This document shows positions 1-64,000 of a stretch of DNA of 64,000 nt, one piece after another. How positions within the stretch are numbered: the first letter of the stretch is position 1; each line of letters begins with the position of its first letter. The translations under genes were made by a program, and so were the position numbers. The DNA is from a virus. The stretch spans positions 19,428-83,427 of IMG/VR virus record IMGVR_UViG_3300020442_002364; one strand, written 5' to 3'. The notes below the pieces were generated by a model, which was not told the origin of the DNA, did not search any database, and worked only from the letters and a program-made list of their open reading frames with translations.

Positions 1-2088
1 AACACTGACAAGATTGTTGGATAAATCAAATCTATGATCTCCTTTTCCTGCAGATGTGATATCAATCAGGATAGGATCATCAGCTCCAGATGCGTTTTTA
101 TTTGTAGCGTCAGCAGCGGAAGCTGCAAGAGCAATCCAATTATCGTTATACTTGTATGCATAATAACGAGTGTCATTGGTGAGTCCACCAATGTCACCAA
201 GACTACTGGAACGATATTCTAATGGATCTCCAGATACAAGTCCATGCTTTTCAATGAAAATCTGATTGTTTTCTGGCATGATATTGCCAGAAGTTAGATA
301 ATGATATCCAGTAGAATTTCCTGTGATGTCTTTTCTTCCCTCTACCTCAGTAATCGTAGTAGAGTTTTCCCAAGTGTCATACAGTTCAATAGTGTTACTA
401 TCAACAGCTCTTACATAATAAATTGTGTTGTCGATGAGACCAGGGATAACTGTGTTTCCATCTCTATTGTAGAAGACAGCAGAACCAGTACGAAGTCTAT
501 GCCCTGGGATAGTAATTCTATCAGTTAGGAGATCTGGGATATTTGTAGAATCTGGAATAAACTGAAGAGTCTCTCTTTCAGAATCTACAGTATGTTGGAA
601 AATCTGGTTAGAGATGGTTTCCAGTTCTGGTCTCAATGACTCAGTATCAGCAACCTCAAAACGTAAAGATACGCTTGGGTTATTAATATCAGTAATAATA
701 TTGGCAAAAGAAGCAGAATCGTAGAAGATACTTTCTGCCTGGTTGAATGTTGCTGTTGGTCCAGATGTAACTAGGATAGTTACAAATCCAGTTGCAGCTT
801 GGGTAGCTCCAGTTCCAGTAAAGGTTACTGACTGAACTCTACCTTGAGTACCAGAAGATCCACCCTGTACATAGAAACCTACTCCAGGTGTAGCTGTAGT
901 TCCTGTGTGGTTCGTGAAGGTAACCTTGAAAATGTTTTCACCACGGAATTGATCACCTGGAACAGCAGGAATTTGTCTTACTTCAGGTTCGTAGTAAAGT
1001 CTCTGCTTATCGTCAAATACGAATGCAAAATTCCAAGTGTGAATTACTTCACTTTGAGGATCACTAGCGTTTTGGAGAGCATCTCTGAATACAACTCCAT
1101 TAACATAAGTTTCGTTAGACGCCTTGACCATGTGGCGGTCAGCGTTAATTGGTCTAACAACTACTCTACGAAGGTTGTCACCAATAAGAGAACAGTTTCT
1201 TGGGAGAGAGATTGGGTTATCTTCTAAGTATTCACCACCAGATACGATGATCGATACGTACTCATCAGTAGGATCTGGAGTTGCTTTTTGTAATCCGTAT
1301 GCAATTTGAGCAGCTTTTTTGATAGTAGCAACTGGTCTCGCTGCAGAGCGACCATCATTAGTGTCACTACCAATAGTAGAAGATACGTATACACGACCAC
1401 CTGTGTCGTTGGTGGCGACTTTATATACGAAGTCTGTAGTTGCAATACGTCTCGACTGATCACTCAGAGGAGGAGTATCTGCTGTTGGGAAAAATGTAGT
1501 ACCGAAAGTAGGACTATTTACATCGGTATCTTCAAAGTTAACTAAGTTTGGAGCACGAAGATTCAGTGCTGGGTTGACAATAGTGTCAATATCCAGGTTT
1601 AAGATTTGTGCAGTATCAGAAATGATAGAACGAGTCGTTCTAATCTGACCTTCAACGTCAAGTTCAAACTCAGGGTTGGCAGTATTAACACCAACACGAA
1701 CGTTTTGAGAAGCGTTTTTGTTTACAAAGATAGCTTCTTTTTGGTTAGCTCCAACACCAACCGCCACAGAAACATTGTTATCACCTTGTAGAGTTACTGA
1801 TCTTCTACGGCGATACGATACTGTGTTACCAGCAACAATAGTGCCACTGGCGGAATCGGTAATTGTAAAATTATCATCATCAACTACGGTGATGGTATAT
1901 ACGCCATCCGTAGCTCCACCCGAGGTAAAATCCAGGTAAAGAGAGTCGTTACTGTCGAGTCCATGCGACGGACTGATAACATTGACAGTAGTTAATTGTC
2001 TGAAGTAAGTGGCGTTAATCCATGCGCCAGTGTTTACTACACCAGAACCTTCGATTCTTTGCTGTTCTGAATTAAAATTGAGACTCAT
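1..2088 (-). CDS. Large virion structural/fibre protein, N-terminal 696 aa (runs off the left edge; absent from the ORF track)
   Basis: ATG at 2088; translates MSLNFNSEQQRIEGSG...GGRVYVSSTIGSDTNDGRSAARPVATIKKAAQ...GEYLEDNPISLPRNCSLIGDNLRRVVVRP, the beta-helix-start motif of giant cyanophage structural proteins; the frame appears open to position 1. Confidence 0.85.
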   Translation of the reverse strand, partial: MSLNFNSEQQRIEGSGVVNTGAWINATYFRQLTTVNVISPSHGLDSNDSLYLDFTSGGATDGVYTITVVDDDNFTITDSASGTIVAGNTVSYRRRRSVTLQGDNNVSVAVGVGANQKEAIFVNKNASQNVRVGVNTANPEFELDVEGQIRTTRSIISDTAQILNLDIDTIVNPALNLRAPNLVNFEDTDVNSPTFGTTFFPTADTPPLSDQSRRIATTDFVYKVATNDTGGRVYVSSTIGSDTNDGRSAARPVATIKKAAQIAYGLQKATPDPTDEYVSIIVSGGEYLEDNPISLPRNCSLIGDNLRRVVVRPINADRHMVKASNETYVNGVVFRDALQNASDPQSEVIHTWNFAFVFDDKQRLYYEPEVRQIPAVPGDQFRGENIFKVTFTNHTGTTATPGVGFYVQGGSSGTQGRVQSVTFTGTGATQAATGFVTILVTSGPTATFNQAESIFYDSASFANIITDINNPSVSLRFEVADTESLRPELETISNQIFQHTVDSERETLQFIPDSTNIPDLLTDRITIPGHRLRTGSAVFYNRDGNTVIPGLIDNTIYYVRAVDSNTIELYDTWENSTTITEVEGRKDITGNSTGYHYLTSGNIMPENNQIFIEKHGLVSGDPLEYRSSSLGDIGGLTNDTRYYAYKYNDNWIALAASAADATNKNASGADDPILIDITSAGKGDHRFDLSNNLVSV

Positions 2089-2100
2089 TTATGTTTACCC

Positions 2101-2631
2101 TTAAGTAACTAGAGTGATATCTAATACACCGATCCACTTAACTGTGGAAGATGTGGTTACAGTTGCAACTTCAAACGTAAAAAATGGATCTGATCCGATC
2201 GTAAATGCGTCTGGAGTAACTGACCAAGACTCTTGTCCTGGTGGATTGTTTCTAAGAATGTTTTCGTGTGATGCAGACACCACAGGAGAACCAGAAGCAG
2301 TATGAATTACAACGTCAAAAGTGCTAGCATGTACGTATTGAGAAGATGTAGTCTCTTGCCCAAACACATGTGCTCTTACAAAAGCAACACTGTTTTGCCC
2401 TAGAGGAATACTATTTGATGCCAGAGGCGTAGTTCCGTCAAGGGACAATTGCATGGTATTATTAGATGCATCAGTTACTCTTTTTAATAGAAAAGTATCT
2501 TTATTGGCATCGGTAAAATTATCACTAGTCATGTGCATAGCAGAAATATTCTTCAGAGCACGCTCCGTAGAGAGAACTTCTGTAGCCGCTACTGCATAGC
2601 CTCCAATAGACGAAAAATTGTTAATCGGCAT
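2101..2631 (-). CDS. Virion structural protein (176 aa)
   Basis: ORF track; beta-rich; preceded by a perfect T4 late promoter; lies between fibre genes. Confidence 0.7.
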   Translation of the reverse strand: MPINNFSSIGGYAVAATEVLSTERALKNISAMHMTSDNFTDANKDTFLLKRVTDASNNTMQLSLDGTTPLASNSIPLGQNSVAFVRAHVFGQETTSSQYVHASTFDVVIHTASGSPVVSASHENILRNNPPGQESWSVTPDAFTIGSDPFFTFEVATVTTSSTVKWIGVLDITLVT

Positions 2632-2651
2632 GACTTTAGATTACCTTAGGT

Positions 2652-2659
2652 TATTTATA
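2652..2659 (-). promoter_or_regulatory. T4-type late promoter TATAAATA
   Basis: Exact TATAAATA on the minus strand 20 nt upstream of the ATG at 2631. Confidence 0.8.
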
Positions 2660-5600
2660 CCTTGACCTTAGTGGTTGTAAACCTACCAGTGAAGGATGTG
2701 GATGATGTTGCGGCAGACGATTTAGCGAGAGCAATTGTAACAATACCACCAATAACGGAGATAGAAACGTCAATCAAATCGTTATCGGATGTTACTGAAT
2801 TAGTGACAGTTGCGTATGCATTTGTACCTGCTGCAGCACATATAGAAGTTACTTCTACCATGTGTACTTTTCCGTCATCACTTTCAATCGTGATGAGAGA
2901 TTTTGCTCCTTTGAAATCACTTCTAGTAAACTGAGCAAAGGAAGTTGATGTTGTGAACGATGCTAATTGACCACCTTCAACACGGCAGTCATCAAGTTCT
3001 ACGAAGTCTGCTGTAGAATCGATTACTGTAAGATATGATTCTGTACCTGCTTGCCATCCACGGTTAACTTTAAATCCTGCTTCACTGCCATTTGCATCAT
3101 AGCTAACAAACGGTTTGTTATCCATGAACGTAACAAGATCCTGATTCAGGACTTCTTGCTTGGTGAATGCGGCAGTTGCTCCACTAATAGTGTCAACTTC
3201 AAATGTGACATCATTATCAGGTGTAAGTCCACCTAGGAGGGTACCAGAAATAGTGATTACTTCATTAGCAGCGTATAATGTACCACCACTGTTGATAGTG
3301 ATTGTTGATACATTTCCAGATCCATCGATCGTAACATCGAAAGTTGCTCCAGAACCATCAATTTGAGCACTAGAAGCGAGGTTTGTGAAACTACTATTTG
3401 GAGTATATGCTCCGTTTGTTGCTGTAATCGTAGCAGAATCAATAGTAGCAATTACACCTTGAGGAGGTACAGCTCGGAGTCTTAAACCTCCACTAATTTC
3501 AAGATCTCTCTTTGTTCTAATGGAAACAATTGCAGATCCTCTTGAGAGGAATTCAAAAGTATTTCCTGTTGTTGATGCACTATCAAAGACAGTAACAGAT
3601 GGATAATCAAATTTGAATGAAGCTGCGTCCATTCTGACTCCCGTCATATTACTGCGGAAAGTCATCAAAGTATTATTTAAACTGAGGTTATTGATACCTG
3701 CAGCATAGAATTCAAAAGTATCTTCATCCTGACCTGGAGCAGACTCAGTAAGAATGTAAGTATCCTGATCAACGTCACGAACACCACCCAGAGAAACAAA
3801 GTCGGATCCGTTATAACCCTCAAATTGTAATTGAGTAGTATTGAAGCGAACCATACCAGTCAGTCTGTTCGCTGTCAATGGTCTCTGGTTTGTTGTTCCA
3901 GAAGGAATAACCAAAGCACTATTAGTATCGATTCTTACATCCTTTCCATTTTGAGGTTTGATATCAATACCAGCACCTTGAATGGCAGTAATCGTAAGAG
4001 TTTTTCCACTTCCACTTCCGATATTAGATGTATCCAGAACGATAGTATCACCAGACCTGTAATTAAATCCAAGATATCCTGTAGAAGGAGTGATCGCAGT
4101 GATATCTCCACCAGCGATGGTAACATCAAACTCAGCATCAGTTCCATTTCCAGTTGTAGATGATACTGCTACTCTTGTATAAGATCCATCAGTATATCCA
4201 GTCGCAGTTCCAGTTGCACTTACGGTCTTGACTTGACCGAAGGAAAGAGTTGAAGTTAAACTACTGTTACTAATAGTGTTATCTACAAGTTTCAGATTCT
4301 TACTTGCCTCAACAAATCCTTCAGATGAAAGATCACCTGTATTAGGTACTATGTTAAGAGTTTCTGAGGTTCCATCTGTAACTTGGATGAGATTATTTAC
4401 ATCTCCAGTGCCTTTAAGGATAAGATTTCCTTGTCCTTTTGGAGCAACACTAATATCTACATTGGCGTCAGTGCCAATTGCAGTGATGGAATTATCATTT
4501 CCAATTCTAAGTTGAGTTGCTGCAGCACCAATATCAATTTGTTCGTTGACTGCATCAATCTTGAAGAATGGTACAGTTTCTGTTAGGTTTTGATCTACTA
4601 CAAAATCAGTAGAGAGGTCAAATCCAGTTGCGCTAATACTTCCACGTTGCGTTCCAGAGATAGTCAGACCAATATCATCAGCACCAGCGGCGTATAAACC
4701 AGTCGTTAAACTATTCTGCAGTGTGAATGAAGGAGTGGTTGCGGATCCATCTTGAATCTGAAGTTGACCATTAGTGATCGTGTTTACAGAACCATTAGCA
4801 GTTAAGTCTCCAGTTAATACAGATGTACCACCAACAGTCAGGTTGGTTCCAACTTGGACAGTTGCAGTGCTTTGAATATCTGGAGATTGTAATAATCCAG
4901 CAGAAGAAATAGAAGCACCATTACTAAAACTTACAGCTCCAGTCTCAGCAATGTTGAAATTAGTGCTAGTGAGTGAACCGTTAGGACTGTATTGGAATAC
5001 TTCGGTTTCATTTACACTACCAACTGCAATCGCTAAATTGGATCCACTTCCCATTGGACTTGTATCCAATGAAAGAACATCACCGACGCTAAAGTTAAAT
5101 CCTGCTGTTGATGGTGTTACAGTGTTAATAAATCCTGCTTTGGTGATTGTAAATACAAATCCACCACCGTTACCTACACTATCAATCGTAGCATCATCGA
5201 CGCCAACGGTATCGTTTACTGCGTATCCAGATCCAGATGGAGAAATTAAAGTTACAGAACTAATTGAGGTGTCGTTTGTAGTGATACTATATGCAAATCC
5301 AGATCCACTACCAGCACCAAGATAAGTATTATCCGTAGATAAAGTATCACCTACCTTATAATCATCGCCTTGTGTTGTAATTCCAAACGAAGTAATCGTG
5401 CCATTTGCAGCAACCGTAACATCAGCAAGAGCTCCAGATCCAAACTCACCAACAGATCCAGCAGAAACTGTTAACTCTCCACCTCTTCCCATACCAGCAC
5501 CATGCGTGGTGCATACGTAAGTAATAGGACCAGTAGCAGCAGATTTTACAACAACCTCAGCAAAAGCACCAGCGGTACCAGCAGTTCCCCAGTTTTGAAC

Positions 5601-8600
5601 TACATACTCACCAAAAGTATATGTTCCTAAAGTCCATGGGTGACCAGTGTTAGAAGCATCTGATTGGTCAAATCGATATGTGTTACTAGTATTTAAGTTG
5701 ATGGATGGAGTTTCTTGTCCGTTGATTGCGTATCTATCTTGGTTTTGCGACCATGCAAATACCGTACCACTTCCACCACCACTAGCAGTTGCAGTATCGC
5801 TAACAGTAAACTGAGAAGAACCAGTATTCAGATAAACGTAAGTATCGTTACCATCAGTAAACACGAAAGTTACTGTACCCGATCCACCAGAAGGATCTGT
5901 GATGGTATTACCTACAGCGATAGTTCCAGTAACACCTGTCAGTTGTACTAAATCTCTCTGGATAACAGTTACCGCATATGTGGCGGATGGACTATTATTA
6001 AAGAGTTGTACGTTAGTATAAGATGCAGGAGTGTAACCACTACCAGCATTAGTGATGTTACCACTAAGACCTAAAATTGTGAAAGATGCACTTGCTCCAG
6101 TTCCAGAACCAGTAATAGTTCTAAAATTAGTTTGATATACTCCTGGAGCGTATCCAGTACCACCATTAGTAATCGTTCCCTGTAATGGAAGAACTTCAAC
6201 GTTTAATTCTGCTCCGAAACCATTACCGCCAAGGATGCTTACTGTTGGTACTGAGGTATAACCACCACCAGGAAGATTGAGAGTTACTGAAGAAACTTCT
6301 CCAGTTAATTTATTAATAACTGCAGTAGCTTCTGCATCTTGGTTTGTATCTGGACTTCCACCGATAAAAGCAATCGTAGGAATTACAGCATATCCCTTAC
6401 CTACAGTGTTAAGAGTTACTGAATTAATTCCGAAACCGACAACAGCATTAACAACACCACCGCTACCAGTAGTATCTGTCCCATCAGGAGTAACTGTAAC
6501 TGATGGAGCACTGGAATATCCGCTTCCTTGACCATTCAGGGTTACTGTAGAAATTGGAGAACCACCAATAACAGTCAAACTTGCAGGTGTGCTTGGAGAT
6601 CCACCATTGATAGTCACGGATGGTGTAGTGCTATAACCAACACCTCTAGATGCGATACTGATGGCACTAATAGCACCAGAAGTTAAAGTTACTGTTGCAA
6701 CTGGAACTGCTCCAGTTAAAGTATGGAATTGACCTTGAGTTCCAGTTCCAACACTAATCGCAGACCCGCCACTGGTAGCAGAGAGTTTAAATCCAGCATC
6801 ATTGGATTCTACGACGTAATAAGTGTTGCCGTCGGTAAGACCAGTAAGGGTAGTGTTTCCACCATTTCCATAAACAACAGCATCACCATCAATGAAAGGA
6901 TGACTTTGTTGTGCAAAAAGACCTGCAACTGGAAGTGCTCCATCAAAAGAAAATACTGGAGCAGTTCCAAAATCTAAAGTTGGTGTAGATCCATAACCAG
7001 CACCACCATCAGTAATATCGATTCTTGATAATTTTACAGAACTCGTATTAAGTGAAACTGTTGCTGTTGGAAGAGTTCCACCTGTTTCTTGAGGAGCACT
7101 GAAAACTAAAGTTGGTGCAATTGAATATAAAGATCCTCTACTTGTAAGGGTCAATCCACCGTCAAGTTTAACGGTACCATACGTAGTTAAAGTTGCAGTT
7201 GCAGTTGCTAAAGTGTATGGATCAGATCCTACGTTAGTAAAACTAAAAGTTCCAGCGTCGTAACCACTTCCTTCATTTGTGATATTGACTGTTGCAATCT
7301 CAGTCTTAAAGGTTAAGAGTTCTCTGTTTGTATAAAGACCTGCTGCAGTAAATCCGTGGCGTCTCTTTCTATCAACCTCAAATGCAATACTACCCTCAGC
7401 ATCTCCATTAAAAGATGACTTTTTAGATGCGTCAAAATAGAGATTTTCTTCTGCTCTAAGTTCAGAACGAAGAATGATATCCTGTTGACTTGAAGGGTCA
7501 ATGATGATATCACCAGAGGTAGAACTTATGGTGTTTCCAGAAAGTCTAAGATTTCCCGTTTCAATAAAAGCTGGGAAAATTGTTGTGGTACCAGTAGCAT
7601 CACTTAAGGTGATGTTTGCTGCCTGCTGAGCTGTGCTAGTTGCCTGGAATGAAACGTTACCTGTTTCCTGATCTACGACAAATGCATCACCAACACGGAA
7701 ATCTCCCTTCTCGTTAGTTGCAGAATAGAAGATACGACCACCATTCAGTTCGCTAACCTCATTCGCAGGAACAGCGAGATCTGGGTCGTTTGTAAAGTCT
7801 GCGTTTGCTCCGATATATGCAAAGTTATGTGCCGTGAGAAGCAGTTTTACGCCTGCTCCATCGGCAATTGCACCCTTATTACCATAAATGTTAGCAGAAG
7901 AGATTGAACGCAGTTCAGCGCCAAACTGAGCGTAGTCTGCAGTCAGTAAGGATGTTGCAGAATCTCCACCGTCAGAACGAATATCTTTTACGCCTTTTCC
8001 GCTATCTGAAATAACAGTTGCTCCATCAGTCCCATCGAAATGGAGTAAGAGGACTGTGAACAAATCTGTTGTAAATGCTGCTGCTGGTGGGGTAAAGTTT
8101 CCTGTATATCTTGCAGAATTTTTAGATACACGGACCTCATCAGTGTGACCACCAAATTCATTCGCTCCTACATAGTCTCCACCGAGAACCAATGGTTTGG
8201 TTACACCATAATCATTATTATCTGTATATGTACCAAGTGAAGTTCCATTTAGGAACAATCTAGTTGTGCCACCCGAACGAGCAACAGCAACGTGATACCA
8301 AGTATTAGAAGAAAGAGTGCCTCCACTAATTTGTGATGTATTTCCTACTCCATAATGTAAGGTAGTTCCATCCAAATACAATACTGGAGCAGTATCAGTT
8401 GCGGATGCATTTCTGAAGTCGATGAATGTTTGTACACCCGATACTGCTGCAGGTCTAATGAAACATTCAACCGCAAAATTCGTAGTACCAAATCCAAAGT
8501 CGCTATCACTTGGAAATACTACATGGTCATCAACACCGTCAGTGAGGAGAGATGCTGTTCCAAACTTAAATTGTGCTGTATCTACCTGAGCGTCACCAGC

Positions 8601-9884
8601 AATGACTCCATTTTTACCAGTTGGAACTCCAGTGGTAAATTCTCCAATTCCTTTTCCATTGATGAATACATATGTACCATCATTGGACGCAACGGTTCCA
8701 TATGCGTCTGCTTTCTTATATGTGATGTTACCGCTGGTTGTTCCAGATGAAGTATCAGTAACTTCAAATGTATTTGTTGCTACGTTAGCAACAGTGTAAT
8801 ATCCATCAGTTCCATTACCACTAGTGTAATCTGCATAGACTACATCACCATTAGATAATCCGTGAGCAGCTCTAGTTGCAGTTACGGTTGATCCACTTCT
8901 GCTATATGTTCCAGATTTAAATCCATCCTCTAACTGATAGATAACCTCTGAAGGAGCAAAAGTTCCAGATACACCAGATAACTTAAGACGTGTTTGACCT
9001 GCTCCAGCACGTCCAGTAGCACCCTGAACACCCTTAATACCTTCAGCAGCGAAGTATACAAAAGAGTTTAACCACTCAACGCGAACACCATTGGTAACAA
9101 GTAGACCAACGGAATTTGGAACAATAAAGGTTACTTCATTAAAAAGAACCGCAGATTCAATTGTAGTTGAAGCGAATACTGCTCCATCGAGTTTAGCGCC
9201 TCTACCAGCATCTCCTTGTCCATATCCATATGGATCTGTGCTAGAAGTTACACTTCCTTTTGTTAATACAGTTACTCTCTCAATATAAGGACTTCTTTCT
9301 GAATTATTAGATGCTGCACATACAAAACCGTAACCAGTATCGTTACCAGAATTGTAGAAGAAGTCTTTTACAGTAAGATCGGAGACATGACTATCCCCTT
9401 CTAATACAAATGCGTTAAGATCGTTAGTCCCTGTTGTTGGATAGATTTGAGTTGATCTTAAGTTAGCACCACGTACAGTTACCCCGTCAGGAACCGTTAG
9501 TGGGAAAATTTCTTGATATAATCCAGCTTCAATATAAACAGTATCTCCCGATGTAGCTTGAGAGAGAGCGTATGCAACTGTTCTAAATGGAGTCTGCTTA
9601 GTCTTACCGTTAGCATTACCATTTGCCAAACTTAAAACGTCACTACCATTGGCAGCAACGTGCAAAGAACTTCCAACCCCGTTCGTAATTCCGCTTGACA
9701 ACATATTAGTTGTCACTGTTGCTGGATTTGGAACAGTGTTAGCAACCTCGGTAATGCTACCTGAGTTGTTTACATATAATTTTTTGTCAGCAATATTAAG
9801 AGCAACTTCGCCGTCAGCTAAATTCGCCGTCGTCGGAGTCGCTAGTGGTGTTGTTGACCTTTTGAGTTTGATCTGGGTTGCCAT
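2655..9884 (-). CDS. Large tail fibre/structural protein (2409 aa) with MTD-like N-terminus, beta-helix region, LamG/ConA-like domain, GxGY repeats and a cupredoxin-like domain
   Basis: MATQIKLKRST...GEVALN N-terminus; PFRTVAYAL...GLYQEIFPLTVP; NTWYHVAVARSGGTTRLFLNG (LamG); many G(S/A)GY repeats; C-terminal SGTTNQRP...GMVRFNT...FEGY motif. Confidence 0.85.
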   Translation of the reverse strand: MATQIKLKRSTTPLATPTTANLADGEVALNIADKKLYVNNSGSITEVANTVPNPATVTTNMLSSGITNGVGSSLHVAANGSDVLSLANGNANGKTKQTPFRTVAYALSQATSGDTVYIEAGLYQEIFPLTVPDGVTVRGANLRSTQIYPTTGTNDLNAFVLEGDSHVSDLTVKDFFYNSGNDTGYGFVCAASNNSERSPYIERVTVLTKGSVTSSTDPYGYGQGDAGRGAKLDGAVFASTTIESAVLFNEVTFIVPNSVGLLVTNGVRVEWLNSFVYFAAEGIKGVQGATGRAGAGQTRLKLSGVSGTFAPSEVIYQLEDGFKSGTYSRSGSTVTATRAAHGLSNGDVVYADYTSGNGTDGYYTVANVATNTFEVTDTSSGTTSGNITYKKADAYGTVASNDGTYVFINGKGIGEFTTGVPTGKNGVIAGDAQVDTAQFKFGTASLLTDGVDDHVVFPSDSDFGFGTTNFAVECFIRPAAVSGVQTFIDFRNASATDTAPVLYLDGTTLHYGVGNTSQISGGTLSSNTWYHVAVARSGGTTRLFLNGTSLGTYTDNNDYGVTKPLVLGGDYVGANEFGGHTDEVRVSKNSARYTGNFTPPAAAFTTDLFTVLLLHFDGTDGATVISDSGKGVKDIRSDGGDSATSLLTADYAQFGAELRSISSANIYGNKGAIADGAGVKLLLTAHNFAYIGANADFTNDPDLAVPANEVSELNGGRIFYSATNEKGDFRVGDAFVVDQETGNVSFQATSTAQQAANITLSDATGTTTIFPAFIETGNLRLSGNTISSTSGDIIIDPSSQQDIILRSELRAEENLYFDASKKSSFNGDAEGSIAFEVDRKRRHGFTAAGLYTNRELLTFKTEIATVNITNEGSGYDAGTFSFTNVGSDPYTLATATATLTTYGTVKLDGGLTLTSRGSLYSIAPTLVFSAPQETGGTLPTATVSLNTSSVKLSRIDITDGGAGYGSTPTLDFGTAPVFSFDGALPVAGLFAQQSHPFIDGDAVVYGNGGNTTLTGLTDGNTYYVVESNDAGFKLSATSGGSAISVGTGTQGQFHTLTGAVPVATVTLTSGAISAISIASRGVGYSTTPSVTINGGSPSTPASLTVIGGSPISTVTLNGQGSGYSSAPSVTVTPDGTDTTGSGGVVNAVVGFGINSVTLNTVGKGYAVIPTIAFIGGSPDTNQDAEATAVINKLTGEVSSVTLNLPGGGYTSVPTVSILGGNGFGAELNVEVLPLQGTITNGGTGYAPGVYQTNFRTITGSGTGASASFTILGLSGNITNAGSGYTPASYTNVQLFNNSPSATYAVTVIQRDLVQLTGVTGTIAVGNTITDPSGGSGTVTFVFTDGNDTYVYLNTGSSQFTVSDTATASGGGSGTVFAWSQNQDRYAINGQETPSINLNTSNTYRFDQSDASNTGHPWTLGTYTFGEYVVQNWGTAGTAGAFAEVVVKSAATGPITYVCTTHGAGMGRGGELTVSAGSVGEFGSGALADVTVAANGTITSFGITTQGDDYKVGDTLSTDNTYLGAGSGSGFAYSITTNDTSISSVTLISPSGSGYAVNDTVGVDDATIDSVGNGGGFVFTITKAGFINTVTPSTAGFNFSVGDVLSLDTSPMGSGSNLAIAVGSVNETEVFQYSPNGSLTSTNFNIAETGAVSFSNGASISSAGLLQSPDIQSTATVQVGTNLTVGGTSVLTGDLTANGSVNTITNGQLQIQDGSATTPSFTLQNSLTTGLYAAGADDIGLTISGTQRGSISATGFDLSTDFVVDQNLTETVPFFKIDAVNEQIDIGAAATQLRIGNDNSITAIGTDANVDISVAPKGQGNLILKGTGDVNNLIQVTDGTSETLNIVPNTGDLSSEGFVEASKNLKLVDNTISNSSLTSTLSFGQVKTVSATGTATGYTDGSYTRVAVSSTTGNGTDAEFDVTIAGGDITAITPSTGYLGFNYRSGDTIVLDTSNIGSGSGKTLTITAIQGAGIDIKPQNGKDVRIDTNSALVIPSGTTNQRPLTANRLTGMVRFNTTQLQFEGYNGSDFVSLGGVRDVDQDTYILTESAPGQDEDTFEFYAAGINNLSLNNTLMTFRSNMTGVRMDAASFKFDYPSVTVFDSASTTGNTFEFLSRGSAIVSIRTKRDLEISGGLRLRAVPPQGVIATIDSATITATNGAYTPNSSFTNLASSAQIDGSGATFDVTIDGSGNVSTITINSGGTLYAANEVITISGTLLGGLTPDNDVTFEVDTISGATAAFTKQEVLNQDLVTFMDNKPFVSYDANGSEAGFKVNRGWQAGTESYLTVIDSTADFVELDDCRVEGGQLASFTTSTSFAQFTRSDFKGAKSLITIESDDGKVHMVEVTSICAAAGTNAYATVTNSVTSDNDLIDVSISVIGGIVTIALAKSSAATSSTSFTGRFTTTKVKV

Positions 9885-10032
9885 CTATACCATTCTCAGT
9901 AGACTGGGATTCTTTATTGATACTATTTAACTGACTTTGCAAATCAGAAATTTGCGCCTCCAGCATCACATTTGTCAAAGTCAAGTCAGAAATTTTCTTT
10001 TGTAATGTAGCAATAACAATTTGTACGTTCAT
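9814..10032 (-). CDS. Small coiled-coil protein (72 aa)
   Basis: Heptad pattern IATLQKKISDLTLTNVMLEAQISDLQSQL; its 3' end overlaps the fibre gene by 71 nt. Confidence 0.7.
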   Translation of the reverse strand: MNVQIVIATLQKKISDLTLTNVMLEAQISDLQSQLNSINKESQSTENGIDGNPDQTQKVNNTTSDSDDGEFS

Positions 10033-10042
10033 AACTTAGTCG

Positions 10043-11707
10043 TCAGAAAGTGCCGCCATCGATCGTTGTAGTCCAAACAGGAATACCAGATGAATTGACG
10101 GTAAGAATTTGGAAGGAAGTTGTAGCGTCACTAGTGCCAGAAGCGGGAGTAACACTCAAAGCTCCTGAACCATTACCATATAAGATACCATTTGTAGTAA
10201 AGGTACTTTGTCCTGTACCACCATACTGAACTTCCAAGTCAGTATCAAGTTCCAGATCACCTAGAACTACGGTACCACGGTTCCCATTTACACCGAAGAC
10301 TGTATTGGTGTCTGTGGCATCTTCAATAAAAGTCCATGCACCTAGTCCATCGGCACCGCCCGTGCGGTCAAAACCAAAGAAACCGAACTTAGCAGATCCA
10401 CCTTCAAAGTAGTGAACTTTAACACCACGATCAAGAGCGTCATCTGCACCGCGAGTTACTGTTAAAGATGCTCCTTCAGCGAGACCTGCGCCTGTGAGGT
10501 TGGCACTTAAAGTAAGAGTCTTAGTACCAGTATTAATTGAACTGATAGTAACACCAGCACCGATGATGCCAGATACGGCAGCAACGGCGTCACCTGCTTG
10601 AAGACCATCCAGCTTGTCAACTACGACATCTGCTTGTCCTGCTGCAGCAACAGCTTCAACATTGAGGACTGTTGTTGGATCTCCTAACTCGATGGTAGGA
10701 TCGTTAACTGACATATTTGCCGAGTTAACAGTTGTCGTAGTACCATCAATCTGAAGATCACCCTTGATAATAACCAAACCAGAGGCATCGCCACCTGCAG
10801 GATCAGGATCAAGGATCATCTCAGTACCAGAAGTGGTAGAGATTACATTACCATCAAGCTTCAGTGAGTCGATAGTAATCTCACCAGTCTGAGCGGTATT
10901 ACCTGTGATTGTAGTTTGACCGTTAAAAGTTACTCCGTTAGCAAACGTAGTTGTTGAATTAACAGTCAGAGTATCTGAACTTGCATCACCAATGGTAGCG
11001 TCTCCTTCAACAAGAAGAGCTCCTGTGGAAGTTTGACCTGCAACACCGACACCACCAGCAACGGTGAAAGCACCTGTGGTGGAGTTGGTGGAAGCTGTAA
11101 CGTCAGATAACTTAAGTGCGACTCCATTATCGTATTCCCAATCTGCCCCATCAACTCTTACTTTATCTAGAGTTGCTTCGTCGTAACGAATGCCTCCATC
11201 TTTATTATTACCAAAGTAGATACGCATGTCATCAGCAACACGCAGGTCGGGGGTGCCTGCTACACGCTTGATGTCTAATGTGCCATCTGCATCAGTATAT
11301 ACAAGTTCTACATCTCCAGTCGTACCAAACTCAAGTTCTTGTCCATCTTCAATTACAAGCTTACCTGTTCCGTTAGCTCGGAAAATAAGATCGGTATCTG
11401 TAGTGGAAGTTGTGATGACATTTGCATTTAAATTGATGTCATCGACATTCCAATTGTCGATTTTGCTGTTGCTATCGACAAGTACAGCAGAACTCGCTGT
11501 TAAGGTACCATGAACATGATCCAACAGATCTGTAAAGTACCTACCACCAACAACCTGGGCAGCACCATTATTGTCACCGACGAATAAACGGTCACCCTGG
11601 TTTGCTTGAGTACCAGTACCACTTTGAGTTACGGCTAATTCGCCGTATGTAATAGTACCTGGCGCTGTCGTGCCTGTACTTCTTTTAATAAGGATGGATG
11701 ATGCCAT
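10043..11707 (-). CDS. Tail fibre protein (554 aa)
   Basis: MASSILIKRSTGTTAPG..YGELAV N-terminus; GDLQIDGTTTTVNS and C-terminal IDGGTF motifs typical of cyanophage fibres. Confidence 0.8.
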   Translation of the reverse strand: MASSILIKRSTGTTAPGTITYGELAVTQSGTGTQANQGDRLFVGDNNGAAQVVGGRYFTDLLDHVHGTLTASSAVLVDSNSKIDNWNVDDINLNANVITTSTTDTDLIFRANGTGKLVIEDGQELEFGTTGDVELVYTDADGTLDIKRVAGTPDLRVADDMRIYFGNNKDGGIRYDEATLDKVRVDGADWEYDNGVALKLSDVTASTNSTTGAFTVAGGVGVAGQTSTGALLVEGDATIGDASSDTLTVNSTTTFANGVTFNGQTTITGNTAQTGEITIDSLKLDGNVISTTSGTEMILDPDPAGGDASGLVIIKGDLQIDGTTTTVNSANMSVNDPTIELGDPTTVLNVEAVAAAGQADVVVDKLDGLQAGDAVAAVSGIIGAGVTISSINTGTKTLTLSANLTGAGLAEGASLTVTRGADDALDRGVKVHYFEGGSAKFGFFGFDRTGGADGLGAWTFIEDATDTNTVFGVNGNRGTVVLGDLELDTDLEVQYGGTGQSTFTTNGILYGNGSGALSVTPASGTSDATTSFQILTVNSSGIPVWTTTIDGGTF

Positions 11708-11928
11708 CAGAACGAACCCCCGTTGATCGTGATGTTATTTAATACGTTAGTTGCGACGAACTTGCTATTTGTTTGGTCATAAACTAGAACTGACCCATCT
11801 TGCAATCCGCCTTGTGTGGTGTCGGTAAGATCGATATCCGATAACCCACCGATACTTCCTCCACCGCCTCCAGTAGCAACTCTCGTTACTCTAGGTACAG
11901 ATTGGTCTCCGAATCTTAATCGTGCCAT
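11707..11928 (-). CDS. Small fibre-associated structural protein (73 aa)
   Basis: LSDIDLT..LQDGSVLVYD..KF..INGGSF motif; stop/start coupled to its neighbours. Confidence 0.75.
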   Translation of the reverse strand: MARLRFGDQSVPRVTRVATGGGGGSIGGLSDIDLTDTTQGGLQDGSVLVYDQTNSKFVATNVLNNITINGGSF

Positions 11929-12266
11929 CAGATAGTAACCCCCTCAAGAACACTTACAGAACCTTCCAACACCCTTGATTTGACTCCAGTGCTAGAAGTA
12001 ATAACGACATCATATACGTATCTACCAGACTTCATTGCGGCAGTTACAGCATTCCCTAGAGAAAGTTGAATTTGTCCAGCTGTAGCAGGCGATAAAATCG
12101 CAGCAGTTACAGTAGTGGATGTACTACTTGTGTAGTGTTTCTTAATTAGGCAAGCAACACTATATCCAGTCAAGTTAAAAGCGGTCCCGTTATCGTTTTC
12201 TACAGTGAAATCGATATTAAAGTCAGAACCTTGATAAATCAATAAATTGGATACAGCAGAAGCCAT
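11928..12266 (-). CDS. Conserved structural protein, BppU N-terminal-like (112 aa)
   Basis: NLLIYQGSDF...FNLTGY...GRYVYDVVI...RVLEG motif. Confidence 0.75.
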   Translation of the reverse strand: MASAVSNLLIYQGSDFNIDFTVENDNGTAFNLTGYSVACLIKKHYTSSTSTTVTAAILSPATAGQIQLSLGNAVTAAMKSGRYVYDVVITSSTGVKSRVLEGSVSVLEGVTI

Positions 12267-12287
12267 GCTCTAAAGAATTCCTTCTAT

Positions 12288-12309
12288 TATTTAGCTCATT
12301 GGTATTTAT
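12288..12309 (-). promoter_or_regulatory. Two tandem late-promoter-like sites (GATAAATA and CTAAATA)
   Basis: TAAATA cores at 12303-12308 and 12288-12293, upstream of the ATG at 12266. Confidence 0.55.
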
Positions 12310-12527
12310 CGATCTTCAAGGAGACTTTTTACAAGACTCTTGAGTTCGTCTATCTCATCTCGCAGATCGTTCAAGGTACGATCTTTGCGTTTTGCTTCTT
12401 CTCTTGCCTGGATATATGCTTCATATCCAGTCTGATCCATATTCACAATTGCATTAGAATTTTTATCCCTGCCGAGGTTAGAATGCCCCTCGACAGGTAT
12501 CAATTCAACATAGTCTTCATTTGTCAT
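12306..12527 (-). CDS. Conserved cyanophage hypothetical protein (73 aa)
   Basis: IPVEGHSNLGRD..SNAIVN...EIDELKSLVKSLL; ATGA overlap with the VrlC-like gene. Confidence 0.75.
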   Translation of the reverse strand: MTNEDYVELIPVEGHSNLGRDKNSNAIVNMDQTGYEAYIQAREEAKRKDRTLNDLRDEIDELKSLVKSLLEDR

Positions 12528-15500
12528 GCTAAAGCAATAATTCTTAAATCTTTGACCCTAGGTATGTATGGTTGATTGTAACCGACTAAAGAAATTTTGA
12601 TTTGGAATGCATCAAAGTTTCCAAGATCGTCAACTGTAAATTCAAAATCTTCAAACTCTTCTGGATTATTCTGTGCGATGATTTCACCACTATCAGGTTT
12701 TCCATTTGTGTTAAAGAATTCAAAGTCGAGATCATCAACATTACCACCAAATCCAACAGGAACCATTTTATACATCACTCTAATGTTAGATTGAGTGAAG
12801 ATGTTTCCAGCAAGCATTACTTTAAGACCAGTAGCACCCTTATCAAGTCTAGCAAGTCTAGTGATGTAATTTGCTACGCATTCTCCACCAATAGTTTTCG
12901 ACGGTTCAATATTATTGTAAACGTTTCCAGTAGTAACGATAGAGCACTTTTCAAGATCAACTACAGGAGAAAGATTATCTCTTTCAGAAAGGAAATCAAT
13001 CTCCATAGTAAATGATTTTTCACTGTTCATTCTATTGATCTCATTCAACTCAGATGCAATCATCTTAGTTGCAGTGAAGTAATTGATTTCTCCAAGAGTT
13101 ACATCAGCGTAAGTAGTATCCTTGACAAAAGAAGTTTCAGCAGATACTCCAGATGGGAAAGGTCCACAGGAAGTTGCGCTAGTAGCGAGGACGCGAGCAA
13201 CTAAAGAAGTTTCTGGTTGCTGTTGATTCTGAATCTGTGGAGTAAGTACATCCCAAGGAATATTTTGAGAGACCGTAATGTTTGGACCACCTGCACTAAG
13301 AGACGAACCAGCATTTTTTCCAGTAATTCTTAAGTTATAGGAATGTGGACTGTTGATGCTAATAATTCCACCTGTAGTGCTGCTATGAGTTGTGTTAATC
13401 AGAGGTAATGGAATACCTGCAAGGTTAAAACACTCAACGACAGCATTGTCAAGGTGAGCTTTACCTGTGCCAGTTCCAGAACCGTTTGTCCAGCTTCTAC
13501 CAGTTACGGTTCCTGCTCCATGACCAACAACGTTAATGACATTTCCGTTAATTGCCTCATATGCAACAACTTCATCACCACTTCCATCTTCTTCTGCACC
13601 AAGAATTCTGATAAATCCTGGATTAGATGCACTAACAGCAGATCCACCAATGGTAGTGTGAATATCACTGGCATCATCAACAGTAATTTGAGATGCGGTA
13701 GTTCCAAATCCACCACCCATGTTAATTGCTGTGTCTGCAATTTCAGAAATTACACCATCAACCTTGACATAGTTGAGGTTGGATTGCATACCATGATTAG
13801 AATGGAATACTCTAATCTCATCACTTCCAGAGGTAAGTAAGAAAGAGTTTGGTAACAAGCGAAGGAATCCACCATTACCTTCTCCCAACTGTGCATTGTT
13901 AAGGACAAGTTTGGAGTTTGCAGATGTGGTTGGAAGAGTAAACTTACATCTGTAGATCTTAAACATCAGATCCTCAAATTGAGAAGGAGTCCAAGTAGAT
14001 GCGTTTTGAGACTTGAACAGAACACCGATATATGGTTGTTCAGAGATCTTCTCACCAGAGTGAGTAGCATCAATAGCGTCCTTACCTAAGATAGAAATGA
14101 ATGTCTTATAGTTGTTAGAGTCTGAAGTTAGAACTAACGCAAATTCCTGTCTGTATGGGATATAAACTGGAGATTCAAATGTAAACGTGGTTGGAGTAGA
14201 TGCGTCTTCAGAAATGAATACCTCTTCTGGTTCTTTGACAACTTTAGACAATGGAACGATAACTTGTGTTGGAGTTCCATTTACAACAGTTCTAATATCA
14301 AGAGATACTGGAATCTCAGAGTCTTTGCTTTGGAAGAACAAATCTACCTTACTGAGATATACACCACCTTCTAATCCAGACTCATCTACAAGGAAAGTCT
14401 GTGCAAGTGGGTCAATGAATCTTGTTTGTGTACTTGAAGATGTATTAACAAGAGTTCTTTCTTGTCTCATTTCTTCAGAAGTAACTCTTGCATTTCTTAC
14501 AGAAATGATAGTTTCTTGCTGAGTTTGGAGAATACCTGAAGAAGTGAATTCTGATTCTGCATTGGAATCAGACAATCCAGGAGTTCTGCTATCATCATTC
14601 TGGTCAGTGAGTCTAAAGAGTCTCGTTCCAGTCTTAAATTTCTGATTACCAGATACATTTGGATCGGCAATGAAGAAACTTCCTCTAAGTTTTCCAGCAC
14701 CGTCAGTAATCAAAGATTTATCATTTACTTTTGCAATGGCACCAGAAGTCTCTCCGACAAGATAGTCATTAAGTTTTGGAGAACCATAGTAAGTTCCTTT
14801 TGCTTGATCTGCAAGCGCCTTAGTATCAATATTGATAAATCCTAAGTTGGAAGTGTAATCACTGAGAGCAGTAATGCTTGCCCCGTCAAGAGGGTTAATT
14901 GTATTACCTTCATTTGGAGCAACTGCTTTTGCTTTGAATCTAAAGTTGCCGTTGGCATCCTTAACATAAACAGTCTCACCAATTTGGAAAGGAGTGCTGT
15001 TAGTCTTAGAATCAACTGAAGGATCTTTTACAAGTCCAATAATTTTTGGAGTAATATTTGCAGTTGATACAGCAATTCCGTCAAAGAAAGCAAAGAACTT
15101 AGTTCTAGGTTTGAGTTTCTTAACGTCAAACTCAATGTTTCTAGAACGCATAAAGTTGATGTGCTCTACAGAAACAACTCTATTACCTAAAGACTGTTGT
15201 TCAATGATAGGAGTTACTCTAAAGCGGATACCAGTTCTGGTTTGCCTTGTAGTTGTTGTAGTAGTTCTTGTAGTTCTAACTCTAATTCTTCTCTTTCCTT
15301 GTCTATCTCTATTTTCGGAAGTAGATGTAGAAGTTCCTGTCCAAGTTGTTTGCCAAGAATTCCATTGAATTGGTGCAAAACCATTCTGATCGGCATTGAA
15401 GTCACGAACAGTTGTAAGGAAGTTACCCTCTAAGGTTGGTCCTTTGATTGGAGAAAGTGATTTTGTATCTACCCAGTTGTCGGATTCTGGGAAGAGTGTA

Positions 15501-18500
15501 ACATCACCAATAAAAGTAAAGACGTTAAATGGGTTGACGTTCTCTACACCAGAAGCATAATCTTGCTGGAGTAACAGTTCATCTGTAAATGGTAGAGTTA
15601 CAAGACTACCAGTTTGTTTGATATTTGTAGAGGATGTTCCAAAAACAAGAGGAACCTGAGTGGTGTAGTGACTTGGACGTAATTCACCTGCTTCAAAATC
15701 AACAGAAACTCTATAGTCTGGATGTAAAGTGTCACTAGTGGCAAGACTTGCAAAGTTGTCAACGATAAATCCATTTTTAAATCTATCGAGACCACTGGTG
15801 TCTCTAATGGACATGTTTGCAGTCTCACTTTCAAGTAAAGAAAGTTGAGTATAATATTCTAAATTCTTGATTCTTTCATCAAGTTTTTGAATATCTCTAA
15901 ATGTATATCTTCTGAAGTTTGTCTCAACAATACTTACATCATCTTCAACATCAAATACGTATGGATTGTAAGTGATGGTAGCAAGGAGCATTGCATCATC
16001 GATATCTTCTGGTTGAACCAGAGACTCAGATGGGGATCCCTTTACAATTTGAATAACGTTATCTTTGTTGAGGAATACCTTGTCAATTCTTCCGAGGTAG
16101 TGCTCGTAACTAATAATTGTACTATCACTTCTTCCTGGAATACCAACTAAGTTTCCAGTAAAGGCACGATTGTTAAAATCAAACTTACCACCAGAGGTCA
16201 AAGTGAATGGTGATGTTCTAGAACCAGATCCACTAAGATTTGATGGAACAATTGGTCTATAGTCAATTGCATCACGGAGAGGCAGACCAAGGTAACTTGG
16301 AATCTCTTTATACTCTGATGCTGGATAGGAGTCTACTGTATAGAAACCAGTTCCACTTGTAGTTAAGAATCTATCAAAGATGACGATAATCTTATGTGTT
16401 GGTGCAGTAAAACCTGCTTTTCTTACAATTCTAGAATAGTCATAATATTGATCTCTTTGACCATCATCTAAAGTGTAAGTATCGGTAATGTCTTTAGATC
16501 CTAAAACAATAGAACCAGCTACAATAGTCAATGATGCATTTGGACCAGAAATAGTCTCAGCATCAGTAAACTTATCATCACCTACAGGGATGAAGTAAAC
16601 ATAGTTACTATCAATAGAAACTACTCTTGCTCTAGATCCTGAGATAGATCCAGTAATAATATCGTCAATTTGAAGAGATCCATTCAAATTAGTATACTGG
16701 AAACTTGGCAGAATTGGATCTTGGTCATCCTTAGATTCCAAGATCGCCTTAATTTTAATTACATCTGCACAACCTAAAGAAATCTCATTATCTTCGATTC
16801 TATAACCATAACCAGAAGCGTTGCTGGACAAACCGTTGATTGCAGAACCAGTAGTATCATCAATCTTAAGGATCTTCATCCTTTCGGTTGTCTTGACCTT
16901 TGCAGACCTATCACTTTGGAATACGGTAGCAATGACCTCAACACCAGTTACAGCGTTGTCTAAACCGCTTACAGTAACCGATGACTGAGTTCCTGCAGCA
17001 GCACTGAAGGTTGGAGATCCACCAGAGGTTACAATCGTTCCTGTTGGCATTGTTCCACCACCAGCAGTAACAATTACAAAGAAATCATCAGCATCAGTGG
17101 CATCTCTGAATGAAAGACCAGTGCCAGCAGTCAAACTGAAAGATCCAGAAGAAACACTAATACCAGTATAACTTTGTCTGAAGAATCCAGATGGAGCAAC
17201 TGTATTATTTTTATTTGTGTTCTTAATTGCTAATTGACCAATATCACTTAAGAGAACACGATTATTAGTATCCTTGATTTCTGGTCTGGTTCTTACTAAA
17301 GGACTAGTAATTGCAGAATTAGTAAGAGTGGTAGATCCAAGACGAGTAATATTAAAGCTAAAGTTATTAGTAATAGAAGTAACTTTTGCTTTATGACTTG
17401 CATTGTTATTAGAGAACTCGATAATATCATTGAGTCTCAATTGAGACACAAAGTTAGACAGGGTTGCTGTTACTGTAGCATTTCCTCCAGAAACTCCAGA
17501 GAGAATAGGACCAGATCCAGGTAAAGCAACTTTTACATCTAATTGAACATCAGCAGTAAATCCGCCACCAGCAAGTTGTTTTACATCACTGAAGTTATAT
17601 GCATATGCAGCGGTGCTTGTAGCAAAGGTGCTACCATCACTAGCAAGAAGAGTTTCTGCTTGTGCAAATGTACCAGTTACACCATAAACATAACCAGTTG
17701 TACCAGAACCAGTCGCAATGAAACCTTTAGCGCCAGAAGTCGCGCCAGTAATTTGGTTGCCCGCAGTCCAAGTTACACTATTGGTAGTTAACTTAGTGTA
17801 CAGAGTGGTGTCTGCAACATTTAATCTATAGATGGTATCACTAGTGTCTCTTGTACCATCCTCATAACTGAAACCATATACTCTAGTTTTACCGATAATG
17901 GTTCCGTTAGCTGAACCAGGAGTAGTGTTTTTCTCATCGCGCAACTCAATTGTCTCATAAAGAGATGGTGCTTGATGTGTATTACTAATAAGAATGTGGT
18001 TTCCAAAAGAAGCACTTAAAGACTGACTGTCTTTACCAATAAAAGTTCTTGGTTTATCTACATCCGTATAAGTTGCAGACTGTTTCTCAGTTCTAAATCC
18101 AGAGATATATGCAACACCAGCAGACAATTGAACTGCTACCTTATCTTCGGATGCAACATTACCATTAGCGGTTGTTGCTCCAACGTCATATACACCATTA
18201 TTAAATCCATCGTTGAGGTTTTCTCTTACATCAACATCAAATTTTTTGACGTAATAGTCACCAGACTCTTCTCTAGTTCTGTTTGCCAGAACCTGATTGA
18301 TAAATCCAAGATCACTTCTTACGACCTTTTTCTTAATAGCTCCAGTATCAGTTCTAAGAAGTTCAATAAAGTCAGCAGAGTTAGGATCTGTGACATTCTT
18401 CTTGACCAGAGTCAGATTAATCTTGAATCTATCTGCACCAGGAGCGGAGAAGTTAGTGCTTCCGATAGCATTATCGTAGAGAGTTTCATCTTCATCTGCA

Positions 18501-19180
18501 GTGATGAGTCTCTCTTCTACTTTTAAACCAACTTTATATGTTGGTGTAGTTCCATACTGATCAAGAATAAGAGTTTGTTCTAGAACAGGTACAAAGTAAC
18601 CCCTTACAAAATAGATACCAGCGCCAATGTTAGCAGTAGAACCAGTAGAACTTGAGTTTGAGTTAAGAAGTTGTGCTAATGGTGTTCCTGCAGAAATAGT
18701 TGTAGACTGATATGTAATATCTTCTTCACAAGTCAGAACTTCACCATTAGTGAATGTTGTAGTAGTATTATCGCTTGCTTTTTGTAAATACGTTACATAA
18801 AACGTAATATTGTTTCTTTCTGAAGTAGCAGCAGAAATAGAGAATGAAACTCTAGCACGAACGCCAGATGTAGCGCCTTTAATAACTTTTCCGTCAATGG
18901 CAGCACGATATAACTCAACATCAAGGTTGAGGTATGTGTTCTGAATTAAGACTGCAGGAAAATCGTTATTAAGAGTAATTCCACCAGGAACTACTACAGA
19001 TCCTTCCTTGTATACACCTTGACCAAACGTGTCAATCTGATTCTGCAGAATACTCTGCAGAGTCGTCAGTTCTCTAGCTTGAACTGGATACCCTGGCTTA
19101 AAAAGAACTTTTAGAAACCCCTTATCCGAGTCAAAGTCGTCAAAATAAGGGGCGATGTTCAGGTTGGTATTCTGTGCCAT
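12524..19180 (-). CDS. vrlC: VrlC-like (DUF4815) baseplate-associated structural protein (2218 aa)
   Basis: MAQNTNLNIAPYFDDFD...VLFKPGYPVQARELTTLQSILQNQI; APGADR; RIKNLEYYTQLSLLE; DPLAQTF; PRVKDLRIIALA. Confidence 0.9.
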   Translation of the reverse strand: MAQNTNLNIAPYFDDFDSDKGFLKVLFKPGYPVQARELTTLQSILQNQIDTFGQGVYKEGSVVVPGGITLNNDFPAVLIQNTYLNLDVELYRAAIDGKVIKGATSGVRARVSFSISAATSERNNITFYVTYLQKASDNTTTTFTNGEVLTCEEDITYQSTTISAGTPLAQLLNSNSSSTGSTANIGAGIYFVRGYFVPVLEQTLILDQYGTTPTYKVGLKVEERLITADEDETLYDNAIGSTNFSAPGADRFKINLTLVKKNVTDPNSADFIELLRTDTGAIKKKVVRSDLGFINQVLANRTREESGDYYVKKFDVDVRENLNDGFNNGVYDVGATTANGNVASEDKVAVQLSAGVAYISGFRTEKQSATYTDVDKPRTFIGKDSQSLSASFGNHILISNTHQAPSLYETIELRDEKNTTPGSANGTIIGKTRVYGFSYEDGTRDTSDTIYRLNVADTTLYTKLTTNSVTWTAGNQITGATSGAKGFIATGSGTTGYVYGVTGTFAQAETLLASDGSTFATSTAAYAYNFSDVKQLAGGGFTADVQLDVKVALPGSGPILSGVSGGNATVTATLSNFVSQLRLNDIIEFSNNNASHKAKVTSITNNFSFNITRLGSTTLTNSAITSPLVRTRPEIKDTNNRVLLSDIGQLAIKNTNKNNTVAPSGFFRQSYTGISVSSGSFSLTAGTGLSFRDATDADDFFVIVTAGGGTMPTGTIVTSGGSPTFSAAAGTQSSVTVSGLDNAVTGVEVIATVFQSDRSAKVKTTERMKILKIDDTTGSAINGLSSNASGYGYRIEDNEISLGCADVIKIKAILESKDDQDPILPSFQYTNLNGSLQIDDIITGSISGSRARVVSIDSNYVYFIPVGDDKFTDAETISGPNASLTIVAGSIVLGSKDITDTYTLDDGQRDQYYDYSRIVRKAGFTAPTHKIIVIFDRFLTTSGTGFYTVDSYPASEYKEIPSYLGLPLRDAIDYRPIVPSNLSGSGSRTSPFTLTSGGKFDFNNRAFTGNLVGIPGRSDSTIISYEHYLGRIDKVFLNKDNVIQIVKGSPSESLVQPEDIDDAMLLATITYNPYVFDVEDDVSIVETNFRRYTFRDIQKLDERIKNLEYYTQLSLLESETANMSIRDTSGLDRFKNGFIVDNFASLATSDTLHPDYRVSVDFEAGELRPSHYTTQVPLVFGTSSTNIKQTGSLVTLPFTDELLLQQDYASGVENVNPFNVFTFIGDVTLFPESDNWVDTKSLSPIKGPTLEGNFLTTVRDFNADQNGFAPIQWNSWQTTWTGTSTSTSENRDRQGKRRIRVRTTRTTTTTTRQTRTGIRFRVTPIIEQQSLGNRVVSVEHINFMRSRNIEFDVKKLKPRTKFFAFFDGIAVSTANITPKIIGLVKDPSVDSKTNSTPFQIGETVYVKDANGNFRFKAKAVAPNEGNTINPLDGASITALSDYTSNLGFINIDTKALADQAKGTYYGSPKLNDYLVGETSGAIAKVNDKSLITDGAGKLRGSFFIADPNVSGNQKFKTGTRLFRLTDQNDDSRTPGLSDSNAESEFTSSGILQTQQETIISVRNARVTSEEMRQERTLVNTSSSTQTRFIDPLAQTFLVDESGLEGGVYLSKVDLFFQSKDSEIPVSLDIRTVVNGTPTQVIVPLSKVVKEPEEVFISEDASTPTTFTFESPVYIPYRQEFALVLTSDSNNYKTFISILGKDAIDATHSGEKISEQPYIGVLFKSQNASTWTPSQFEDLMFKIYRCKFTLPTTSANSKLVLNNAQLGEGNGGFLRLLPNSFLLTSGSDEIRVFHSNHGMQSNLNYVKVDGVISEIADTAINMGGGFGTTASQITVDDASDIHTTIGGSAVSASNPGFIRILGAEEDGSGDEVVAYEAINGNVINVVGHGAGTVTGRSWTNGSGTGTGKAHLDNAVVECFNLAGIPLPLINTTHSSTTGGIISINSPHSYNLRITGKNAGSSLSAGGPNITVSQNIPWDVLTPQIQNQQQPETSLVARVLATSATSCGPFPSGVSAETSFVKDTTYADVTLGEINYFTATKMIASELNEINRMNSEKSFTMEIDFLSERDNLSPVVDLEKCSIVTTGNVYNNIEPSKTIGGECVANYITRLARLDKGATGLKVMLAGNIFTQSNIRVMYKMVPVGFGGNVDDLDFEFFNTNGKPDSGEIIAQNNPEEFEDFEFTVDDLGNFDAFQIKISLVGYNQPYIPRVKDLRIIALA

Positions 19181-20692
19181 TTAGAATTCTATTACTACTT
19201 TGAGCTCTTCATTTTGGTCTGCCGATCTGGTGATCGGATTCCTATTATCTATGTAGAGGACTTCTCCAGAGTTAATTTCAATTTCTTGGTTAGCATAACC
19301 ACCAATAAAGGAGAGACCTAATTCATAAACAGAAACACCAATGGTGATCTGTGATACTGGAATTGTACTTGTACCGAAAGTGGAGTCTGGGGTTGCAGTG
19401 ACGTTAGAATCCGATGTAATTTCATTAGCACCAGAAAACTCAACTACATTACCCTGATAGACGCCATCAGCAGAGTCTTGTACATACTTAAGTGTTTTTG
19501 TTGTTGAATTGTAAGAAACAACAAATCCCTTTGCATTCGTAGTTGTCTGTGTGATGATATCGCCAGGTGCAAAGTTTCCGCTAGGTGTTCCCGCTCCAGA
19601 TTGAGGGAACTTGATTGCTCTAGCAGAGGATCTAGTATTTTGATTTGCTACGGTTGTAGTATTGAAATCAAATGGATTCAGTACAAGACCAATTCTTCTA
19701 TATGTAAGGTCGCTTGGAAAATCAACAAAAGCGTTAGTTGTCTCTAACTTAGTAGAGAACATCAAACGATAAGATCCAAGTTCTCTTGCAGCGTCAGATC
19801 CATGACCTCCATTTGGAGGGATAACAACATCCAATGACGCCAATGTTCCACTACCTATGTTTGGAATCAGAGAAACATCTACAGTTCCAAATGTATAACC
19901 AGAACCAGCAGTGGTCATGATAACAGATGTAACAGACCCAGATACCACTGTAACTGTACAGAATGCTTGGGTTCCACCATTGATTTCCCAATCACCACGA
20001 ACAGGAACGTTTGTATATGTTCCGTTATTGTATCCAGTTCCAGCGTTTTCTACAACGATGGTATCAACAGAACCTTGACTGGCAGCGGATTTTACAAGTG
20101 TGTTTGTAAGAACTGGAATGAATTCAGAAGTAACAAATTTCAGAATGTTGTCAGCATCAATAGTATACATGTACTTCCATCTGTATGAGTACACGCCAGC
20201 ACTGTCACCAGTTTCAATAACCGTAGTGGATGTTCCTGTAGGTTCTACCAATGATGGACGACCCTTAGGGAAGTCTGGACTTTGACCGTTATACAGACAT
20301 TTGTATACATTAAACTCACTATTCATTACATAATAGTTTGAGTCAAATAATCTTGAAGATCCGTTAGAAGTTGTTTTTGATGGTGAATAATCTGGTTTGT
20401 ACATTGAATATACTTTTCCAGTTCCACCAGTAGTATTCACAGGATCAATCCAATCAATCCTAGGAACAACTAGAGCGGTATCTGCAATATCAATTCTTTT
20501 GAATGCCACAGAGTCTCTATATGAGTCTCGATGATACTCAAAACTGTCAATAGGCTCGTTAGCAGGAGGAGAATCTGGTGTTCCCCATGTTTTTGCGCGA
20601 CCAATGAACATGTACACTCTATTCGTACTGAGAAGAGTGTCCCTGAAACTTTCAGCGGCGTAAATTCTAAATTTATCAGTGACTAATGCCAT
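19181..20692 (-). CDS. gp8: Baseplate wedge subunit gp8
   Basis: FRIYAAESF, YYVMNSEFNVYKCLYN, YRWKYMYTI, SGEVLYIDNRNPITRSADQNEELKVVIEF. Confidence 0.92.
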   Translation of the reverse strand: MALVTDKFRIYAAESFRDTLLSTNRVYMFIGRAKTWGTPDSPPANEPIDSFEYHRDSYRDSVAFKRIDIADTALVVPRIDWIDPVNTTGGTGKVYSMYKPDYSPSKTTSNGSSRLFDSNYYVMNSEFNVYKCLYNGQSPDFPKGRPSLVEPTGTSTTVIETGDSAGVYSYRWKYMYTIDADNILKFVTSEFIPVLTNTLVKSAASQGSVDTIVVENAGTGYNNGTYTNVPVRGDWEINGGTQAFCTVTVVSGSVTSVIMTTAGSGYTFGTVDVSLIPNIGSGTLASLDVVIPPNGGHGSDAARELGSYRLMFSTKLETTNAFVDFPSDLTYRRIGLVLNPFDFNTTTVANQNTRSSARAIKFPQSGAGTPSGNFAPGDIITQTTTNAKGFVVSYNSTTKTLKYVQDSADGVYQGNVVEFSGANEITSDSNVTATPDSTFGTSTIPVSQITIGVSVYELGLSFIGGYANQEIEINSGEVLYIDNRNPITRSADQNEELKVVIEF

Positions 20693-20711
20693 GCCAATTG
20701 AGCTTTCTAGT

Positions 20712-20719
20712 TATTTATA
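20712..20719 (-). promoter_or_regulatory. T4-type late promoter TATAAATA
   Basis: Exact match upstream of the gp8 start. Confidence 0.8.
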
Positions 20720-23700
20720 ATGATCTCAGACGGATCTCTGGGAGAAGTGAGATGTTTCCACTTGTAGTTCTAGCAAATGGATATTCTACGGAGAATTCTG
20801 TAGAACTAATGAACGTTACTTTATAACTTCCATCAAATCCAGTTCCACTTGTATGCTTGAGATAAATCTCCATTCCAGTGCTGAGGTTGTGAGCACCTGA
20901 GGTGGTAACTGTACATGCTGTACCAGAAGAACTGTAAGTTCCTGTAACAATAGTGTTAGCAAGACCAACTCCAGTAGAAGGACCAGTTCCATTGAAACCT
21001 CTACCGTTAGTTGCAACGGTAAATGTATTTGCAGATACATCTCTAGATCCGTAGAGAATTCTTTCTACAACCCAAGCAGAACCATTCCAGACTTTTATCA
21101 AAATTTCACCCTCGTCTGGGAATCCAATAGATTGAGAACTATTCCAATAAACGTTTTCTGCAGTAATAGTTGTTGCAGTAGCGTTTATTGATGCAGAAAG
21201 ATATGTATTTGCTAATGGAGTTGCATTAGAAATAATTCTATCTCTCTGAGCTCTTTCAATAGAAACTGGGTGACATGGAATTACGTTTGGTGTGGTTACG
21301 TAACCAGATCCAGAACGTAAGTTAATTACACCTGTTACCTCACCAGTGTTCGGAGAAATAGTAGTTTCTGCAAATGCACCTTGACCACCACCACCAGTAA
21401 ATACCAAGATTGGTGCTACCTCAAAGTTTCTTCCTGGATTGATAATGCTGATAGAAACAACTCTACCATTTGATACAAATGCACTAAACTCTGCTTCAGT
21501 TGGGCGCAGTCCAGTATATTCATATGTATCAATTGTAGTAGAACTACTAACCGATGCCAAAATACGATCTGATCCTTCACTTGCAATTTGAACAATATCG
21601 TCGGGATCTAAAGAGTTGTATGTATCTTCAATCAAGACATCATCAGAGGATCCCAAATATGCGTACATAACAATGTTAGAACCAGATCTAGGTGCCTCAG
21701 TAAACTCAAGTTGAGACCCATTGAGATTGTATGCGACTCCTGGTTCCTGATAAACTCCATTGATAAAGATCAACAGGTTACCAGAAGGATCGGTATTTGG
21801 ATCATCAGACTCAATAGAGAACGGACTTGTATTTTCTGTGATGATGAAAATAGTAGAAGAACTATCCGCAAAAGGAGAGATGTCATCTAAAAGATTCAAC
21901 TGTCCAAAGTAGAAGCAATAGAAGTCCATGTTGCCCAGTGGAGCTTCATTAAAGGTAATATTACTTCCAGTGTAAGTATAGGACTCATTCGTTCCCTTAA
22001 TTTGCAGAGTGCTATTCAAGAATAACAAGAAGTTGTCGGAAGCTGGTAATGAATAGTTAACTCCACTTACCTGTGCAGTAAACGTTGTATCTACACCGTC
22101 AAATGTGACATCATTAATCTCAACTTGGAATTCCTGAGTTGGAGTTCCTGCTAATGTTGCGGTGACAATACCATCATTACTATATCCAGATCCAGCAGCA
22201 TTGATACTAATAGAGACTACTGATCCACCAACAACAGAAATATTTGCTGTTGCTCCAGATCCAGTACCTCTCTTATTGATTAATGGTTCAGCAGTATAAA
22301 CTCCATCAGTATATCCAGCACCAGCAATCAAACCATCAGTGGTATTAAAGTCTTTGATGCCATCACCAAAAGTATCAAGCGTAAATGCATTGCTGTAACT
22401 TGCTCTATCAAAATACATAATCAAAATATCAGAACCCTCTAGAGGTGCTTCAGCAAAAGTAATTACGTCACCTGTAAAACTATATCCTGCAGGGTTTTGA
22501 ACAATGCCGTTGATCATCACCATCAACTGACTCTTAGCAGCAGTTTTATTTAAAAATGTGCTGATATCTGAGTTATCAACTCTGAGTTTAAATTTATTGT
22601 TAATACCATCAACAGTCAGTTGGAGTTGATGAGAAGAACCAGTTCCCAATGCAGTCAATCCAACAATAGATCCGCTTGGTGCGTCTAGAAGACGAATTGT
22701 ATTGGCATCAACAACATCTACGTAATATGCAGAGTCCGCAGAAAGTCCACCAATAGGAGTTCCAGTTCTGAGATTTGGATAATTACCTTGATCTACATTT
22801 GGAATTGTTGCTGGATTGTCAATCGCTTGAGTTAGGATTTGAGCTAAAGTAGTGATTGTGCTCTGTACATTTGCACAAGCATTAGGATCAACTGTGACTG
22901 TCAAATCTGTATTTGGTTGAATTGAAGTGTATGTTCCTGTAGGTAAACTATTATTGATTGCAAGTAAGGCAAGATCCCTTGCGTAATTATATGCAGCAAT
23001 AGTCTCTGCTTCCTCTCCACCGATATGAAGAATAGAATTTGTAGGAGTAGTTCTAGTAACACCAGTCAAATTGCCAGGACTACCAGTTGTTCCAACTGCT
23101 TGAGTGAGAATACCAAACAGAGTTGTCATTGCGGAGACAACATTCTGACAAGAGTTTATATATCCACCACCAGTAGTTCTAGTAGCGTGTGACATGCTAT
23201 CTGTAGTTACCGCAGTAGTTACGATTGCAAACAGAGTATCAATAGTAGACTTAATAGCAGCACAACCACCTGGATCTACAGTAATCGTATTGTCAATTGT
23301 TTGAGTTAGTCCATGAGAACCTTGAATAGTAATGGTCTCATTATTGATAGCTTGTCTACACATATCTCTTGCGAGATTCATGATTGCTACTGTCTCTGTT
23401 TCTTCTCCATCAACATGAGAGGTTCCAACATAGTAATTTGCAGCATCGTAGGTATAGTTGTTACCACCACTAGCAACATTCTTGGAAACTTCGTTGATAA
23501 CATCAATAACATCATCAACACAGTTCTGAGATCCTGTTGGTACAGTGAAAGATGGATTTGCAATTAAATATTGCTCAACTGCTTCATTAGCGATAAAAGT
23601 CTTATTGGATTGAAGTAAGTTGTAAGCATCACCATTTCTATCAGCAACATATCCAAGTGGATCGATTGAAATACTAGGATCAGTGTATTGAGTTCTAGAG

Positions 23701-26700
23701 GTGTGTGCTGCTGTAATTGGATAGTTTTGAATTACATCCTCACAGAGTTCCAACGCAATGTTGAATACCTGAACGGTTTGATTTTCTTCTCCAGCAACAT
23801 GAGCACCACTTACATAGAGATTAGCAGCGTCGTAGACCTCGCTATTGCCACCATAAGCAGTGTTATATGCAATAACCTCAACAATATCAATAACGTCGTC
23901 AATACAATTCTGACTTCCTCCTGGAACAGCAAACGAAGAGTTAGCTGGATCAGCAAGCATTCTTCCAACTGCTTCTTCTGCAATAAACTCTTTATTTGCT
24001 CTTAACAGGTTTCTGGCATCTCCATACCTATCAGCAACTAGTACAGTTGTACCAATGTAAGAGTTAGCAGCAGCAACCGTAAATGCGTTTCCACCGTAAC
24101 GTAAGTCATTTGCCCATGCAGCAATAACTAATCTAGTATCTCTAGCACAGACAGATCTATCGTAATCTGGAAGTTGACCATTAGTGAGAGATGGATAGGT
24201 TGCTTCCAACCAACCAATTGTCTCTTCTACAATGTAATCAATATTGGCAATAATAAGATCTCTAGCATCTAAGAATCTATCACCACCAGCATCATATACA
24301 ACTCTTTGATTTGCAACTAATCCATGATTGGTTAGAGTGATCTGATTAGATGTTGTGTTGACAATACTAGAAGATGTTGGATTAAATGCAACAGATCTTG
24401 AATTGACACTATCAACTTTAGATACTACACAAGTAAGGATTTTTTGGATATCTAAAAGTTGTCTTCCAAACAGAAGAACTTCTGTTGGTACCGCTGCAGT
24501 ATAATCTGGTTTACCAAGTGCAAAATTAGCGATAGTTGAAAGTTTTCCAGTATTTTCTGCAGATGGTTTTGGTGTTACTAATGTAATGCCATTAGTCGTT
24601 CTCAGAGTATTTGGTGGTTGACCAGGAATCCACCAGTTAAAGAGATCAGTGGTCAAATAATCTCTAGTTGGCATTGGTCTGAAGTCTTTAAATACAGACG
24701 TATCAATTAACTGTGAACCAAATACTTTAAATCCAGCTGGGTGTGCAGCAAATTTGACAGGACTCTTCCAGTCTTCGATATTGACAGAAGAAGAGATTTC
24801 ATAAGAAAATTCTTGGAATCTATTACTGTCATATAATCTTTGTTCATTAATATCGAGGAATCCTGTTGTTCTTTCCCACTTGTTTCCAGAGATACTAATA
24901 GGTGAAACCTCAAACGTAGCATCTGCTCTATCAAACGCATGGATTTGACCGAAAGCAGCAGTTTGATCACCAAATACAGGTTCACCTACCTTAAACTCAC
25001 CTTCAAAAATTTCAACACTAACAACTCTTCCTTTTGAGTCCCAATTCTTAACTAAACCTCTAGCAGTAAAGGAACTAGATGATGCACCCTGATAGATAAC
25101 CTCACCAATAGCGAAGTTTGCTGGTTTCATGAATGCCTTGATATTATCTCCAAGATCAGTTGTTTCAAGAACAAAGGTAGCGAGACCATTGTTACCTAAA
25201 ATTGGTTGTGAAGTAAAACTAATCGAAGTTCCAGCGTTAGCATTTGCAAGAGAAGTTGCTAATCTAATCTGATTATTTGCTAAACCATTTGCAATCGTGT
25301 CTTCAATAGCATAGTAAGTTACACCTGTAGCAAGAGGTTGTGGTAAGATACCAAAAACTTCCTTTAAAGTAACCGCAGTTCCAGTAGAAATCTTCGTATC
25401 GTATGGGAAGTTGATAGTGCTATTAGAAGTTAACGCAACAAAGTTATGAGATACTTTTGCTTTCACAACTGGAGCTGATAAGAATCCTCTTCCAGGGTTA
25501 ATAACCTCAACCTCTTGGATAACTTCGTTCTGGATAATTGGATTTAACTGGAAGGCAGAACCACTAGAGTTCTCAAGAACAATTTCAGGTTTAGAAACAA
25601 AAGAAGAACCTCCATTAATTACCTGCAGATAATTAATCTCTTGAGTTCTAATTAATTGTAAATTATATGTTGTGTTCAACTCTGGTTTCAGAGTTCTATC
25701 GTGACTGTAATTGTAAGTGATATTATCACCACCAATTTTAACAATCTCACCAAGATCAGAAGATTTAAGTAGGATAGATGCACCATCCCCAGTTTTCTGA
25801 ACAATATTGATAACTGGAGCAGTCTCAAACTGAGACCCACCATTCTCAATTGAGATATTAGTTACGCCCTGATTAGCAAGTTCGGCGTTAAGTATTACGT
25901 TGATTCCATTACCACCACTAACTTCAACATCAGGAGAAGAAAGATATCCAGATCCACTATTGGTAATAGTTACTGAGTCGATGGATGCATTGATCTTTGT
26001 AATAACTGTTGCTGGATTTGCATGATTGAGACCAGTAACCGTTACAGTAAAGTCATCAGCTCCATCAGCACCACCAGTAATCTGAGCACCCGAAATCGTA
26101 ATTATATCTCCTAGTACATATGTACCACCACCAGCGGTAACTGTAACACTTGATACATCTTGAGTAACAGCATCGATAATAACGGTGAACTCAACATTAG
26201 TTCCTCCAGTTGGGGCAACAGACTTCTGAGTTACTCCTGTATATGTGCCAGCAGTAAAGTTTGCAGATGTATTTTGAGATGTAATAGAAACAGAACTTAC
26301 AGATCCATAATAAGGATCGTCAAGAATGATAGATGGTGGTTGTCTATAATTAGATCCAACCCCAGTAATCGTCAAACTTTCTAAAGATCCCGCATTCGGT
26401 CCTGTAGTAGGAACAACTGAAGCTACTGTTGCTTGAGTTCCACTGATAGCACTAATAGATGCTGAAGATGCAGATGAATATACTTTATTAGTATTTGCAT
26501 TACCAGAGGTGTACATAATGTACCCTTTGTTTGCTGCTCCAGTAACAGTATTCTTAAGTGGTTCTACCCTAAGTGTAGATGTGTCAGGAGTCCAAGATAT
26601 AACTTTACCTCTAGCAGTTTGATTTCCAATTACTTGCTGTGAGGTTACAATTTCTCCAGGGAAGAAGTCGCCAAGTACAGATGTTAAAGTCAGATCAATA

Positions 26701-29700
26701 AAATCTGGCATCGTAACTACTGCTGTAGGTAAAGCGCTGCCATTGTATCCAGATCCTTTATTAGTAATTGATGTAGAAGAAAGTTCACCAGCGATAGTAG
26801 AGATTGCAGTTGCACCAAATCCAGATCTACTACTTCCAGTCAGAGCAGGTAAAGAAGAGTAGTTTCTACCTGGGTCTCCGATTGTAATCGCTCCAATACC
26901 ACCCTTAGCGTAAATCGAGTTAGTAATATAAGATACACCATTTCCAGTTCCAGAGTATCCAACCTCAGGTTCAATATTTACTTCGTATGAAATAGATTGA
27001 TCGGTTACAGCTGTAACAGTATTGGTTCCAATCACTGGGTCATTAATCACATTGAAATATGATCCAGATCCACTCGTAGTGCTATTGATATCAAAGTAGT
27101 AGAAAATACTAGCAAGATCTTTGACCTCAATAGTAATAGATTCTTGCTCTCCAGTAATTACATCATTTTCAACAGCAAAAATATTCTTGTAACTGAATAT
27201 ATCTGTGTTATCACCATCTTTAGTAAATGATAATCTCTTTCCAGTGTGAGACGAATGTGAGACATCAAACTTATATCTGTGACCATTGATAAATTGATAT
27301 TTTGCCTCTTTGACATATGTTAAGGCAGATGTAACATTTGCAGTTGCAACAGTTCCAAAGTTTCTCTTTACAGCAGCTCTTCTATTACTATCAACTCTGA
27401 CAACTGAGTAGTCAACTTTATCATAGGCAGATGGAGTGATTCCAGTAAGTCTGACCGTATCACCAACATTAAGATAATGTGCAGAACTGGAATGTATTAC
27501 TAATTCTTTCTCTACCTCTGTAAGTGTAATGGAAAATCCAGCACCCGCAGAAGGAGTTAGGTTATTACCTAAGTTTAGGTTAAGAGCAGAAATAGTATCA
27601 CCAATCTCATATCCAACTCCAGATTGAGTAATTGTTACTGAAGTAACTGCTCCACCGCTTACAACGATAGTTGCTTTACCATTTACACCATTACCATTAG
27701 TAGTTAACGGTACATCGGTGTAAGTTCCATTCAAATAATTAGATCCGCCAGTAATCGAGGACCATCCACCCTGATACAGATTTCCATCTGTTCTAACTCT
27801 TTGGAATGTCCACTCAACACCACCAACACCATCAATTACAGTTCCAGTAGTGTGAGATGGAATAGTTGCTCCAGAAGTTCCCGCTGCTTTTGCTCGGTAT
27901 ACATTTCTACCGTTAAGAACGAGATCACCTTGTTCATATGCAGTTGCAGTCACCCAAGTAGACATTAACTTGGCGCTTTGTAAATCAAAATACTTGAAGT
28001 AATAATCGTTATTATAAACCTGTACTGTAATGTCTTTTGAGAAAGTATTATCAGTTACGGATGGAGTGACTAGATCTCCCACCTTAACATAATGGTTTTC
28101 AGTGGTGTTGATTGTTACTGTAGATTTGTCGTCATTATCAACAGCAAAGGATAAAGTATTGATCGGAACTCCAGTTACAGAAGAGATAACTGCACTAAGA
28201 CCACTACCACCAGTATTTTCCTCATCAAAAGAAAGTCTATCATTTACCTTATATCCCTGACCAGCACCCTCAATTAAATATTGGTCTACTCCACTAGAGG
28301 AATACTTATTTGTAGAAGATACAAACAGAGAATCTGCTTGAGTTCCCTTTACTAATGGATAGTATGCAAAGTAACCAATACCATCCTCATCATACTGGAA
28401 GAACTCTCCAGTCTCAAGAGTAATAATAGTTGTAGTGTCTTCTAGTGCAAGGAAGAAGAATTCAATATCCTTAAGTTGCTTCCTCTTAACTGTCAGTGCA
28501 TCAACATTGATATATGGTCCTTTATAGCGAATGGCATCTTCAGTAAACGTTTTCTGTAAACCGTTTCCATTCCAGTTAATTTCATTAGCTTGACCATAAA
28601 ACTGTGGTCCAACAAAGTAAGGGAACTTAGGTCTACCAGTTACACCATCAATGCTGCAGAAGTATGCATACACGCCATTTGGATATTCTGGAGTAACGCA
28701 GAATCTACCGTTATATTGATCAAGATCACCAAGACCTTCAACATACTCATAATCTTCAATGTAAGTTCCAAGAGGATCTGTCAGACCTGCTACTAGAGAA
28801 CTTCTAGATGATTTAATTCTGTAACTAGATGAAAGTTGTTTATATTCGTTAAATGGATTTTTATTTTCAGAATCCTTAAAACCGTATGGTCCATAGATTG
28901 GATGTCCATCATACGCCCAACCAAGAATAGGAGAGTGTTTAGTTGGATTTAATTCTGCGTAACTATCACTAATATTGTCTTCAAGAGCAAAGCGAAGCGC
29001 AACAGGGTTGAACATGTGTCCATATTCACCACCATAGATCAGGAAGTTAGTTCCTTCAAAAGATCCTCCGTTTGCATAATCAAGAGTTTTTCTTGGGGTA
29101 TAACTATTTGGATTTACTCCTAATTCAGAGGCACTTGCAGCTTCGTTGTAAGTCAGTTCAGTTAATTTTGTTTGGAACTTTGCACCTTCACCAGGATATA
29201 CAATAAAGACCTCTGTATTACCTGAAGAGTATCCAATACCTTTATTTGTAACTACAATGTTGGTAACAATGTTAGTATTTTGATCTACTTGTGCAAATGC
29301 GGTAGCACCAACTCCATCACCGACAATAATAACGTCAGGTGGACCAAAATATCTCTCACCACCAAAAGTTACAATAATACTTTCAATTTTACCATTCAGA
29401 ATTGATGGATATGCAACAGCACCGTTACCAGACACCAATGAAACGTTAGGTGGATCAATATAAGCGGTTCCTGGATTTGTAAGTGAGATTGCACTAATAG
29501 GTCCTCTAACAACTGCCTCTCCAGTCGCTCCAGAACCGCCTCCACCAGTGATATTGATCGTTGGGATCGAAGTATACCCAGAACCAGAATTAGTGACGTT
29601 AATGGACGTTACAGCGCCGTTTGTGATGTTACATGTAGCGGATGCAGCATCAGTAGCAGATGTACCACCACCAATAATAGAAATAATTGGTTCAGTAGTA

Positions 29701-31958
29701 TATCCAGAACCACCATTAGTTACGTTGATAGAAATAACTCTACCATCGATAGTTGTTGTTGCGGCAGCAGGAGTTCCTTCGTATTGCCACTCAACTTGAC
29801 CTAAAGTTATGACTCCAGTCGTGTGTGTTGGATATACATCGGGAGAAGTCAATCCAGAGGTAAGTGCTCGGTATCTATTACCATTCCATTTTACTCTTGT
29901 TCCAATAGAGTATGTTGCATCGAGTTCATAGTCGCTTTCAAATTCAACGATAGGTGGGTTTGCTAAATCAAATCCATCTCCGCCAGAAACTGTCTCGATA
30001 CTAAGAATTCCACCAAATCTTTTCTTATCTTCAGACTTATATGTGAAAAATGGAACTCCGTTAACACCAATAGCAACTTGACCAACAGGAGTGTCTTGCT
30101 TTGTACTTTTTACCTGTGGATCCAGTGGAATACGTTTTAGATATCTTTGATTACCAGGATCTAAATCGGTATTTGCAAAAGGACCAATTTTGTAACTAGG
30201 AATACCACAGGAAGCTACAATAGCGTCATCACTACTCTTATATGTGTTTTGAACATCTGAGGTAAAGTCTTGAATGTCCTGTCTAATACTAGAGAAGTCA
30301 CTCTTACCAAAAGAAAACTCTCTAGTAGCAATAAAGTCAACAGTAACACCTTGATTTGGAGTTGATGGGATTGTAATGTTAAATGTCGTAGGAGATCCAA
30401 CACCATCAACAGAAAATTCAGAGTTATAAACGTCTTCTGGGCAATTTAAGATTTTTACAACATCTTCACGGATTAAACCATGCGGATCGGCAGTTGTAAC
30501 AGTTGCGGTTACACTTCCATTTGCATTTGGAGTAGAAAGTGTAATTGATTTTCCTGAAAATGCCTTTCTGACGTTATATACAAAAGAATCCCAAATAGGA
30601 TCAATACTATCAAAACCAGGAGACAGTGGTGTTGTGATTTTACTATCTGGTATGTAATATCTACCACCAGAGTTTAAATTAATACCTCTAGTGCCGCCAA
30701 ACAGAGAAAGTGAAATCTCTGAGTTGTCTACATTAGAAAATCCATATACTTTGAATGCAGAGATAACTGGTTGACCAGCAATATGCTCATTAATGACAGT
30801 ATTATCTCTTGCTCTTGTGCAACCAAGAAATTGGGTTACTGTTTTTTCTGTATACGAAATAATTTCGTCTTCAATACGAATTTTTCCGTTTGTTTCTGGC
30901 CAACCAAGTGTAGAGTCAACAGTAACAATAGTATCTGTTTGAACATTGTTACCAAGACCAAAAGCGAGGGTAGTTTTGTAAGGTGTTACAAATGTTCCTT
31001 CGGAATTATTAGTATCTACGTCAATTTCGTAAATAACACCTTCTTCAGTGAAAACTTCAACAACACTCTTTACATAAATTCTTGCAAAGTTGACTTCTGT
31101 GTCAGTTGGGTCATTTTCTTGCAATAAAACTTGCCCAACAAGCTCCATTGGATTGCCAGAGAGTTTCTGAGCTCTAATAACCTCTCTAGAAACGTAAAAT
31201 GCGTCAGATGGTTTGAAAATTCTGTCTCTTGGATACTTAACTTCCGACTCAACGCCGAAAATCGTTCTCATGATGAATTGGAAAGACCTTGTAGTGCCTT
31301 TAGAGGCATAAAAATCTTTAATTCTCTTTACAATAACGTTCTGATTGACAGTTTCGTAAAAATCCTTTGGATAGTTTGCAAGAAATTGCTCTTTAAACTT
31401 CTCAAGAATATAAAGAGGGAAAATATTGTTAAGATTGGTGACAGTTGCACCAGTGTTATGAGTTTCTGCTGCAGTTTCTTCAAATACGAAGTCTGCCGTA
31501 GAACCTACAGAAGTAACTCCAGAAAAACCTCTTACGCAGTTTTGGAAAGAAGTTGAAATTTTGCCATTGTAGTAGATAATCTCATTTCCAATCTTAATGA
31601 GACCCTCATTTGGAAAATCTCTAGTATTGGTAACGTCAATGCTAGTTGCAGATGCAGTAGCAGTAGAAATAAGATTAGTTTCAGTTACTAAATCAGCATA
31701 CTGGTCAATATTGTAATATTCATCCCAATTTTGGATGATGTCAAGAGAGTTACCCTTTAATTCTTGAGATCCATAGTATTTCTTAACAAAATCTACGAAC
31801 GTAGAATAATCTTCCCTGACAAATTGAGGGAATTGTGCGAATATTCTATCCGAGACTTTTGATTTGGATTCAGGACTAACAACCGAAGGAACTGGTGGTA
31901 CAGTTACCTGAGTTGTGGGTGTAGTCCACGAACTAACTTTCCAAGAAGATGTAGGCAT
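20715..31958 (-). CDS. gp7: Baseplate wedge initiator gp7-like protein (3747 aa), with split YHYH-type domain, CBM-like and helical repeats
   Basis: QFPQFVREDY, IKDFYASKGT, LYDSNRFQEFSYEI, AAHPAGFKVFG; position between gp6 and gp8. Confidence 0.88.
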   Translation of the reverse strand: MPTSSWKVSSWTTPTTQVTVPPVPSVVSPESKSKVSDRIFAQFPQFVREDYSTFVDFVKKYYGSQELKGNSLDIIQNWDEYYNIDQYADLVTETNLISTATASATSIDVTNTRDFPNEGLIKIGNEIIYYNGKISTSFQNCVRGFSGVTSVGSTADFVFEETAAETHNTGATVTNLNNIFPLYILEKFKEQFLANYPKDFYETVNQNVIVKRIKDFYASKGTTRSFQFIMRTIFGVESEVKYPRDRIFKPSDAFYVSREVIRAQKLSGNPMELVGQVLLQENDPTDTEVNFARIYVKSVVEVFTEEGVIYEIDVDTNNSEGTFVTPYKTTLAFGLGNNVQTDTIVTVDSTLGWPETNGKIRIEDEIISYTEKTVTQFLGCTRARDNTVINEHIAGQPVISAFKVYGFSNVDNSEISLSLFGGTRGINLNSGGRYYIPDSKITTPLSPGFDSIDPIWDSFVYNVRKAFSGKSITLSTPNANGSVTATVTTADPHGLIREDVVKILNCPEDVYNSEFSVDGVGSPTTFNITIPSTPNQGVTVDFIATREFSFGKSDFSSIRQDIQDFTSDVQNTYKSSDDAIVASCGIPSYKIGPFANTDLDPGNQRYLKRIPLDPQVKSTKQDTPVGQVAIGVNGVPFFTYKSEDKKRFGGILSIETVSGGDGFDLANPPIVEFESDYELDATYSIGTRVKWNGNRYRALTSGLTSPDVYPTHTTGVITLGQVEWQYEGTPAAATTTIDGRVISINVTNGGSGYTTEPIISIIGGGTSATDAASATCNITNGAVTSINVTNSGSGYTSIPTINITGGGGSGATGEAVVRGPISAISLTNPGTAYIDPPNVSLVSGNGAVAYPSILNGKIESIIVTFGGERYFGPPDVIIVGDGVGATAFAQVDQNTNIVTNIVVTNKGIGYSSGNTEVFIVYPGEGAKFQTKLTELTYNEAASASELGVNPNSYTPRKTLDYANGGSFEGTNFLIYGGEYGHMFNPVALRFALEDNISDSYAELNPTKHSPILGWAYDGHPIYGPYGFKDSENKNPFNEYKQLSSSYRIKSSRSSLVAGLTDPLGTYIEDYEYVEGLGDLDQYNGRFCVTPEYPNGVYAYFCSIDGVTGRPKFPYFVGPQFYGQANEINWNGNGLQKTFTEDAIRYKGPYINVDALTVKRKQLKDIEFFFLALEDTTTIITLETGEFFQYDEDGIGYFAYYPLVKGTQADSLFVSSTNKYSSSGVDQYLIEGAGQGYKVNDRLSFDEENTGGSGLSAVISSVTGVPINTLSFAVDNDDKSTVTINTTENHYVKVGDLVTPSVTDNTFSKDITVQVYNNDYYFKYFDLQSAKLMSTWVTATAYEQGDLVLNGRNVYRAKAAGTSGATIPSHTTGTVIDGVGGVEWTFQRVRTDGNLYQGGWSSITGGSNYLNGTYTDVPLTTNGNGVNGKATIVVSGGAVTSVTITQSGVGYEIGDTISALNLNLGNNLTPSAGAGFSITLTEVEKELVIHSSSAHYLNVGDTVRLTGITPSAYDKVDYSVVRVDSNRRAAVKRNFGTVATANVTSALTYVKEAKYQFINGHRYKFDVSHSSHTGKRLSFTKDGDNTDIFSYKNIFAVENDVITGEQESITIEVKDLASIFYYFDINSTTSGSGSYFNVINDPVIGTNTVTAVTDQSISYEVNIEPEVGYSGTGNGVSYITNSIYAKGGIGAITIGDPGRNYSSLPALTGSSRSGFGATAISTIAGELSSTSITNKGSGYNGSALPTAVVTMPDFIDLTLTSVLGDFFPGEIVTSQQVIGNQTARGKVISWTPDTSTLRVEPLKNTVTGAANKGYIMYTSGNANTNKVYSSASSASISAISGTQATVASVVPTTGPNAGSLESLTITGVGSNYRQPPSIILDDPYYGSVSSVSITSQNTSANFTAGTYTGVTQKSVAPTGGTNVEFTVIIDAVTQDVSSVTVTAGGGTYVLGDIITISGAQITGGADGADDFTVTVTGLNHANPATVITKINASIDSVTITNSGSGYLSSPDVEVSGGNGINVILNAELANQGVTNISIENGGSQFETAPVINIVQKTGDGASILLKSSDLGEIVKIGGDNITYNYSHDRTLKPELNTTYNLQLIRTQEINYLQVINGGSSFVSKPEIVLENSSGSAFQLNPIIQNEVIQEVEVINPGRGFLSAPVVKAKVSHNFVALTSNSTINFPYDTKISTGTAVTLKEVFGILPQPLATGVTYYAIEDTIANGLANNQIRLATSLANANAGTSISFTSQPILGNNGLATFVLETTDLGDNIKAFMKPANFAIGEVIYQGASSSSFTARGLVKNWDSKGRVVSVEIFEGEFKVGEPVFGDQTAAFGQIHAFDRADATFEVSPISISGNKWERTTGFLDINEQRLYDSNRFQEFSYEISSSVNIEDWKSPVKFAAHPAGFKVFGSQLIDTSVFKDFRPMPTRDYLTTDLFNWWIPGQPPNTLRTTNGITLVTPKPSAENTGKLSTIANFALGKPDYTAAVPTEVLLFGRQLLDIQKILTCVVSKVDSVNSRSVAFNPTSSSIVNTTSNQITLTNHGLVANQRVVYDAGGDRFLDARDLIIANIDYIVEETIGWLEATYPSLTNGQLPDYDRSVCARDTRLVIAAWANDLRYGGNAFTVAAANSYIGTTVLVADRYGDARNLLRANKEFIAEEAVGRMLADPANSSFAVPGGSQNCIDDVIDIVEVIAYNTAYGGNSEVYDAANLYVSGAHVAGEENQTVQVFNIALELCEDVIQNYPITAAHTSRTQYTDPSISIDPLGYVADRNGDAYNLLQSNKTFIANEAVEQYLIANPSFTVPTGSQNCVDDVIDVINEVSKNVASGGNNYTYDAANYYVGTSHVDGEETETVAIMNLARDMCRQAINNETITIQGSHGLTQTIDNTITVDPGGCAAIKSTIDTLFAIVTTAVTTDSMSHATRTTGGGYINSCQNVVSAMTTLFGILTQAVGTTGSPGNLTGVTRTTPTNSILHIGGEEAETIAAYNYARDLALLAINNSLPTGTYTSIQPNTDLTVTVDPNACANVQSTITTLAQILTQAIDNPATIPNVDQGNYPNLRTGTPIGGLSADSAYYVDVVDANTIRLLDAPSGSIVGLTALGTGSSHQLQLTVDGINNKFKLRVDNSDISTFLNKTAAKSQLMVMINGIVQNPAGYSFTGDVITFAEAPLEGSDILIMYFDRASYSNAFTLDTFGDGIKDFNTTDGLIAGAGYTDGVYTAEPLINKRGTGSGATANISVVGGSVVSISINAAGSGYSNDGIVTATLAGTPTQEFQVEINDVTFDGVDTTFTAQVSGVNYSLPASDNFLLFLNSTLQIKGTNESYTYTGSNITFNEAPLGNMDFYCFYFGQLNLLDDISPFADSSSTIFIITENTSPFSIESDDPNTDPSGNLLIFINGVYQEPGVAYNLNGSQLEFTEAPRSGSNIVMYAYLGSSDDVLIEDTYNSLDPDDIVQIASEGSDRILASVSSSTTIDTYEYTGLRPTEAEFSAFVSNGRVVSISIINPGRNFEVAPILVFTGGGGQGAFAETTISPNTGEVTGVINLRSGSGYVTTPNVIPCHPVSIERAQRDRIISNATPLANTYLSASINATATTITAENVYWNSSQSIGFPDEGEILIKVWNGSAWVVERILYGSRDVSANTFTVATNGRGFNGTGPSTGVGLANTIVTGTYSSSGTACTVTTSGAHNLSTGMEIYLKHTSGTGFDGSYKVTFISSTEFSVEYPFARTTSGNISLLPEIRLRSL

Positions 31959-31966
31959 TCTCGACT

Positions 31967-33817
31967 TTAATTATAACTGGACTCTAAAGTAACTCCAGTT
32001 CCAGAAATATTGGAACCGCTGCTGATAACGTCTTCAACAACGTTAACCACAGTATTATCTATGCCAATTGTCAGATAGGTTTCTCTGAGAGAAATCAGGT
32101 CATTTGACTTTGGAACAGCATTGATACGGATTTGGTTTATTTGATATGGAGTGTCTCTAATAATTACATCATTAATTACTACTTCACCTAACATGTAGTC
32201 AACAGAACCCCATAAACCATCGATGAACTCTTTTTCTCCAGTGTCTTTAACATAGAAGAGTTGAAGAGATCCTTTACCATCATCTTGTAGATAATATGTA
32301 TTGACCTGATCACCAGCAATGTTGAATCCTGTTGTGGTTACTGACGGTCTGTCAGTAGAAGAGAAGATAGAGTTTCCATAACATACCTTATAGTTCACTC
32401 TTGCGTTCAATGTAACAGGAACATTCTTTCTCATCAGAATCTTAGTGATGTTTGATGTGAATGAAGGATCGGAATCATCAATGATCTTTTGTAGTTTGGA
32501 ATACTTGAATTTTCCACCAAACTTATTAAATTCAGAACCAGAGTTTAAAATATTAAACGCAGCAATAACAATGTTCTTTAGTTCCGATTGAGTTCTACGA
32601 GTTAAGTTAGGATTGAAGTATACGAAACTTGTAATGTCGATGTAGAGAACAGATGGGTCAATAATTTTTGGTTCTACTGCAGCAACAGAGTATTCTCTAA
32701 GTTTTTTGAGAATATTATTTTTCTCCGCAAGAGAAAGTTTATCTGCATTCTTAGGTTTGATCGCTAAGAATACTTTTCCATACTCAGGGGGATCTGCTTC
32801 TTCACCACCGTAAGCGGAGATAGATTGAATGTTTGGATAGATCTGTGGCAGTAAGACTTCATAGTCTCTAGTTGAGACTGCTCTACCAAAGGAGGAATAG
32901 AATTTAGGAGCAGAGAACTTAATTGACTCCGTAGATTCTTGAACCGCACCTCCATCTGGATTTTGTACCAGAGTTGTGGTAATTCCAGTTGTGATTGTAT
33001 TGCTGTTGTTATCTCTAACTGTACCAATAAAATCAAATGAAGTTAATCCGTTTGCACCTGGACCACTACTGGTAGTGTATGTTACACTAATAACATCTCC
33101 ATCTAGTAGTGCTTTACCTAAAACGTTATCACCAAACAATACTTCTGGTCTTCCATACTCAGACTCTTCTAAGAAGTAAACTTTAGTACCACTATCAATC
33201 TTAGTAATATCTGTCGCCTTGAGGTAAGACTCTGTAACTGTTCCGCTAGTTACCTCAACTTTAAGAGTTGTAGTATCAACAGTCTCATTAGTGAGAATGA
33301 ATCTTTGTCTTTCACTAGTGTCTCTAACAAAAGTATCAGTTAGGAATACACCTTCATACAAGTTGAGATTGCTAAACGTTGCAACTCCAGTTAAACTGTC
33401 TACAGATATACTTTGATCTGAGTCTGTAGAGAATACAAAGTTATCGTTATCTGGTCCAGTAAAGTTTAGTACAATACCTCTTGCAAGAGTTACTGTTCTA
33501 GGGTATGGAAATGTAGTCTGAACTGCAATGTTGACTGGCATCGATGCTGATCGGGCACTCTTAGGAGTGTATCCAATCATTCTTGCAAGTTTTACAACGT
33601 TCTCTCTAAGAACTGCAGTCTCAAGAAAGTTTTCATTTACAATCAAGTTGGCGTTCATCGCCGTATAATACGTATTATACGCAAGAACATCCAAAAGAAC
33701 AGTCAAAGACGATCCTTCAAAGTCATAATCCGAAAACTCAGATTGACCTTTTAGGTAATTTTTGATCTGTAACTTAATCTCGTTATATTCTAACGAGTTT
33801 ACCTGATTAAATGCCAT
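31967..33817 (-). CDS. gp6: Baseplate wedge subunit gp6
   Basis: FSDYDFEGSSLTVLLDVLAYNTYY; RAVSTRDY; AYGGEEADPPEYGKVF. Confidence 0.95.
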   Translation of the reverse strand: MAFNQVNSLEYNEIKLQIKNYLKGQSEFSDYDFEGSSLTVLLDVLAYNTYYTAMNANLIVNENFLETAVLRENVVKLARMIGYTPKSARSASMPVNIAVQTTFPYPRTVTLARGIVLNFTGPDNDNFVFSTDSDQSISVDSLTGVATFSNLNLYEGVFLTDTFVRDTSERQRFILTNETVDTTTLKVEVTSGTVTESYLKATDITKIDSGTKVYFLEESEYGRPEVLFGDNVLGKALLDGDVISVTYTTSSGPGANGLTSFDFIGTVRDNNSNTITTGITTTLVQNPDGGAVQESTESIKFSAPKFYSSFGRAVSTRDYEVLLPQIYPNIQSISAYGGEEADPPEYGKVFLAIKPKNADKLSLAEKNNILKKLREYSVAAVEPKIIDPSVLYIDITSFVYFNPNLTRRTQSELKNIVIAAFNILNSGSEFNKFGGKFKYSKLQKIIDDSDPSFTSNITKILMRKNVPVTLNARVNYKVCYGNSIFSSTDRPSVTTTGFNIAGDQVNTYYLQDDGKGSLQLFYVKDTGEKEFIDGLWGSVDYMLGEVVINDVIIRDTPYQINQIRINAVPKSNDLISLRETYLTIGIDNTVVNVVEDVISSGSNISGTGVTLESSYN

Positions 33818-34206
33818 TATGGTTTAAATACTAAATCTAGATTGTCAATCTTAGGTTGAGAACCTAATATGATATAACTAATTTTTGCTTGCATGTCATT
33901 GCCAGTTTCATCGAAGATAACTGCAACATCATAACAAGTCACTCTAGGTTCGTAAGAGTTGATGGAATCTTGGATGTTACTCTCTAGTTCAGAGGCGAGT
34001 GTATCCGTATAATTCTCAAAAAGTTGTCTAATTATGTTTCCACCAAACTGAGGTAAAAAAGGCTTCTCGAAAAAATTGTACCTAACGATGTTTTTTACTG
34101 ACTCTCTAATCGCTTTCTCATTTTTTAGAGTCAATACATCCTTAGTTACAGGGTTTTTTTCAAATGTTAAACTAAAATCCTTGAAAGATTTTGAAACAAA
34201 CGCCAT
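33817..34206 (-). CDS. gp25: Baseplate wedge subunit gp25
   Basis: FKDFSLTF..NPVTKD...AIRESVKNI...EKPF.P.FG...YEPRV; adjacent to gp6. Confidence 0.92.
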   Translation of the reverse strand: MAFVSKSFKDFSLTFEKNPVTKDVLTLKNEKAIRESVKNIVRYNFFEKPFLPQFGGNIIRQLFENYTDTLASELESNIQDSINSYEPRVTCYDVAVIFDETGNDMQAKISYIILGSQPKIDNLDLVFKP

Positions 34207-34227
34207 TTTTACAGTTCGACCATGATT

Positions 34228-34234
34228 TATTTAT
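34228..34234 (-). promoter_or_regulatory. Late promoter (ATAAATA) for the gp25-gp6-gp7 operon
   Basis: ATAAATA 21 nt upstream of the gp25 ATG. Confidence 0.65.
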
Positions 34235-34248
34235 CAGGGTTTCAAAAA

Positions 34249-34419
34249 TTAATCGCGCAAACGCTCAACATAGTCGTCAAATCCGTTTTTAACGTCTTTT
34301 GAAGGCGCATTTTTCACTTTTTTTGCTCTATTAAGGTATTTGTCGGACCTTGGGTCAGTAATTAGAGTCATTCCAGACTCCATAAAGTCCTTTCCTAAGT
34401 CTGTTCGATGATTGCCCAT
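34249..34419 (-). CDS. Small hypothetical protein (56 aa, MGNHRTDLGKDFMESGMTLITDPRSDKYL...)
   Basis: Translated by hand; strong AGGAGG RBS; below the ORF-track size cutoff. Confidence 0.75.
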   Translation of the reverse strand: MGNHRTDLGKDFMESGMTLITDPRSDKYLNRAKKVKNAPSKDVKNGFDDYVERLRD

Positions 34420-34424
34420 TAAAA

Positions 34425-34465
34425 AAACCTCCTAAAAGTCCATTTTAGAACTTTTAAAGAGGTTT
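34425..34465 (-). promoter_or_regulatory. Long RNA hairpin containing the Shine-Dalgarno of the 56-aa gene, followed by a U-tract
   Basis: mRNA AAACCUCUUUAAAAGUUC-UAAAAU-GGACUUUUAGGAGGUUU gives ~17 bp including G-U pairs. Confidence 0.7.
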
Positions 34466-34480
34466 CCATCTCTCATTTAT

Positions 34481-34627
34481 TTATTTACCTTGACCGCGAT
34501 ACGCTTTTTTCGCCTTATTACGCGAAGTGGCGGCGTATTTTGTGTTTTTAGACGATCCCTGACGAGTCAATTTGGGTTTTGCAGGTACATAACCATCTTT
34601 TACGAGACCAGTTTTCGCTTTTGCCAT
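34481..34627 (-). CDS. Small very basic protein (48 aa, MAKAKTGLVKDGYVPAKPKLTRQG...KAYRGQGK)
   Basis: Translated by hand; K/R-rich; has its own sigma70-like promoter. Confidence 0.75.
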   Translation of the reverse strand: MAKAKTGLVKDGYVPAKPKLTRQGSSKNTKYAATSRNKAKKAYRGQGK

Positions 34628-34651
34628 TGAAATTTAGCGGTTTACCCGTAA

Positions 34652-34680
34652 ATCCTAGTAGTACCAAGCGTTTTTGTCAA
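34652..34680 (-). promoter_or_regulatory. sigma70-like promoter TTGACA-N17-TAGGAT
   Basis: -35 at 34675-34680, -10 at 34652-34657. Confidence 0.6.
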
Positions 34681-34681
34681 G

Positions 34682-34996
34682 TCATCCGCCGATGTAAACC
34701 TTTTTTGCGCCTGCTGATAGACCATTGTTGCCCACTGAGTCACCACAATTGACATTAGAACCCAATCTTCCGCATTTTATATTGTTTACATAGACAGAAT
34801 TGCTGCCATCGGAGATACCTCGTGCTCCTCCTGCGTGTGTTGTCTGTCCACAAGTGTGTGCAGCGTACTGATCACCTACTCTACCGACTTGCATATTGCC
34901 TGCATAGACGTTTGGAGACCCTTGTGTGAGGTTTGTTGGGGGAAAACACCCATGTCCAGTGGATAAACCACCTTTAACTGCTGGAGTTGTTGCCAT
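34682..34996 (-). CDS. PAAR-repeat spike tip protein (gp5.4-like)
   Basis: STGHGCFPPT, GSPNVY, RVGDQYAAHTC, GRLGSNVNCGD metal-binding His/Cys pattern. Confidence 0.9.
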   Translation of the reverse strand: MATTPAVKGGLSTGHGCFPPTNLTQGSPNVYAGNMQVGRVGDQYAAHTCGQTTHAGGARGISDGSNSVYVNNIKCGRLGSNVNCGDSVGNNGLSAGAKKVYIGG

Positions 34997-35640
34997 TATG
35001 TTCCGTATCTAATTTTGTTAGCGAGGATATCTTGCAATTTATCGCGTCCAAGATCCCAATTATTAAGAATCGTATGATTTGTGGATATTGTTTGAGTGAA
35101 AGGGACACCCAGACACAGTAGATTCAACGTATATGTATATGTTACAACTATAGATGCCCTAGTATCTGGTTTATATCTTATCAAAGTGTCACATGGGTTT
35201 GGAATCTCCAACTCATACTGACCACCACTACCATCTGGGTCAGCTACGTTGTTCTTATTAATGTTGTATATACGCCCTGCAGGATCGCTTATACTGCTCT
35301 GTAACTCAATGACGGGGGTATGACTAGGATTACCTGTTGTATCGTCCCTGTACTCCCATTCACGCTGATCAAAGTAAGTCTCATTGAACACTCCACTGAT
35401 ACTCAATGTAAGACTTGTACTAGGAGTTGCACTAGGAGTATACGTTAAGTTACCAATAGGCAGACCTGGATCCAGTCCAGGTTGAAAATTAGTAATTAAC
35501 GTTGGAGTTACCGAGGTTAGTGTTACGTTTACAAGGGTTTCAAGATTAACACCATTACACGGTTCCATCACAAGTAGGATAGAATCGCTAAATGGTACAC
35601 CTATGGTAGCATCGTTAAATGGTCTGGATAAACTTGCCAT
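34996..35640 (-). CDS. Hypothetical, probably structural, protein (214 aa)
   Basis: ORF track; translationally coupled to the PAAR gene. Confidence 0.65.
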   Translation of the reverse strand: MASLSRPFNDATIGVPFSDSILLVMEPCNGVNLETLVNVTLTSVTPTLITNFQPGLDPGLPIGNLTYTPSATPSTSLTLSISGVFNETYFDQREWEYRDDTTGNPSHTPVIELQSSISDPAGRIYNINKNNVADPDGSGGQYELEIPNPCDTLIRYKPDTRASIVVTYTYTLNLLCLGVPFTQTISTNHTILNNWDLGRDKLQDILANKIRYGT

Positions 35641-35674
35641 AACTTAGAGACAACGCGGGGGTTACGCGATTTTT

Positions 35675-35890
35675 TTACCCTCCAAGAGTATTTAATCGAT
35701 CTTCATGGTCACAAACAATATCTACCAGTTTTTCATATTCATTTGAACCAGGACGCCTCATCATCATCTTAGATTCGTTCACACGTTTCTCTAAGGCATT
35801 CACACGCGCCCATAGAAGCTCTAACTCAGCATCATATCTGAGTCTTGCATTGTTTTCAGACGGAATACTCATACTTTTCTTTTCCAACAA
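35675..35890 (-). CDS. Hypothetical protein (~60-71 aa)
   Basis: ORF track; coiled-coil-like; start uncertain. Confidence 0.6.
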   Translation of the reverse strand: MLEKKSMSIPSENNARLRYDAELELLWARVNALEKRVNESKMMMRRPGSNEYEKLVDIVCDHEDRLNTLGG

Positions 35891-36065
35891 ATTGCTCCTC
35901 TAAGTTGTAGTTCATAATCCAGTTCTCAGTTACCACATAGTAACCACTGATGTTTTCGCCATCACACTGGAAACCATAGGTCCTCACTTTCTCACACACT
36001 CCGTCAATGCAGAACTTCTTGTCACTGTGAAGGTATGAGTGATACCTTTCGTCCAGATTAATCAT
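35856..36065 (-). CDS. Conserved cyanophage hypothetical protein (69 aa)
   Basis: MINLDERYHSYL...IDG; TATAAT at 36088-36093 upstream. Confidence 0.7.
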   Translation of the reverse strand: MINLDERYHSYLHSDKKFCIDGVCEKVRTYGFQCDGENISGYYVVTENWIMNYNLEEQFVGKEKYEYSV

Positions 36066-36100
36066 GGCAGTTTTGTCTCTTAATATAATTATAGCAGAAA

Positions 36101-36799
36101 TCAGCAGAAAGAGTGAAAGTTCAATCTAAAGGTATCAGAATACATACCTTTCTTAAAATATGCTGAATGGAACAATGCTCCCTCATAGATGTGCAGTCTG
36201 TTGAACTTACGTGGAAGGAAGTGATACATTTCATATCGCTCGTCCCCATCAAATCCCTCAAACTCAACTAGTTGTCTATACAGATGCTCATTCTCAGGAA
36301 GAATGTCAGCATACCTCTCTTTCCTGTAGATACTAGGATTTCTGAATACTGCTTCTTCTCCAGTATCCCTTACACGGTAGAATGCAGTACCATCTTTGTC
36401 AGTGATCTCCTCATCATGATTCAGACAATAGTTAAATGCCATATGCATCGTGTCTGAATGAGGATAAAGAGATCTCTTCAAACATTTTGTCTTGCTGTTA
36501 ATTACAGAAACGTTCCAAGAGAACTGTGCATCATAAATGCCATAGTGCTCCTCTAGAACAAGTCTCTGATATCTTGTGATAGAATCAAATGTATATTCTA
36601 ACCACTGCTGCCACCCTGGGTAGAAACTACGTGATCTCTCTAGTGGATGACCAGAGCACCAGTCTCTCATCTCCTCAGGATATCTGAAAACATTGTCAAT
36701 GGTAATTACTCTGCTCTTCCATTGACCAATCTCAACTACATTCACATCCGCCTCTTTGTTAATCTCAAAGAGAGCAGTGTTAGCAAATTTCAAATGCAT
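36101..36799 (-). CDS. 2OG-Fe(II) oxygenase-like protein (DUF6445-type)
   Basis: IDNVFRYPE; YPG; PHSD (HxD); GTAFY; FNRLHIYEGALFHS; R near the C-terminus. Confidence 0.8.
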   Translation of the reverse strand: MHLKFANTALFEINKEADVNVVEIGQWKSRVITIDNVFRYPEEMRDWCSGHPLERSRSFYPGWQQWLEYTFDSITRYQRLVLEEHYGIYDAQFSWNVSVINSKTKCLKRSLYPHSDTMHMAFNYCLNHDEEITDKDGTAFYRVRDTGEEAVFRNPSIYRKERYADILPENEHLYRQLVEFEGFDGDERYEMYHFLPRKFNRLHIYEGALFHSAYFKKGMYSDTFRLNFHSFC

Positions 36800-37251
36800 A
36801 CTGTACCTACGAGTCCCTCGGGTAATCCTGTAATATTAATTATACCATCTTTTACTTCTTTGTCCAAGTTACCTCCGATGGTTAACTTGTCACGTTTTAT
36901 TTTTGCTTCCTTTGCAGTCCACAACTCATAGAACTTTTGTTTGTCAGATGTGATCTCTGAGATACTAAAAAATCTACGAGAAATATTTTCAAAGGGGCGG
37001 TCTCTCATAACCTCGATGTCTATGCCGATGGGCATGGATGCTACCGCAACTGCAACGAAGTCGCCGCTGTCGGATTTGTTCCAATGTACAGTGGCAGGTT
37101 TTTTGCAACTCAATTTACCCTCCAAGAAATCTGCGATGCAAGCTCGGATGATCTTGGAATGACTGATCTGGGGCGACTCGAAAAGGTATACAAGAAATTT
37201 TTCACCCAAAAAAATTTCTGAAATAGGGATCCTAAGTTTTTCAACGAACAT
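36790..37251 (-). CDS. 4'-phosphopantetheinyl transferase (compact Sfp-like)
   Basis: HWNKSDSGDFVAVAV (FNxSHS-equivalent), IGIDIE, RRFF, FYELWTAKEAKIK are the canonical PPTase motifs. Confidence 0.88.
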   Translation of the reverse strand: MFVEKLRIPISEIFLGEKFLVYLFESPQISHSKIIRACIADFLEGKLSCKKPATVHWNKSDSGDFVAVAVASMPIGIDIEVMRDRPFENISRRFFSISEITSDKQKFYELWTAKEAKIKRDKLTIGGNLDKEVKDGIINITGLPEGLVGTVCI

Positions 37252-37310
37252 GATAGTACGGACGCGAATGCAAGACTTTATAGATTAGCTCTTTAGGTAC
37301 CATATTAACA

Positions 37311-37353
37311 CGGGCTACGCCCCAACGCAACGGGGGCGGGGGCGACTGCCCCT
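37311..37353. terminator. GC-rich multi-hairpin element at the end of the early region
   Basis: CGCCCC-N9-GGGGCG and GGGGC-GACT-GCCCC inverted repeats just after the stop at 37352; no clear U-tract. Confidence 0.45.
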
Positions 37354-37582
37354 AGTCCTCCCAGAAGGTGGGCAGTGCCTCTACTGCCTCGTCGTGGTAG
37401 AGTTCGGCATTCTGCCCAGCGATGGCAAAGGAGGGCGATCCGATCGGATGCTCAGCGCTACCGTTATTCAGACACCACACGGTGCGGCGTGTCTTCAGAT
37501 CGGTGCTCATGCTGTAGACGGTGTAAGGGCGGATGTTCATGGATTCAGGCGTAGCGGTTAGCAATGGCGTTGGTGTTTGCAT
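37352..37582 (-). CDS. Early hypothetical protein
   Basis: ORF track; downstream member of an early operon. Confidence 0.6.
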   Translation of the reverse strand: MQTPTPLLTATPESMNIRPYTVYSMSTDLKTRRTVWCLNNGSAEHPIGSPSFAIAGQNAELYHDEAVEALPTFWED

Positions 37583-37763
37583 CAGAGCGACACCAGCGGT
37601 AAGGGTTGCCCTTGGGGTTGTTGGGCACTGCCCAGATCATGCACTCTTCACCCCATGCCTTAGCGATGCGGTAGGCGTGGTTGATGTCGGTTGCCCAGTC
37701 GCACCCGTGAGGGTCAAAGTTGGACCATGTGGAGGGTTGGACGGCGAAGGTGTGGGTGAGCAT
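37545..37763 (-). CDS. Early hypothetical protein (72 aa)
   Basis: ORF directly downstream of a palindrome-box promoter (-10 at 37786-37791). Confidence 0.7.
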   Translation of the reverse strand: MLTHTFAVQPSTWSNFDPHGCDWATDINHAYRIAKAWGEECMIWAVPNNPKGNPYRWCRSDANTNAIANRYA

Positions 37764-37799
37764 GTCTCTCTGTGTTGTTGAACTAATTATAGCGGATGC

Positions 37800-38075
37800 T
37801 CAGCGGCACCAGCGGTCGCCGTAGACAGTTCCCCAACCGTCACGCTGAGCACGGCGGCGGTCGTAGTCTTCCGCTGTGAAGTGATCATCAAAATCACCCT
37901 CATCGGTGACGCCCCGCACCATGTCCCCAAAGGTCACGGTTTCGTATTCAGCGGCACGGCGGCAGGTTGCCCGCTCCTGCCTCTCCTGCTCTAGGACCTG
38001 TAGAGCAATGCGGGAGAGTTCAGGAGAGGTGGCGTAGATGCCGTTGGAATCGAATTTCATGGGTTGTTTGTTCAT
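37800..38075 (-). CDS. Early hypothetical protein
   Basis: ORF track; downstream of a boxed promoter (-10 at 38082-38087). Confidence 0.65.
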   Translation of the reverse strand: MNKQPMKFDSNGIYATSPELSRIALQVLEQERQERATCRRAAEYETVTFGDMVRGVTDEGDFDDHFTAEDYDRRRAQRDGWGTVYGDRWCR

Positions 38076-38089
38076 GCTCTTATTATAGG

Positions 38090-38407
38090 TCAGTTGAACA
38101 CGTAACCTGACTCGAAGGGGACAGTTTGGTTATTGTCCATGATGTACCAAGCGAAGTCTTTTTGAAATACGCCGTCGGTCATGCCGTTGCAGAACTCATT
38201 GATCAAAGCGTTCAAACGGGACTTGGTGGTGTTAGACTGCCAACCGCCGTCAAAGATACGCATCCAGTTGTCTGTCACTTCTGCGATCTTGTTGCCGTGG
38301 AGATGGACGGTTGACACGTCGCCGCATGTGGTAACGGTGGTGTTGCCTGATGACCAGTTCTTGCCTGCGTTGATAGCGGCGTTCATTTGGGATTCGATCT
38401 TACGCAT
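38090..38407 (-). CDS. Conserved phage early protein (MRKIESQMNAAI...)
   Basis: LHGNKIA..., GGWQSNTTKSRLNAL, VFQKDFAWY; boxed promoter upstream. Confidence 0.75.
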   Translation of the reverse strand: MRKIESQMNAAINAGKNWSSGNTTVTTCGDVSTVHLHGNKIAEVTDNWMRIFDGGWQSNTTKSRLNALINEFCNGMTDGVFQKDFAWYIMDNNQTVPFESGYVFN

Positions 38408-38447
38408 GATGTAGAGGGGTGATTGGTTGATGTCTTAATTATAGCGG

Positions 38448-38675
38448 TCAGAGGGTGGGGCGGCGACATCCAGTGTGCCAGTTTACCCACTGTCCTAATG
38501 ACCTGTCACCAGACAGCAGAAGCGCTACGATGTCACGCTTGCGGGTCTTGTAGGTATACTCGACAAGGGGACCTTTGAACCAGCGAACTTTAAACGTGCC
38601 AGTGAGCGGGTTAACCTTGAGAGTCCAGACCGATTGAGAGACCGAGGGCGAGCAGGTGTTGATGCTGATCATGTG
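38448..38675 (-). CDS. Early hypothetical protein
   Basis: ORF track 38448..38714; the internal start MISINTCS is more plausible (start approximate). Confidence 0.55.
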   Translation of the reverse strand, partial: HMISINTCSPSVSQSVWTLKVNPLTGTFKVRWFKGPLVEYTYKTRKRDIVALLLSGDRSLGQWVNWHTGCRRPTL

Positions 38676-38789
38676 GTGATGTCGTTGCTGATATTGTACC
38701 ATGAGAGGGGTCACCCCTCAAGGATCATCAGGAGGATGAGAAAAAGGGCGGCAATGCCCTTTAAGATTTTCTTAGTGATGAGAAGGTGC

Positions 38790-38981
38790 TCAGAAAGGGT
38801 TGGTCCAGTTGTTATACTGGTGGTCGCTGATCTCGCGGCACTTGCAAAGCATATCTGTGAAGTTGTTCCACTCTTCACGCTTGGCGATCACGTCACCACG
38901 GAGGGCAGGATTCTGCATTGTAGCGACTTTCCAGTTGTAACGGAATTGCTCAAGAACTTGTGCTTTGGTGTAATGGCGCAT
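38790..38981 (-). CDS. Early hypothetical protein (63 aa)
   Basis: D..AKREEWNNFTDMLCK..IS..QY.NW.NPF motif; boxed promoter upstream. Confidence 0.7.
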   Translation of the reverse strand: MRHYTKAQVLEQFRYNWKVATMQNPALRGDVIAKREEWNNFTDMLCKCREISDHQYNNWTNPF

Positions 38982-39058
38982 GTGGTTTGTGTAACTGTTT
39001 ATATTATAGGCACAGGGTCAACGGGAATGCGACCAAGGTTGTGCCACTATGTCAACTG

Positions 39059-39217
39059 TCATAAGCAGGCGTCTTCAAAACGTTCCCGTGCGATCCACTC
39101 GCAGTGTTCACGTAAAGCGTCTTCTGACATGATGGACGCCATGCCTGATTTTTGCATGTTTGCCATCTCCTCTTCAAAGAAAGATAACAGCATGTCTTCA
39201 TGATGTAATGAACTCAT
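39059..39217 (-). CDS. Early hypothetical protein (52 aa, MSSLHHEDMLLSFFEEE...)
   Basis: Translated by hand; TAAATG coupling to the upstream ORF. Confidence 0.6.
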   Translation of the reverse strand: MSSLHHEDMLLSFFEEEMANMQKSGMASIMSEDALREHCEWIARERFEDACL

Positions 39218-39370
39218 TTAGTCGTAGGGAAAGAATGATGAACAGGTTGAAGATGTGGTGTAGGGGATCTCATAATCCTCGCTAAACATCTCGTAGTAGA
39301 ATTGACTGAAGATGGCGAAATCGTCTGGGGTTTCGCCATTCCAGATCTTAAGGATTTCAGTGTAGTTCAT
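39218..39370 (-). CDS. Early hypothetical protein (50 aa, MNYTEILKIWNGETPDDF...)
   Basis: Translated by hand; ATGA overlap with the upstream ORF. Confidence 0.6.
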   Translation of the reverse strand: MNYTEILKIWNGETPDDFAIFSQFYYEMFSEDYEIPYTTSSTCSSFFPYD

Positions 39371-39555
39371 TGGTCTGCAAACATTGCTTCGTGAGCATCA
39401 AGAACGAAATCTATGATCTCGTCTGTAGCACTGCAACTGAATCTGTCACAGAACCAATCAAGGGACATCTCGGCGGACCATTGCGTTTCGAGCATGAATG
39501 CCTGCAGTTCGAGGAGGTTTTCGTCGTTGATGACGTGGTTGATGTTTTGTCTCAT
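39367..39555 (-). CDS. Early hypothetical protein (62 aa)
   Basis: ORF track; boxed promoter with -10 at 39562-39567. Confidence 0.65.
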   Translation of the reverse strand: MRQNINHVINDENLLELQAFMLETQWSAEMSLDWFCDRFSCSATDEIIDFVLDAHEAMFADQ

Positions 39556-39577
39556 GTGCTTATTATAGGGTATGGGG

Positions 39578-39826
39578 TCAGCAGTTCAACCCAGGTTGTG
39601 CCACTACTGCAACTGGACCATAGATGTGGTTCATCAGATCCCTGACGCGCTCACGGTCTACGCTGTCACCGTCGCCCCAATCCCAATGATCCATTGCATC
39701 ATTGCATCTGTCAAGATAAAGTAGAAGTGCATAAGAAATTTGCTCCTTAGTTCTGTTTTGTGAGTACATGCCACCTGTCCCATAATAATCGAACACGTAG
39801 TTGATGAATTCTTTAAAGTCTTTCAT
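39578..39826 (-). CDS. Early hypothetical protein (82 aa)
   Basis: FINYVFDYYG..G.Y, GDSVDRERVRD motif; AGGAGG RBS. Confidence 0.7.
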   Translation of the reverse strand: MKDFKEFINYVFDYYGTGGMYSQNRTKEQISYALLLYLDRCNDAMDHWDWGDGDSVDRERVRDLMNHIYGPVAVVAQPGLNC

Positions 39827-39984
39827 TTAATCCTCCTGTTGAATTCTTTGGATTCCTGTGGTGTCATGCCACAGAAGTAGTTTAATAGATTACCCTCGTA
39901 ATCGTCCCAAGGTAGATCATCTAAATCAGATCCAATCTTGATGGTGTCCTTTGCACAATGCGCTTTGTATTCTTGTGGTGTCAT
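39823..39984 (-). CDS. Early hypothetical protein (53 aa, MTPQEYKAHCAKD...)
   Basis: Translated by hand; fills the gap and overlaps the next gene by ATGA. Confidence 0.55.
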   Translation of the reverse strand: MTPQEYKAHCAKDTIKIGSDLDDLPWDDYEGNLLNYFCGMTPQESKEFNRRIK

Positions 39985-39993
39985 TGTTAATAC

Positions 39994-40179
39994 CTACGCG
40001 AAAAGTGGACGCATGTAGTTCTTAAATTCTTCGCATCTATGAGCGGCGAGAATTTGCATTTCTTTTTCAGTGATCACGATATCATATCCGTCTGCTTTCA
40101 TCTCGTCGTAACATGCTTTAGTGATACCTTTGTCTGTGATATCGTATTCATGAAGTGCAACGTGTTTGAAAAATGACAT
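39994..40179 (-). CDS. Early hypothetical protein (61 aa)
   Basis: ORF track; promoter TTGCAT-N17-TATATT (40204-40232) plus box. Confidence 0.7.
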   Translation of the reverse strand: MSFFKHVALHEYDITDKGITKACYDEMKADGYDIVITEKEMQILAAHRCEEFKNYMRPLFA

Positions 40180-40277
40180 AGATTAAATGTGATGTACATT
40201 ATTAATATAGAGGGTAGGTAACACGAATGCAAGCAATAGTGGACAGTTTATATAACTGGCACAGGCGGCTGACCCGA

Positions 40278-40304
40278 TTCTCAATAAGACATCACTATTG
40301 AGAA
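40278..40304. repeat. Perfect inverted repeat TTCTCAATA-N9-TATTGAGAA
   Basis: Read directly; lies between two palindromic promoter boxes. Confidence 0.85.
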
Positions 40305-40372
40305 ACCCCCATGCCAGTTGAGAAAGTGGCACAGGGGTGGTTGCATCTATTCAGTTTTTCTGTAAATGTGGA

Positions 40373-40546
40373 TCAGTCGGAAATGTATCCGACAAAGTAA
40401 CACAAACCCTCTGCTACAAATTTGTTAGCGAGACCCTGCAATTCAGGGTAATCATAGATCAAATCAGTGTCAAGTAGATGTTGGATCATTGCGACCTCAT
40501 CGTCCACTGAGTTGATACATGTATTGGGATGTACATTACTCTTCAT
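40373..40546 (-). CDS. Hypothetical protein (MKSNVHPNTC...)
   Basis: 3' part of ORF-track 40373..40621; start chosen to minimise overlap. Confidence 0.5.
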   Translation of the reverse strand: MKSNVHPNTCINSVDDEVAMIQHLLDTDLIYDYPELQGLANKFVAEGLCYFVGYISD

Positions 40547-40715
40547 AGTACACATCGTCCTCGTAGTCAAAATTAACGTTCTTGATACGCTTAGAGTTGG
40601 ATACATTATCCATGTATCCACTCTGAGCTAAATCGATGTATTGGGCGTATTCTTTTTTTCTTTGAGAGAATGAGGAATTCCGTCCTTTTCCGCGATTATT
40701 CCAAGTTTTCGCCAT
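40536..40715 (-). CDS. Hypothetical protein (MAKTWNNRGKG...; basic N-terminus, acidic C-terminus)
   Basis: Part of ORF-track 40536..40802. Confidence 0.55.
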   Translation of the reverse strand: MAKTWNNRGKGRNSSFSQRKKEYAQYIDLAQSGYMDNVSNSKRIKNVNFDYEDDVYYEE

Positions 40716-40746
40716 TTTCTTCAGAATTGAAAGTTTTCTTAGATAT

Positions 40747-41001
40747 TCAAGGTTTTTGAATAAGATCACCCTTTTTGAGTGATTCATTATAAAACTTTCC
40801 AAGTGAGAAACTTTCGGGGTTTTTCACAAGTTCTTCAAGTTTACTCAGTAGTGTCTTATTTGCAGGTTTCCAAGTGAATTCGTATTTTTTGTCATTTCCT
40901 ACAAAGTTTACGAAAACAGTGGAACCTTGCACAGAAATCCGATCGATGGCAGAACTGACTGAAGTAAAGTCGAAGTCGTATTTTTTGGAGGTTCTGGGCA
41001 T
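40747..41001 (-). CDS. Hypothetical protein, KTSC-like (84 aa)
   Basis: VSSAIDRISV...V.F....Y.F...SLGKFYN resembles the KTSC pattern; boxed promoter upstream. Confidence 0.6.
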   Translation of the reverse strand: MPRTSKKYDFDFTSVSSAIDRISVQGSTVFVNFVGNDKKYEFTWKPANKTLLSKLEELVKNPESFSLGKFYNESLKKGDLIQKP

Positions 41002-41092
41002 TTGTTTCCCTTGTGTACATTAATAATTATATGAGCAACACTTTCAGAATGGGGGACAACCTGTGCCAGTTCTCAAAGTGTCACTGAGGTGC

Positions 41093-41121
41093 TTGACTTT
41101 TCTGTGGTTGCGGTCTAAGAC
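41093..41121 (+). promoter_or_regulatory. Plus-strand sigma70-like promoter TTGACT-N17-TAAGAC sharing the 41062 box
   Basis: -10 starts 30 nt after the box end, the same geometry as the minus-strand promoters. Confidence 0.5.
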
Positions 41122-41125
41122 AGCA

Positions 41126-41192
41126 GAGGTACTCCAGAGACCCTCGGAGATACCTCCACAGTCGCCGTCTAGCTCACGCAAACCTATTTTTT
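41126..41192 (+). ncRNA. Candidate small non-coding RNA or origin primer transcript
   Basis: Hairpin GAGGTA-CTCC-A-GAG-ACC-CTC-GGAG-A-TACCTC (41126-41156), then a T-run at 41187-41192; no ORF. Confidence 0.35.
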
Positions 41193-41206
41193 AACACATT
41201 TTTTAA

Positions 41207-41257
41207 TTCTCAATAAAAACACGTTATTGATTCTCAATAATGCGCGTTTCTTGAGAA
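41207..41257. repeat. Two overlapping copies of TTCTCAATA-N9-T(A/C)TTGA(GAA)
   Basis: Half-sites at 41207, 41225, 41231 and 41249 in an AT-rich intergenic stretch. Confidence 0.8.
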
Positions 41258-41296
41258 ATGTGTCAAAAACAAGTCAAAACGAGTCCAAAATGGGTC

Positions 41297-41482
41297 TCAA
41301 ATGTGCGCTTTTGACGTTGTACCGTACTGAGAGTACAGTTTTGCATCGTTAATCGCCTGTTGATCACTGCGGAAAGGTCCGTAGGACATATCAACACCAT
41401 CATAGTTCCAATAGATACCTTTCCTCTTCTTATTGAGATGAATGGTGAGTTCTTTGTTCAATGCATTGATGATTGCTTTCAT
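41297..41482 (-). CDS. Hypothetical protein (61 aa)
   Basis: ORF track; ATGA coupling. Confidence 0.6.
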   Translation of the reverse strand: MKAIINALNKELTIHLNKKRKGIYWNYDGVDMSYGPFRSDQQAINDAKLYSQYGTTSKAHI

Positions 41483-41643
41483 GAGAATACAGGAATGAGT
41501 TCAGTTGAGATGACCTTAGGGTCGTGTTGTTTAATCTGACGTTCGTAATGTGCTGCGTCGTCTAGGGAAAAGAATGTCAACCTCTTTGTAGAGGTCACGT
41601 TGTTCTTCTTTCTCCTCTTCAAAATAACGGCATACTTCATCAT
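41479..41643 (-). CDS. Hypothetical protein (MMKYAVILKRRKK...)
   Basis: 3' part of ORF-track 41479..41682. Confidence 0.55.
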   Translation of the reverse strand: MMKYAVILKRRKKNNVTSTKRLTFFSLDDAAHYERQIKQHDPKVISTELIPVFS

Positions 41644-41651
41644 AGAAACGT

Positions 41652-41840
41652 TTACTTTGTGATGGGGTGGATGTGTCCCCAATCAGATGGGAATACAATA
41701 GGGAGTGCTCCTGTGACATTATGTTTGAGTGTGATGTAAGACTCCTGTGCGAAGTTCACTGTCCATTGTGATCCTTCGTATTCAACTTGATCTCCCTTTG
41801 TGAAGGGCAAGTTTGTTCCAGAGTTGTCGCTCGTACTCAT
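41652..41840 (-). CDS. Hypothetical protein (62 aa, SH3-like beta pattern)
   Basis: FTKGDQVEYEG..WTVNF...YITL. Confidence 0.6.
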   Translation of the reverse strand: MSTSDNSGTNLPFTKGDQVEYEGSQWTVNFAQESYITLKHNVTGALPIVFPSDWGHIHPITK

Positions 41841-41957
41841 AGAATACTTTCCATAGGTGGACTGTACAGTGTTGAGTGTAGTCGAGTTCTTCTGCTGTGT
41901 CTATACACTCTCGAATACGAGATAGTTGTGAATAGAGCAGTTTTGTCTCTGTATCCA

Positions 41958-42149
41958 TCATACCACATCTACTCGTAAAATGCTACCCAATTGACATTGT
42001 TCCATCCATGCAGCACGTAACGATTCCCAATCATAATACGTTACTGCTTTCTTATGTTTGTAGATCAGTTTGTACTTGTGTCTGTCGTATGGTTTATCAG
42101 ACGTACAAGTGAAATACCTTGGGTCGTTTTTAGGAATGAGTTGGGTCAT
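41958..42149 (-). CDS. Conserved cyanophage hypothetical protein (63 aa)
   Basis: LIPKNDPRYFTCTSDKPYDRHKYKL. Confidence 0.7.
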   Translation of the reverse strand: MTQLIPKNDPRYFTCTSDKPYDRHKYKLIYKHKKAVTYYDWESLRAAWMEQCQLGSILRVDVV

Positions 42150-42441
42150 TGATTTGCATAGCGGAGTATGGAGTTGTTTGAGACAAGTCTACCACAGTAC
42201 CGACTCTTTTGGGGTTGATGGGAGCATGGTATTGTCCTTTCTTGGTGTCAAAGAATCCCCAGATGGATTTTGGGGTATCACTGGTATAAGAAAAGACGCC
42301 ATGATTACAGATCCAGATAGCAGAAACGTTACGCTTGAACTGTCTAACCTCATAAGAATAACCCTTTGGTGGACGATGGAAATCGAGGGGAAGATGTGTC
42401 ATGATAAAAGAAGAGGGGAGGTCTCGCGTCAGGAGACACAA
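42130..42441 (-). CDS. Conserved cyanophage early protein
   Basis: HRPPKGYSYEV..FKRNVSAIW...SIWGFF...APIN.KRVG...TTPYSAMQ; true start probably the internal Met. Confidence 0.75.
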   Translation of the reverse strand: MCLLTRDLPSSFIMTHLPLDFHRPPKGYSYEVRQFKRNVSAIWICNHGVFSYTSDTPKSIWGFFDTKKGQYHAPINPKRVGTVVDLSQTTPYSAMQINDPTHS

Positions 42442-42453
42442 TTACATAGACCC

Positions 42454-42690
42454 TCAGCAGTAGACAGGAGAGTAATCCTTACCAGTATACTCTTCAGTGT
42501 TGAAGTCACTAACAGTAGCACCGTTAGCGATGTAACCTTCAACATCATACTTCATGCCGATACGATCGCGGGTGGAGAAAGAAGTCAGTTCAGTCTCAGC
42601 ACCTTTGTGCCAGATGACACGCTTGACGAAACGCTTGCCAGTGCCGACGGGATAGAAGTCGATCTGGGTGGCGGAGGTGTGGAGTCGCAT
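42454..42690 (-). CDS. Early hypothetical protein (MRLHTSATQIDFYPVG...)
   Basis: Part of ORF-track 42454..42771, downstream of the -10 at 42712-42717. Confidence 0.65.
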   Translation of the reverse strand: MRLHTSATQIDFYPVGTGKRFVKRVIWHKGAETELTSFSTRDRIGMKYDVEGYIANGATVSDFNTEEYTGKDYSPVYC

Positions 42691-42733
42691 GGGTGTTTTG
42701 CTGATGAACATAGTATAAGGTAGACAGGAGCGA

Positions 42734-42949
42734 TCAGACGCTACCCTGTGCCACCTGTTCAAATGGCACACGAGTGACAGTCAGACGACGCCATCCACGC
42801 ACTTCTCTGATAGCATTGACCACTTGGTTCACCACGTTGTTATGCTGACGGTCGAGACCACGCATGGACTTGGTAGCACGACGAGTGATGTAGAAGATGC
42901 TGGTGGTCAGGTCTTCGTTGCAGATCTGGATCTCGTAAGCGTTGGGCAT
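42734..42949 (-). CDS. Early hypothetical protein (MPNAYEIQ...)
   Basis: Part of ORF-track 42734..42985, downstream of the -10 at 42974-42979. Confidence 0.65.
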   Translation of the reverse strand: MPNAYEIQICNEDLTTSIFYITRRATKSMRGLDRQHNNVVNQVVNAIREVRGWRRLTVTRVPFEQVAQGSV

Positions 42950-43020
42950 GGGTGGTTCCCTGTCGATGTATGTAATATAGAGCATTATGGGGGCGGTTCA
43001 ATGCCCCCTGTGCCACTTGT

Positions 43021-43461
43021 TCAAGCGTCCTTGAAGATGCCGTCGGTGACAGAACCCTCAGGGATAGCGACTTCCTTTACTCTGTTCTCAGAACGAAGCG
43101 CATGGCAGGTCCACTCGCCATCATCATAGTAGTAGGTATACTCTGCATCATACTGACTGTCAGCAGCACAGAGGAACTCATTCAGGTTCTCGTACAGGTT
43201 AGGTGCATTTTGCACATAGGACTCACCACGCATGGTATAGTACAGCGGACCAGACTCAGGCAGCGTTTCGTTGTTCCATCCTGCATTGGTATAGACGCAG
43301 GACATATCACCACCGTCGATCAGATCACTGACCTTAGCGTCAGTGTTGTACACGTCACGCAGCACGCGACCGTTGTACTGAGGATAACCGTCGTAGTGGC
43401 AGTAGACACCGAGGATGCTACCGTCTTTGAGTCGTTTGCCGATGAGAGAGCGAGTGCCCAT
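43021..43461 (-). CDS. Conserved phage protein (MGTRS...YCHYDGYP family)
   Basis: MGTRSLIG, GVYCHYDGYP, LIDGGDMS, EYTYYY..GEW. Confidence 0.8.
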   Translation of the reverse strand: MGTRSLIGKRLKDGSILGVYCHYDGYPQYNGRVLRDVYNTDAKVSDLIDGGDMSCVYTNAGWNNETLPESGPLYYTMRGESYVQNAPNLYENLNEFLCAADSQYDAEYTYYYDDGEWTCHALRSENRVKEVAIPEGSVTDGIFKDA

Positions 43462-43509
43462 GTGTGAGTTGTGTTCCTTTGACTCTTTTAATATACACGG
43501 TTTTGGGGG

Positions 43510-43803
43510 TCAGGGTAGTGACCCTGTGCCAGTCTTGCAACTGGTTTTGATCCATGTCCGTGGAGCGATTCGTGATACAATCCCTTTCATCTCATATCCT
43601 TTCATAGTATACTCCACAACTGTGGTGCCTTTACTATGATTAGGACGAGTTGCATACACCTCTTTGAAATAGTGTTGATCCATGTCACCAACAACGATCT
43701 GTGTCTTGACAGACAAGTCATCAGCAGTAAATACGGTCAACTCAGATGATCCATCGACAATAGATCGCACGATGTTCTTGATCCTTACTGTAACACCAGT
43801 CAT
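43510..43803 (-). CDS. Hypothetical protein (97 aa)
   Basis: ORF track; ATGA coupling. Confidence 0.6.
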   Translation of the reverse strand: MTGVTVRIKNIVRSIVDGSSELTVFTADDLSVKTQIVVGDMDQHYFKEVYATRPNHSKGTTVVEYTMKGYEMKGIVSRIAPRTWIKTSCKTGTGSLP

Positions 43804-44051
43804 TCTGACAGAGGGGATTCACGTTTGCAGATGTTATTCTTGCCAGACAACACGTCATCGACATAGTTGTTGACTTTATCAGATACTTTCCACGATCCAC
43901 CTACACCGCCGTCCATATTGACAACGATGTCATCACCTACCTTGTCTTCAGGATACCATGTGCCAAACTTCTCTGGTGCATACCAGAAGTCTTCCCAATC
44001 GTTTGCTGTTGCTTCGGTGATGTTGCTCATATTAGAATGTGGTGCTTTCAT
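43800..44051 (-). CDS. Hypothetical protein
   Basis: ORF track; boxed promoter upstream (-10 at 44053-44058); start may be internal. Confidence 0.6.
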   Translation of the reverse strand: MKAPHSNMSNITEATANDWEDFWYAPEKFGTWYPEDKVGDDIVVNMDGGVGGSWKVSDKVNNYVDDVLSGKNNICKRESPLSE

Positions 44052-44066
44052 AAGTATACAGTCCAG

Positions 44067-44351
44067 TCAGAGCTCACAGTGGTCATGTAGACACTTCCCT
44101 GACTGGCATAGGGTACGTTCCCTTTTGATCTGGTTCCAGGCAGCATTGAAGGTCTTTCTACTACCTATCTGCCGCCCATGGTGGATCATACACCATCCCT
44201 TTGCACTCTTACGTGATCTTGTTAGAAAGGGGAAAATTGCCCACATACCTTTGTCAATCAATACTGGTTGTGGTTCTAGATAATCATCAAGTAGACTTGG
44301 GTTGCTTTTGTTGTCGTTCTTCATGCGTATACCATGGATGTTTATATTCAC
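44067..44351 (-). CDS. Hypothetical protein
   Basis: ORF track; start probably MKNDNK. Confidence 0.6.
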   Translation of the reverse strand: MNINIHGIRMKNDNKSNPSLLDDYLEPQPVLIDKGMWAIFPFLTRSRKSAKGWCMIHHGRQIGSRKTFNAAWNQIKRERTLCQSGKCLHDHCEL

Positions 44352-44535
44352 GTTTGTTGTGAATAGTCAACGTTGGATCAGTGCCCCAGTCGTTCATAGC
44401 ACGAATGCCACCAAACGATAATTCTAGATCTTTACCCCATCCTAGTTCTTTGACAAACTCATTTGCGATGCTGATCTGCAAATTCCCGCTGCCATCGTAG
44501 TGATAGCGGAAGTAATCTTGAATGTTTGGTTTCAT
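44287..44535 (-). CDS. Hypothetical protein (82 aa)
   Basis: ORF track. Confidence 0.6.
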   Translation of the reverse strand: MKPNIQDYFRYHYDGSGNLQISIANEFVKELGWGKDLELSFGGIRAMNDWGTDPTLTIHNKREYKHPWYTHEERQQKQPKST

Positions 44536-44804
44536 TTCTTCTTCGCTTTCTCTTGCTGTTGTTTACGGGCACGCTCTATTCTAGCATAATCGAGAGCATT
44601 AGTGCCACCTGCATATGTATCATTGAAACGATCACAAACGAACTTAAGTGACGGATCTTCTTTACGAACTGGTTGGTGTCCAGCACTACGCATTTGTCTC
44701 CACGTCATTGTATCATCGTGAGGACGTTGTGCGTGATAGAAAGGTGCAAGACAGGCAGCGTCATGCACGTTGAGAGTCATTCTGTCGGGTAGTGATCCTT
44801 GCAT
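44532..44804 (-). CDS. Hypothetical protein (MQGSLPDRMTL...)
   Basis: Part of ORF-track 44532..44837; AGGA RBS; -10 TATTAT at 44826-44831 plus box. Confidence 0.65.
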   Translation of the reverse strand: MQGSLPDRMTLNVHDAACLAPFYHAQRPHDDTMTWRQMRSAGHQPVRKEDPSLKFVCDRFNDTYAGGTNALDYARIERARKQQQEKAKKK

Positions 44805-44879
44805 TGCTTTCCTGTAGCAACACACATAATAAAACACCCCAGCGTTCGCTGAGGTGTGCCTGTGACACTAATCAAAGTG

Positions 44880-45053
44880 TCAGTCAAGGATGTTCTTGCA
44901 TATCCGTTTACAGGTATGTTGGTTTAACGAATCGCATTCAATTAAACACTCATAATAATCATTAAGTTTTTGATTCTCTACCTCCAATTCTTCAATAGTG
45001 CCTTCAAAATGTCTCCATTCATCTAGCTGTGATCGTGATAGTAGGTTGTGCAT
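44880..45053 (-). CDS. Small Cys-rich protein (57 aa, MHNLLSRSQLDEWRHFE...DYYECLIECD...CKRICKNILD)
   Basis: Translated by hand; GGAGAGG RBS; CxxxC...CxxxC. Confidence 0.75.
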   Translation of the reverse strand: MHNLLSRSQLDEWRHFEGTIEELEVENQKLNDYYECLIECDSLNQHTCKRICKNILD

Positions 45054-45193
45054 GTATCCTCTCCACAGTTAATTGCCATAACAAATGAGGGGTCAGGTTG
45101 CATCTATTTTATCTCCAACTCTATGTTTCTATTTAAACACAAATTACCTAAAATGTCAAAGTCGATACAGAATACTTCATGAAATTTGCTTCA

Positions 45194-45700
45194 TTAAGAT
45201 ATCTGAATATTTCCTGAGATTATTATACGTTCATGGTCACACTCATGTGGAGGAACATAGTGTAGGTCTGTAGAACTAAAGAATGCCAATACTCCTGTGC
45301 TCGGTGTAATTAATGCTGCTGGTGGCATCCATGGACGTTCTGGATCAGGAAACACCAGTGGAGCACAATCAGGACAGGCATCAATGTACCAAATAAAAGA
45401 TTGTACGTATTGTGGGTCTGGGTGCATATGAATTACAGCATAATCACCACGTTTGTATACACCACCCCACATTTCACATATTTCCACACATCCATGGCGA
45501 TCAATCAGCAAGTCATTTGCCATAACATTGATCTGTTCTGTGATTTCCCAGAACGCTTCGTCCTGATGCATGGTCCAGTGGGTCACGTCACATTTAAGAC
45601 TTGACCCTCTATCATTCTTATCACCAACGTTCTTAATGTAGTCAGCGATCCAGAAGTCTGGTTCTAAGTATTTGACCTGTGGGTTTACTCTGCGTGGCAT
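45194..45700 (-). CDS. 2OG-Fe(II) oxygenase family protein (HxH type)
   Basis: WGGVY..GDYAVIHMHP, SFIWYI, LAFFSS..HYVPPH, RIIISGN. Confidence 0.85.
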   Translation of the reverse strand: MPRRVNPQVKYLEPDFWIADYIKNVGDKNDRGSSLKCDVTHWTMHQDEAFWEITEQINVMANDLLIDRHGCVEICEMWGGVYKRGDYAVIHMHPDPQYVQSFIWYIDACPDCAPLVFPDPERPWMPPAALITPSTGVLAFFSSTDLHYVPPHECDHERIIISGNIQIS

Positions 45701-46122
45701 GTATACTCCTCATATAGTTTCACTTGCATGTCAAATGCTTCTACTTCCCATGGTTCATCCTCATAGGATATGTCAGAAGAAATGATCTCTCCCATCCATT
45801 TATTAGTGAACTTAGGAGCAAATCTCTGCTGGTGTCGATTGCGAAGACGTTGCTCAACGTGCATTAGTTCATGGAACAATGTGATGAGATACTGTTTAGC
45901 ATCTAGACGATTGTCCAGTTCAATAAGAAACTCCCTAGGAAAAGACAAGGATGATGTTGTTGTGCAAGCACCATCCATGTGTTCATGCCAGCATCGACGA
46001 TCCTTCACCTCAATGTGAAAACTGAGGCGGTTGAGGTTACGATGTTTGGTAAACCACTCGATTGCATCCCTAACGATGCGCTTTCTGTTGCGATAACCAC
46101 TAAACGTGACGTGACAAGACAT
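45685..46122 (-). CDS. Zincin-like metallopeptidase-domain protein
   Basis: TLFHELMHVEQ (HExxH) and YEDEPWEVEA. Confidence 0.8.
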   Translation of the reverse strand: MSCHVTFSGYRNRKRIVRDAIEWFTKHRNLNRLSFHIEVKDRRCWHEHMDGACTTTSSLSFPREFLIELDNRLDAKQYLITLFHELMHVEQRLRNRHQQRFAPKFTNKWMGEIISSDISYEDEPWEVEAFDMQVKLYEEYTCHAE

Positions 46123-46168
46123 AACCAGTGCAGGAACCAGACGAACGAGATTACAAAAGCAAGTTTCA

Positions 46169-46348
46169 TTACAATTCTTTTTGCGCTTCAGTCAAATAGC
46201 GCTGTAGTTTCTGTTCTAATTGGACATCACTGATTTTGTGTCGGATAGCGTATGCTTGAGAGTCATGTCGAGTATTACCCCACATACTATCAATTAAGAA
46301 TTTAATCTCAGCAGTGGATAACTCAACTTGCGTTACACATTCTTTCAT
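46169..46348 (-). CDS. Hypothetical protein (MKECVTQVELSTAEIKFLID...)
   Basis: Part of ORF-track 46169..46408. Confidence 0.55.
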   Translation of the reverse strand: MKECVTQVELSTAEIKFLIDSMWGNTRHDSQAYAIRHKISDVQLEQKLQRYLTEAQKEL

Positions 46349-46526
46349 TCTGAATAATGTCAATAGGTTGGGTTTTGTCGATTGCCAACCACTTATGGAA
46401 CTCATCAACAGTCATTTCCATAGATGCTGCTGCTTCTTCATCCCACATGGCGTTGTTTGCATCGACTTCGGCATTGAACTCAGGGTCATCTGCCAAGTGT
46501 TCAAGGAGTTGATCGAGGTCGGTCAT
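46323..46526 (-). CDS. Acidic early hypothetical protein (MTDLDQLLEHL...)
   Basis: Start downstream of the -10 TATGAT at 46551-46556, with a perfect box at 46586-46609. Confidence 0.65.
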   Translation of the reverse strand: MTDLDQLLEHLADDPEFNAEVDANNAMWDEEAAASMEMTVDEFHKWLAIDKTQPIDIIQNERMCNAS

Positions 46527-46551
46527 GTGCGTTTTGTTGATTACTCTGTAA

Positions 46552-47526
46552 TCATACACACTGGAGGAGCGCATCTGAGCGTGCCTGTGACAGTTTTGCT
46601 TCTGTCACACGTTCCTGAGCGAGTCTCGCGTATTCTTCCTCTTTCTCTACTAGTATGTAGTTCCTATTTGATTCTACCGCAGCAACACCAGTGCTGCCAC
46701 TCCCAGCAAAACAATCAAGAACAATATCACCAGGATCGGTGCAATGTTCAATAATATTCCTGAGGAGCGGAATTGGTTTAGGAGTGATGTGACCTTGCTT
46801 ATTAGAGTCGAAATCATAGTTCCAAACGGAATGATGTGTGCATTTATTACGGAACTTAGGAACCAGATCGTCCATAGTGAAACCAAGATGCTTTGTAATT
46901 GGAACGATTGTCTCCACTGTGGGGTAATTCTTTCCTGTCTCGATGTTGCTATACCACCCTGTAAGTTTGCCATTCTTGCTTAGAATCTCCCTGCTGATGT
47001 CACTGGACTTGATATTGCGCTCCATGCGTCTCTGTCGTAGTTTCTTATGCAGATCTTTCCGCGTATAGAACATGATATACTCTGAGATCTTCTGGAAGTT
47101 GTTGAGTCCCTTGACCTGAACGAATCCATTCAAGAAACCTTCCTGTTTTGCACCAGAGAATAGTTTGTTCCAAACAATAAAGTTACGGTATTCTAGATCT
47201 GTGCTATGTTGGATACGGCGATCCAGTTCTGCCATGATACGAAAGTCATTATGGAAGAACCAGAATGATCCACTATCCTTCATCACTCGCGCACACTGGA
47301 CAAAGACCTCCTCCATCCAGTCATAATAACAATCACCAGAGTAAGGTTTAGGTTGATATCCCCTTTTGGTATAACCAAAATTGTCCCAATCGTCCTTCCC
47401 AATATTGTAGGGAGGATCAATCAGGACAAGATCTACAGACTTATCAGCGAGTTTTTGTAACTGCTTTAGACAATCGCCTTGGATTAGTGTGGAGATAGGC
47501 TTTTTTGAGGATGGGCGCAATTTCAT
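46552..47526 (-). CDS. Beta-class N6-adenine/N4-cytosine DNA methyltransferase with an inserted Cro/C1-type HTH
   Basis: GDCL..L..L.D.SVDLVLIDPPYN (motif IV); HITPKP..LL..II...TDPGDIVLDCFAGSGSTGVAA (motif X-I); internal LRQRR...YSNIETGKNYPT; ATG at 47526 preferred over the track start at 47589. Confidence 0.9.
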   Translation of the reverse strand: MKLRPSSKKPISTLIQGDCLKQLQKLADKSVDLVLIDPPYNIGKDDWDNFGYTKRGYQPKPYSGDCYYDWMEEVFVQCARVMKDSGSFWFFHNDFRIMAELDRRIQHSTDLEYRNFIVWNKLFSGAKQEGFLNGFVQVKGLNNFQKISEYIMFYTRKDLHKKLRQRRMERNIKSSDISREILSKNGKLTGWYSNIETGKNYPTVETIVPITKHLGFTMDDLVPKFRNKCTHHSVWNYDFDSNKQGHITPKPIPLLRNIIEHCTDPGDIVLDCFAGSGSTGVAAVESNRNYILVEKEEEYARLAQERVTEAKLSQARSDALLQCV

Positions 47527-48349
47527 CGAGAGGAGTGTCTGATTGAATAAGGTTGGAACGACGTGTAAGGGGAAGAATATTACCTCCACGAGTCATATAT
47601 TTACTATCGCTGAGCGGAGTAACATGTCCGAACTGGATCTGATACGGAGAACGATCATCATCTATAGTATACCACTCTGGTTCAAGAATGTCACCTAGGA
47701 TAGGATCACACAGATAACCATCCTTGGCGATGTAGATACCGCGCTTATGGTATTCTTTTACCAAACGAAATGCGTGAATGAGCAGTTTGTCATGTACATC
47801 AGCGGGCATAGTGAAAGTAACACCCTTCTGCATGAGCAACAATGCCGCAAAGTCGAACTCTGCTGTCGCTACAGTGAAACTAGTTCCCGCATTTTCTAGA
47901 GGAATACCTGCTTTGAGTTTGACTCTTTGCTTCAGGTTGTACTCACTACGCAACTCAGACTCCTGACGCTTGGTAATTTGTACAGGAAAAGTGCGCTTAC
48001 AACGATTCTTGAAGAGCACGTCATCTGCACCAGGCGCAGTATTGCAGTCTTTTATCTTATTAGCGAACTTGTCAGTAAAGAAACCAGCAAGAGTAGAGCG
48101 GCACTTACCACTGTGACCTTTCGGAAGACAGCAAATAGCGCCACTATGGTTGTTGTAGAAGTCATCATAGAAGTCAGATTCCGCAGCAGTGATGTCAACT
48201 TGAGCAAGACGAGAGATAGATTCGGAGAATGTTCTCTGTCTCACACCACCATTACAAGTCTTACCGCAAATGTAATCCTTGTATGGACTGGTTTCTTGGA
48301 AGTCTACTGCCTCAGCGACAGCAGCACGGTTTTGGGGAGTAATAAGCAT
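47444..48349 (-). CDS. Putative HNH (beta-beta-alpha-Me) endonuclease, possibly the cognate restriction enzyme
   Basis: C-terminal IQFGHVTPL...TRGGNILPLTRRSNLIQS (H-N-N); N-terminal Cys/His cluster; overlaps the MTase start. Confidence 0.6.
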   Translation of the reverse strand: MLITPQNRAAVAEAVDFQETSPYKDYICGKTCNGGVRQRTFSESISRLAQVDITAAESDFYDDFYNNHSGAICCLPKGHSGKCRSTLAGFFTDKFANKIKDCNTAPGADDVLFKNRCKRTFPVQITKRQESELRSEYNLKQRVKLKAGIPLENAGTSFTVATAEFDFAALLLMQKGVTFTMPADVHDKLLIHAFRLVKEYHKRGIYIAKDGYLCDPILGDILEPEWYTIDDDRSPYQIQFGHVTPLSDSKYMTRGGNILPLTRRSNLIQSDTPLDEIAPILKKAYLHTNPRRLSKAVTKTR

Positions 48350-48388
48350 AATAAGTCTGAGAGGGGTCTAGGAGCGCCCAGAGGGCAC

Positions 48389-48775
48389 CTAAACCATGTA
48401 AAGGTAACCACCTGACCAGTCTGCACGCTTAAGGCACTCATCGCAACTGTCGCTGTCAAGGAGGTTGTAGCGCACATGCTTGGCGGGAGACTTCCAACCT
48501 GCGGGTTTGTATACGTCACCAGTCTTCTTGTCAACGAAAGCATGAACACTACGCTGGTTGTTGACCATAACGATCTTGTAGTATTTGCGCCCCTCTTCGA
48601 TCTCGAAGGAGTAGTCGCACTTACCATCCAGCAATTCGTTGATGCAGTTCTGGTGATAACCAGTGCTGTCACCATCTTTCATGATGGAGCGGTTGTGACT
48701 GTGGATGCTGTAGCTCTTGAAGTCCTCTAGCAGTGCGGTAACAAGGAGGTTGGTGCGTTGGAGGACGGGAGTCAT
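48389..48775 (-). CDS. Conserved phage early protein (128 aa)
   Basis: GRKYYKI...SVHAFVDKKTGDVYKPAGWKSPAKHVRYNL...ADWSGGYLY; boxed promoter upstream. Confidence 0.8.
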   Translation of the reverse strand: MTPVLQRTNLLVTALLEDFKSYSIHSHNRSIMKDGDSTGYHQNCINELLDGKCDYSFEIEEGRKYYKIVMVNNQRSVHAFVDKKTGDVYKPAGWKSPAKHVRYNLLDSDSCDECLKRADWSGGYLYMV

Positions 48776-48858
48776 GGTGTTTCTGTGTTTGATATACTAA
48801 GTATATCAACTCCTAGGGGCGCAGCAACCACCCCTGTGACACTAGTCAAACTGTCCTG

Positions 48859-49131
48859 TCACTCATCAAAGTCCCAGTCTTCCGTGTCATCATCACTGTT
48901 GTACCACATGTTATATGATTCGGCGTCCTCATCGTCAAACTTGTCATGTGTCCATTGCAATATACTGAGTCCTGCTAATGAACTTACGTGAAGTGTGCTG
49001 TCACCATCATTGACACAATGAGCACGACGAACCCACATCGTAAGAGGATGATCTGGTTCGTGACATTCGAGAATATCCAGTAACTCCTGAAACTGTTCTC
49101 TGTTTAAATGCTTATGTTCTATTTGCTCCAT
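48859..49131 (-). CDS. Hypothetical acidic protein (90 aa)
   Basis: ORF track. Confidence 0.6.
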   Translation of the reverse strand: MEQIEHKHLNREQFQELLDILECHEPDHPLTMWVRRAHCVNDGDSTLHVSSLAGLSILQWTHDKFDDEDAESYNMWYNSDDDTEDWDFDE

Positions 49132-49802
49132 TGGGTTCGCTCAATGATTTCAATCTTATTTGCAGCAACTTGGTCACAGTATTCCAGAACAGCTTTGTTC
49201 AAGTTCATACGTTCGCGTGAATACTCAACTAAAAATCCTGGTTTTCTGAATTTTAGGTCAACTTCCTTGTTTGCTGCGCGGTGTGGTGATGCCTGTGCGA
49301 AGTCTGTACCGTCATATGTACAGTCTTGCGTAGGTATGATGATTGAGTTGTTACTCATAGGAGTAAACGACATGGTATCATCCACTTTTATAACACGTCT
49401 TTCCCTACAAGACAAGTTATTTGCGTCAGGATCAACACCAATACAGATAGCATCCGCATCGTTAGTCAATGCTGTGAATCTTGTTAGTCCAGATATACGC
49501 AAACTAAGATATGTCCCAGGTCTATAGCGTAATGCTTGAGCATAACCAGCAGTCTCACTCAACCATACACCCTCGGGAAATAAGAGACAACGACTATGTG
49601 CATAGAATCTACGTAGATAATCGATTGCACTAACCTGTAACTTGTCATGATGAATCTGCTTCACCATGTCAATGTTATCTTGTTTCACATAGATCTTCTC
49701 TTCTTCTGGATCATCTCCGAAGAATTTAAAACCTGCTTGACAACCACCATAATAAAGAACTGTGATGCCGTCAAGGCAATCACGAGTCGTCACTTTATTC
49801 AT
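49119..49802 (-). CDS. Hypothetical protein (227 aa), paralogue of the upstream 243-aa protein
   Basis: Shared R[IF][SP]GL.R.T and C-terminal IEI[IV][ED]R motifs. Confidence 0.7.
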   Translation of the reverse strand: MNKVTTRDCLDGITVLYYGGCQAGFKFFGDDPEEEKIYVKQDNIDMVKQIHHDKLQVSAIDYLRRFYAHSRCLLFPEGVWLSETAGYAQALRYRPGTYLSLRISGLTRFTALTNDADAICIGVDPDANNLSCRERRVIKVDDTMSFTPMSNNSIIIPTQDCTYDGTDFAQASPHRAANKEVDLKFRKPGFLVEYSRERMNLNKAVLEYCDQVAANKIEIIERTQWSK

Positions 49803-50526
49803 AAACTCTATCTACGATTTCGATAAGACCTCTTTCAACTTGATCCAACCAACTGTTTAAGAACTCTGAAACATTAGGTTCTGCATCTGTGAACTCAATG
49901 AGGACATTAGGTTCATCAGAAGTAATCTTAATTGTGTCTAGTTCAGATACGGTGAATGGAAAATGCTGATACATCTTGGTATTATGATACCATGCATCCT
50001 TCAAAGGCACAAGTATCGTTCCTACTTTGCTAGGAGTATATGTCAGAGAACCATTAACTATGAGTATATTTCTATGAAGTGCGGATCTATTCTCAAAACC
50101 AGTGCAAACACAATTACCCTTTTCTTCCATGGATGTTAATCTTGCCAACCCAGGGAATCTAAAGTGTGTAAATGCGCCGTCGTGATAGATAAAAGATTTG
50201 TTAGCAGGTTTGAGTGAGTCACTTTTCCACTTAGACCCAAACATAACTGTACGATGATGCACCTGCAGCGTGTCACCAAGACCAAAGATTACATCCTGAT
50301 GTGTGTCTACAGGACCACCTGGGTGATCAGTAATCCATTGGCGCACAATCTCACTGTGGTTCTCTAAAACAACCTCTTTGAGAGGATCTGGATCATTACC
50401 AAATAGTTTTTTACCGAGAAGTGCGTCAGTGCAACTAAAAATATTCAACCCGACAGACTCAATAACCCTACCGAAGGAATATTCAGCGATTCTGCTGTCT
50501 TGGAGTTGTGTAAGATCTAGTGTCAT
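49795..50526 (-). CDS. Hypothetical protein (243 aa)
   Basis: ORF track; coupled to its neighbours in the fibre operon. Confidence 0.7.
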   Translation of the reverse strand: MTLDLTQLQDSRIAEYSFGRVIESVGLNIFSCTDALLGKKLFGNDPDPLKEVVLENHSEIVRQWITDHPGGPVDTHQDVIFGLGDTLQVHHRTVMFGSKWKSDSLKPANKSFIYHDGAFTHFRFPGLARLTSMEEKGNCVCTGFENRSALHRNILIVNGSLTYTPSKVGTILVPLKDAWYHNTKMYQHFPFTVSELDTIKITSDEPNVLIEFTDAEPNVSEFLNSWLDQVERGLIEIVDRVYE

Positions 50527-50972
50527 TCTGCTGCCTTCGATGCTTCTTCAAATGCATTGTCAAAGTCTTCTGGACCATGTACGTTAGCAACCTGAACTGT
50601 AGAGAGAACTGGATCGAGAATTGTAGAGTTCTTCTTGTACATAGCTTCTCTATGCCTATTCATAGTAGCAGGTTCAACAGTCTGAGGTGTGTTGAGAATA
50701 GCAGTTAAGGCAAGAACCAGAGGTTTCTTATCCTGTTCTTCTTTCTTTAACTTCTCTACCTCCCAGAATACCATCTGTGCAACCTGAAACAGGACTGGTT
50801 CTTCTGCCTCTGATTTCATGTTGTTTACATTAAAGACTACAACATAGTCATCTTCAAGCTTCAGTTCAGGAGAGTTGAAGTGAACTTCAAAACTACCGTC
50901 CTCTGAGTTGTAGTTCTTACATGTAAATGTTGGTGCCAAACTAGCATCAACAACGAATTGTGGATCAAACAT
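50523..50972 (-). CDS. Hypothetical protein, possible fibre/adhesin chaperone (149 aa)
   Basis: AGGAG RBS; immediately downstream of the adhesin gene. Confidence 0.65.
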   Translation of the reverse strand: MFDPQFVVDASLAPTFTCKNYNSEDGSFEVHFNSPELKLEDDYVVVFNVNNMKSEAEEPVLFQVAQMVFWEVEKLKKEEQDKKPLVLALTAILNTPQTVEPATMNRHREAMYKKNSTILDPVLSTVQVANVHGPEDFDNAFEEASKAAE

Positions 50973-50981
50973 TTTTTACTC

Positions 50982-51860
50982 CTAGTTAATGCTACGACCT
51001 CTGCGGTCGCCTGTTGTTACCCAACTATAGACATATGACGCTCCATCTATATATGCCCCACGGGTGCCACCGCTATATGATGAGTTTTGACCATTTTGAC
51101 CGATGCCGCCACCACTGCCGCCACCGTTGGATCCGCAACCTGAGGAACCTCCTCCTCCGCCACCACCGTCGGCGTTGCCATTACCACCACCGCCAGATCC
51201 AGAACCACCAGGCAGACCAGCGCCACCGCCTCCACCACCACCATTTACTCCATATGAGTATTGGTATGATCCTTGGCATTGACTACCTTTCATGCATCCA
51301 TACTGATAGTTAGCTGTGGCGTTGCAGGTTCCGTTGTTACCTCCACCGCCTCCACCACCGCCGCCAGCGAGGAGACCATTATTTCTAATTGCTACACTTG
51401 TTCTAGTATAAAGACCAGTGGATCCACCGCCACCATTACTGCCGCCACGATTACCACCGTTGCCACCACGTCCTTGAATACGTTGTCCACTATTAATTTT
51501 GAGATAAACTCTACCATTAATATTACCAAGATTCATTGCAGTGTTACCACCTTGATAGCGGTTAGTTTCTACAACACCCTTGATAGTTTGAGAACCATTC
51601 CATCCCTGCCCAGACAACCAACTACTTAGGTTGAATGTAGAGTTTGTATTGCCATTGAGAGTGACTTTAAATCTAAAAACATCAGAGTTGTGAATAGTTC
51701 TCCACGATCCACCTTGCTTAATATAAACTTGTTTAGAGGTCCTCCATTGACCTCCACTCTTTACATAAACTTGATCTAGATTTCTCCAGTTGCCACCAAT
51801 CTTGAGCTCTAAGTGTTCGTCAAGAACTCTTGCTTCTTCGTCGTTATACGGTAACGCCAT
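50982..51860 (-). CDS. Gly-rich receptor-binding adhesin, T-even gp38-like (292 aa)
   Basis: IQGRGGNGG, IRNNGLLAGGGGGGG, polyglycine tracts and a C-terminal W..GDRRG resemble T2-type gp38. Confidence 0.75.
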   Translation of the reverse strand: MALPYNDEEARVLDEHLELKIGGNWRNLDQVYVKSGGQWRTSKQVYIKQGGSWRTIHNSDVFRFKVTLNGNTNSTFNLSSWLSGQGWNGSQTIKGVVETNRYQGGNTAMNLGNINGRVYLKINSGQRIQGRGGNGGNRGGSNGGGGSTGLYTRTSVAIRNNGLLAGGGGGGGGGNNGTCNATANYQYGCMKGSQCQGSYQYSYGVNGGGGGGGAGLPGGSGSGGGGNGNADGGGGGGGSSGCGSNGGGSGGGIGQNGQNSSYSGGTRGAYIDGASYVYSWVTTGDRRGRSIN

Positions 51861-51876
51861 GTTATCTAATCACCTA

Positions 51877-54800
51877 TTAATACTTATACCAGATGTCGCC
51901 ATCGCTTCCGCCAGATGGATTACCTGTGGAAACTGTTCTCTTTCCATATGCGTTAGAGTTAGAGTTAACAGAGAAACTGACTGCTCCAGTAGAAGCATTG
52001 ACAGAAGCTCCATTCCATCCAGTTCCAACTGCAAGAGATTGAACACCAGTGTTGTTGATGGTAACTGTACCATTTCCATTGGTGATGCTGATACCAGTAG
52101 AGGAACCGAGAGTTGCTTTACTGAATCCACTAGATCCACCGATGAGCAGTTGACCATTAGAAAGAGAAGATGCATCAATTCCAGTACCACCGTAGTTTCT
52201 GGCGATAATGGATGCCTGCCATACACCTGTAGTAAGTGTACCAACAGTAGTAACGTTGCTGAAACTAGTAAGTGCCGACTCAAGTGTCGCTTGTGTTGTT
52301 GCATCGAGAGCATCAATGTTCTGCAGAGTTGCAGTACCAGATGAATCACTAACAACTTGAGATGTACCAACAGTAAGTTGTCCACCAGATACAGTCAAGT
52401 CACCTGCCATCGAAACGTTTCCGTTAGATGCAGTTACGTTAAACTTGTTAGTGTTGACGTTAAGATTTCCAGTCAAACTTAAAACACCACTAACAGCAGT
52501 AGTAGCATTTCTGAGTGTCAGTGTGCCAGTGGTAGCACCAACAGTCATCGCAGTTGCAGCACCAGCAAGATTTACTGTAGTTGCAGTAGCGTTGATCAGG
52601 TTGAATGTGGTTGCTGATGTAGTCAGGTCACCACCATTGACAGCGAGATCTGCACTACAAGTTACATTACTAGACAGAGTTGATGTACTTGTTACTGCAA
52701 GTGTGCCACCCAAAGTTGTAGCACCACTGTTAACGTTCAGTGTGCCAGTGCTCTGAACATCGAGACCTAAACCATTCTTAAGTTGCAGATCTCCAGTTGC
52801 ATCAGTAGGACCAGAACCACCAGAAACCGCCATGTTTCCAGTGTCAGATAGACCCCACTTGACCCACTCAGCACCAGTCCAATACCAACCAAGATATTGA
52901 CCACGAGTGATATTTTCAAGTAACTTCCAGTCTCCTGTGTTTGCCTGAGTAGTTGAGGATGGAGTTGATCCAACAATGTCAATGTTCTTCTGAGATTCAG
53001 ATGCACCACCAATCGTGATGTCATTAGCAGTCAGAGTGTCATCAACCGTAGCTTCCTTCTTGACAAGTAACTTTCCTCTGATTTCACTCTCAAGAGTTTC
53101 AGATTCAACAGTAAACTTATCACGAATGATGATCTCATCAAACGTAGGACGTAAGTTAGCAGTCTCACCAACAATAGAAAGTGTTGGAGTATCCAGATCT
53201 GCTTCTTCACCAGTAACAGAACTAATCTTAGTGTTACCAATAAACAGGTCACCATTAGAGTTCAGACCAGAATAGAATGCGATACCACCTTCTTCTTTCT
53301 GTGACTGTGCCAGCAGAACTTCTTCATCAGTAAGAACTCTGTTTTGTACAGATGGAAGACCAGTAGAGTAGTTACCAGGACCGAAACCAACATATTCAAA
53401 TGTATGGTTACCAGATCTAAGAATAGATGGTCTACGAAGTTCAGTCTCAGTACCACCAGAGTTATTGACAAGAACCATTCTCTTGTCTCTGTCTACCTCA
53501 TTAGCATTGCCATCGCGAGCTTCAAGTGTAATGTAGTTCGCAGTTGCAGGATCGGTAGTAGTATAGTTGGTGTAATTGTTTCTCTGCTCAACGACATATT
53601 GACTCATCACCTCTTTGGTGATAGACAATTCTTTTGCTTCGTTGTTTGAACCATCGGTAGTGGTAACAAGACCAACAGTAACGTTACTTGCTACGGATGT
53701 TGCTGCACCTGGGTCCTCAACTGGGTTATCTTTGTCCAGTGATGGATACAAGTCATTAATGTTTTGAGAGAAACCAAAGGAGTTGACGTTAGAGTCAGTA
53801 GGAGAAATACTACCATTGACAATCGTCATGTAGTAGATACCATTCTGAATACCTTTGATTAGCTTCTGTGCTTTCTCAATATCATAGATGTAATAGGTGT
53901 TACCATAAGACTGACCAGTTGGTACGTTTCTTGTCTGAATGATGTAACCATTGATAGGATCTCTTTGCAGAGTATTTGCTGCACTATCAACAACATAACG
54001 TACACGATAAGTTCTATCTCTAGAAGATCTGTTATCAGGTACACGACGTAAGAAACCTGCACCAGTGAACAGAGAGTTGATATAGAATGTATCAGTTGCT
54101 AAGTGCTCATGGATACCAGCATGTCCAGTATTAGCAGATGTAGAAGAACTACCAGATGTGGCAGCAGTTACTCTAACATACCAGTTGTTAAGTGAAGAAT
54201 CATATTGGATTGGGTGATCTGGATCCCCAGGAATAAACTGTTGTTCAGTGACAGCAGTATAATCAGTATCAACTGGAGTGGTAGTACCCTTTGGAGTAAT
54301 TAAAGCAGCATAAGTCGTAGGTGTAGATGCATTATCAGTATTAATCAAAGAAACATACAAGATATCTTGCTTTCTAGCACCAATGTTGAAACCTTGTAAT
54401 TTATAAGGTGGTTTGGTTGCCTGTGATGTATATCCATAGAGATACAATCTTGTATCAACTGGACCGATATATGCCCATGTAATACTACCGTCAGATGCAG
54501 TGCCAGTAGTATGTGTAGGAGGTGTAGATCCTGCTTGTACTGCTTGAGAAGATGCTGCTAACTGTGCAGAATAGTATGCATTTCCATTGTAAGTACAAGA
54601 GTGTTCACCACCAGGGGCATTGAAACTTGCTGATGCTGACCACGCTTTATTGCCTGCAGATGCCTGATATTGTACTTTTTGTACGTCCAGAGCAACATAT
54701 CCAACAGGGATTTCATTGATAGTACCCTTATATCCAGAAATACCAGTTCCAGTTGTGCCACGATAACCTCTATTGAAGGTCATCACACCGCTAGTTGGGT

Positions 54801-56541
54801 TAACAGATGCTACTTTATATGCTTCCTGATCATCAATTTGTACAAAACGAACGTAATCACCTACAACAATACCATGATTAGCGTTAGCTGGAGTAGGAGT
54901 ACAAGTAATATTGTTTTGAGTTAGTGCAAACGTATATCCATTGACCTGAGCATAAGATCTACCTAACTTCTTAGGTGGGATAACGTGTGTAATTGTACCT
55001 GCCTTATCCTGAGTAAATGGCAGTGCTTTGTATCCTTTTGCTCTAAGTGCAACCGATCCAAAGTTGGAGTTAGAGTTAGTAATTGACTGGTCACCACCGC
55101 TCAATGCGACAAAGTGATCAGCGAAACCAACGGCGAAAACCGAAACTGCCTGAATAACAGAATCGTTAGAGCATTTAATATGGAAGTTTCTGTATGTTGA
55201 TTTGTAGATAGCATCACCATCGGTGTGACCACCAGCAACATAGTTAGCACCATCCCATTTAATAAAGGCATTGTCGTCTTTCTGCAACGACACACCCGTA
55301 AACTGGGCAACAACCATCGACTTAAATCCAGTCGCCTTGTTACCATCGGCGTGCATACCACAAATACCCCACGTAGAACGTAGAGAGATGTTAAAGATGT
55401 ATGGAGATGCAGAGTCTACGTTATCAATTTCAACTTTAACAGTTGAACTTAAGGAACCTGGGTTACCAGATGGAGCTCCACTACCAGCGTTCTTAATTAC
55501 ATATCTAAAGGTTGTAGTGGTTGGAATCTCACTGATGAAGAAAGAACCATTAAATCTATCTGCATCAGTTCCATCTACACCTTCAATCAATACAGGAGTT
55601 CCTACCGAGAACCCGTGTGCTGTTGCTGTGGTAACTTCTGCGGTTGTCGTAAATACGTTAGATGAAACGTAATCAGTAACAAGAGAACTAATGGAGATAG
55701 GACCTGAAGTATTTGGACCAACAATTCTATTTTCTTCAACTCTCGCTTGAAGTTCATCGGCACTCAATACACTTGTAGTATCAGGAATATCTGCAAATGC
55801 CTTTGCAACTTTTTGATAGTAAAGGTCAAGGTCAGTTACAGTGAGGGCATTGCCATCTGTACCGTTGATGGAAGAAGCAATGTTTTTACCATCAGCATAC
55901 TCAAAACAAGTAAGTTTATGGTGAGAGTATGATGGTGGAGTAGATGCAGTTGGTTGTTGTGGGTCAGTGTAGACACCAGTCTTAGGACCATCAAAGAAAG
56001 AGAACTGCCAGAAGTAGCAACCACCCGTTACACGCCAGATAGCAGATCTATCGATAGCACCTGCAGTAGGATCAGGAACATATAGAGGTCTAATCTTAGT
56101 TTTTCTCAGGTCCATACCGACCAAAGAAGTACCTCTAGGTACGATTACACCACCCTCAACAGAGTTGAATCTATAAAGAACGTTGTTAGAGTTAGGTGTT
56201 CCATCTGCATTTTGCAGATCAAAGTTCGTCGAAGAGGACAGAACTGCAATGTCAGATGGGATAAATGCTTGATTTGATGTATTTCTACCTGGGCGGTTGT
56301 CGATTACATACTCACCAGGATATAATACAATAGTAAATGACTCGAAGGCGTCATTATATTGTCCAGTTCTGTAGGAGAATCTGGCAGCCTCAAGTAACGC
56401 TCTCTGAATCGACTTGAATGGTCGGTTAGGAGAGTTACCTCTGTTTTCAAACGAATCCGATGCGTCGAAATCGTCTGGGTTGACGTATAAACAGCGACCT
56501 GTCTTCGATGTGAAGACGTTCTTTAGTCTTGTAAGTGCCAT
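51877..56541 (-). CDS. Long tail fibre/structural protein (1554 aa)
   Basis: MALTRLKN..., RPFKSIQRALLEAARFSY, RRPSILRSGNHTFEYVGFGPGNYSTGLP, C-terminal PSGGSDGDIWYKY. Confidence 0.85.
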   Translation of the reverse strand: MALTRLKNVFTSKTGRCLYVNPDDFDASDSFENRGNSPNRPFKSIQRALLEAARFSYRTGQYNDAFESFTIVLYPGEYVIDNRPGRNTSNQAFIPSDIAVLSSSTNFDLQNADGTPNSNNVLYRFNSVEGGVIVPRGTSLVGMDLRKTKIRPLYVPDPTAGAIDRSAIWRVTGGCYFWQFSFFDGPKTGVYTDPQQPTASTPPSYSHHKLTCFEYADGKNIASSINGTDGNALTVTDLDLYYQKVAKAFADIPDTTSVLSADELQARVEENRIVGPNTSGPISISSLVTDYVSSNVFTTTAEVTTATAHGFSVGTPVLIEGVDGTDADRFNGSFFISEIPTTTTFRYVIKNAGSGAPSGNPGSLSSTVKVEIDNVDSASPYIFNISLRSTWGICGMHADGNKATGFKSMVVAQFTGVSLQKDDNAFIKWDGANYVAGGHTDGDAIYKSTYRNFHIKCSNDSVIQAVSVFAVGFADHFVALSGGDQSITNSNSNFGSVALRAKGYKALPFTQDKAGTITHVIPPKKLGRSYAQVNGYTFALTQNNITCTPTPANANHGIVVGDYVRFVQIDDQEAYKVASVNPTSGVMTFNRGYRGTTGTGISGYKGTINEIPVGYVALDVQKVQYQASAGNKAWSASASFNAPGGEHSCTYNGNAYYSAQLAASSQAVQAGSTPPTHTTGTASDGSITWAYIGPVDTRLYLYGYTSQATKPPYKLQGFNIGARKQDILYVSLINTDNASTPTTYAALITPKGTTTPVDTDYTAVTEQQFIPGDPDHPIQYDSSLNNWYVRVTAATSGSSSTSANTGHAGIHEHLATDTFYINSLFTGAGFLRRVPDNRSSRDRTYRVRYVVDSAANTLQRDPINGYIIQTRNVPTGQSYGNTYYIYDIEKAQKLIKGIQNGIYYMTIVNGSISPTDSNVNSFGFSQNINDLYPSLDKDNPVEDPGAATSVASNVTVGLVTTTDGSNNEAKELSITKEVMSQYVVEQRNNYTNYTTTDPATANYITLEARDGNANEVDRDKRMVLVNNSGGTETELRRPSILRSGNHTFEYVGFGPGNYSTGLPSVQNRVLTDEEVLLAQSQKEEGGIAFYSGLNSNGDLFIGNTKISSVTGEEADLDTPTLSIVGETANLRPTFDEIIIRDKFTVESETLESEIRGKLLVKKEATVDDTLTANDITIGGASESQKNIDIVGSTPSSTTQANTGDWKLLENITRGQYLGWYWTGAEWVKWGLSDTGNMAVSGGSGPTDATGDLQLKNGLGLDVQSTGTLNVNSGATTLGGTLAVTSTSTLSSNVTCSADLAVNGGDLTTSATTFNLINATATTVNLAGAATAMTVGATTGTLTLRNATTAVSGVLSLTGNLNVNTNKFNVTASNGNVSMAGDLTVSGGQLTVGTSQVVSDSSGTATLQNIDALDATTQATLESALTSFSNVTTVGTLTTGVWQASIIARNYGGTGIDASSLSNGQLLIGGSSGFSKATLGSSTGISITNGNGTVTINNTGVQSLAVGTGWNGASVNASTGAVSFSVNSNSNAYGKRTVSTGNPSGGSDGDIWYKY

Positions 56542-56557
56542 TTAGATTCTCTAGTTA

Positions 56558-57595
56558 TTAGTATGCGGATACGGTTACTGCTTCCTCAAAACCGACAAGA
56601 CTGAACTGTACTTGTGCGGCACATGCTACGTAGATGGATTGATATTGCCCGAGGACAATACCAGGGATCTCAAGAGTGCCATTATCAGAAACGCTCACTT
56701 CCTTAACGATATAATTTTCTTGGTTGACGGCAGCGACACTAGCAATTTGTACCTCAGATCCGTCATTACCAACAAATTCAGCAACAGGAGTAGTTGATGC
56801 ACCAGTTACCGCGTTGATAGCAGTAATGGTTGTGGTAAATGGACGAGACTTAAGGTTATTGTAAGCGTCAGTTACATATGCAGCGCCAGCGGTCGATGTC
56901 TTCTTCTCACCAGTTCCACCAGTATTACCAAGAGTAAACAGATACTTATACTTGAGATTATTCTCATGCTCAGCATTGTTTACATAGCAAATACCATCGT
57001 AACCATCATAATATCTTAGTAAACCATCATTACCTCTAGCAACAGAAGAACCTGCATAGGAAGGTCCCATAGAAATAGTACCTCCACCAGCACCAGTAAT
57101 GGTGAAGTCAGCAGGAGATCCGCTGTTTGCAGTGACTCCAGCAGGATGACTCATGTCATACAACCAAAGTTTTGTATTGGCAGAATCCCAGTAATGAACC
57201 TTTGCCGTGTGGTTGTTAGTTCCATCCAGAGGATTGGTTACGTTAGGATTCGTCCAAGTTACAACCTCAGTTTGGTTAAATGCTGTGCTGTTCCACGTAC
57301 CAATAACATAATGAGAACTTACTCTAGCTTGTCCACCCTGTCCAAAGTTATAACCTTCTTTCTGCGCTGCGGTCCCTGCCATTGTGATTTGGTCAGTAGA
57401 CTCAACAATAGCAACATCAACAGTGGCAGCACCACCAGAAGTGTTAGAAATTCTTAACGTACCACTAGTTAATGTTTGCCCAGGGCAAGTGTAAATGTTA
57501 AACCCAGTAGAGGTTAACTGCGTCCCTGCCGCTTGCATTAAGTTCGTATGCTTTGTTAGTCCAGGGGTATACTGGGCTAGTAAACCGTTTGCCAT
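56558..57595 (-). CDS. Virion structural protein (345 aa)
   Basis: MANGLLA...IYTCP...; C-terminal GIVL....IYV...FSLVGFEE. Confidence 0.7.
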   Translation of the reverse strand: MANGLLAQYTPGLTKHTNLMQAAGTQLTSTGFNIYTCPGQTLTSGTLRISNTSGGAATVDVAIVESTDQITMAGTAAQKEGYNFGQGGQARVSSHYVIGTWNSTAFNQTEVVTWTNPNVTNPLDGTNNHTAKVHYWDSANTKLWLYDMSHPAGVTANSGSPADFTITGAGGGTISMGPSYAGSSVARGNDGLLRYYDGYDGICYVNNAEHENNLKYKYLFTLGNTGGTGEKKTSTAGAAYVTDAYNNLKSRPFTTTITAINAVTGASTTPVAEFVGNDGSEVQIASVAAVNQENYIVKEVSVSDNGTLEIPGIVLGQYQSIYVACAAQVQFSLVGFEEAVTVSAY

Positions 57596-57600
57596 GATTT

Positions 57601-59124
57601 TTAATTAGAAGAGTATGCGTGGAAGAACATTTTCGCTCTGCTTACGCCACTTCCAGCGCCAGCAGTAGTAGCAGAAATAGTTGTAGTTTGTTGAGTAATT
57701 GGATCAGTCAGAGTGATATCTCTACAAATAAGAGTACCACCAAGGTTATTAACAGCATCAGTGACATTAAGTTTTAAGTCACCATCAATATTAGAATCAC
57801 CAAGAACATCGAGAGCGAAGTTTCCTGGTGCTTTTTTGATACCAGTGTTTCCTGATGTGTCAATTCTGAACTCAACGTTGTTAGAACTGTCACGAATATC
57901 AAAAGGAATGCCTGGGACTGACTTTTGAAGTACAAATCCATCTAGAGCGGCATTACCACCAACAATTTGGTCACCTGTAAAGTATATATCACCTGCAACT
58001 TCCACTGCGTATGTTGTAGGTGCCCTACCAATACCAAGTTTAGTATCGTTGAGAAGAGTAGGAATAGGACCGATCTGGGATGCTGCACCACTGACCGTCA
58101 GATTTCCGCCAACAGTTACGTCACCTGTAGTTGCAACTGTAGCACCAGAGACGTTACCAGTTACATTACCAGTGAGGTCACCAGTAAAACCACCTGCAGC
58201 TTCAATAGCACCAGCACAATATTGACTGGAACTGAAAATACCACCAGTTACATATAAGGCACCAGCGGTGCTACTTGCAGCGGTAGCATTGTCAATGGTA
58301 GTAATACCAGTAACATCAAGAGTGTTTCCAAAGTTGACTGCCAGAGATGCCGAAAGTGTTCCAGTGATCGTAGTGCCACCAGCAGCTAAGGTGCTACCAA
58401 AAGTAACTGCTCCAGTTGCACCCAGAGTGTTGTTAACTTGTACCGCATTGGCAAATGTCGCTGCAGAAGCGAAAGATGCAGTAGCATTAACAGTCAGAGT
58501 GTCAGCGTTGTTATCACCAAGAGTGGTATTCTCTGAAACTGTGATAGTGGAGAATGATGTGGATCCAGTAAACGCACTACCAACAAAAGTTTTATTAGAT
58601 ACAGTCTGAGTAGCAGTCGCCGTCAAAAGTGTATCAGTCTGACCAGGATCAGGTAAAACAAAAGTTCTAGTTGTTCCTGACGCAATCTGAGCAGCACTAA
58701 AGTTAATAAGTTTAGTATTGTCAGATGTGTTTGGCAGAGCAAACAGAGTGTCAGTAATGGCAAGTGGCGATGCCAAACGAATAGAACCTGTGCCTTGTGC
58801 CTGTAGAGTAAAATCAAGATTGGTGTCTGCAGTATCCTGTGCTGCAACAACCAGAGAGGATCCTACCTTCTGAAGACTCAATCTGGAATCACCTAAAGCG
58901 AGACCGATTTGTCCTTGTACAGAAGAGAATACTCCAGTATTAGTTTTAAGTTCAAACTGAAATCCAGGACTCTCAGAACTTCCAGAAGGAACTGCTCTAA
59001 AGATGCTACCTACATTCGTTCGTTTATTCTGATCAGTAGGATCAGAGTTGTCCAAAAGAAGTAGAGTATCCGAACTGGATACTTCAGATAATAATGTAAG
59101 GTCTGATATTTTACGAGTTGCCAC
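57601..59124 (-). CDS. Tail fibre-like structural protein (507 aa, GTG start)
   Basis: ATRKISDLT.L N-terminus; GNTGI/LDVLGD beta repeats. Confidence 0.75.
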   Translation of the reverse strand: MATRKISDLTLLSEVSSSDTLLLLDNSDPTDQNKRTNVGSIFRAVPSGSSESPGFQFELKTNTGVFSSVQGQIGLALGDSRLSLQKVGSSLVVAAQDTADTNLDFTLQAQGTGSIRLASPLAITDTLFALPNTSDNTKLINFSAAQIASGTTRTFVLPDPGQTDTLLTATATQTVSNKTFVGSAFTGSTSFSTITVSENTTLGDNNADTLTVNATASFASAATFANAVQVNNTLGATGAVTFGSTLAAGGTTITGTLSASLAVNFGNTLDVTGITTIDNATAASSTAGALYVTGGIFSSSQYCAGAIEAAGGFTGDLTGNVTGNVSGATVATTGDVTVGGNLTVSGAASQIGPIPTLLNDTKLGIGRAPTTYAVEVAGDIYFTGDQIVGGNAALDGFVLQKSVPGIPFDIRDSSNNVEFRIDTSGNTGIKKAPGNFALDVLGDSNIDGDLKLNVTDAVNNLGGTLICRDITLTDPITQQTTTISATTAGAGSGVSRAKMFFHAYSSN

Positions 59125-59152
59125 TCTACACCCACAAAAATTCGTTCAAGTT

Positions 59153-59160
59153 TATTTATA
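59153..59160 (-). promoter_or_regulatory. T4-type late promoter TATAAATA for the fibre operon
   Basis: Exact match, overlapping the cpeT stop. Confidence 0.8.
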
Positions 59161-59560
59161 ACCTCTTGTGAAAGAGGAAAAATCCTTCTGACGATTGCCA
59201 GTAGCCTTTATCCCAAGAATGGTATTGATCTGCGTACAATTTTACAGAACTTTCTAGGTCATGATCCTTCCACTTACACCCAGGACTAGATTTACCTACA
59301 AAATGATCTTCCAGTTTCATAAAAACAAGATCACATGCAGGATTTTCTACAACGATTACATCCTGATCCTGTCTTACTGTTACAATTTGTTCTCGATACG
59401 GTACTTGTGAATAGTTGTATCGAGAACTGGTCTTAAATTTTCTGTCAGAAATTTTTTCGTGAACAATATAAATGTGTGACCACTTTGTCGGATTGCCTGA
59501 CGCCTGTTCCCAGTTGTCAAACTTTCCCTCAAACCATTCACAAAAAGTATCTATCATCAA
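59156..59560 (-). CDS. cpeT: CpeT/CpcT-like phycobiliprotein lyase
   Basis: WFEGKFDNWEQA..NP..WSHI, PYREQ, F.G...PGC, SWDKG; short phage-type version. Confidence 0.8.
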   Translation of the reverse strand: MMIDTFCEWFEGKFDNWEQASGNPTKWSHIYIVHEKISDRKFKTSSRYNYSQVPYREQIVTVRQDQDVIVVENPACDLVFMKLEDHFVGKSSPGCKWKDHDLESSVKLYADQYHSWDKGYWQSSEGFFLFHKRL

Positions 59561-59853
59561 TCCAATCCAATAAGGTCCTCAAGTTGAGCAGGTCGGTTCC
59601 CCAACATAAGTTCCTTTAGAGTCTCTGCCTTTGTCAAAAACTTACGATGGTAATCAATCCACGATTGAACCTCTGCTAACATTTCCTCATAACACTCGCG
59701 AGAGTCACACTTCTCATCAGTAAGGTAATCACCGATAGCATCACCCATACGATCCTTGCGTTGTGCTTCGTAAGTTTTCAACTGCTTGTCATCATAAAAA
59801 TTTTTTTCCCGATCAAGAACCTGTTTGATCTTTTCTTTGCTATCTGCGAGCAT
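59557..59853 (-). CDS. Conserved cyanophage hypothetical protein (98 aa)
   Basis: QRKDRMGDAIGDYLTDE...YEE.L.EV..W..YH. Confidence 0.7.
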   Translation of the reverse strand: MLADSKEKIKQVLDREKNFYDDKQLKTYEAQRKDRMGDAIGDYLTDEKCDSRECYEEMLAEVQSWIDYHRKFLTKAETLKELMLGNRPAQLEDLIGLD

Positions 59854-59875
59854 GATGGAACTCCATAGTCAAATA

Positions 59876-59904
59876 ATTATAGCATTAAAAAAGAGAGGTC
59901 GCAA
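59876..59904 (-). promoter_or_regulatory. sigma70-like promoter TTGCGA-N17-TATAAT
   Basis: -35 at 59899-59904 lies in the terminator loop; -10 at 59876-59881. Confidence 0.65.
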
Positions 59905-59910
59905 CCTCTC
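59887..59910 (-). terminator. Rho-independent terminator after tRNA-Asn
   Basis: GAGAGG-TTGCGA-CCTCTC followed by TTTTTT. Confidence 0.8.
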
Positions 59911-59913
59911 TGA

Positions 59914-59986
59914 CTCCTCCACCTGGACTCGAACCAGGGACAGGGTGATTAACAGTCACCTGCTCTACCAACTGAGCTATAGAGGA
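59914..59986 (-). tRNA. trnN: tRNA-Asn (GTT)
   Basis: TCCTCTATAGCTCAGTTGGTAGAGC...CTGTTAA...GGTTCGAGTCC...GGAGGAG cloverleaf. Confidence 0.95.
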
Positions 59987-59993
59987 ATGGGTG

Positions 59994-60173
59994 TTACCCA
60001 AACTCTTCGTTTCTACGACAATCGAGATGATAGAGAACTTCAGATCTCCACTCCATTAGTTCGTTGTAACACTCTTGGTTGTGAGCACATTCGCGAAGAC
60101 TGTGATCTGGTTTCAGCACACTTTCATAAAATAGTCCCAGAGCATCGCGTCTCTTTTGTTGCTTATCGGTCAT
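59994..60173 (-). CDS. Conserved cyanophage hypothetical protein (59 aa, MTDKQQKRRDALGLFYESVLKPD...)
   Basis: Translated by hand; AAGGAG RBS; ATGA overlap with the talC stop. Confidence 0.7.
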   Translation of the reverse strand: MTDKQQKRRDALGLFYESVLKPDHSLRECAHNQECYNELMEWRSEVLYHLDCRRNEEFG

Positions 60174-60823
60174 TTGACTCCTTGGTTTACTGCTGCCCAG
60201 TCTTTATCGAAGATTGCAAGTCCTTCACGAGTAAGGACATGCGAATACATCTTCTCGAATACAGCAGGGGGCATCGTCACGATACTAGCACCATTGTAGT
60301 ATGAGCGAGTAACCTTATATACATCTCTAATAGAAGCAGAAAGGATTTGTGTTGCTACTCCTTGAGATTGATAGACCCCTGCAATTGATCGAACGACTTC
60401 TACTCCCGCGACAGAATTATCATCACAACGACCAACGAAAGGTGATACGTATGTAGCACCCGCCTTGGCAGCAAGAATAGCTTGTGCAGCAGAGAAGATC
60501 AAAGTAACATTGACTTTGATACCCAAGTCTGACAATTTCTTACATGCAAGTAAACCGTCTGGAGTACATGGAACCTTGACAGTACAGACTTCTCCAAATT
60601 TCTGAGAAAGACGGAGACCTTCGTCAAGCATGTCAGTATAACTACCAACAACTTCCATGCTGATATCGGGGACGCCAATATCTTTAATTTCCTGATAGAC
60701 TTCTTCTGGATCGCGTCCACTCTTCATAATAAGAGTTGGGTTGGTAGTGATACCATCAATCAGACCAGTAGCAAAGTGCTTACGGATCAATGCAGTGTCG
60801 GCAGTGTCTAGAAAAATTTTCAT
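60170..60823 (-). CDS. talC: Transaldolase TalC (auxiliary metabolic gene)
   Basis: MKIFLDTAD, GITTNPTL, VKVP, NVTLIFS, YVSPFVGR, ASIR. Confidence 0.97.
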   Translation of the reverse strand: MKIFLDTADTALIRKHFATGLIDGITTNPTLIMKSGRDPEEVYQEIKDIGVPDISMEVVGSYTDMLDEGLRLSQKFGEVCTVKVPCTPDGLLACKKLSDLGIKVNVTLIFSAAQAILAAKAGATYVSPFVGRCDDNSVAGVEVVRSIAGVYQSQGVATQILSASIRDVYKVTRSYYNGASIVTMPPAVFEKMYSHVLTREGLAIFDKDWAAVNQGVK

Positions 60824-60840
60824 TACAGAATTTTTTAAGA

Positions 60841-60847
60841 TATTTAT
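60841..60847 (-). promoter_or_regulatory. Late-type promoter ATAAATA upstream of talC
   Basis: 17 nt upstream of the ATG. Confidence 0.6.
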
Positions 60848-60860
60848 TGGGCGAACCCAA

Positions 60861-60934
60861 AGCCACTCAACGGACTTGAACCGTTGACCTACTGTTTACA
60901 AAACAGTTGCTCTATCCAGCTGAGCTAGAGTGGC
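60861..60934 (-). tRNA. trnT: tRNA-Thr (TGT)
   Basis: GCCACTCTAGCTCAGCTGGATAGAGC..ACTGT-TTTGTAA-ACAGT..GGTTCAAGTCC..GAGTGGCT. Confidence 0.95.
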
Positions 60935-61139
60935 GTTGCTTTTCCTCTTTGCTGAGTTTGAAGTACAGTTTATAGTATCTCTTTTTTATTTCTTCAAGAG
61001 TATCCATGTCTTCTTTGAATCCCATGTACTTGGTGAGTTGATAAGACCCTTCAAGTTCACTGATTAATCTTAGCACATTGACCGAAGATCTGTCAAGACC
61101 ACCAAAGGTAAATTTAGTGTGGGAGTTCTGAGAGTTCAT
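60912..61139 (-). CDS. Conserved cyanophage hypothetical protein (75 aa)
   Basis: FGGLDR..VNVLRLISELEGSYQL.KYMGF; 3' end overlaps tRNA-Thr. Confidence 0.7.
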   Translation of the reverse strand: MNSQNSHTKFTFGGLDRSSVNVLRLISELEGSYQLTKYMGFKEDMDTLEEIKKRYYKLYFKLSKEEKQRHSSSAG

Positions 61140-61401
61140 CTAAGTCAAGTTCATCAAGTAGAGGATGGAATCCTTCTTCAATCAAGTAAGAGGATCCATG
61201 CCAGATATCTTCTGCTGAAAATATACGAGACTCTCTTGCTTTTTTAATTACTTTATCTGGTAGTGGAAATTCTGCAATATCATCCCAAGTAAAAGGAATG
61301 CCCTGTACAAAGAACATTTTAACTAGACCCTCCCCTTTTAGATAGCGATATTCCCAATACACCTTCAGGACTGTTTCTTCCATAGAAAATCGAACGGACA
61401 T
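61114..61401 (-). CDS. Hypothetical protein (~90 aa)
   Basis: MFFVQGIPFTWD...SSYLIEEGFHPL. Confidence 0.7.
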   Translation of the reverse strand: MSVRFSMEETVLKVYWEYRYLKGEGLVKMFFVQGIPFTWDDIAEFPLPDKVIKKARESRIFSAEDIWHGSSYLIEEGFHPLLDELDLDELSELPH

Positions 61402-62078
61402 TTACTATCTTCTTTCTTTAGTCTATCTTTGATTAGACTCCATGATGCAAATTTGTCAAATTCCTTCAACCTAGCGTTCTGTGCATACTGATCGAGAATG
61501 TCTTGAGGTGGTGCTTTTTTCTTGAGTGAGAAAGTGCTATCCGACTTCTGAGAGTATAATCTCAACATGAACAGTGGAGTGCCTTTAGGGATCCACAAAT
61601 TAGTATCTAGATCTAAAAGTTTAAATCCAAACCCAAGAGGACGTTGCCATACTGATAATGGATATGTTCCTGGGATAGATTCTAATCCGTATCTGGAGAG
61701 TAAAGGATGAGGTATTTGTTCTACCCAAACGTCCTTATCTCTTGTCCATAAGGCGTGACCATAATTAAATTGTATCTCTGGTAGTTCTCCATCTAACCAA
61801 TTAGGAGCTAGATTGAAAAACTCATCAAATATAGGTTGTGCTAAATTTGTATCTAGATATTTATCGGTACTTTTGTAGAGCATACCGAGATCAAATGGTT
61901 GGTAGAATATCCAAGTATTCTTACCCCACTCTGACCATGCAGGACATTTTGCATGAGAGTAATTACGATCATACTTAGAACCAAACTTAGTTGGTTCTGG
62001 AGTGTAGTCTGGTGGTAGATATTCTTTTTTAAAATCTTCTTGCTCCCCGATTGTAGGGAGATAATACACATTCTTCAT
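61365..62078 (-). CDS. Hypothetical protein (237 aa), possible dUTPase-like fold
   Basis: KCPAW near the N-terminus, IPG, IPKGTPL; C-terminal KCPF. Confidence 0.65.
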   Translation of the reverse strand: MKNVYYLPTIGEQEDFKKEYLPPDYTPEPTKFGSKYDRNYSHAKCPAWSEWGKNTWIFYQPFDLGMLYKSTDKYLDTNLAQPIFDEFFNLAPNWLDGELPEIQFNYGHALWTRDKDVWVEQIPHPLLSRYGLESIPGTYPLSVWQRPLGFGFKLLDLDTNLWIPKGTPLFMLRLYSQKSDSTFSLKKKAPPQDILDQYAQNARLKEFDKFASWSLIKDRLKKEDSKCPFDFLWKKQS

Positions 62079-62080
62079 AG

Positions 62081-62164
62081 TAGGAGCGGGGGGACTTGAA
62101 CCCCCACGAGATAATTCTCAACAGATTTTAAGTCTGGTGCGTCTACCGATTCCGCCACGCTCCC
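62081..62164 (-). tRNA. trnL: tRNA-Leu (TAA)
   Basis: GGGAGCGTGGCGGAATCGGTAGACGC..CTTAAAA..long variable arm..GGTTCAAGTCC. Confidence 0.95.
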
Positions 62165-62168
62165 GACT

Positions 62169-62321
62169 TCACCCTTCCCAAGTAGGAGGATGAAACTGAC
62201 AATATTCGTTAAAGGTGATTTTCATCTCCTTATTCGTCAGACCCGCATTCTTCGCTGCTTTCGGTAGGTTCCACTTCGCTGTGAACAGCATCTCCATCGA
62301 TTCTCTTGTTTCTGGTCTCAT
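62169..62321 (-). CDS. Small conserved cyanophage protein (50 aa, [41 protein letters not shown]...)
   Basis: Translated by hand; GGAGG RBS at 62325-62329; overlaps the ACP ORF tail by 92 nt in another frame. Confidence 0.7.
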
Positions 62322-62763
62322 CTTCCTCCAATGCTTTTTCGATTTCTGATTCTAGATCAGGTTGAGTTTGTCCAATCTTAGGTGCCCCGATAGGACTCCC
62401 AGGAGCAGGACGCCTAATATACTTCGATTTGTCAATCTTGCGTGGTTTGCCTTTCTCTTTCTTACACTTCTTAATAACATCAATGGCATCACCTACAGTG
62501 ACAATATCCATTGAGTATTCATCTGCAATCTCAATGCTAAAACACTCCTCAAGGAACATAACCAATTCAACAAGATCAAGAGAATCTGCATCCAGATCAT
62601 CTACGAACTTTGTTTCCATGGTAACAGAGTCCCAATCAAAATCTTCTTTGACCAGTGCCTCTTTAAGTGCCAAGCGTGTTACCTGTAGGAGAACATCATT
62701 GTTCACCTTCTTTGCATTCTTAAGAATGTCTTTAATCTCGTGATAAGTTTTGTTGTATGCCAT
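62230..62763 (-). CDS. acpP: Acyl carrier protein with N- and C-terminal extensions (177 aa)
   Basis: [36 protein letters not shown]...[11 protein letters not shown] is the classic type II ACP signature; attachment Ser codon at 62581-62583. Confidence 0.9.
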
Positions 62764-62780
62764 AGCAATAAATTAGTGAG

Positions 62781-62852
62781 AGCGGGGTATCGGAATCGAA
62801 CCGACGACATCTAACTTGGAAGGATAGCGTTCTACCGCTGAACTAACCCCGC
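62781..62852 (-). tRNA. trnG: tRNA-Gly (TCC)
   Basis: GCGGGGTTAGTTCAGCGGTAGAAC..CTTCCAA..GGTTCGATTCC..ACCCCGCT. Confidence 0.95.
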
Positions 62853-62855
62853 ATA

Positions 62856-63035
62856 TCATACGTAAACAATCTGATCCTCTTCAAGTGAAGCACGGACAAC
62901 ATTCAGGACTCGAATAAACTGATCTGCATCTTCGCAAGTAAGATCTTTGATGGATGCTTCGGAACTCATCAGTGTGAATCGACGCTGAGTAATGTCGATG
63001 GCACAATGAGTCACGTATTCTTCGGTCTCAAACAT
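62856..63035 (-). CDS. Conserved hypothetical protein (59 aa, MFETEEYVTHCAIDITQRRF...)
   Basis: Translated by hand; downstream of a boxed promoter. Confidence 0.7.
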   Translation of the reverse strand: MFETEEYVTHCAIDITQRRFTLMSSEASIKDLTCEDADQFIRVLNVVRASLEEDQIVYV

Positions 63036-63061
63036 GTGTGCTGTTGGTGTGGTACTCCGTA

Positions 63062-63119
63062 ATTATACGGCACCGTGAACTGTATGTCTAGTCCCTGTGC
63101 CACTGATCGAATTGGCACG
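63062..63119 (-). promoter_or_regulatory. Boxed early-type promoter upstream of the tRNA-Gly/ACP cluster
   Basis: -10 TATAAT at 63062-63067; box TGTGCCAC-N8-TTGGCACG at 63096-63119. Confidence 0.75.
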
Positions 63120-63335
63120 GGTAATAACCTCTTTCGCTTTTGCCTTGAGGTCTAATGCTGCCTGACGGTTTCTTTGATAGTAACCCCAAGCTTTTGTTTG
63201 GTCCGCTTCAGGACTCTTAAATTTTTCTTTTGTCATCTCCTCGACAAAATCGTCAAGGTGCCTGTCAAGAATTTCCTGCAAGAAAAATGCTTCTTGCTGA
63301 GTAATCGACATATGCATTAACTTATCTTTAGTCAT
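63063..63335 (-). CDS. Hypothetical protein (~82-90 aa)
   Basis: ORF track; start uncertain. Confidence 0.6.
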   Translation of the reverse strand: MTKDKLMHMSITQQEAFFLQEILDRHLDDFVEEMTKEKFKSPEADQTKAWGYYQRNRQAALDLKAKAKEVITRANSISGTGTRHTVHGAV

Positions 63336-63342
63336 ACTTGAT

Positions 63343-63371
63343 ATTGTAGCAGTCGGTTATCAGTATGTCAA
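63343..63371 (-). promoter_or_regulatory. sigma70 promoter TTGACA-N17-TACAAT
   Basis: Near-consensus; -35 at 63366-63371, -10 at 63343-63348. Confidence 0.8.
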
Positions 63372-64000
63372 TTCAAGTAAATGCCATTGTCACAGACAAT
63401 TTCCATCTTGTCTCCAGCAGCTTCCACTTTCATATTCTGAGTTGAATACAAGTGCATATCTGTAGACACAATTCTAGCACCCTCACCAGCGTTGACTTGC
63501 CAAGCGGTAGGATTACCATATGGACTATCTGTTGGTTTCCTGGTCCAAGAACCTCCGTCCTCAATACCACCAGCAATACAGTCAAAATCATCACCAACAA
63601 CAGAGGTTTTCATCTTACCCTCTACGTTAGTAAAGAAATTTGTTCCTACTGTATCATAGCGACAACCTTTTGTACGAATTTGGAGATCTCCCTCGCTAAG
63701 AATAGCAAAGACACCACCCTCCTTCGTCATGCTGATAACACGATTACCTTTGATAATATCACGAATCTCACCACCTTCGGCAAGATCATTATTACCAAAA
63801 GACATCTTCTGGTTGATAGTATTGGCATCCAGTTTCAGAATATTTTCTGCTTTGATAGCAATATTCTCATCTGACTGCAGGAACATAACCTCCCCACACT
63901 TCATTTCCCACGTACCATCAACCTTATCATAACGATTGCCTCTGGTCTCAGTATGCATATCACCTTCTACGGTCATATGTGCATTACCAACAACATGGAT
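63368..64000 (-). CDS. C-terminal part of a gp5-like baseplate hub/spike protein (5' truncated by the window edge)
   Basis: Frame open to 64000 (IHVVGNAHMTVEGD..); V.G[ND] beta-helix repeats; ends in IYLN. Confidence 0.65.
   Translation of the reverse strand: MHVVGNAHMTVEGDMHTETRGNRYDKVDGTWEMKCGEVMFLQSDENIAIKAENILKLDANTINQKMSFGNNDLAEGGEIRDIIKGNRVISMTKEGGVFAILSEGDLQIRTKGCRYDTVGTNFFTNVEGKMKTSVVGDDFDCIAGGIEDGGSWTRKPTDSPYGNPTAWQVNAGEGARIVSTDMHLYSTQNMKVEAAGDKMEIVCDNGIYLN

Follow-up and report, generated by a model that had tools for sequence, protein, structure and literature searches.

A miniature Sfp-type phosphopantetheinyl transferase and an AcpP-like acyl carrier protein as a candidate carrier module in T4-like cyanophages

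The 64,000-nt stretch of viral DNA analysed here (hereafter, the window; positions 19,428 to 83,427 of IMG/VR record IMGVR_UViG_3300020442_002364) encodes, on its minus strand, a miniature Sfp-type 4'-phosphopantetheinyl transferase (PPTase; 36790-37251, 153 aa) and an AcpP-like acyl carrier protein (ACP; 62230-62763, 177 aa). On balance, we favour the explanation that the two form a phage carrier module, in which the PPTase arms the ACP and host acyl enzymes then use it. The phage ACP is quite probably a substrate of the phage PPTase; host fatty-acyl chains are a plausible but tentative candidate for its cargo. The pair itself is not new: Sullivan et al. 2010 (PMC3037559) named 'ACP ... and its synthetase (ACPS)' in Prochlorococcus phages, with T4-GC457 as the ACP and T4-GC500 as the 'ACPS' 4'-P-pantetheinyl transferase, and both genes are annotated in P-HM1 and P-HM2. 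A preliminary description of this DNA had considered such a pair unusual in one cyanomyovirus, and that view is not supported. The new elements are the nested distribution of the two genes, their co-expression in P-HM2, the metabolic-island setting of the ACP gene, the likeness of its product to AcpP and the failure to find a partner enzyme.

Both open reading frames were present at the positions previously assigned to them, and the GIDIE, WTAKEAKIK and ADSLD motifs were located by translation. The PPTase scored above the cut-off of the Pfam ACPS family (PF01648; 33.3 bits, cut-off 25) and below that of TIGR00556 (26 bits, cut-off 45), and it matched phrog_23098 (E 1e-28). Its AF2 model (pLDDT 87.9) has the two-lobed, pseudo-dimeric fold of Bacillus subtilis Sfp, a group II PPTase (PDB 1QR0, 4MRT), with which it aligned over 129 residues covering both lobes (4MRT: Z 12.4, rmsd 3.0, 30% identity). 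In contrast, AcpS enzymes (group I PPTases) share only the catalytic half-domain and aligned with the C-lobe alone (residues 74-153, Z 6.7-8.2); like Sfp-type enzymes, the phage protein carries an additional, N-terminal lobe within its single chain. Its designation as Sfp-like is therefore borne out. The catalytic motifs GxDxE and WxxKE(A/S)xxK are conserved in Sfp and the phage enzyme. In the latter, the GIDIE sequence (37012-37026, minus strand; G76, D78, E80) contains the metal-binding acidic pair corresponding by alignment to Sfp D107/E109, and WTAKEAKIK (36895-36921, minus strand; W111, K114, E115, K119) corresponds to Sfp W147, K150, E151 and K155. These residues were invariant in the 35 sequences compared.

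The phage PPTase nevertheless departs from active Sfp enzymes at sites that, in Sfp, presumably bind CoA. Asp61 occupies the position of Sfp His90, within a WNKSDS sequence (37066-37083, minus strand) that reads (F)N(I/V)SHS in bacterial relatives and in the host enzyme. This position was Asp in 20 of 21 phage sequences and Asn in the other, whereas it was His in 13 of 14 bacterial homologues and in the Prochlorococcus host enzyme. The helix bearing K28/K31 of Sfp is absent; like the change at His90, this counts against our favoured explanation. Only one helix and three strands are left of the N-lobe, and the phage protein also lacks about 30 residues at the C-terminus of Sfp (224 aa). The phage clade is tiny, with four full-length clusters at 50% identity among about 15 billion proteins, and a score gap sets it apart from other PPTases; PPTases are seldom encountered in viral proteins (only three BFVD matches at E <= 0.001).

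The ACP was identified unambiguously by phrog_27464 (E 5e-44), by phrog_5934, which is annotated 'acyl carrier protein' (E 1e-13), and by the acyl carrier protein models of NCBIfam (E values from 1e-18 to 8e-20), and its profile matched solved ACPs of type II fatty-acid synthases (FAS-II; E 1e-18). Its scores were slightly below the curated AcpP cut-offs (70.5 for a cut-off of 71, and 66.6 for one of 70.45). Of the two Pfam profiles proposed in the preliminary description, PF01648 was clearly above its cut-off and PP-binding was borderline (20.5 bits with the protein and 22.4 bits in a six-frame genome search, cut-off 20.8). The putative phosphopantetheine attachment residue, Ser61 (codon 62581-62583, minus strand), lies in the DSL motif of an ADSLD sequence (62575-62589, minus strand), opens helix II in the model and was invariant in 17 homologues. 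The AF2 helices (residues 3-16, 22-37, 61-75, 81-84 and 90-103) comprise an extra N-terminal helix and a four-helix core, followed by a low-confidence but conserved charged tail of 70 aa, first basic and then acidic. Other phage ACPs (phrog_5934 and phrog_4154, annotated 'acyl carrier protein') are also stand-alone carriers with the PP-binding fold; unlike these, the family in the window constitutes a PHROG of its own, phrog_27464, carries the extra helix and tail, and is accompanied in some lineages by a dedicated PPTase.

The phage ACP was also compared with the housekeeping AcpP of Prochlorococcus sp. AG-418-C09 (80 aa), the gene for which adjoins fabF. The phage ACP gene is not adjacent to fab genes, and the N-terminal helix and the tail are phage extras. 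However, the core (helices II-IV) shares 50% identity with a Prochlorococcus AcpP, the DSLD site is identical, and D60, S61, D63, E66, E72 and E73 are retained, among them every acidic docking residue of helix II. Furthermore, the scan for partner enzymes suggested earlier, when applied to this contig and three complete relatives, returned no AMP-binding, ketosynthase or fatty-acid desaturase gene, which argues for dependence on host enzymes. These observations, together with the existence of phages with the ACP only, in a host with its own PPTase, speak against the proposal that the module is orthogonal.

The same features are compatible with a different use of the protein. The phage ACP could bind host FAS or ACP-dependent enzymes unproductively through its retained AcpP docking helix, with the extra helix, the charged tail and Phe70/Cys74 preventing productive use. 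Lipid synthesis would then be throttled, and NADPH, ATP and acetyl-CoA spared for phage DNA synthesis, by analogy with the throttling of the Calvin cycle by phage CP12. Phe70 and Cys74 are invariant in the phage proteins, where host AcpP has Ala, and the conserved tail, the proximity of the pentose-phosphate gene talC, middle-class expression and the failure to find a phage enzyme using acyl-ACP would all fit. However, a pure binding decoy would scarcely need an invariant attachment Ser or a dedicated PPTase, kept in several lineages, and we consider this explanation unlikely.

Orthologues of both genes are annotated at the same two genome positions in P-HM1, P-HM2 and MED4-213 (Eurybiavirus), with PHM2_029 corresponding to the ACP and PHM2_076 to the PPTase. 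The proteins are 52-54% (ACP) and 38-39% (PPTase) identical to those of the window and have equal sizes and motifs, including the His-to-Asp change. In all these genomes, the ACP gene follows gp5 by two small genes, the PPTase gene closes the early block ahead of gp25/gp6, and the two are separated by about 23-25 kb; gene order around both is collinear with P-HM2. The window differs in representing a divergent lineage, for which a 46%-complete metagenomic contig is the only source. In it, the ACP gene has tRNA genes on both sides, with orf237 and talC after it, and an inserted DUF6445 gene comes after the PPTase gene.

Searches of 50,697 phage records with the ACP and with the PPTase matched exactly the same three phages. 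The two complete IMG/VR records with the PPTase also had the ACP, as did all five informative PPTase genomes, this contig included; the PPTase without the ACP was never seen among them. Conversely, the ACP occurred without the PPTase in a phage from a Prochlorococcus single cell, the 189-kb genome of which is complete, and in a second contig, in which the syntenic PPTase site upstream of the orf69 homologue was empty. The distribution is therefore nested, with the PPTase only where the ACP occurs, and the independent distribution that had been proposed as evidence against a link was found in one direction only. The Prochlorococcus host of the ACP-only phage encodes its own 209-aa Sfp-type PPTase, and the phage PPTase is thus dispensable.

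The carriers are all related T4-like cyanophages with both genes in orthologous positions, so co-occurrence is confounded by shared ancestry. The genes also lie about 25 kb apart, as originally described, in different gene blocks. These facts, with the occurrence of the ACP alone, count against a module and would be expected if the PPTase mainly armed host carriers (AcpP or others), a host PPTase armed the phage ACP, and the pair persisted by common descent. This also appears unlikely, since no informative PPTase genome lacked the ACP, host carriers are already served by the host PPTase and, in P-HM2, both genes belong to one expression cluster, 'Mid (B)' in light (Thompson et al. 2016, PMC5082946, S2 Table). 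Co-folding of the phage ACP and PPTase, which had been proposed as a check, gave a further point against it, albeit a weak pass (score 0.58, best control 0.00). At least 96% of contacts agreed between runs, and partner pLDDT was at least 81. Among solved complexes, 58 of 80 attained the mark, as did 2 of 110 mismatched pairs, but passes at or below 0.60 included only 7 of the 80 solved complexes and both passing mismatches. It is also possible that the pass reflects likeness alone, because Sfp-carrier complexes have already been solved. Nested distribution, orthologous synteny, co-expression and the weak co-fold pass together support the functional link drawn between the two genes.

In the carrier module that we favour, the PPTase would act in mid infection, modifying Ser61 of the ACP with 4'-phosphopantetheine taken from host CoA. 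Since holo-ACP would keep the AcpP-type acidic helix II, we propose that the type II fatty-acid enzymes and lipid enzymes of the host load and use it, such that the host acyl-carrier pool would be supplemented or redirected during the shutdown of host protein synthesis. The PPTase would be an optional accessory guaranteeing the arming of a highly expressed, atypical ACP, and phages lacking it would rely on the host Sfp-type enzyme. However, the ACP scores below the AcpP cut-offs, its extra helix, its tail or Phe70/Cys74 could impair its use by FAS enzymes, and more fatty-acid synthesis would, we infer, compete with nucleotide synthesis for NADPH.

The ACP gene lies in an island of metabolic and tRNA genes (59156-62852, minus strand; PF00923, PF06206) in the order tRNA-Gly, ACP, tRNA-Leu, orf237, tRNA-Thr, talC (60170-60823, minus strand), tRNA-Asn and cpeT (59156-59557, minus strand). 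It was located two genes downstream of gp5, the baseplate hub gene, in all 84 ACP-bearing loci compared, as might be expected of a structural or assembly factor. Such a role is very improbable, given that the window block also contains talC, cpeT and four tRNA genes, and that the P-HM2 block PHM2_028-031, cpeT included, is middle-expressed, whereas the surrounding g5 and fibre genes are late (PMC5082946). Directly upstream, orf59 (62856-63035, minus strand), a T4-GC29 homologue, preceded the ACP gene in 84/84 loci, its stop abutting the ACP start in many; downstream, orf237 (61365-62078, minus strand; phrog_17480, no known family) was present in 60/84.

With these operon-like neighbours and its atypical, conserved architecture, the holo-ACP might instead bear a special group, acyl or aminoacyl, that serves in lipoylation, in modification of a lipid or surface, or in tailoring by the numerous phage 2OG oxygenases, the loading and using enzymes being unrecognised phage proteins such as orf237. 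The 2OG-oxygenase-like genes of the window, and the overlap of the DUF6445 gene with the PPTase gene, would agree with such a carrier. We nevertheless regard it as improbable: orf59 is common in cyanomyoviruses without the ACP, a few Synechococcus phages lacking the ACP have orf237 at other positions, only this contig shows the DUF6445 gene beside the PPTase gene, and neither an adenylating enzyme nor a ketosynthase was found in the contig and the three complete relatives. Nor did GDC-P and TauD co-vary with the pair. The glycine dehydrogenase and TauD of P-HM1 were not found in this 46%-complete contig.

The range originally assigned to the pair began at 36101, a position belonging to a third gene, encoding the DUF6445 protein (36101-36799, minus strand; PF20043, E 1e-19); this gene has a 10-nt overlap with the PPTase stop. 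As a conserved partner of the PPTase, it was rejected: of the 58 PPTase loci, the contig of the window alone gave a match to it. The junction between the two genes was bridged by contigs from three studies. An HxD...H pattern suggests that the DUF6445 protein may be a 2OG oxygenase, and 2OG-oxygenase-like genes are present within the window.

Both open reading frames (ORFs) of the carrier-protein pair described previously lie on the minus strand of the window: a putative 4'-phosphopantetheinyl transferase (PPTase) of 153 aa at positions 36790–37251, whose translation contains the GIDIE (37012–37026) and WTAKEAKIK (36895–36921) motifs, and an acyl carrier protein (ACP) of 177 aa at positions 62230–62763, with the translated attachment motif ADSLD at 62575–62589. 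The two genes are real and probably functional. The preliminary description also held that the pair was unusual and formed an orthogonal carrier module, but orthogonality found no support and the claim of novelty is contradicted by orthologues in the Prochlorococcus phages P-HM1, P-HM2 and MED4-213 and by Sullivan et al. 2010 (PMC3037559), who reported "an acyl carrier protein ... and its synthetase (ACPS)" as unique to P-HM1 and P-HM2. A 2023 review counted ACP in 2 of 153 cyanophages, and in our literature search cyanophages, ACP and PPTase were linked only in the 2010 genome paper and in the table of this review.

In tblastn searches of 50,697 phage records, PPTase and ACP matched the identical trio of P-HM1, P-HM2 and MED4-213, and no other phage. 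The pair of the window was the best reciprocal relative of T4-GC457 (ACP) and T4-GC500 (ACPS), at the same genome positions, and the gene order was collinear with that of P-HM2 (gp5, two small genes, ACP, cpeT, fibres, early block, PPTase and gp25/gp6/gp7). Given this collinearity, the two genes are orthologues of the P-HM genes inherited from a common ancestor. The G+C content of both genes (0.41) equals that of the window. The pair was already annotated in known phages, and that of the window is a divergent new representative. A word-index search overlooked the P-HM PPTase orthologues, and profile-based scans were required.

The PPTase matched PF01648 (ACPS) with 33.3 bits (33.5 in the genome search), above the cut-off of 25; its PHROG match, phrog_23098, has no function assigned in PHROG. 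An AF2 model built from 35 sequences (pLDDT 87.9, pTM 0.82) gave significant Foldseek matches exclusively to Sfp-type enzymes (Sfp, AASDHPPT, PptT and PcpS). With VIA-align, residues 19–153 of the model were superimposed onto residues 1–206 of Sfp (Z 12.4, rmsd 3.0, 129 residues aligned), whereas AcpS enzymes covered residues 74–153 only (Z 6.7–8.2). As this modelled fold matches both lobes of Sfp, the PPTase is predicted to be a two-lobed (pseudo-dimeric) Sfp-type enzyme at two thirds of the usual length. An AcpS-type assignment (group I, single lobe, about 120 aa) was rejected, since TIGR00556 scored 26 bits against a cut-off of 45.35 and the N-lobe was confidently modelled. The named NCBIfam equivalogs all scored below their cut-offs (AusB 45.2/225, AcpT 24.6/174 and HetI 21.9/370), placing the protein outside these three families. 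Its 153 aa, like the 146–166 aa of the phage clade as a whole, fall short of the 220–240 aa or so that are the norm for Sfp-type enzymes; Sfp itself has 224 aa (228 residues in PDB 1QR0) and the enzyme of a Prochlorococcus host 209 aa.

In an alignment of 35 phage and bacterial homologues, residues G76, D78, E80, W111, K114, E115 and K119 of the PPTase were invariant, and D78, E80, E115 and K119 align with the metal-binding residues D107, E109 and E151 and the catalytic K155 of Sfp. The histidine motif of Sfp-type enzymes, (F/W)N(I/V)SHS, is absent, the phage protein having WNKSDS instead. Members of the phage clade read W(N/S)KSD(S/T) here, with Asp in 20 of the 21 sequences and Asn in the remaining one, whereas the His of SHS is present in 13 of 14 bacterial homologues, in Sfp and in the Prochlorococcus host enzyme. 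This His contacts CoA in Sfp-type PPTases. A HMMER scan of 1.84 billion representatives yielded four full-length clusters of the phage clade at E <1e-30, followed, after a gap in the scores, by ordinary PPTases near 1e-17. PPTases are uncommon among viral proteins, with three BFVD matches at E <= 0.001, the MED4-213 orthologue being one of them.

The ACP was close to the limits of the general models: the PF00550 (PP-binding) scores of 20.5 and 22.4 bits lie on either side of the 20.8-bit cut-off, and the NCBIfam ACP models (1e-18 to 8e-20) fell slightly short of their thresholds (NF002148, 70.5 against 71; TIGR00517, 66.6 against 70.45). It clearly matched phrog_27464 (5e-44), phrog_5934 ("acyl carrier protein", 1e-13) and solved ACPs of type II fatty acid synthesis (FAS-II; 1e-18). 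The AF2 model (pLDDT 72.5) contained an extra N-terminal helix (3–16) followed by the canonical helices 22–37, 61–75, 81–84 and 90–103, and a tail modelled at low confidence, basic over residues 106–140 (+4) and acidic over residues 141–177 (−10). Ser61, which opens the helix 61–75, was invariant in 17 homologues, and these also kept nearly the whole of helix II and a tail motif [13 protein letters not shown]. The core has a net charge of −13. With a DSL motif whose Ser opens helix II, a four-helix bundle and an acidic helix II, the modelled protein resembles AcpP.

The phage ACP was compared with the AcpP of AG-418-C09, a Prochlorococcus single-cell genome. The two share 50% identity over the phage ACP core, and every acidic residue of helix II is the same in both. 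However, AcpP-type ACPs of fatty acid synthesis have about 80 aa and are encoded with fab genes, the host acpP adjoining fabF, whereas the phage protein has 177 aa, with its extra helix and tail, and its gene neighbours are tRNA genes, orf237, talC and cpeT. Furthermore, Phe70 and Cys74 of helix II were invariant across the 17 phage ACPs; in Prochlorococcus AcpP the two corresponding residues are Ala. From its place near the prosthetic-group site, the conserved Cys74 could confer redox control on the ACP. A further weak PP-binding match (18.6 bits, in a 99-aa frame) was found on a contig of AG-418-C09 (C7:9334–9477), about 2 kb from the host PPTase gene, and may correspond to a second small host carrier protein.

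A less likely alternative is that the two genes are functionally unlinked, and their distribution bears on this. In IMG/VR we found 53 loci with the PPTase and 135 with the ACP. Both complete records with the PPTase also have the ACP, 23–28 kb upstream; adding P-HM2, MED4-213 and the contig of the window (an IMG/VR contig of 83 kb with an estimated completeness of 46%, whose 3' 64 kb make up the window), the ACP was present in all five informative PPTase genomes. No ACP was found in twelve PPTase contigs (17–74 kb), but, judged by their coordinates, nearly all stop short of the site expected for it, 25–28 kb upstream, and these fragments are therefore uninformative about co-occurrence. The co-occurrence that the preliminary description proposed to examine thus held in one direction: the PPTase was never found without the ACP in these five genomes, but the ACP was found without the PPTase in two. 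One of the two is a complete cyanomyovirus record of 189 kb (QCLS01000003.1, 189,106 bp), in which neither the family profile nor PF01648 detected a PPTase. This record is a contig of AG-418-C09, which points to a cell captured while infected and assigns a host to the ACP-only phage lineage; in the host part of the assembly there is a gene for an Sfp-type PPTase of 209 aa, which has the usual His. The other is a 77.6-kb contig that retains an orf69 homologue 25 kb downstream of the ACP, without the PPTase in front of it. In the ACP tree, both PPTase-less genomes fell inside a subclade of 33 rows, and the window, the 200-kb record and P-HM2 fell outside it, although the deep branches were weak. 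This nested distribution, with the PPTase only alongside the ACP and the ACP also alone, favours a functional link; as all the carriers are kin, it is suggestive rather than proof. Ocean metagenomes are rich in the ACP family, which comprised 826 clusters at 90% identity and occurs in phages of Prochlorococcus.

When the PPTase was co-folded with residues 20–105 of the ACP, the pair scored 0.58 and the best control 0.00, with a contact agreement of at least 96% between runs and a partner pLDDT of at least 81. Of 80 solved complexes, 58 attained the mark used, as did 2 of 110 mismatched pairs, but passing scores of 0.60 or less came from only 7 of the 80 solved complexes and from both passing mismatches. 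The prediction lends weak support to the pairing. Since Sfp-carrier complexes have already been solved, the pass may reflect likeness to, or memory of, these structures.

Expression data from P-HM2 infecting MED4 also bear on the role of the pair. The genes PHM2_028–031 (the orf59 homologue, the ACP, a gene of unknown function and cpeT) are middle-expressed (Thompson et al. 2016, PMC5082946, S2 Table), and g5 and the fibre genes around this block are late. In the light, the PPTase (PHM2_076) belongs to the class "Mid (B)", as does the ACP (Thompson et al. 2016, PMC5082946). This timing speaks in favour of a metabolic role, indicates that the pair is co-expressed, and speaks against a role in the virion; together with the metabolic and tRNA content of the island, it led us to reject a structural function suggested by adjacency to gp5. 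For the PPTase region, an RNA-labelled run contained a contig about 98% identical to positions 36513–37340, although such libraries can hold DNA and the match need not reflect transcription.

No genes for AMP-binding proteins, ketosynthases or fatty-acid desaturases were found in the contig of the window, three complete relatives or one 43%-complete contig. The enzymes with which the ACP works must therefore come from the host or be phage proteins that have escaped recognition. Two other candidate partners, both P-HM-specific genes, were rejected for lack of co-variation with the pair: GDC-P, found only in P-HM1, and TauD, found in P-HM1 and the ACP-only phage. We consider it likely that the phage PPTase arms the phage ACP; that the armed ACP then serves the FAS-II or lipid enzymes of the host is a more tentative prediction, which we put at somewhat below an even chance. 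The rival readings, to which we give less weight, are that the ACP acts as a decoy, that the two genes have unlinked functions, or that the ACP is the carrier of a private pathway outside fatty acid synthesis. To learn whether the ACP feeds or blocks host lipid synthesis would fill a gap in the understanding of carbon and reducing-power re-routing by cyanophages. Prochlorococcus is the most abundant phototroph, and carrier-protein chemistry is a seldom-considered class of viral auxiliary metabolism.

It is improbable, in our estimation, that the pair, instead of copying the ACP chemistry of the host, forms a carrier system private to the phage. Such a system would draw on the extra helix, the invariant Phe70 and Cys74 and the bipolar tail of the ACP, and on a remodelled CoA pocket in the PPTase (Asp for His, and absence of the K28/K31 helix), which might give the enzyme a preference for the phage ACP or for a donor out of the ordinary. 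The ACP would then carry a cargo other than fatty acyl groups, or would restrain lipid synthesis in the host in a redox-sensitive manner. Independently of this reading, Sfp is in wide use for protein labelling, and the miniature PPTase, if active, could be useful for minimal tools of this kind.

The surroundings of the ACP were conserved among the 84 ACP-bearing loci compared: gp5, orf90 (in most loci) and orf59 (62856–63035, minus strand; a T4-GC29 homologue) preceded the ACP in all 84, and orf237 (61365–62078, minus strand; phrog_17480), which has no Pfam or NCBIfam match, followed it in 60. Distant copies of orf237 occur elsewhere in S-T4, S-H38, S-SM2, S-SCSM1 and S-CAM3. Neither orf59 nor orf237 can be regarded as an ACP-specific partner, as both are found in cyanophages lacking the ACP, orf59 being widespread in cyanomyoviruses. 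The order in the window is tRNA-Gly (TCC, 62780–62852), ACP, tRNA-Leu (TAA, 62080–62164), orf237, tRNA-Thr (TGT, 60861–60934), talC (60170–60823), tRNA-Asn (GTT, 59912–59987) and cpeT (59156–59557). In many relatives orf59 abuts the start of the ACP, whereas in the window tRNA-Gly directly flanks it. A 50-aa ORF (62169–62321) in a different frame overlaps the final 92 nt of the ACP gene, and the gene after the ACP in P-HM2 likewise overlaps it, by 44 nt.

The stop of the PPTase is overlapped by 10 nt by a DUF6445 gene (36101–36799, minus strand), the HxD...H pattern of which suggests a 2OG oxygenase. A conserved coupling of the two genes was rejected: of 58 PPTase loci, the one on the contig of the window was alone in having a DUF6445 match, and the gene is absent from relatives with 95% identical PPTases. 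The junction is real, as it was bridged by single marine contigs from three studies, and the DUF6445 gene looks like a recent lineage-specific insertion. Upstream of the PPTase, a block of small ORFs (37300–48900) has a G+C content of 0.45, against 0.41 for the window and 0.38 for the baseplate genes, and metagenome contigs break and vary heavily there, joints and loose ends being numerous from 37260 to 38470.
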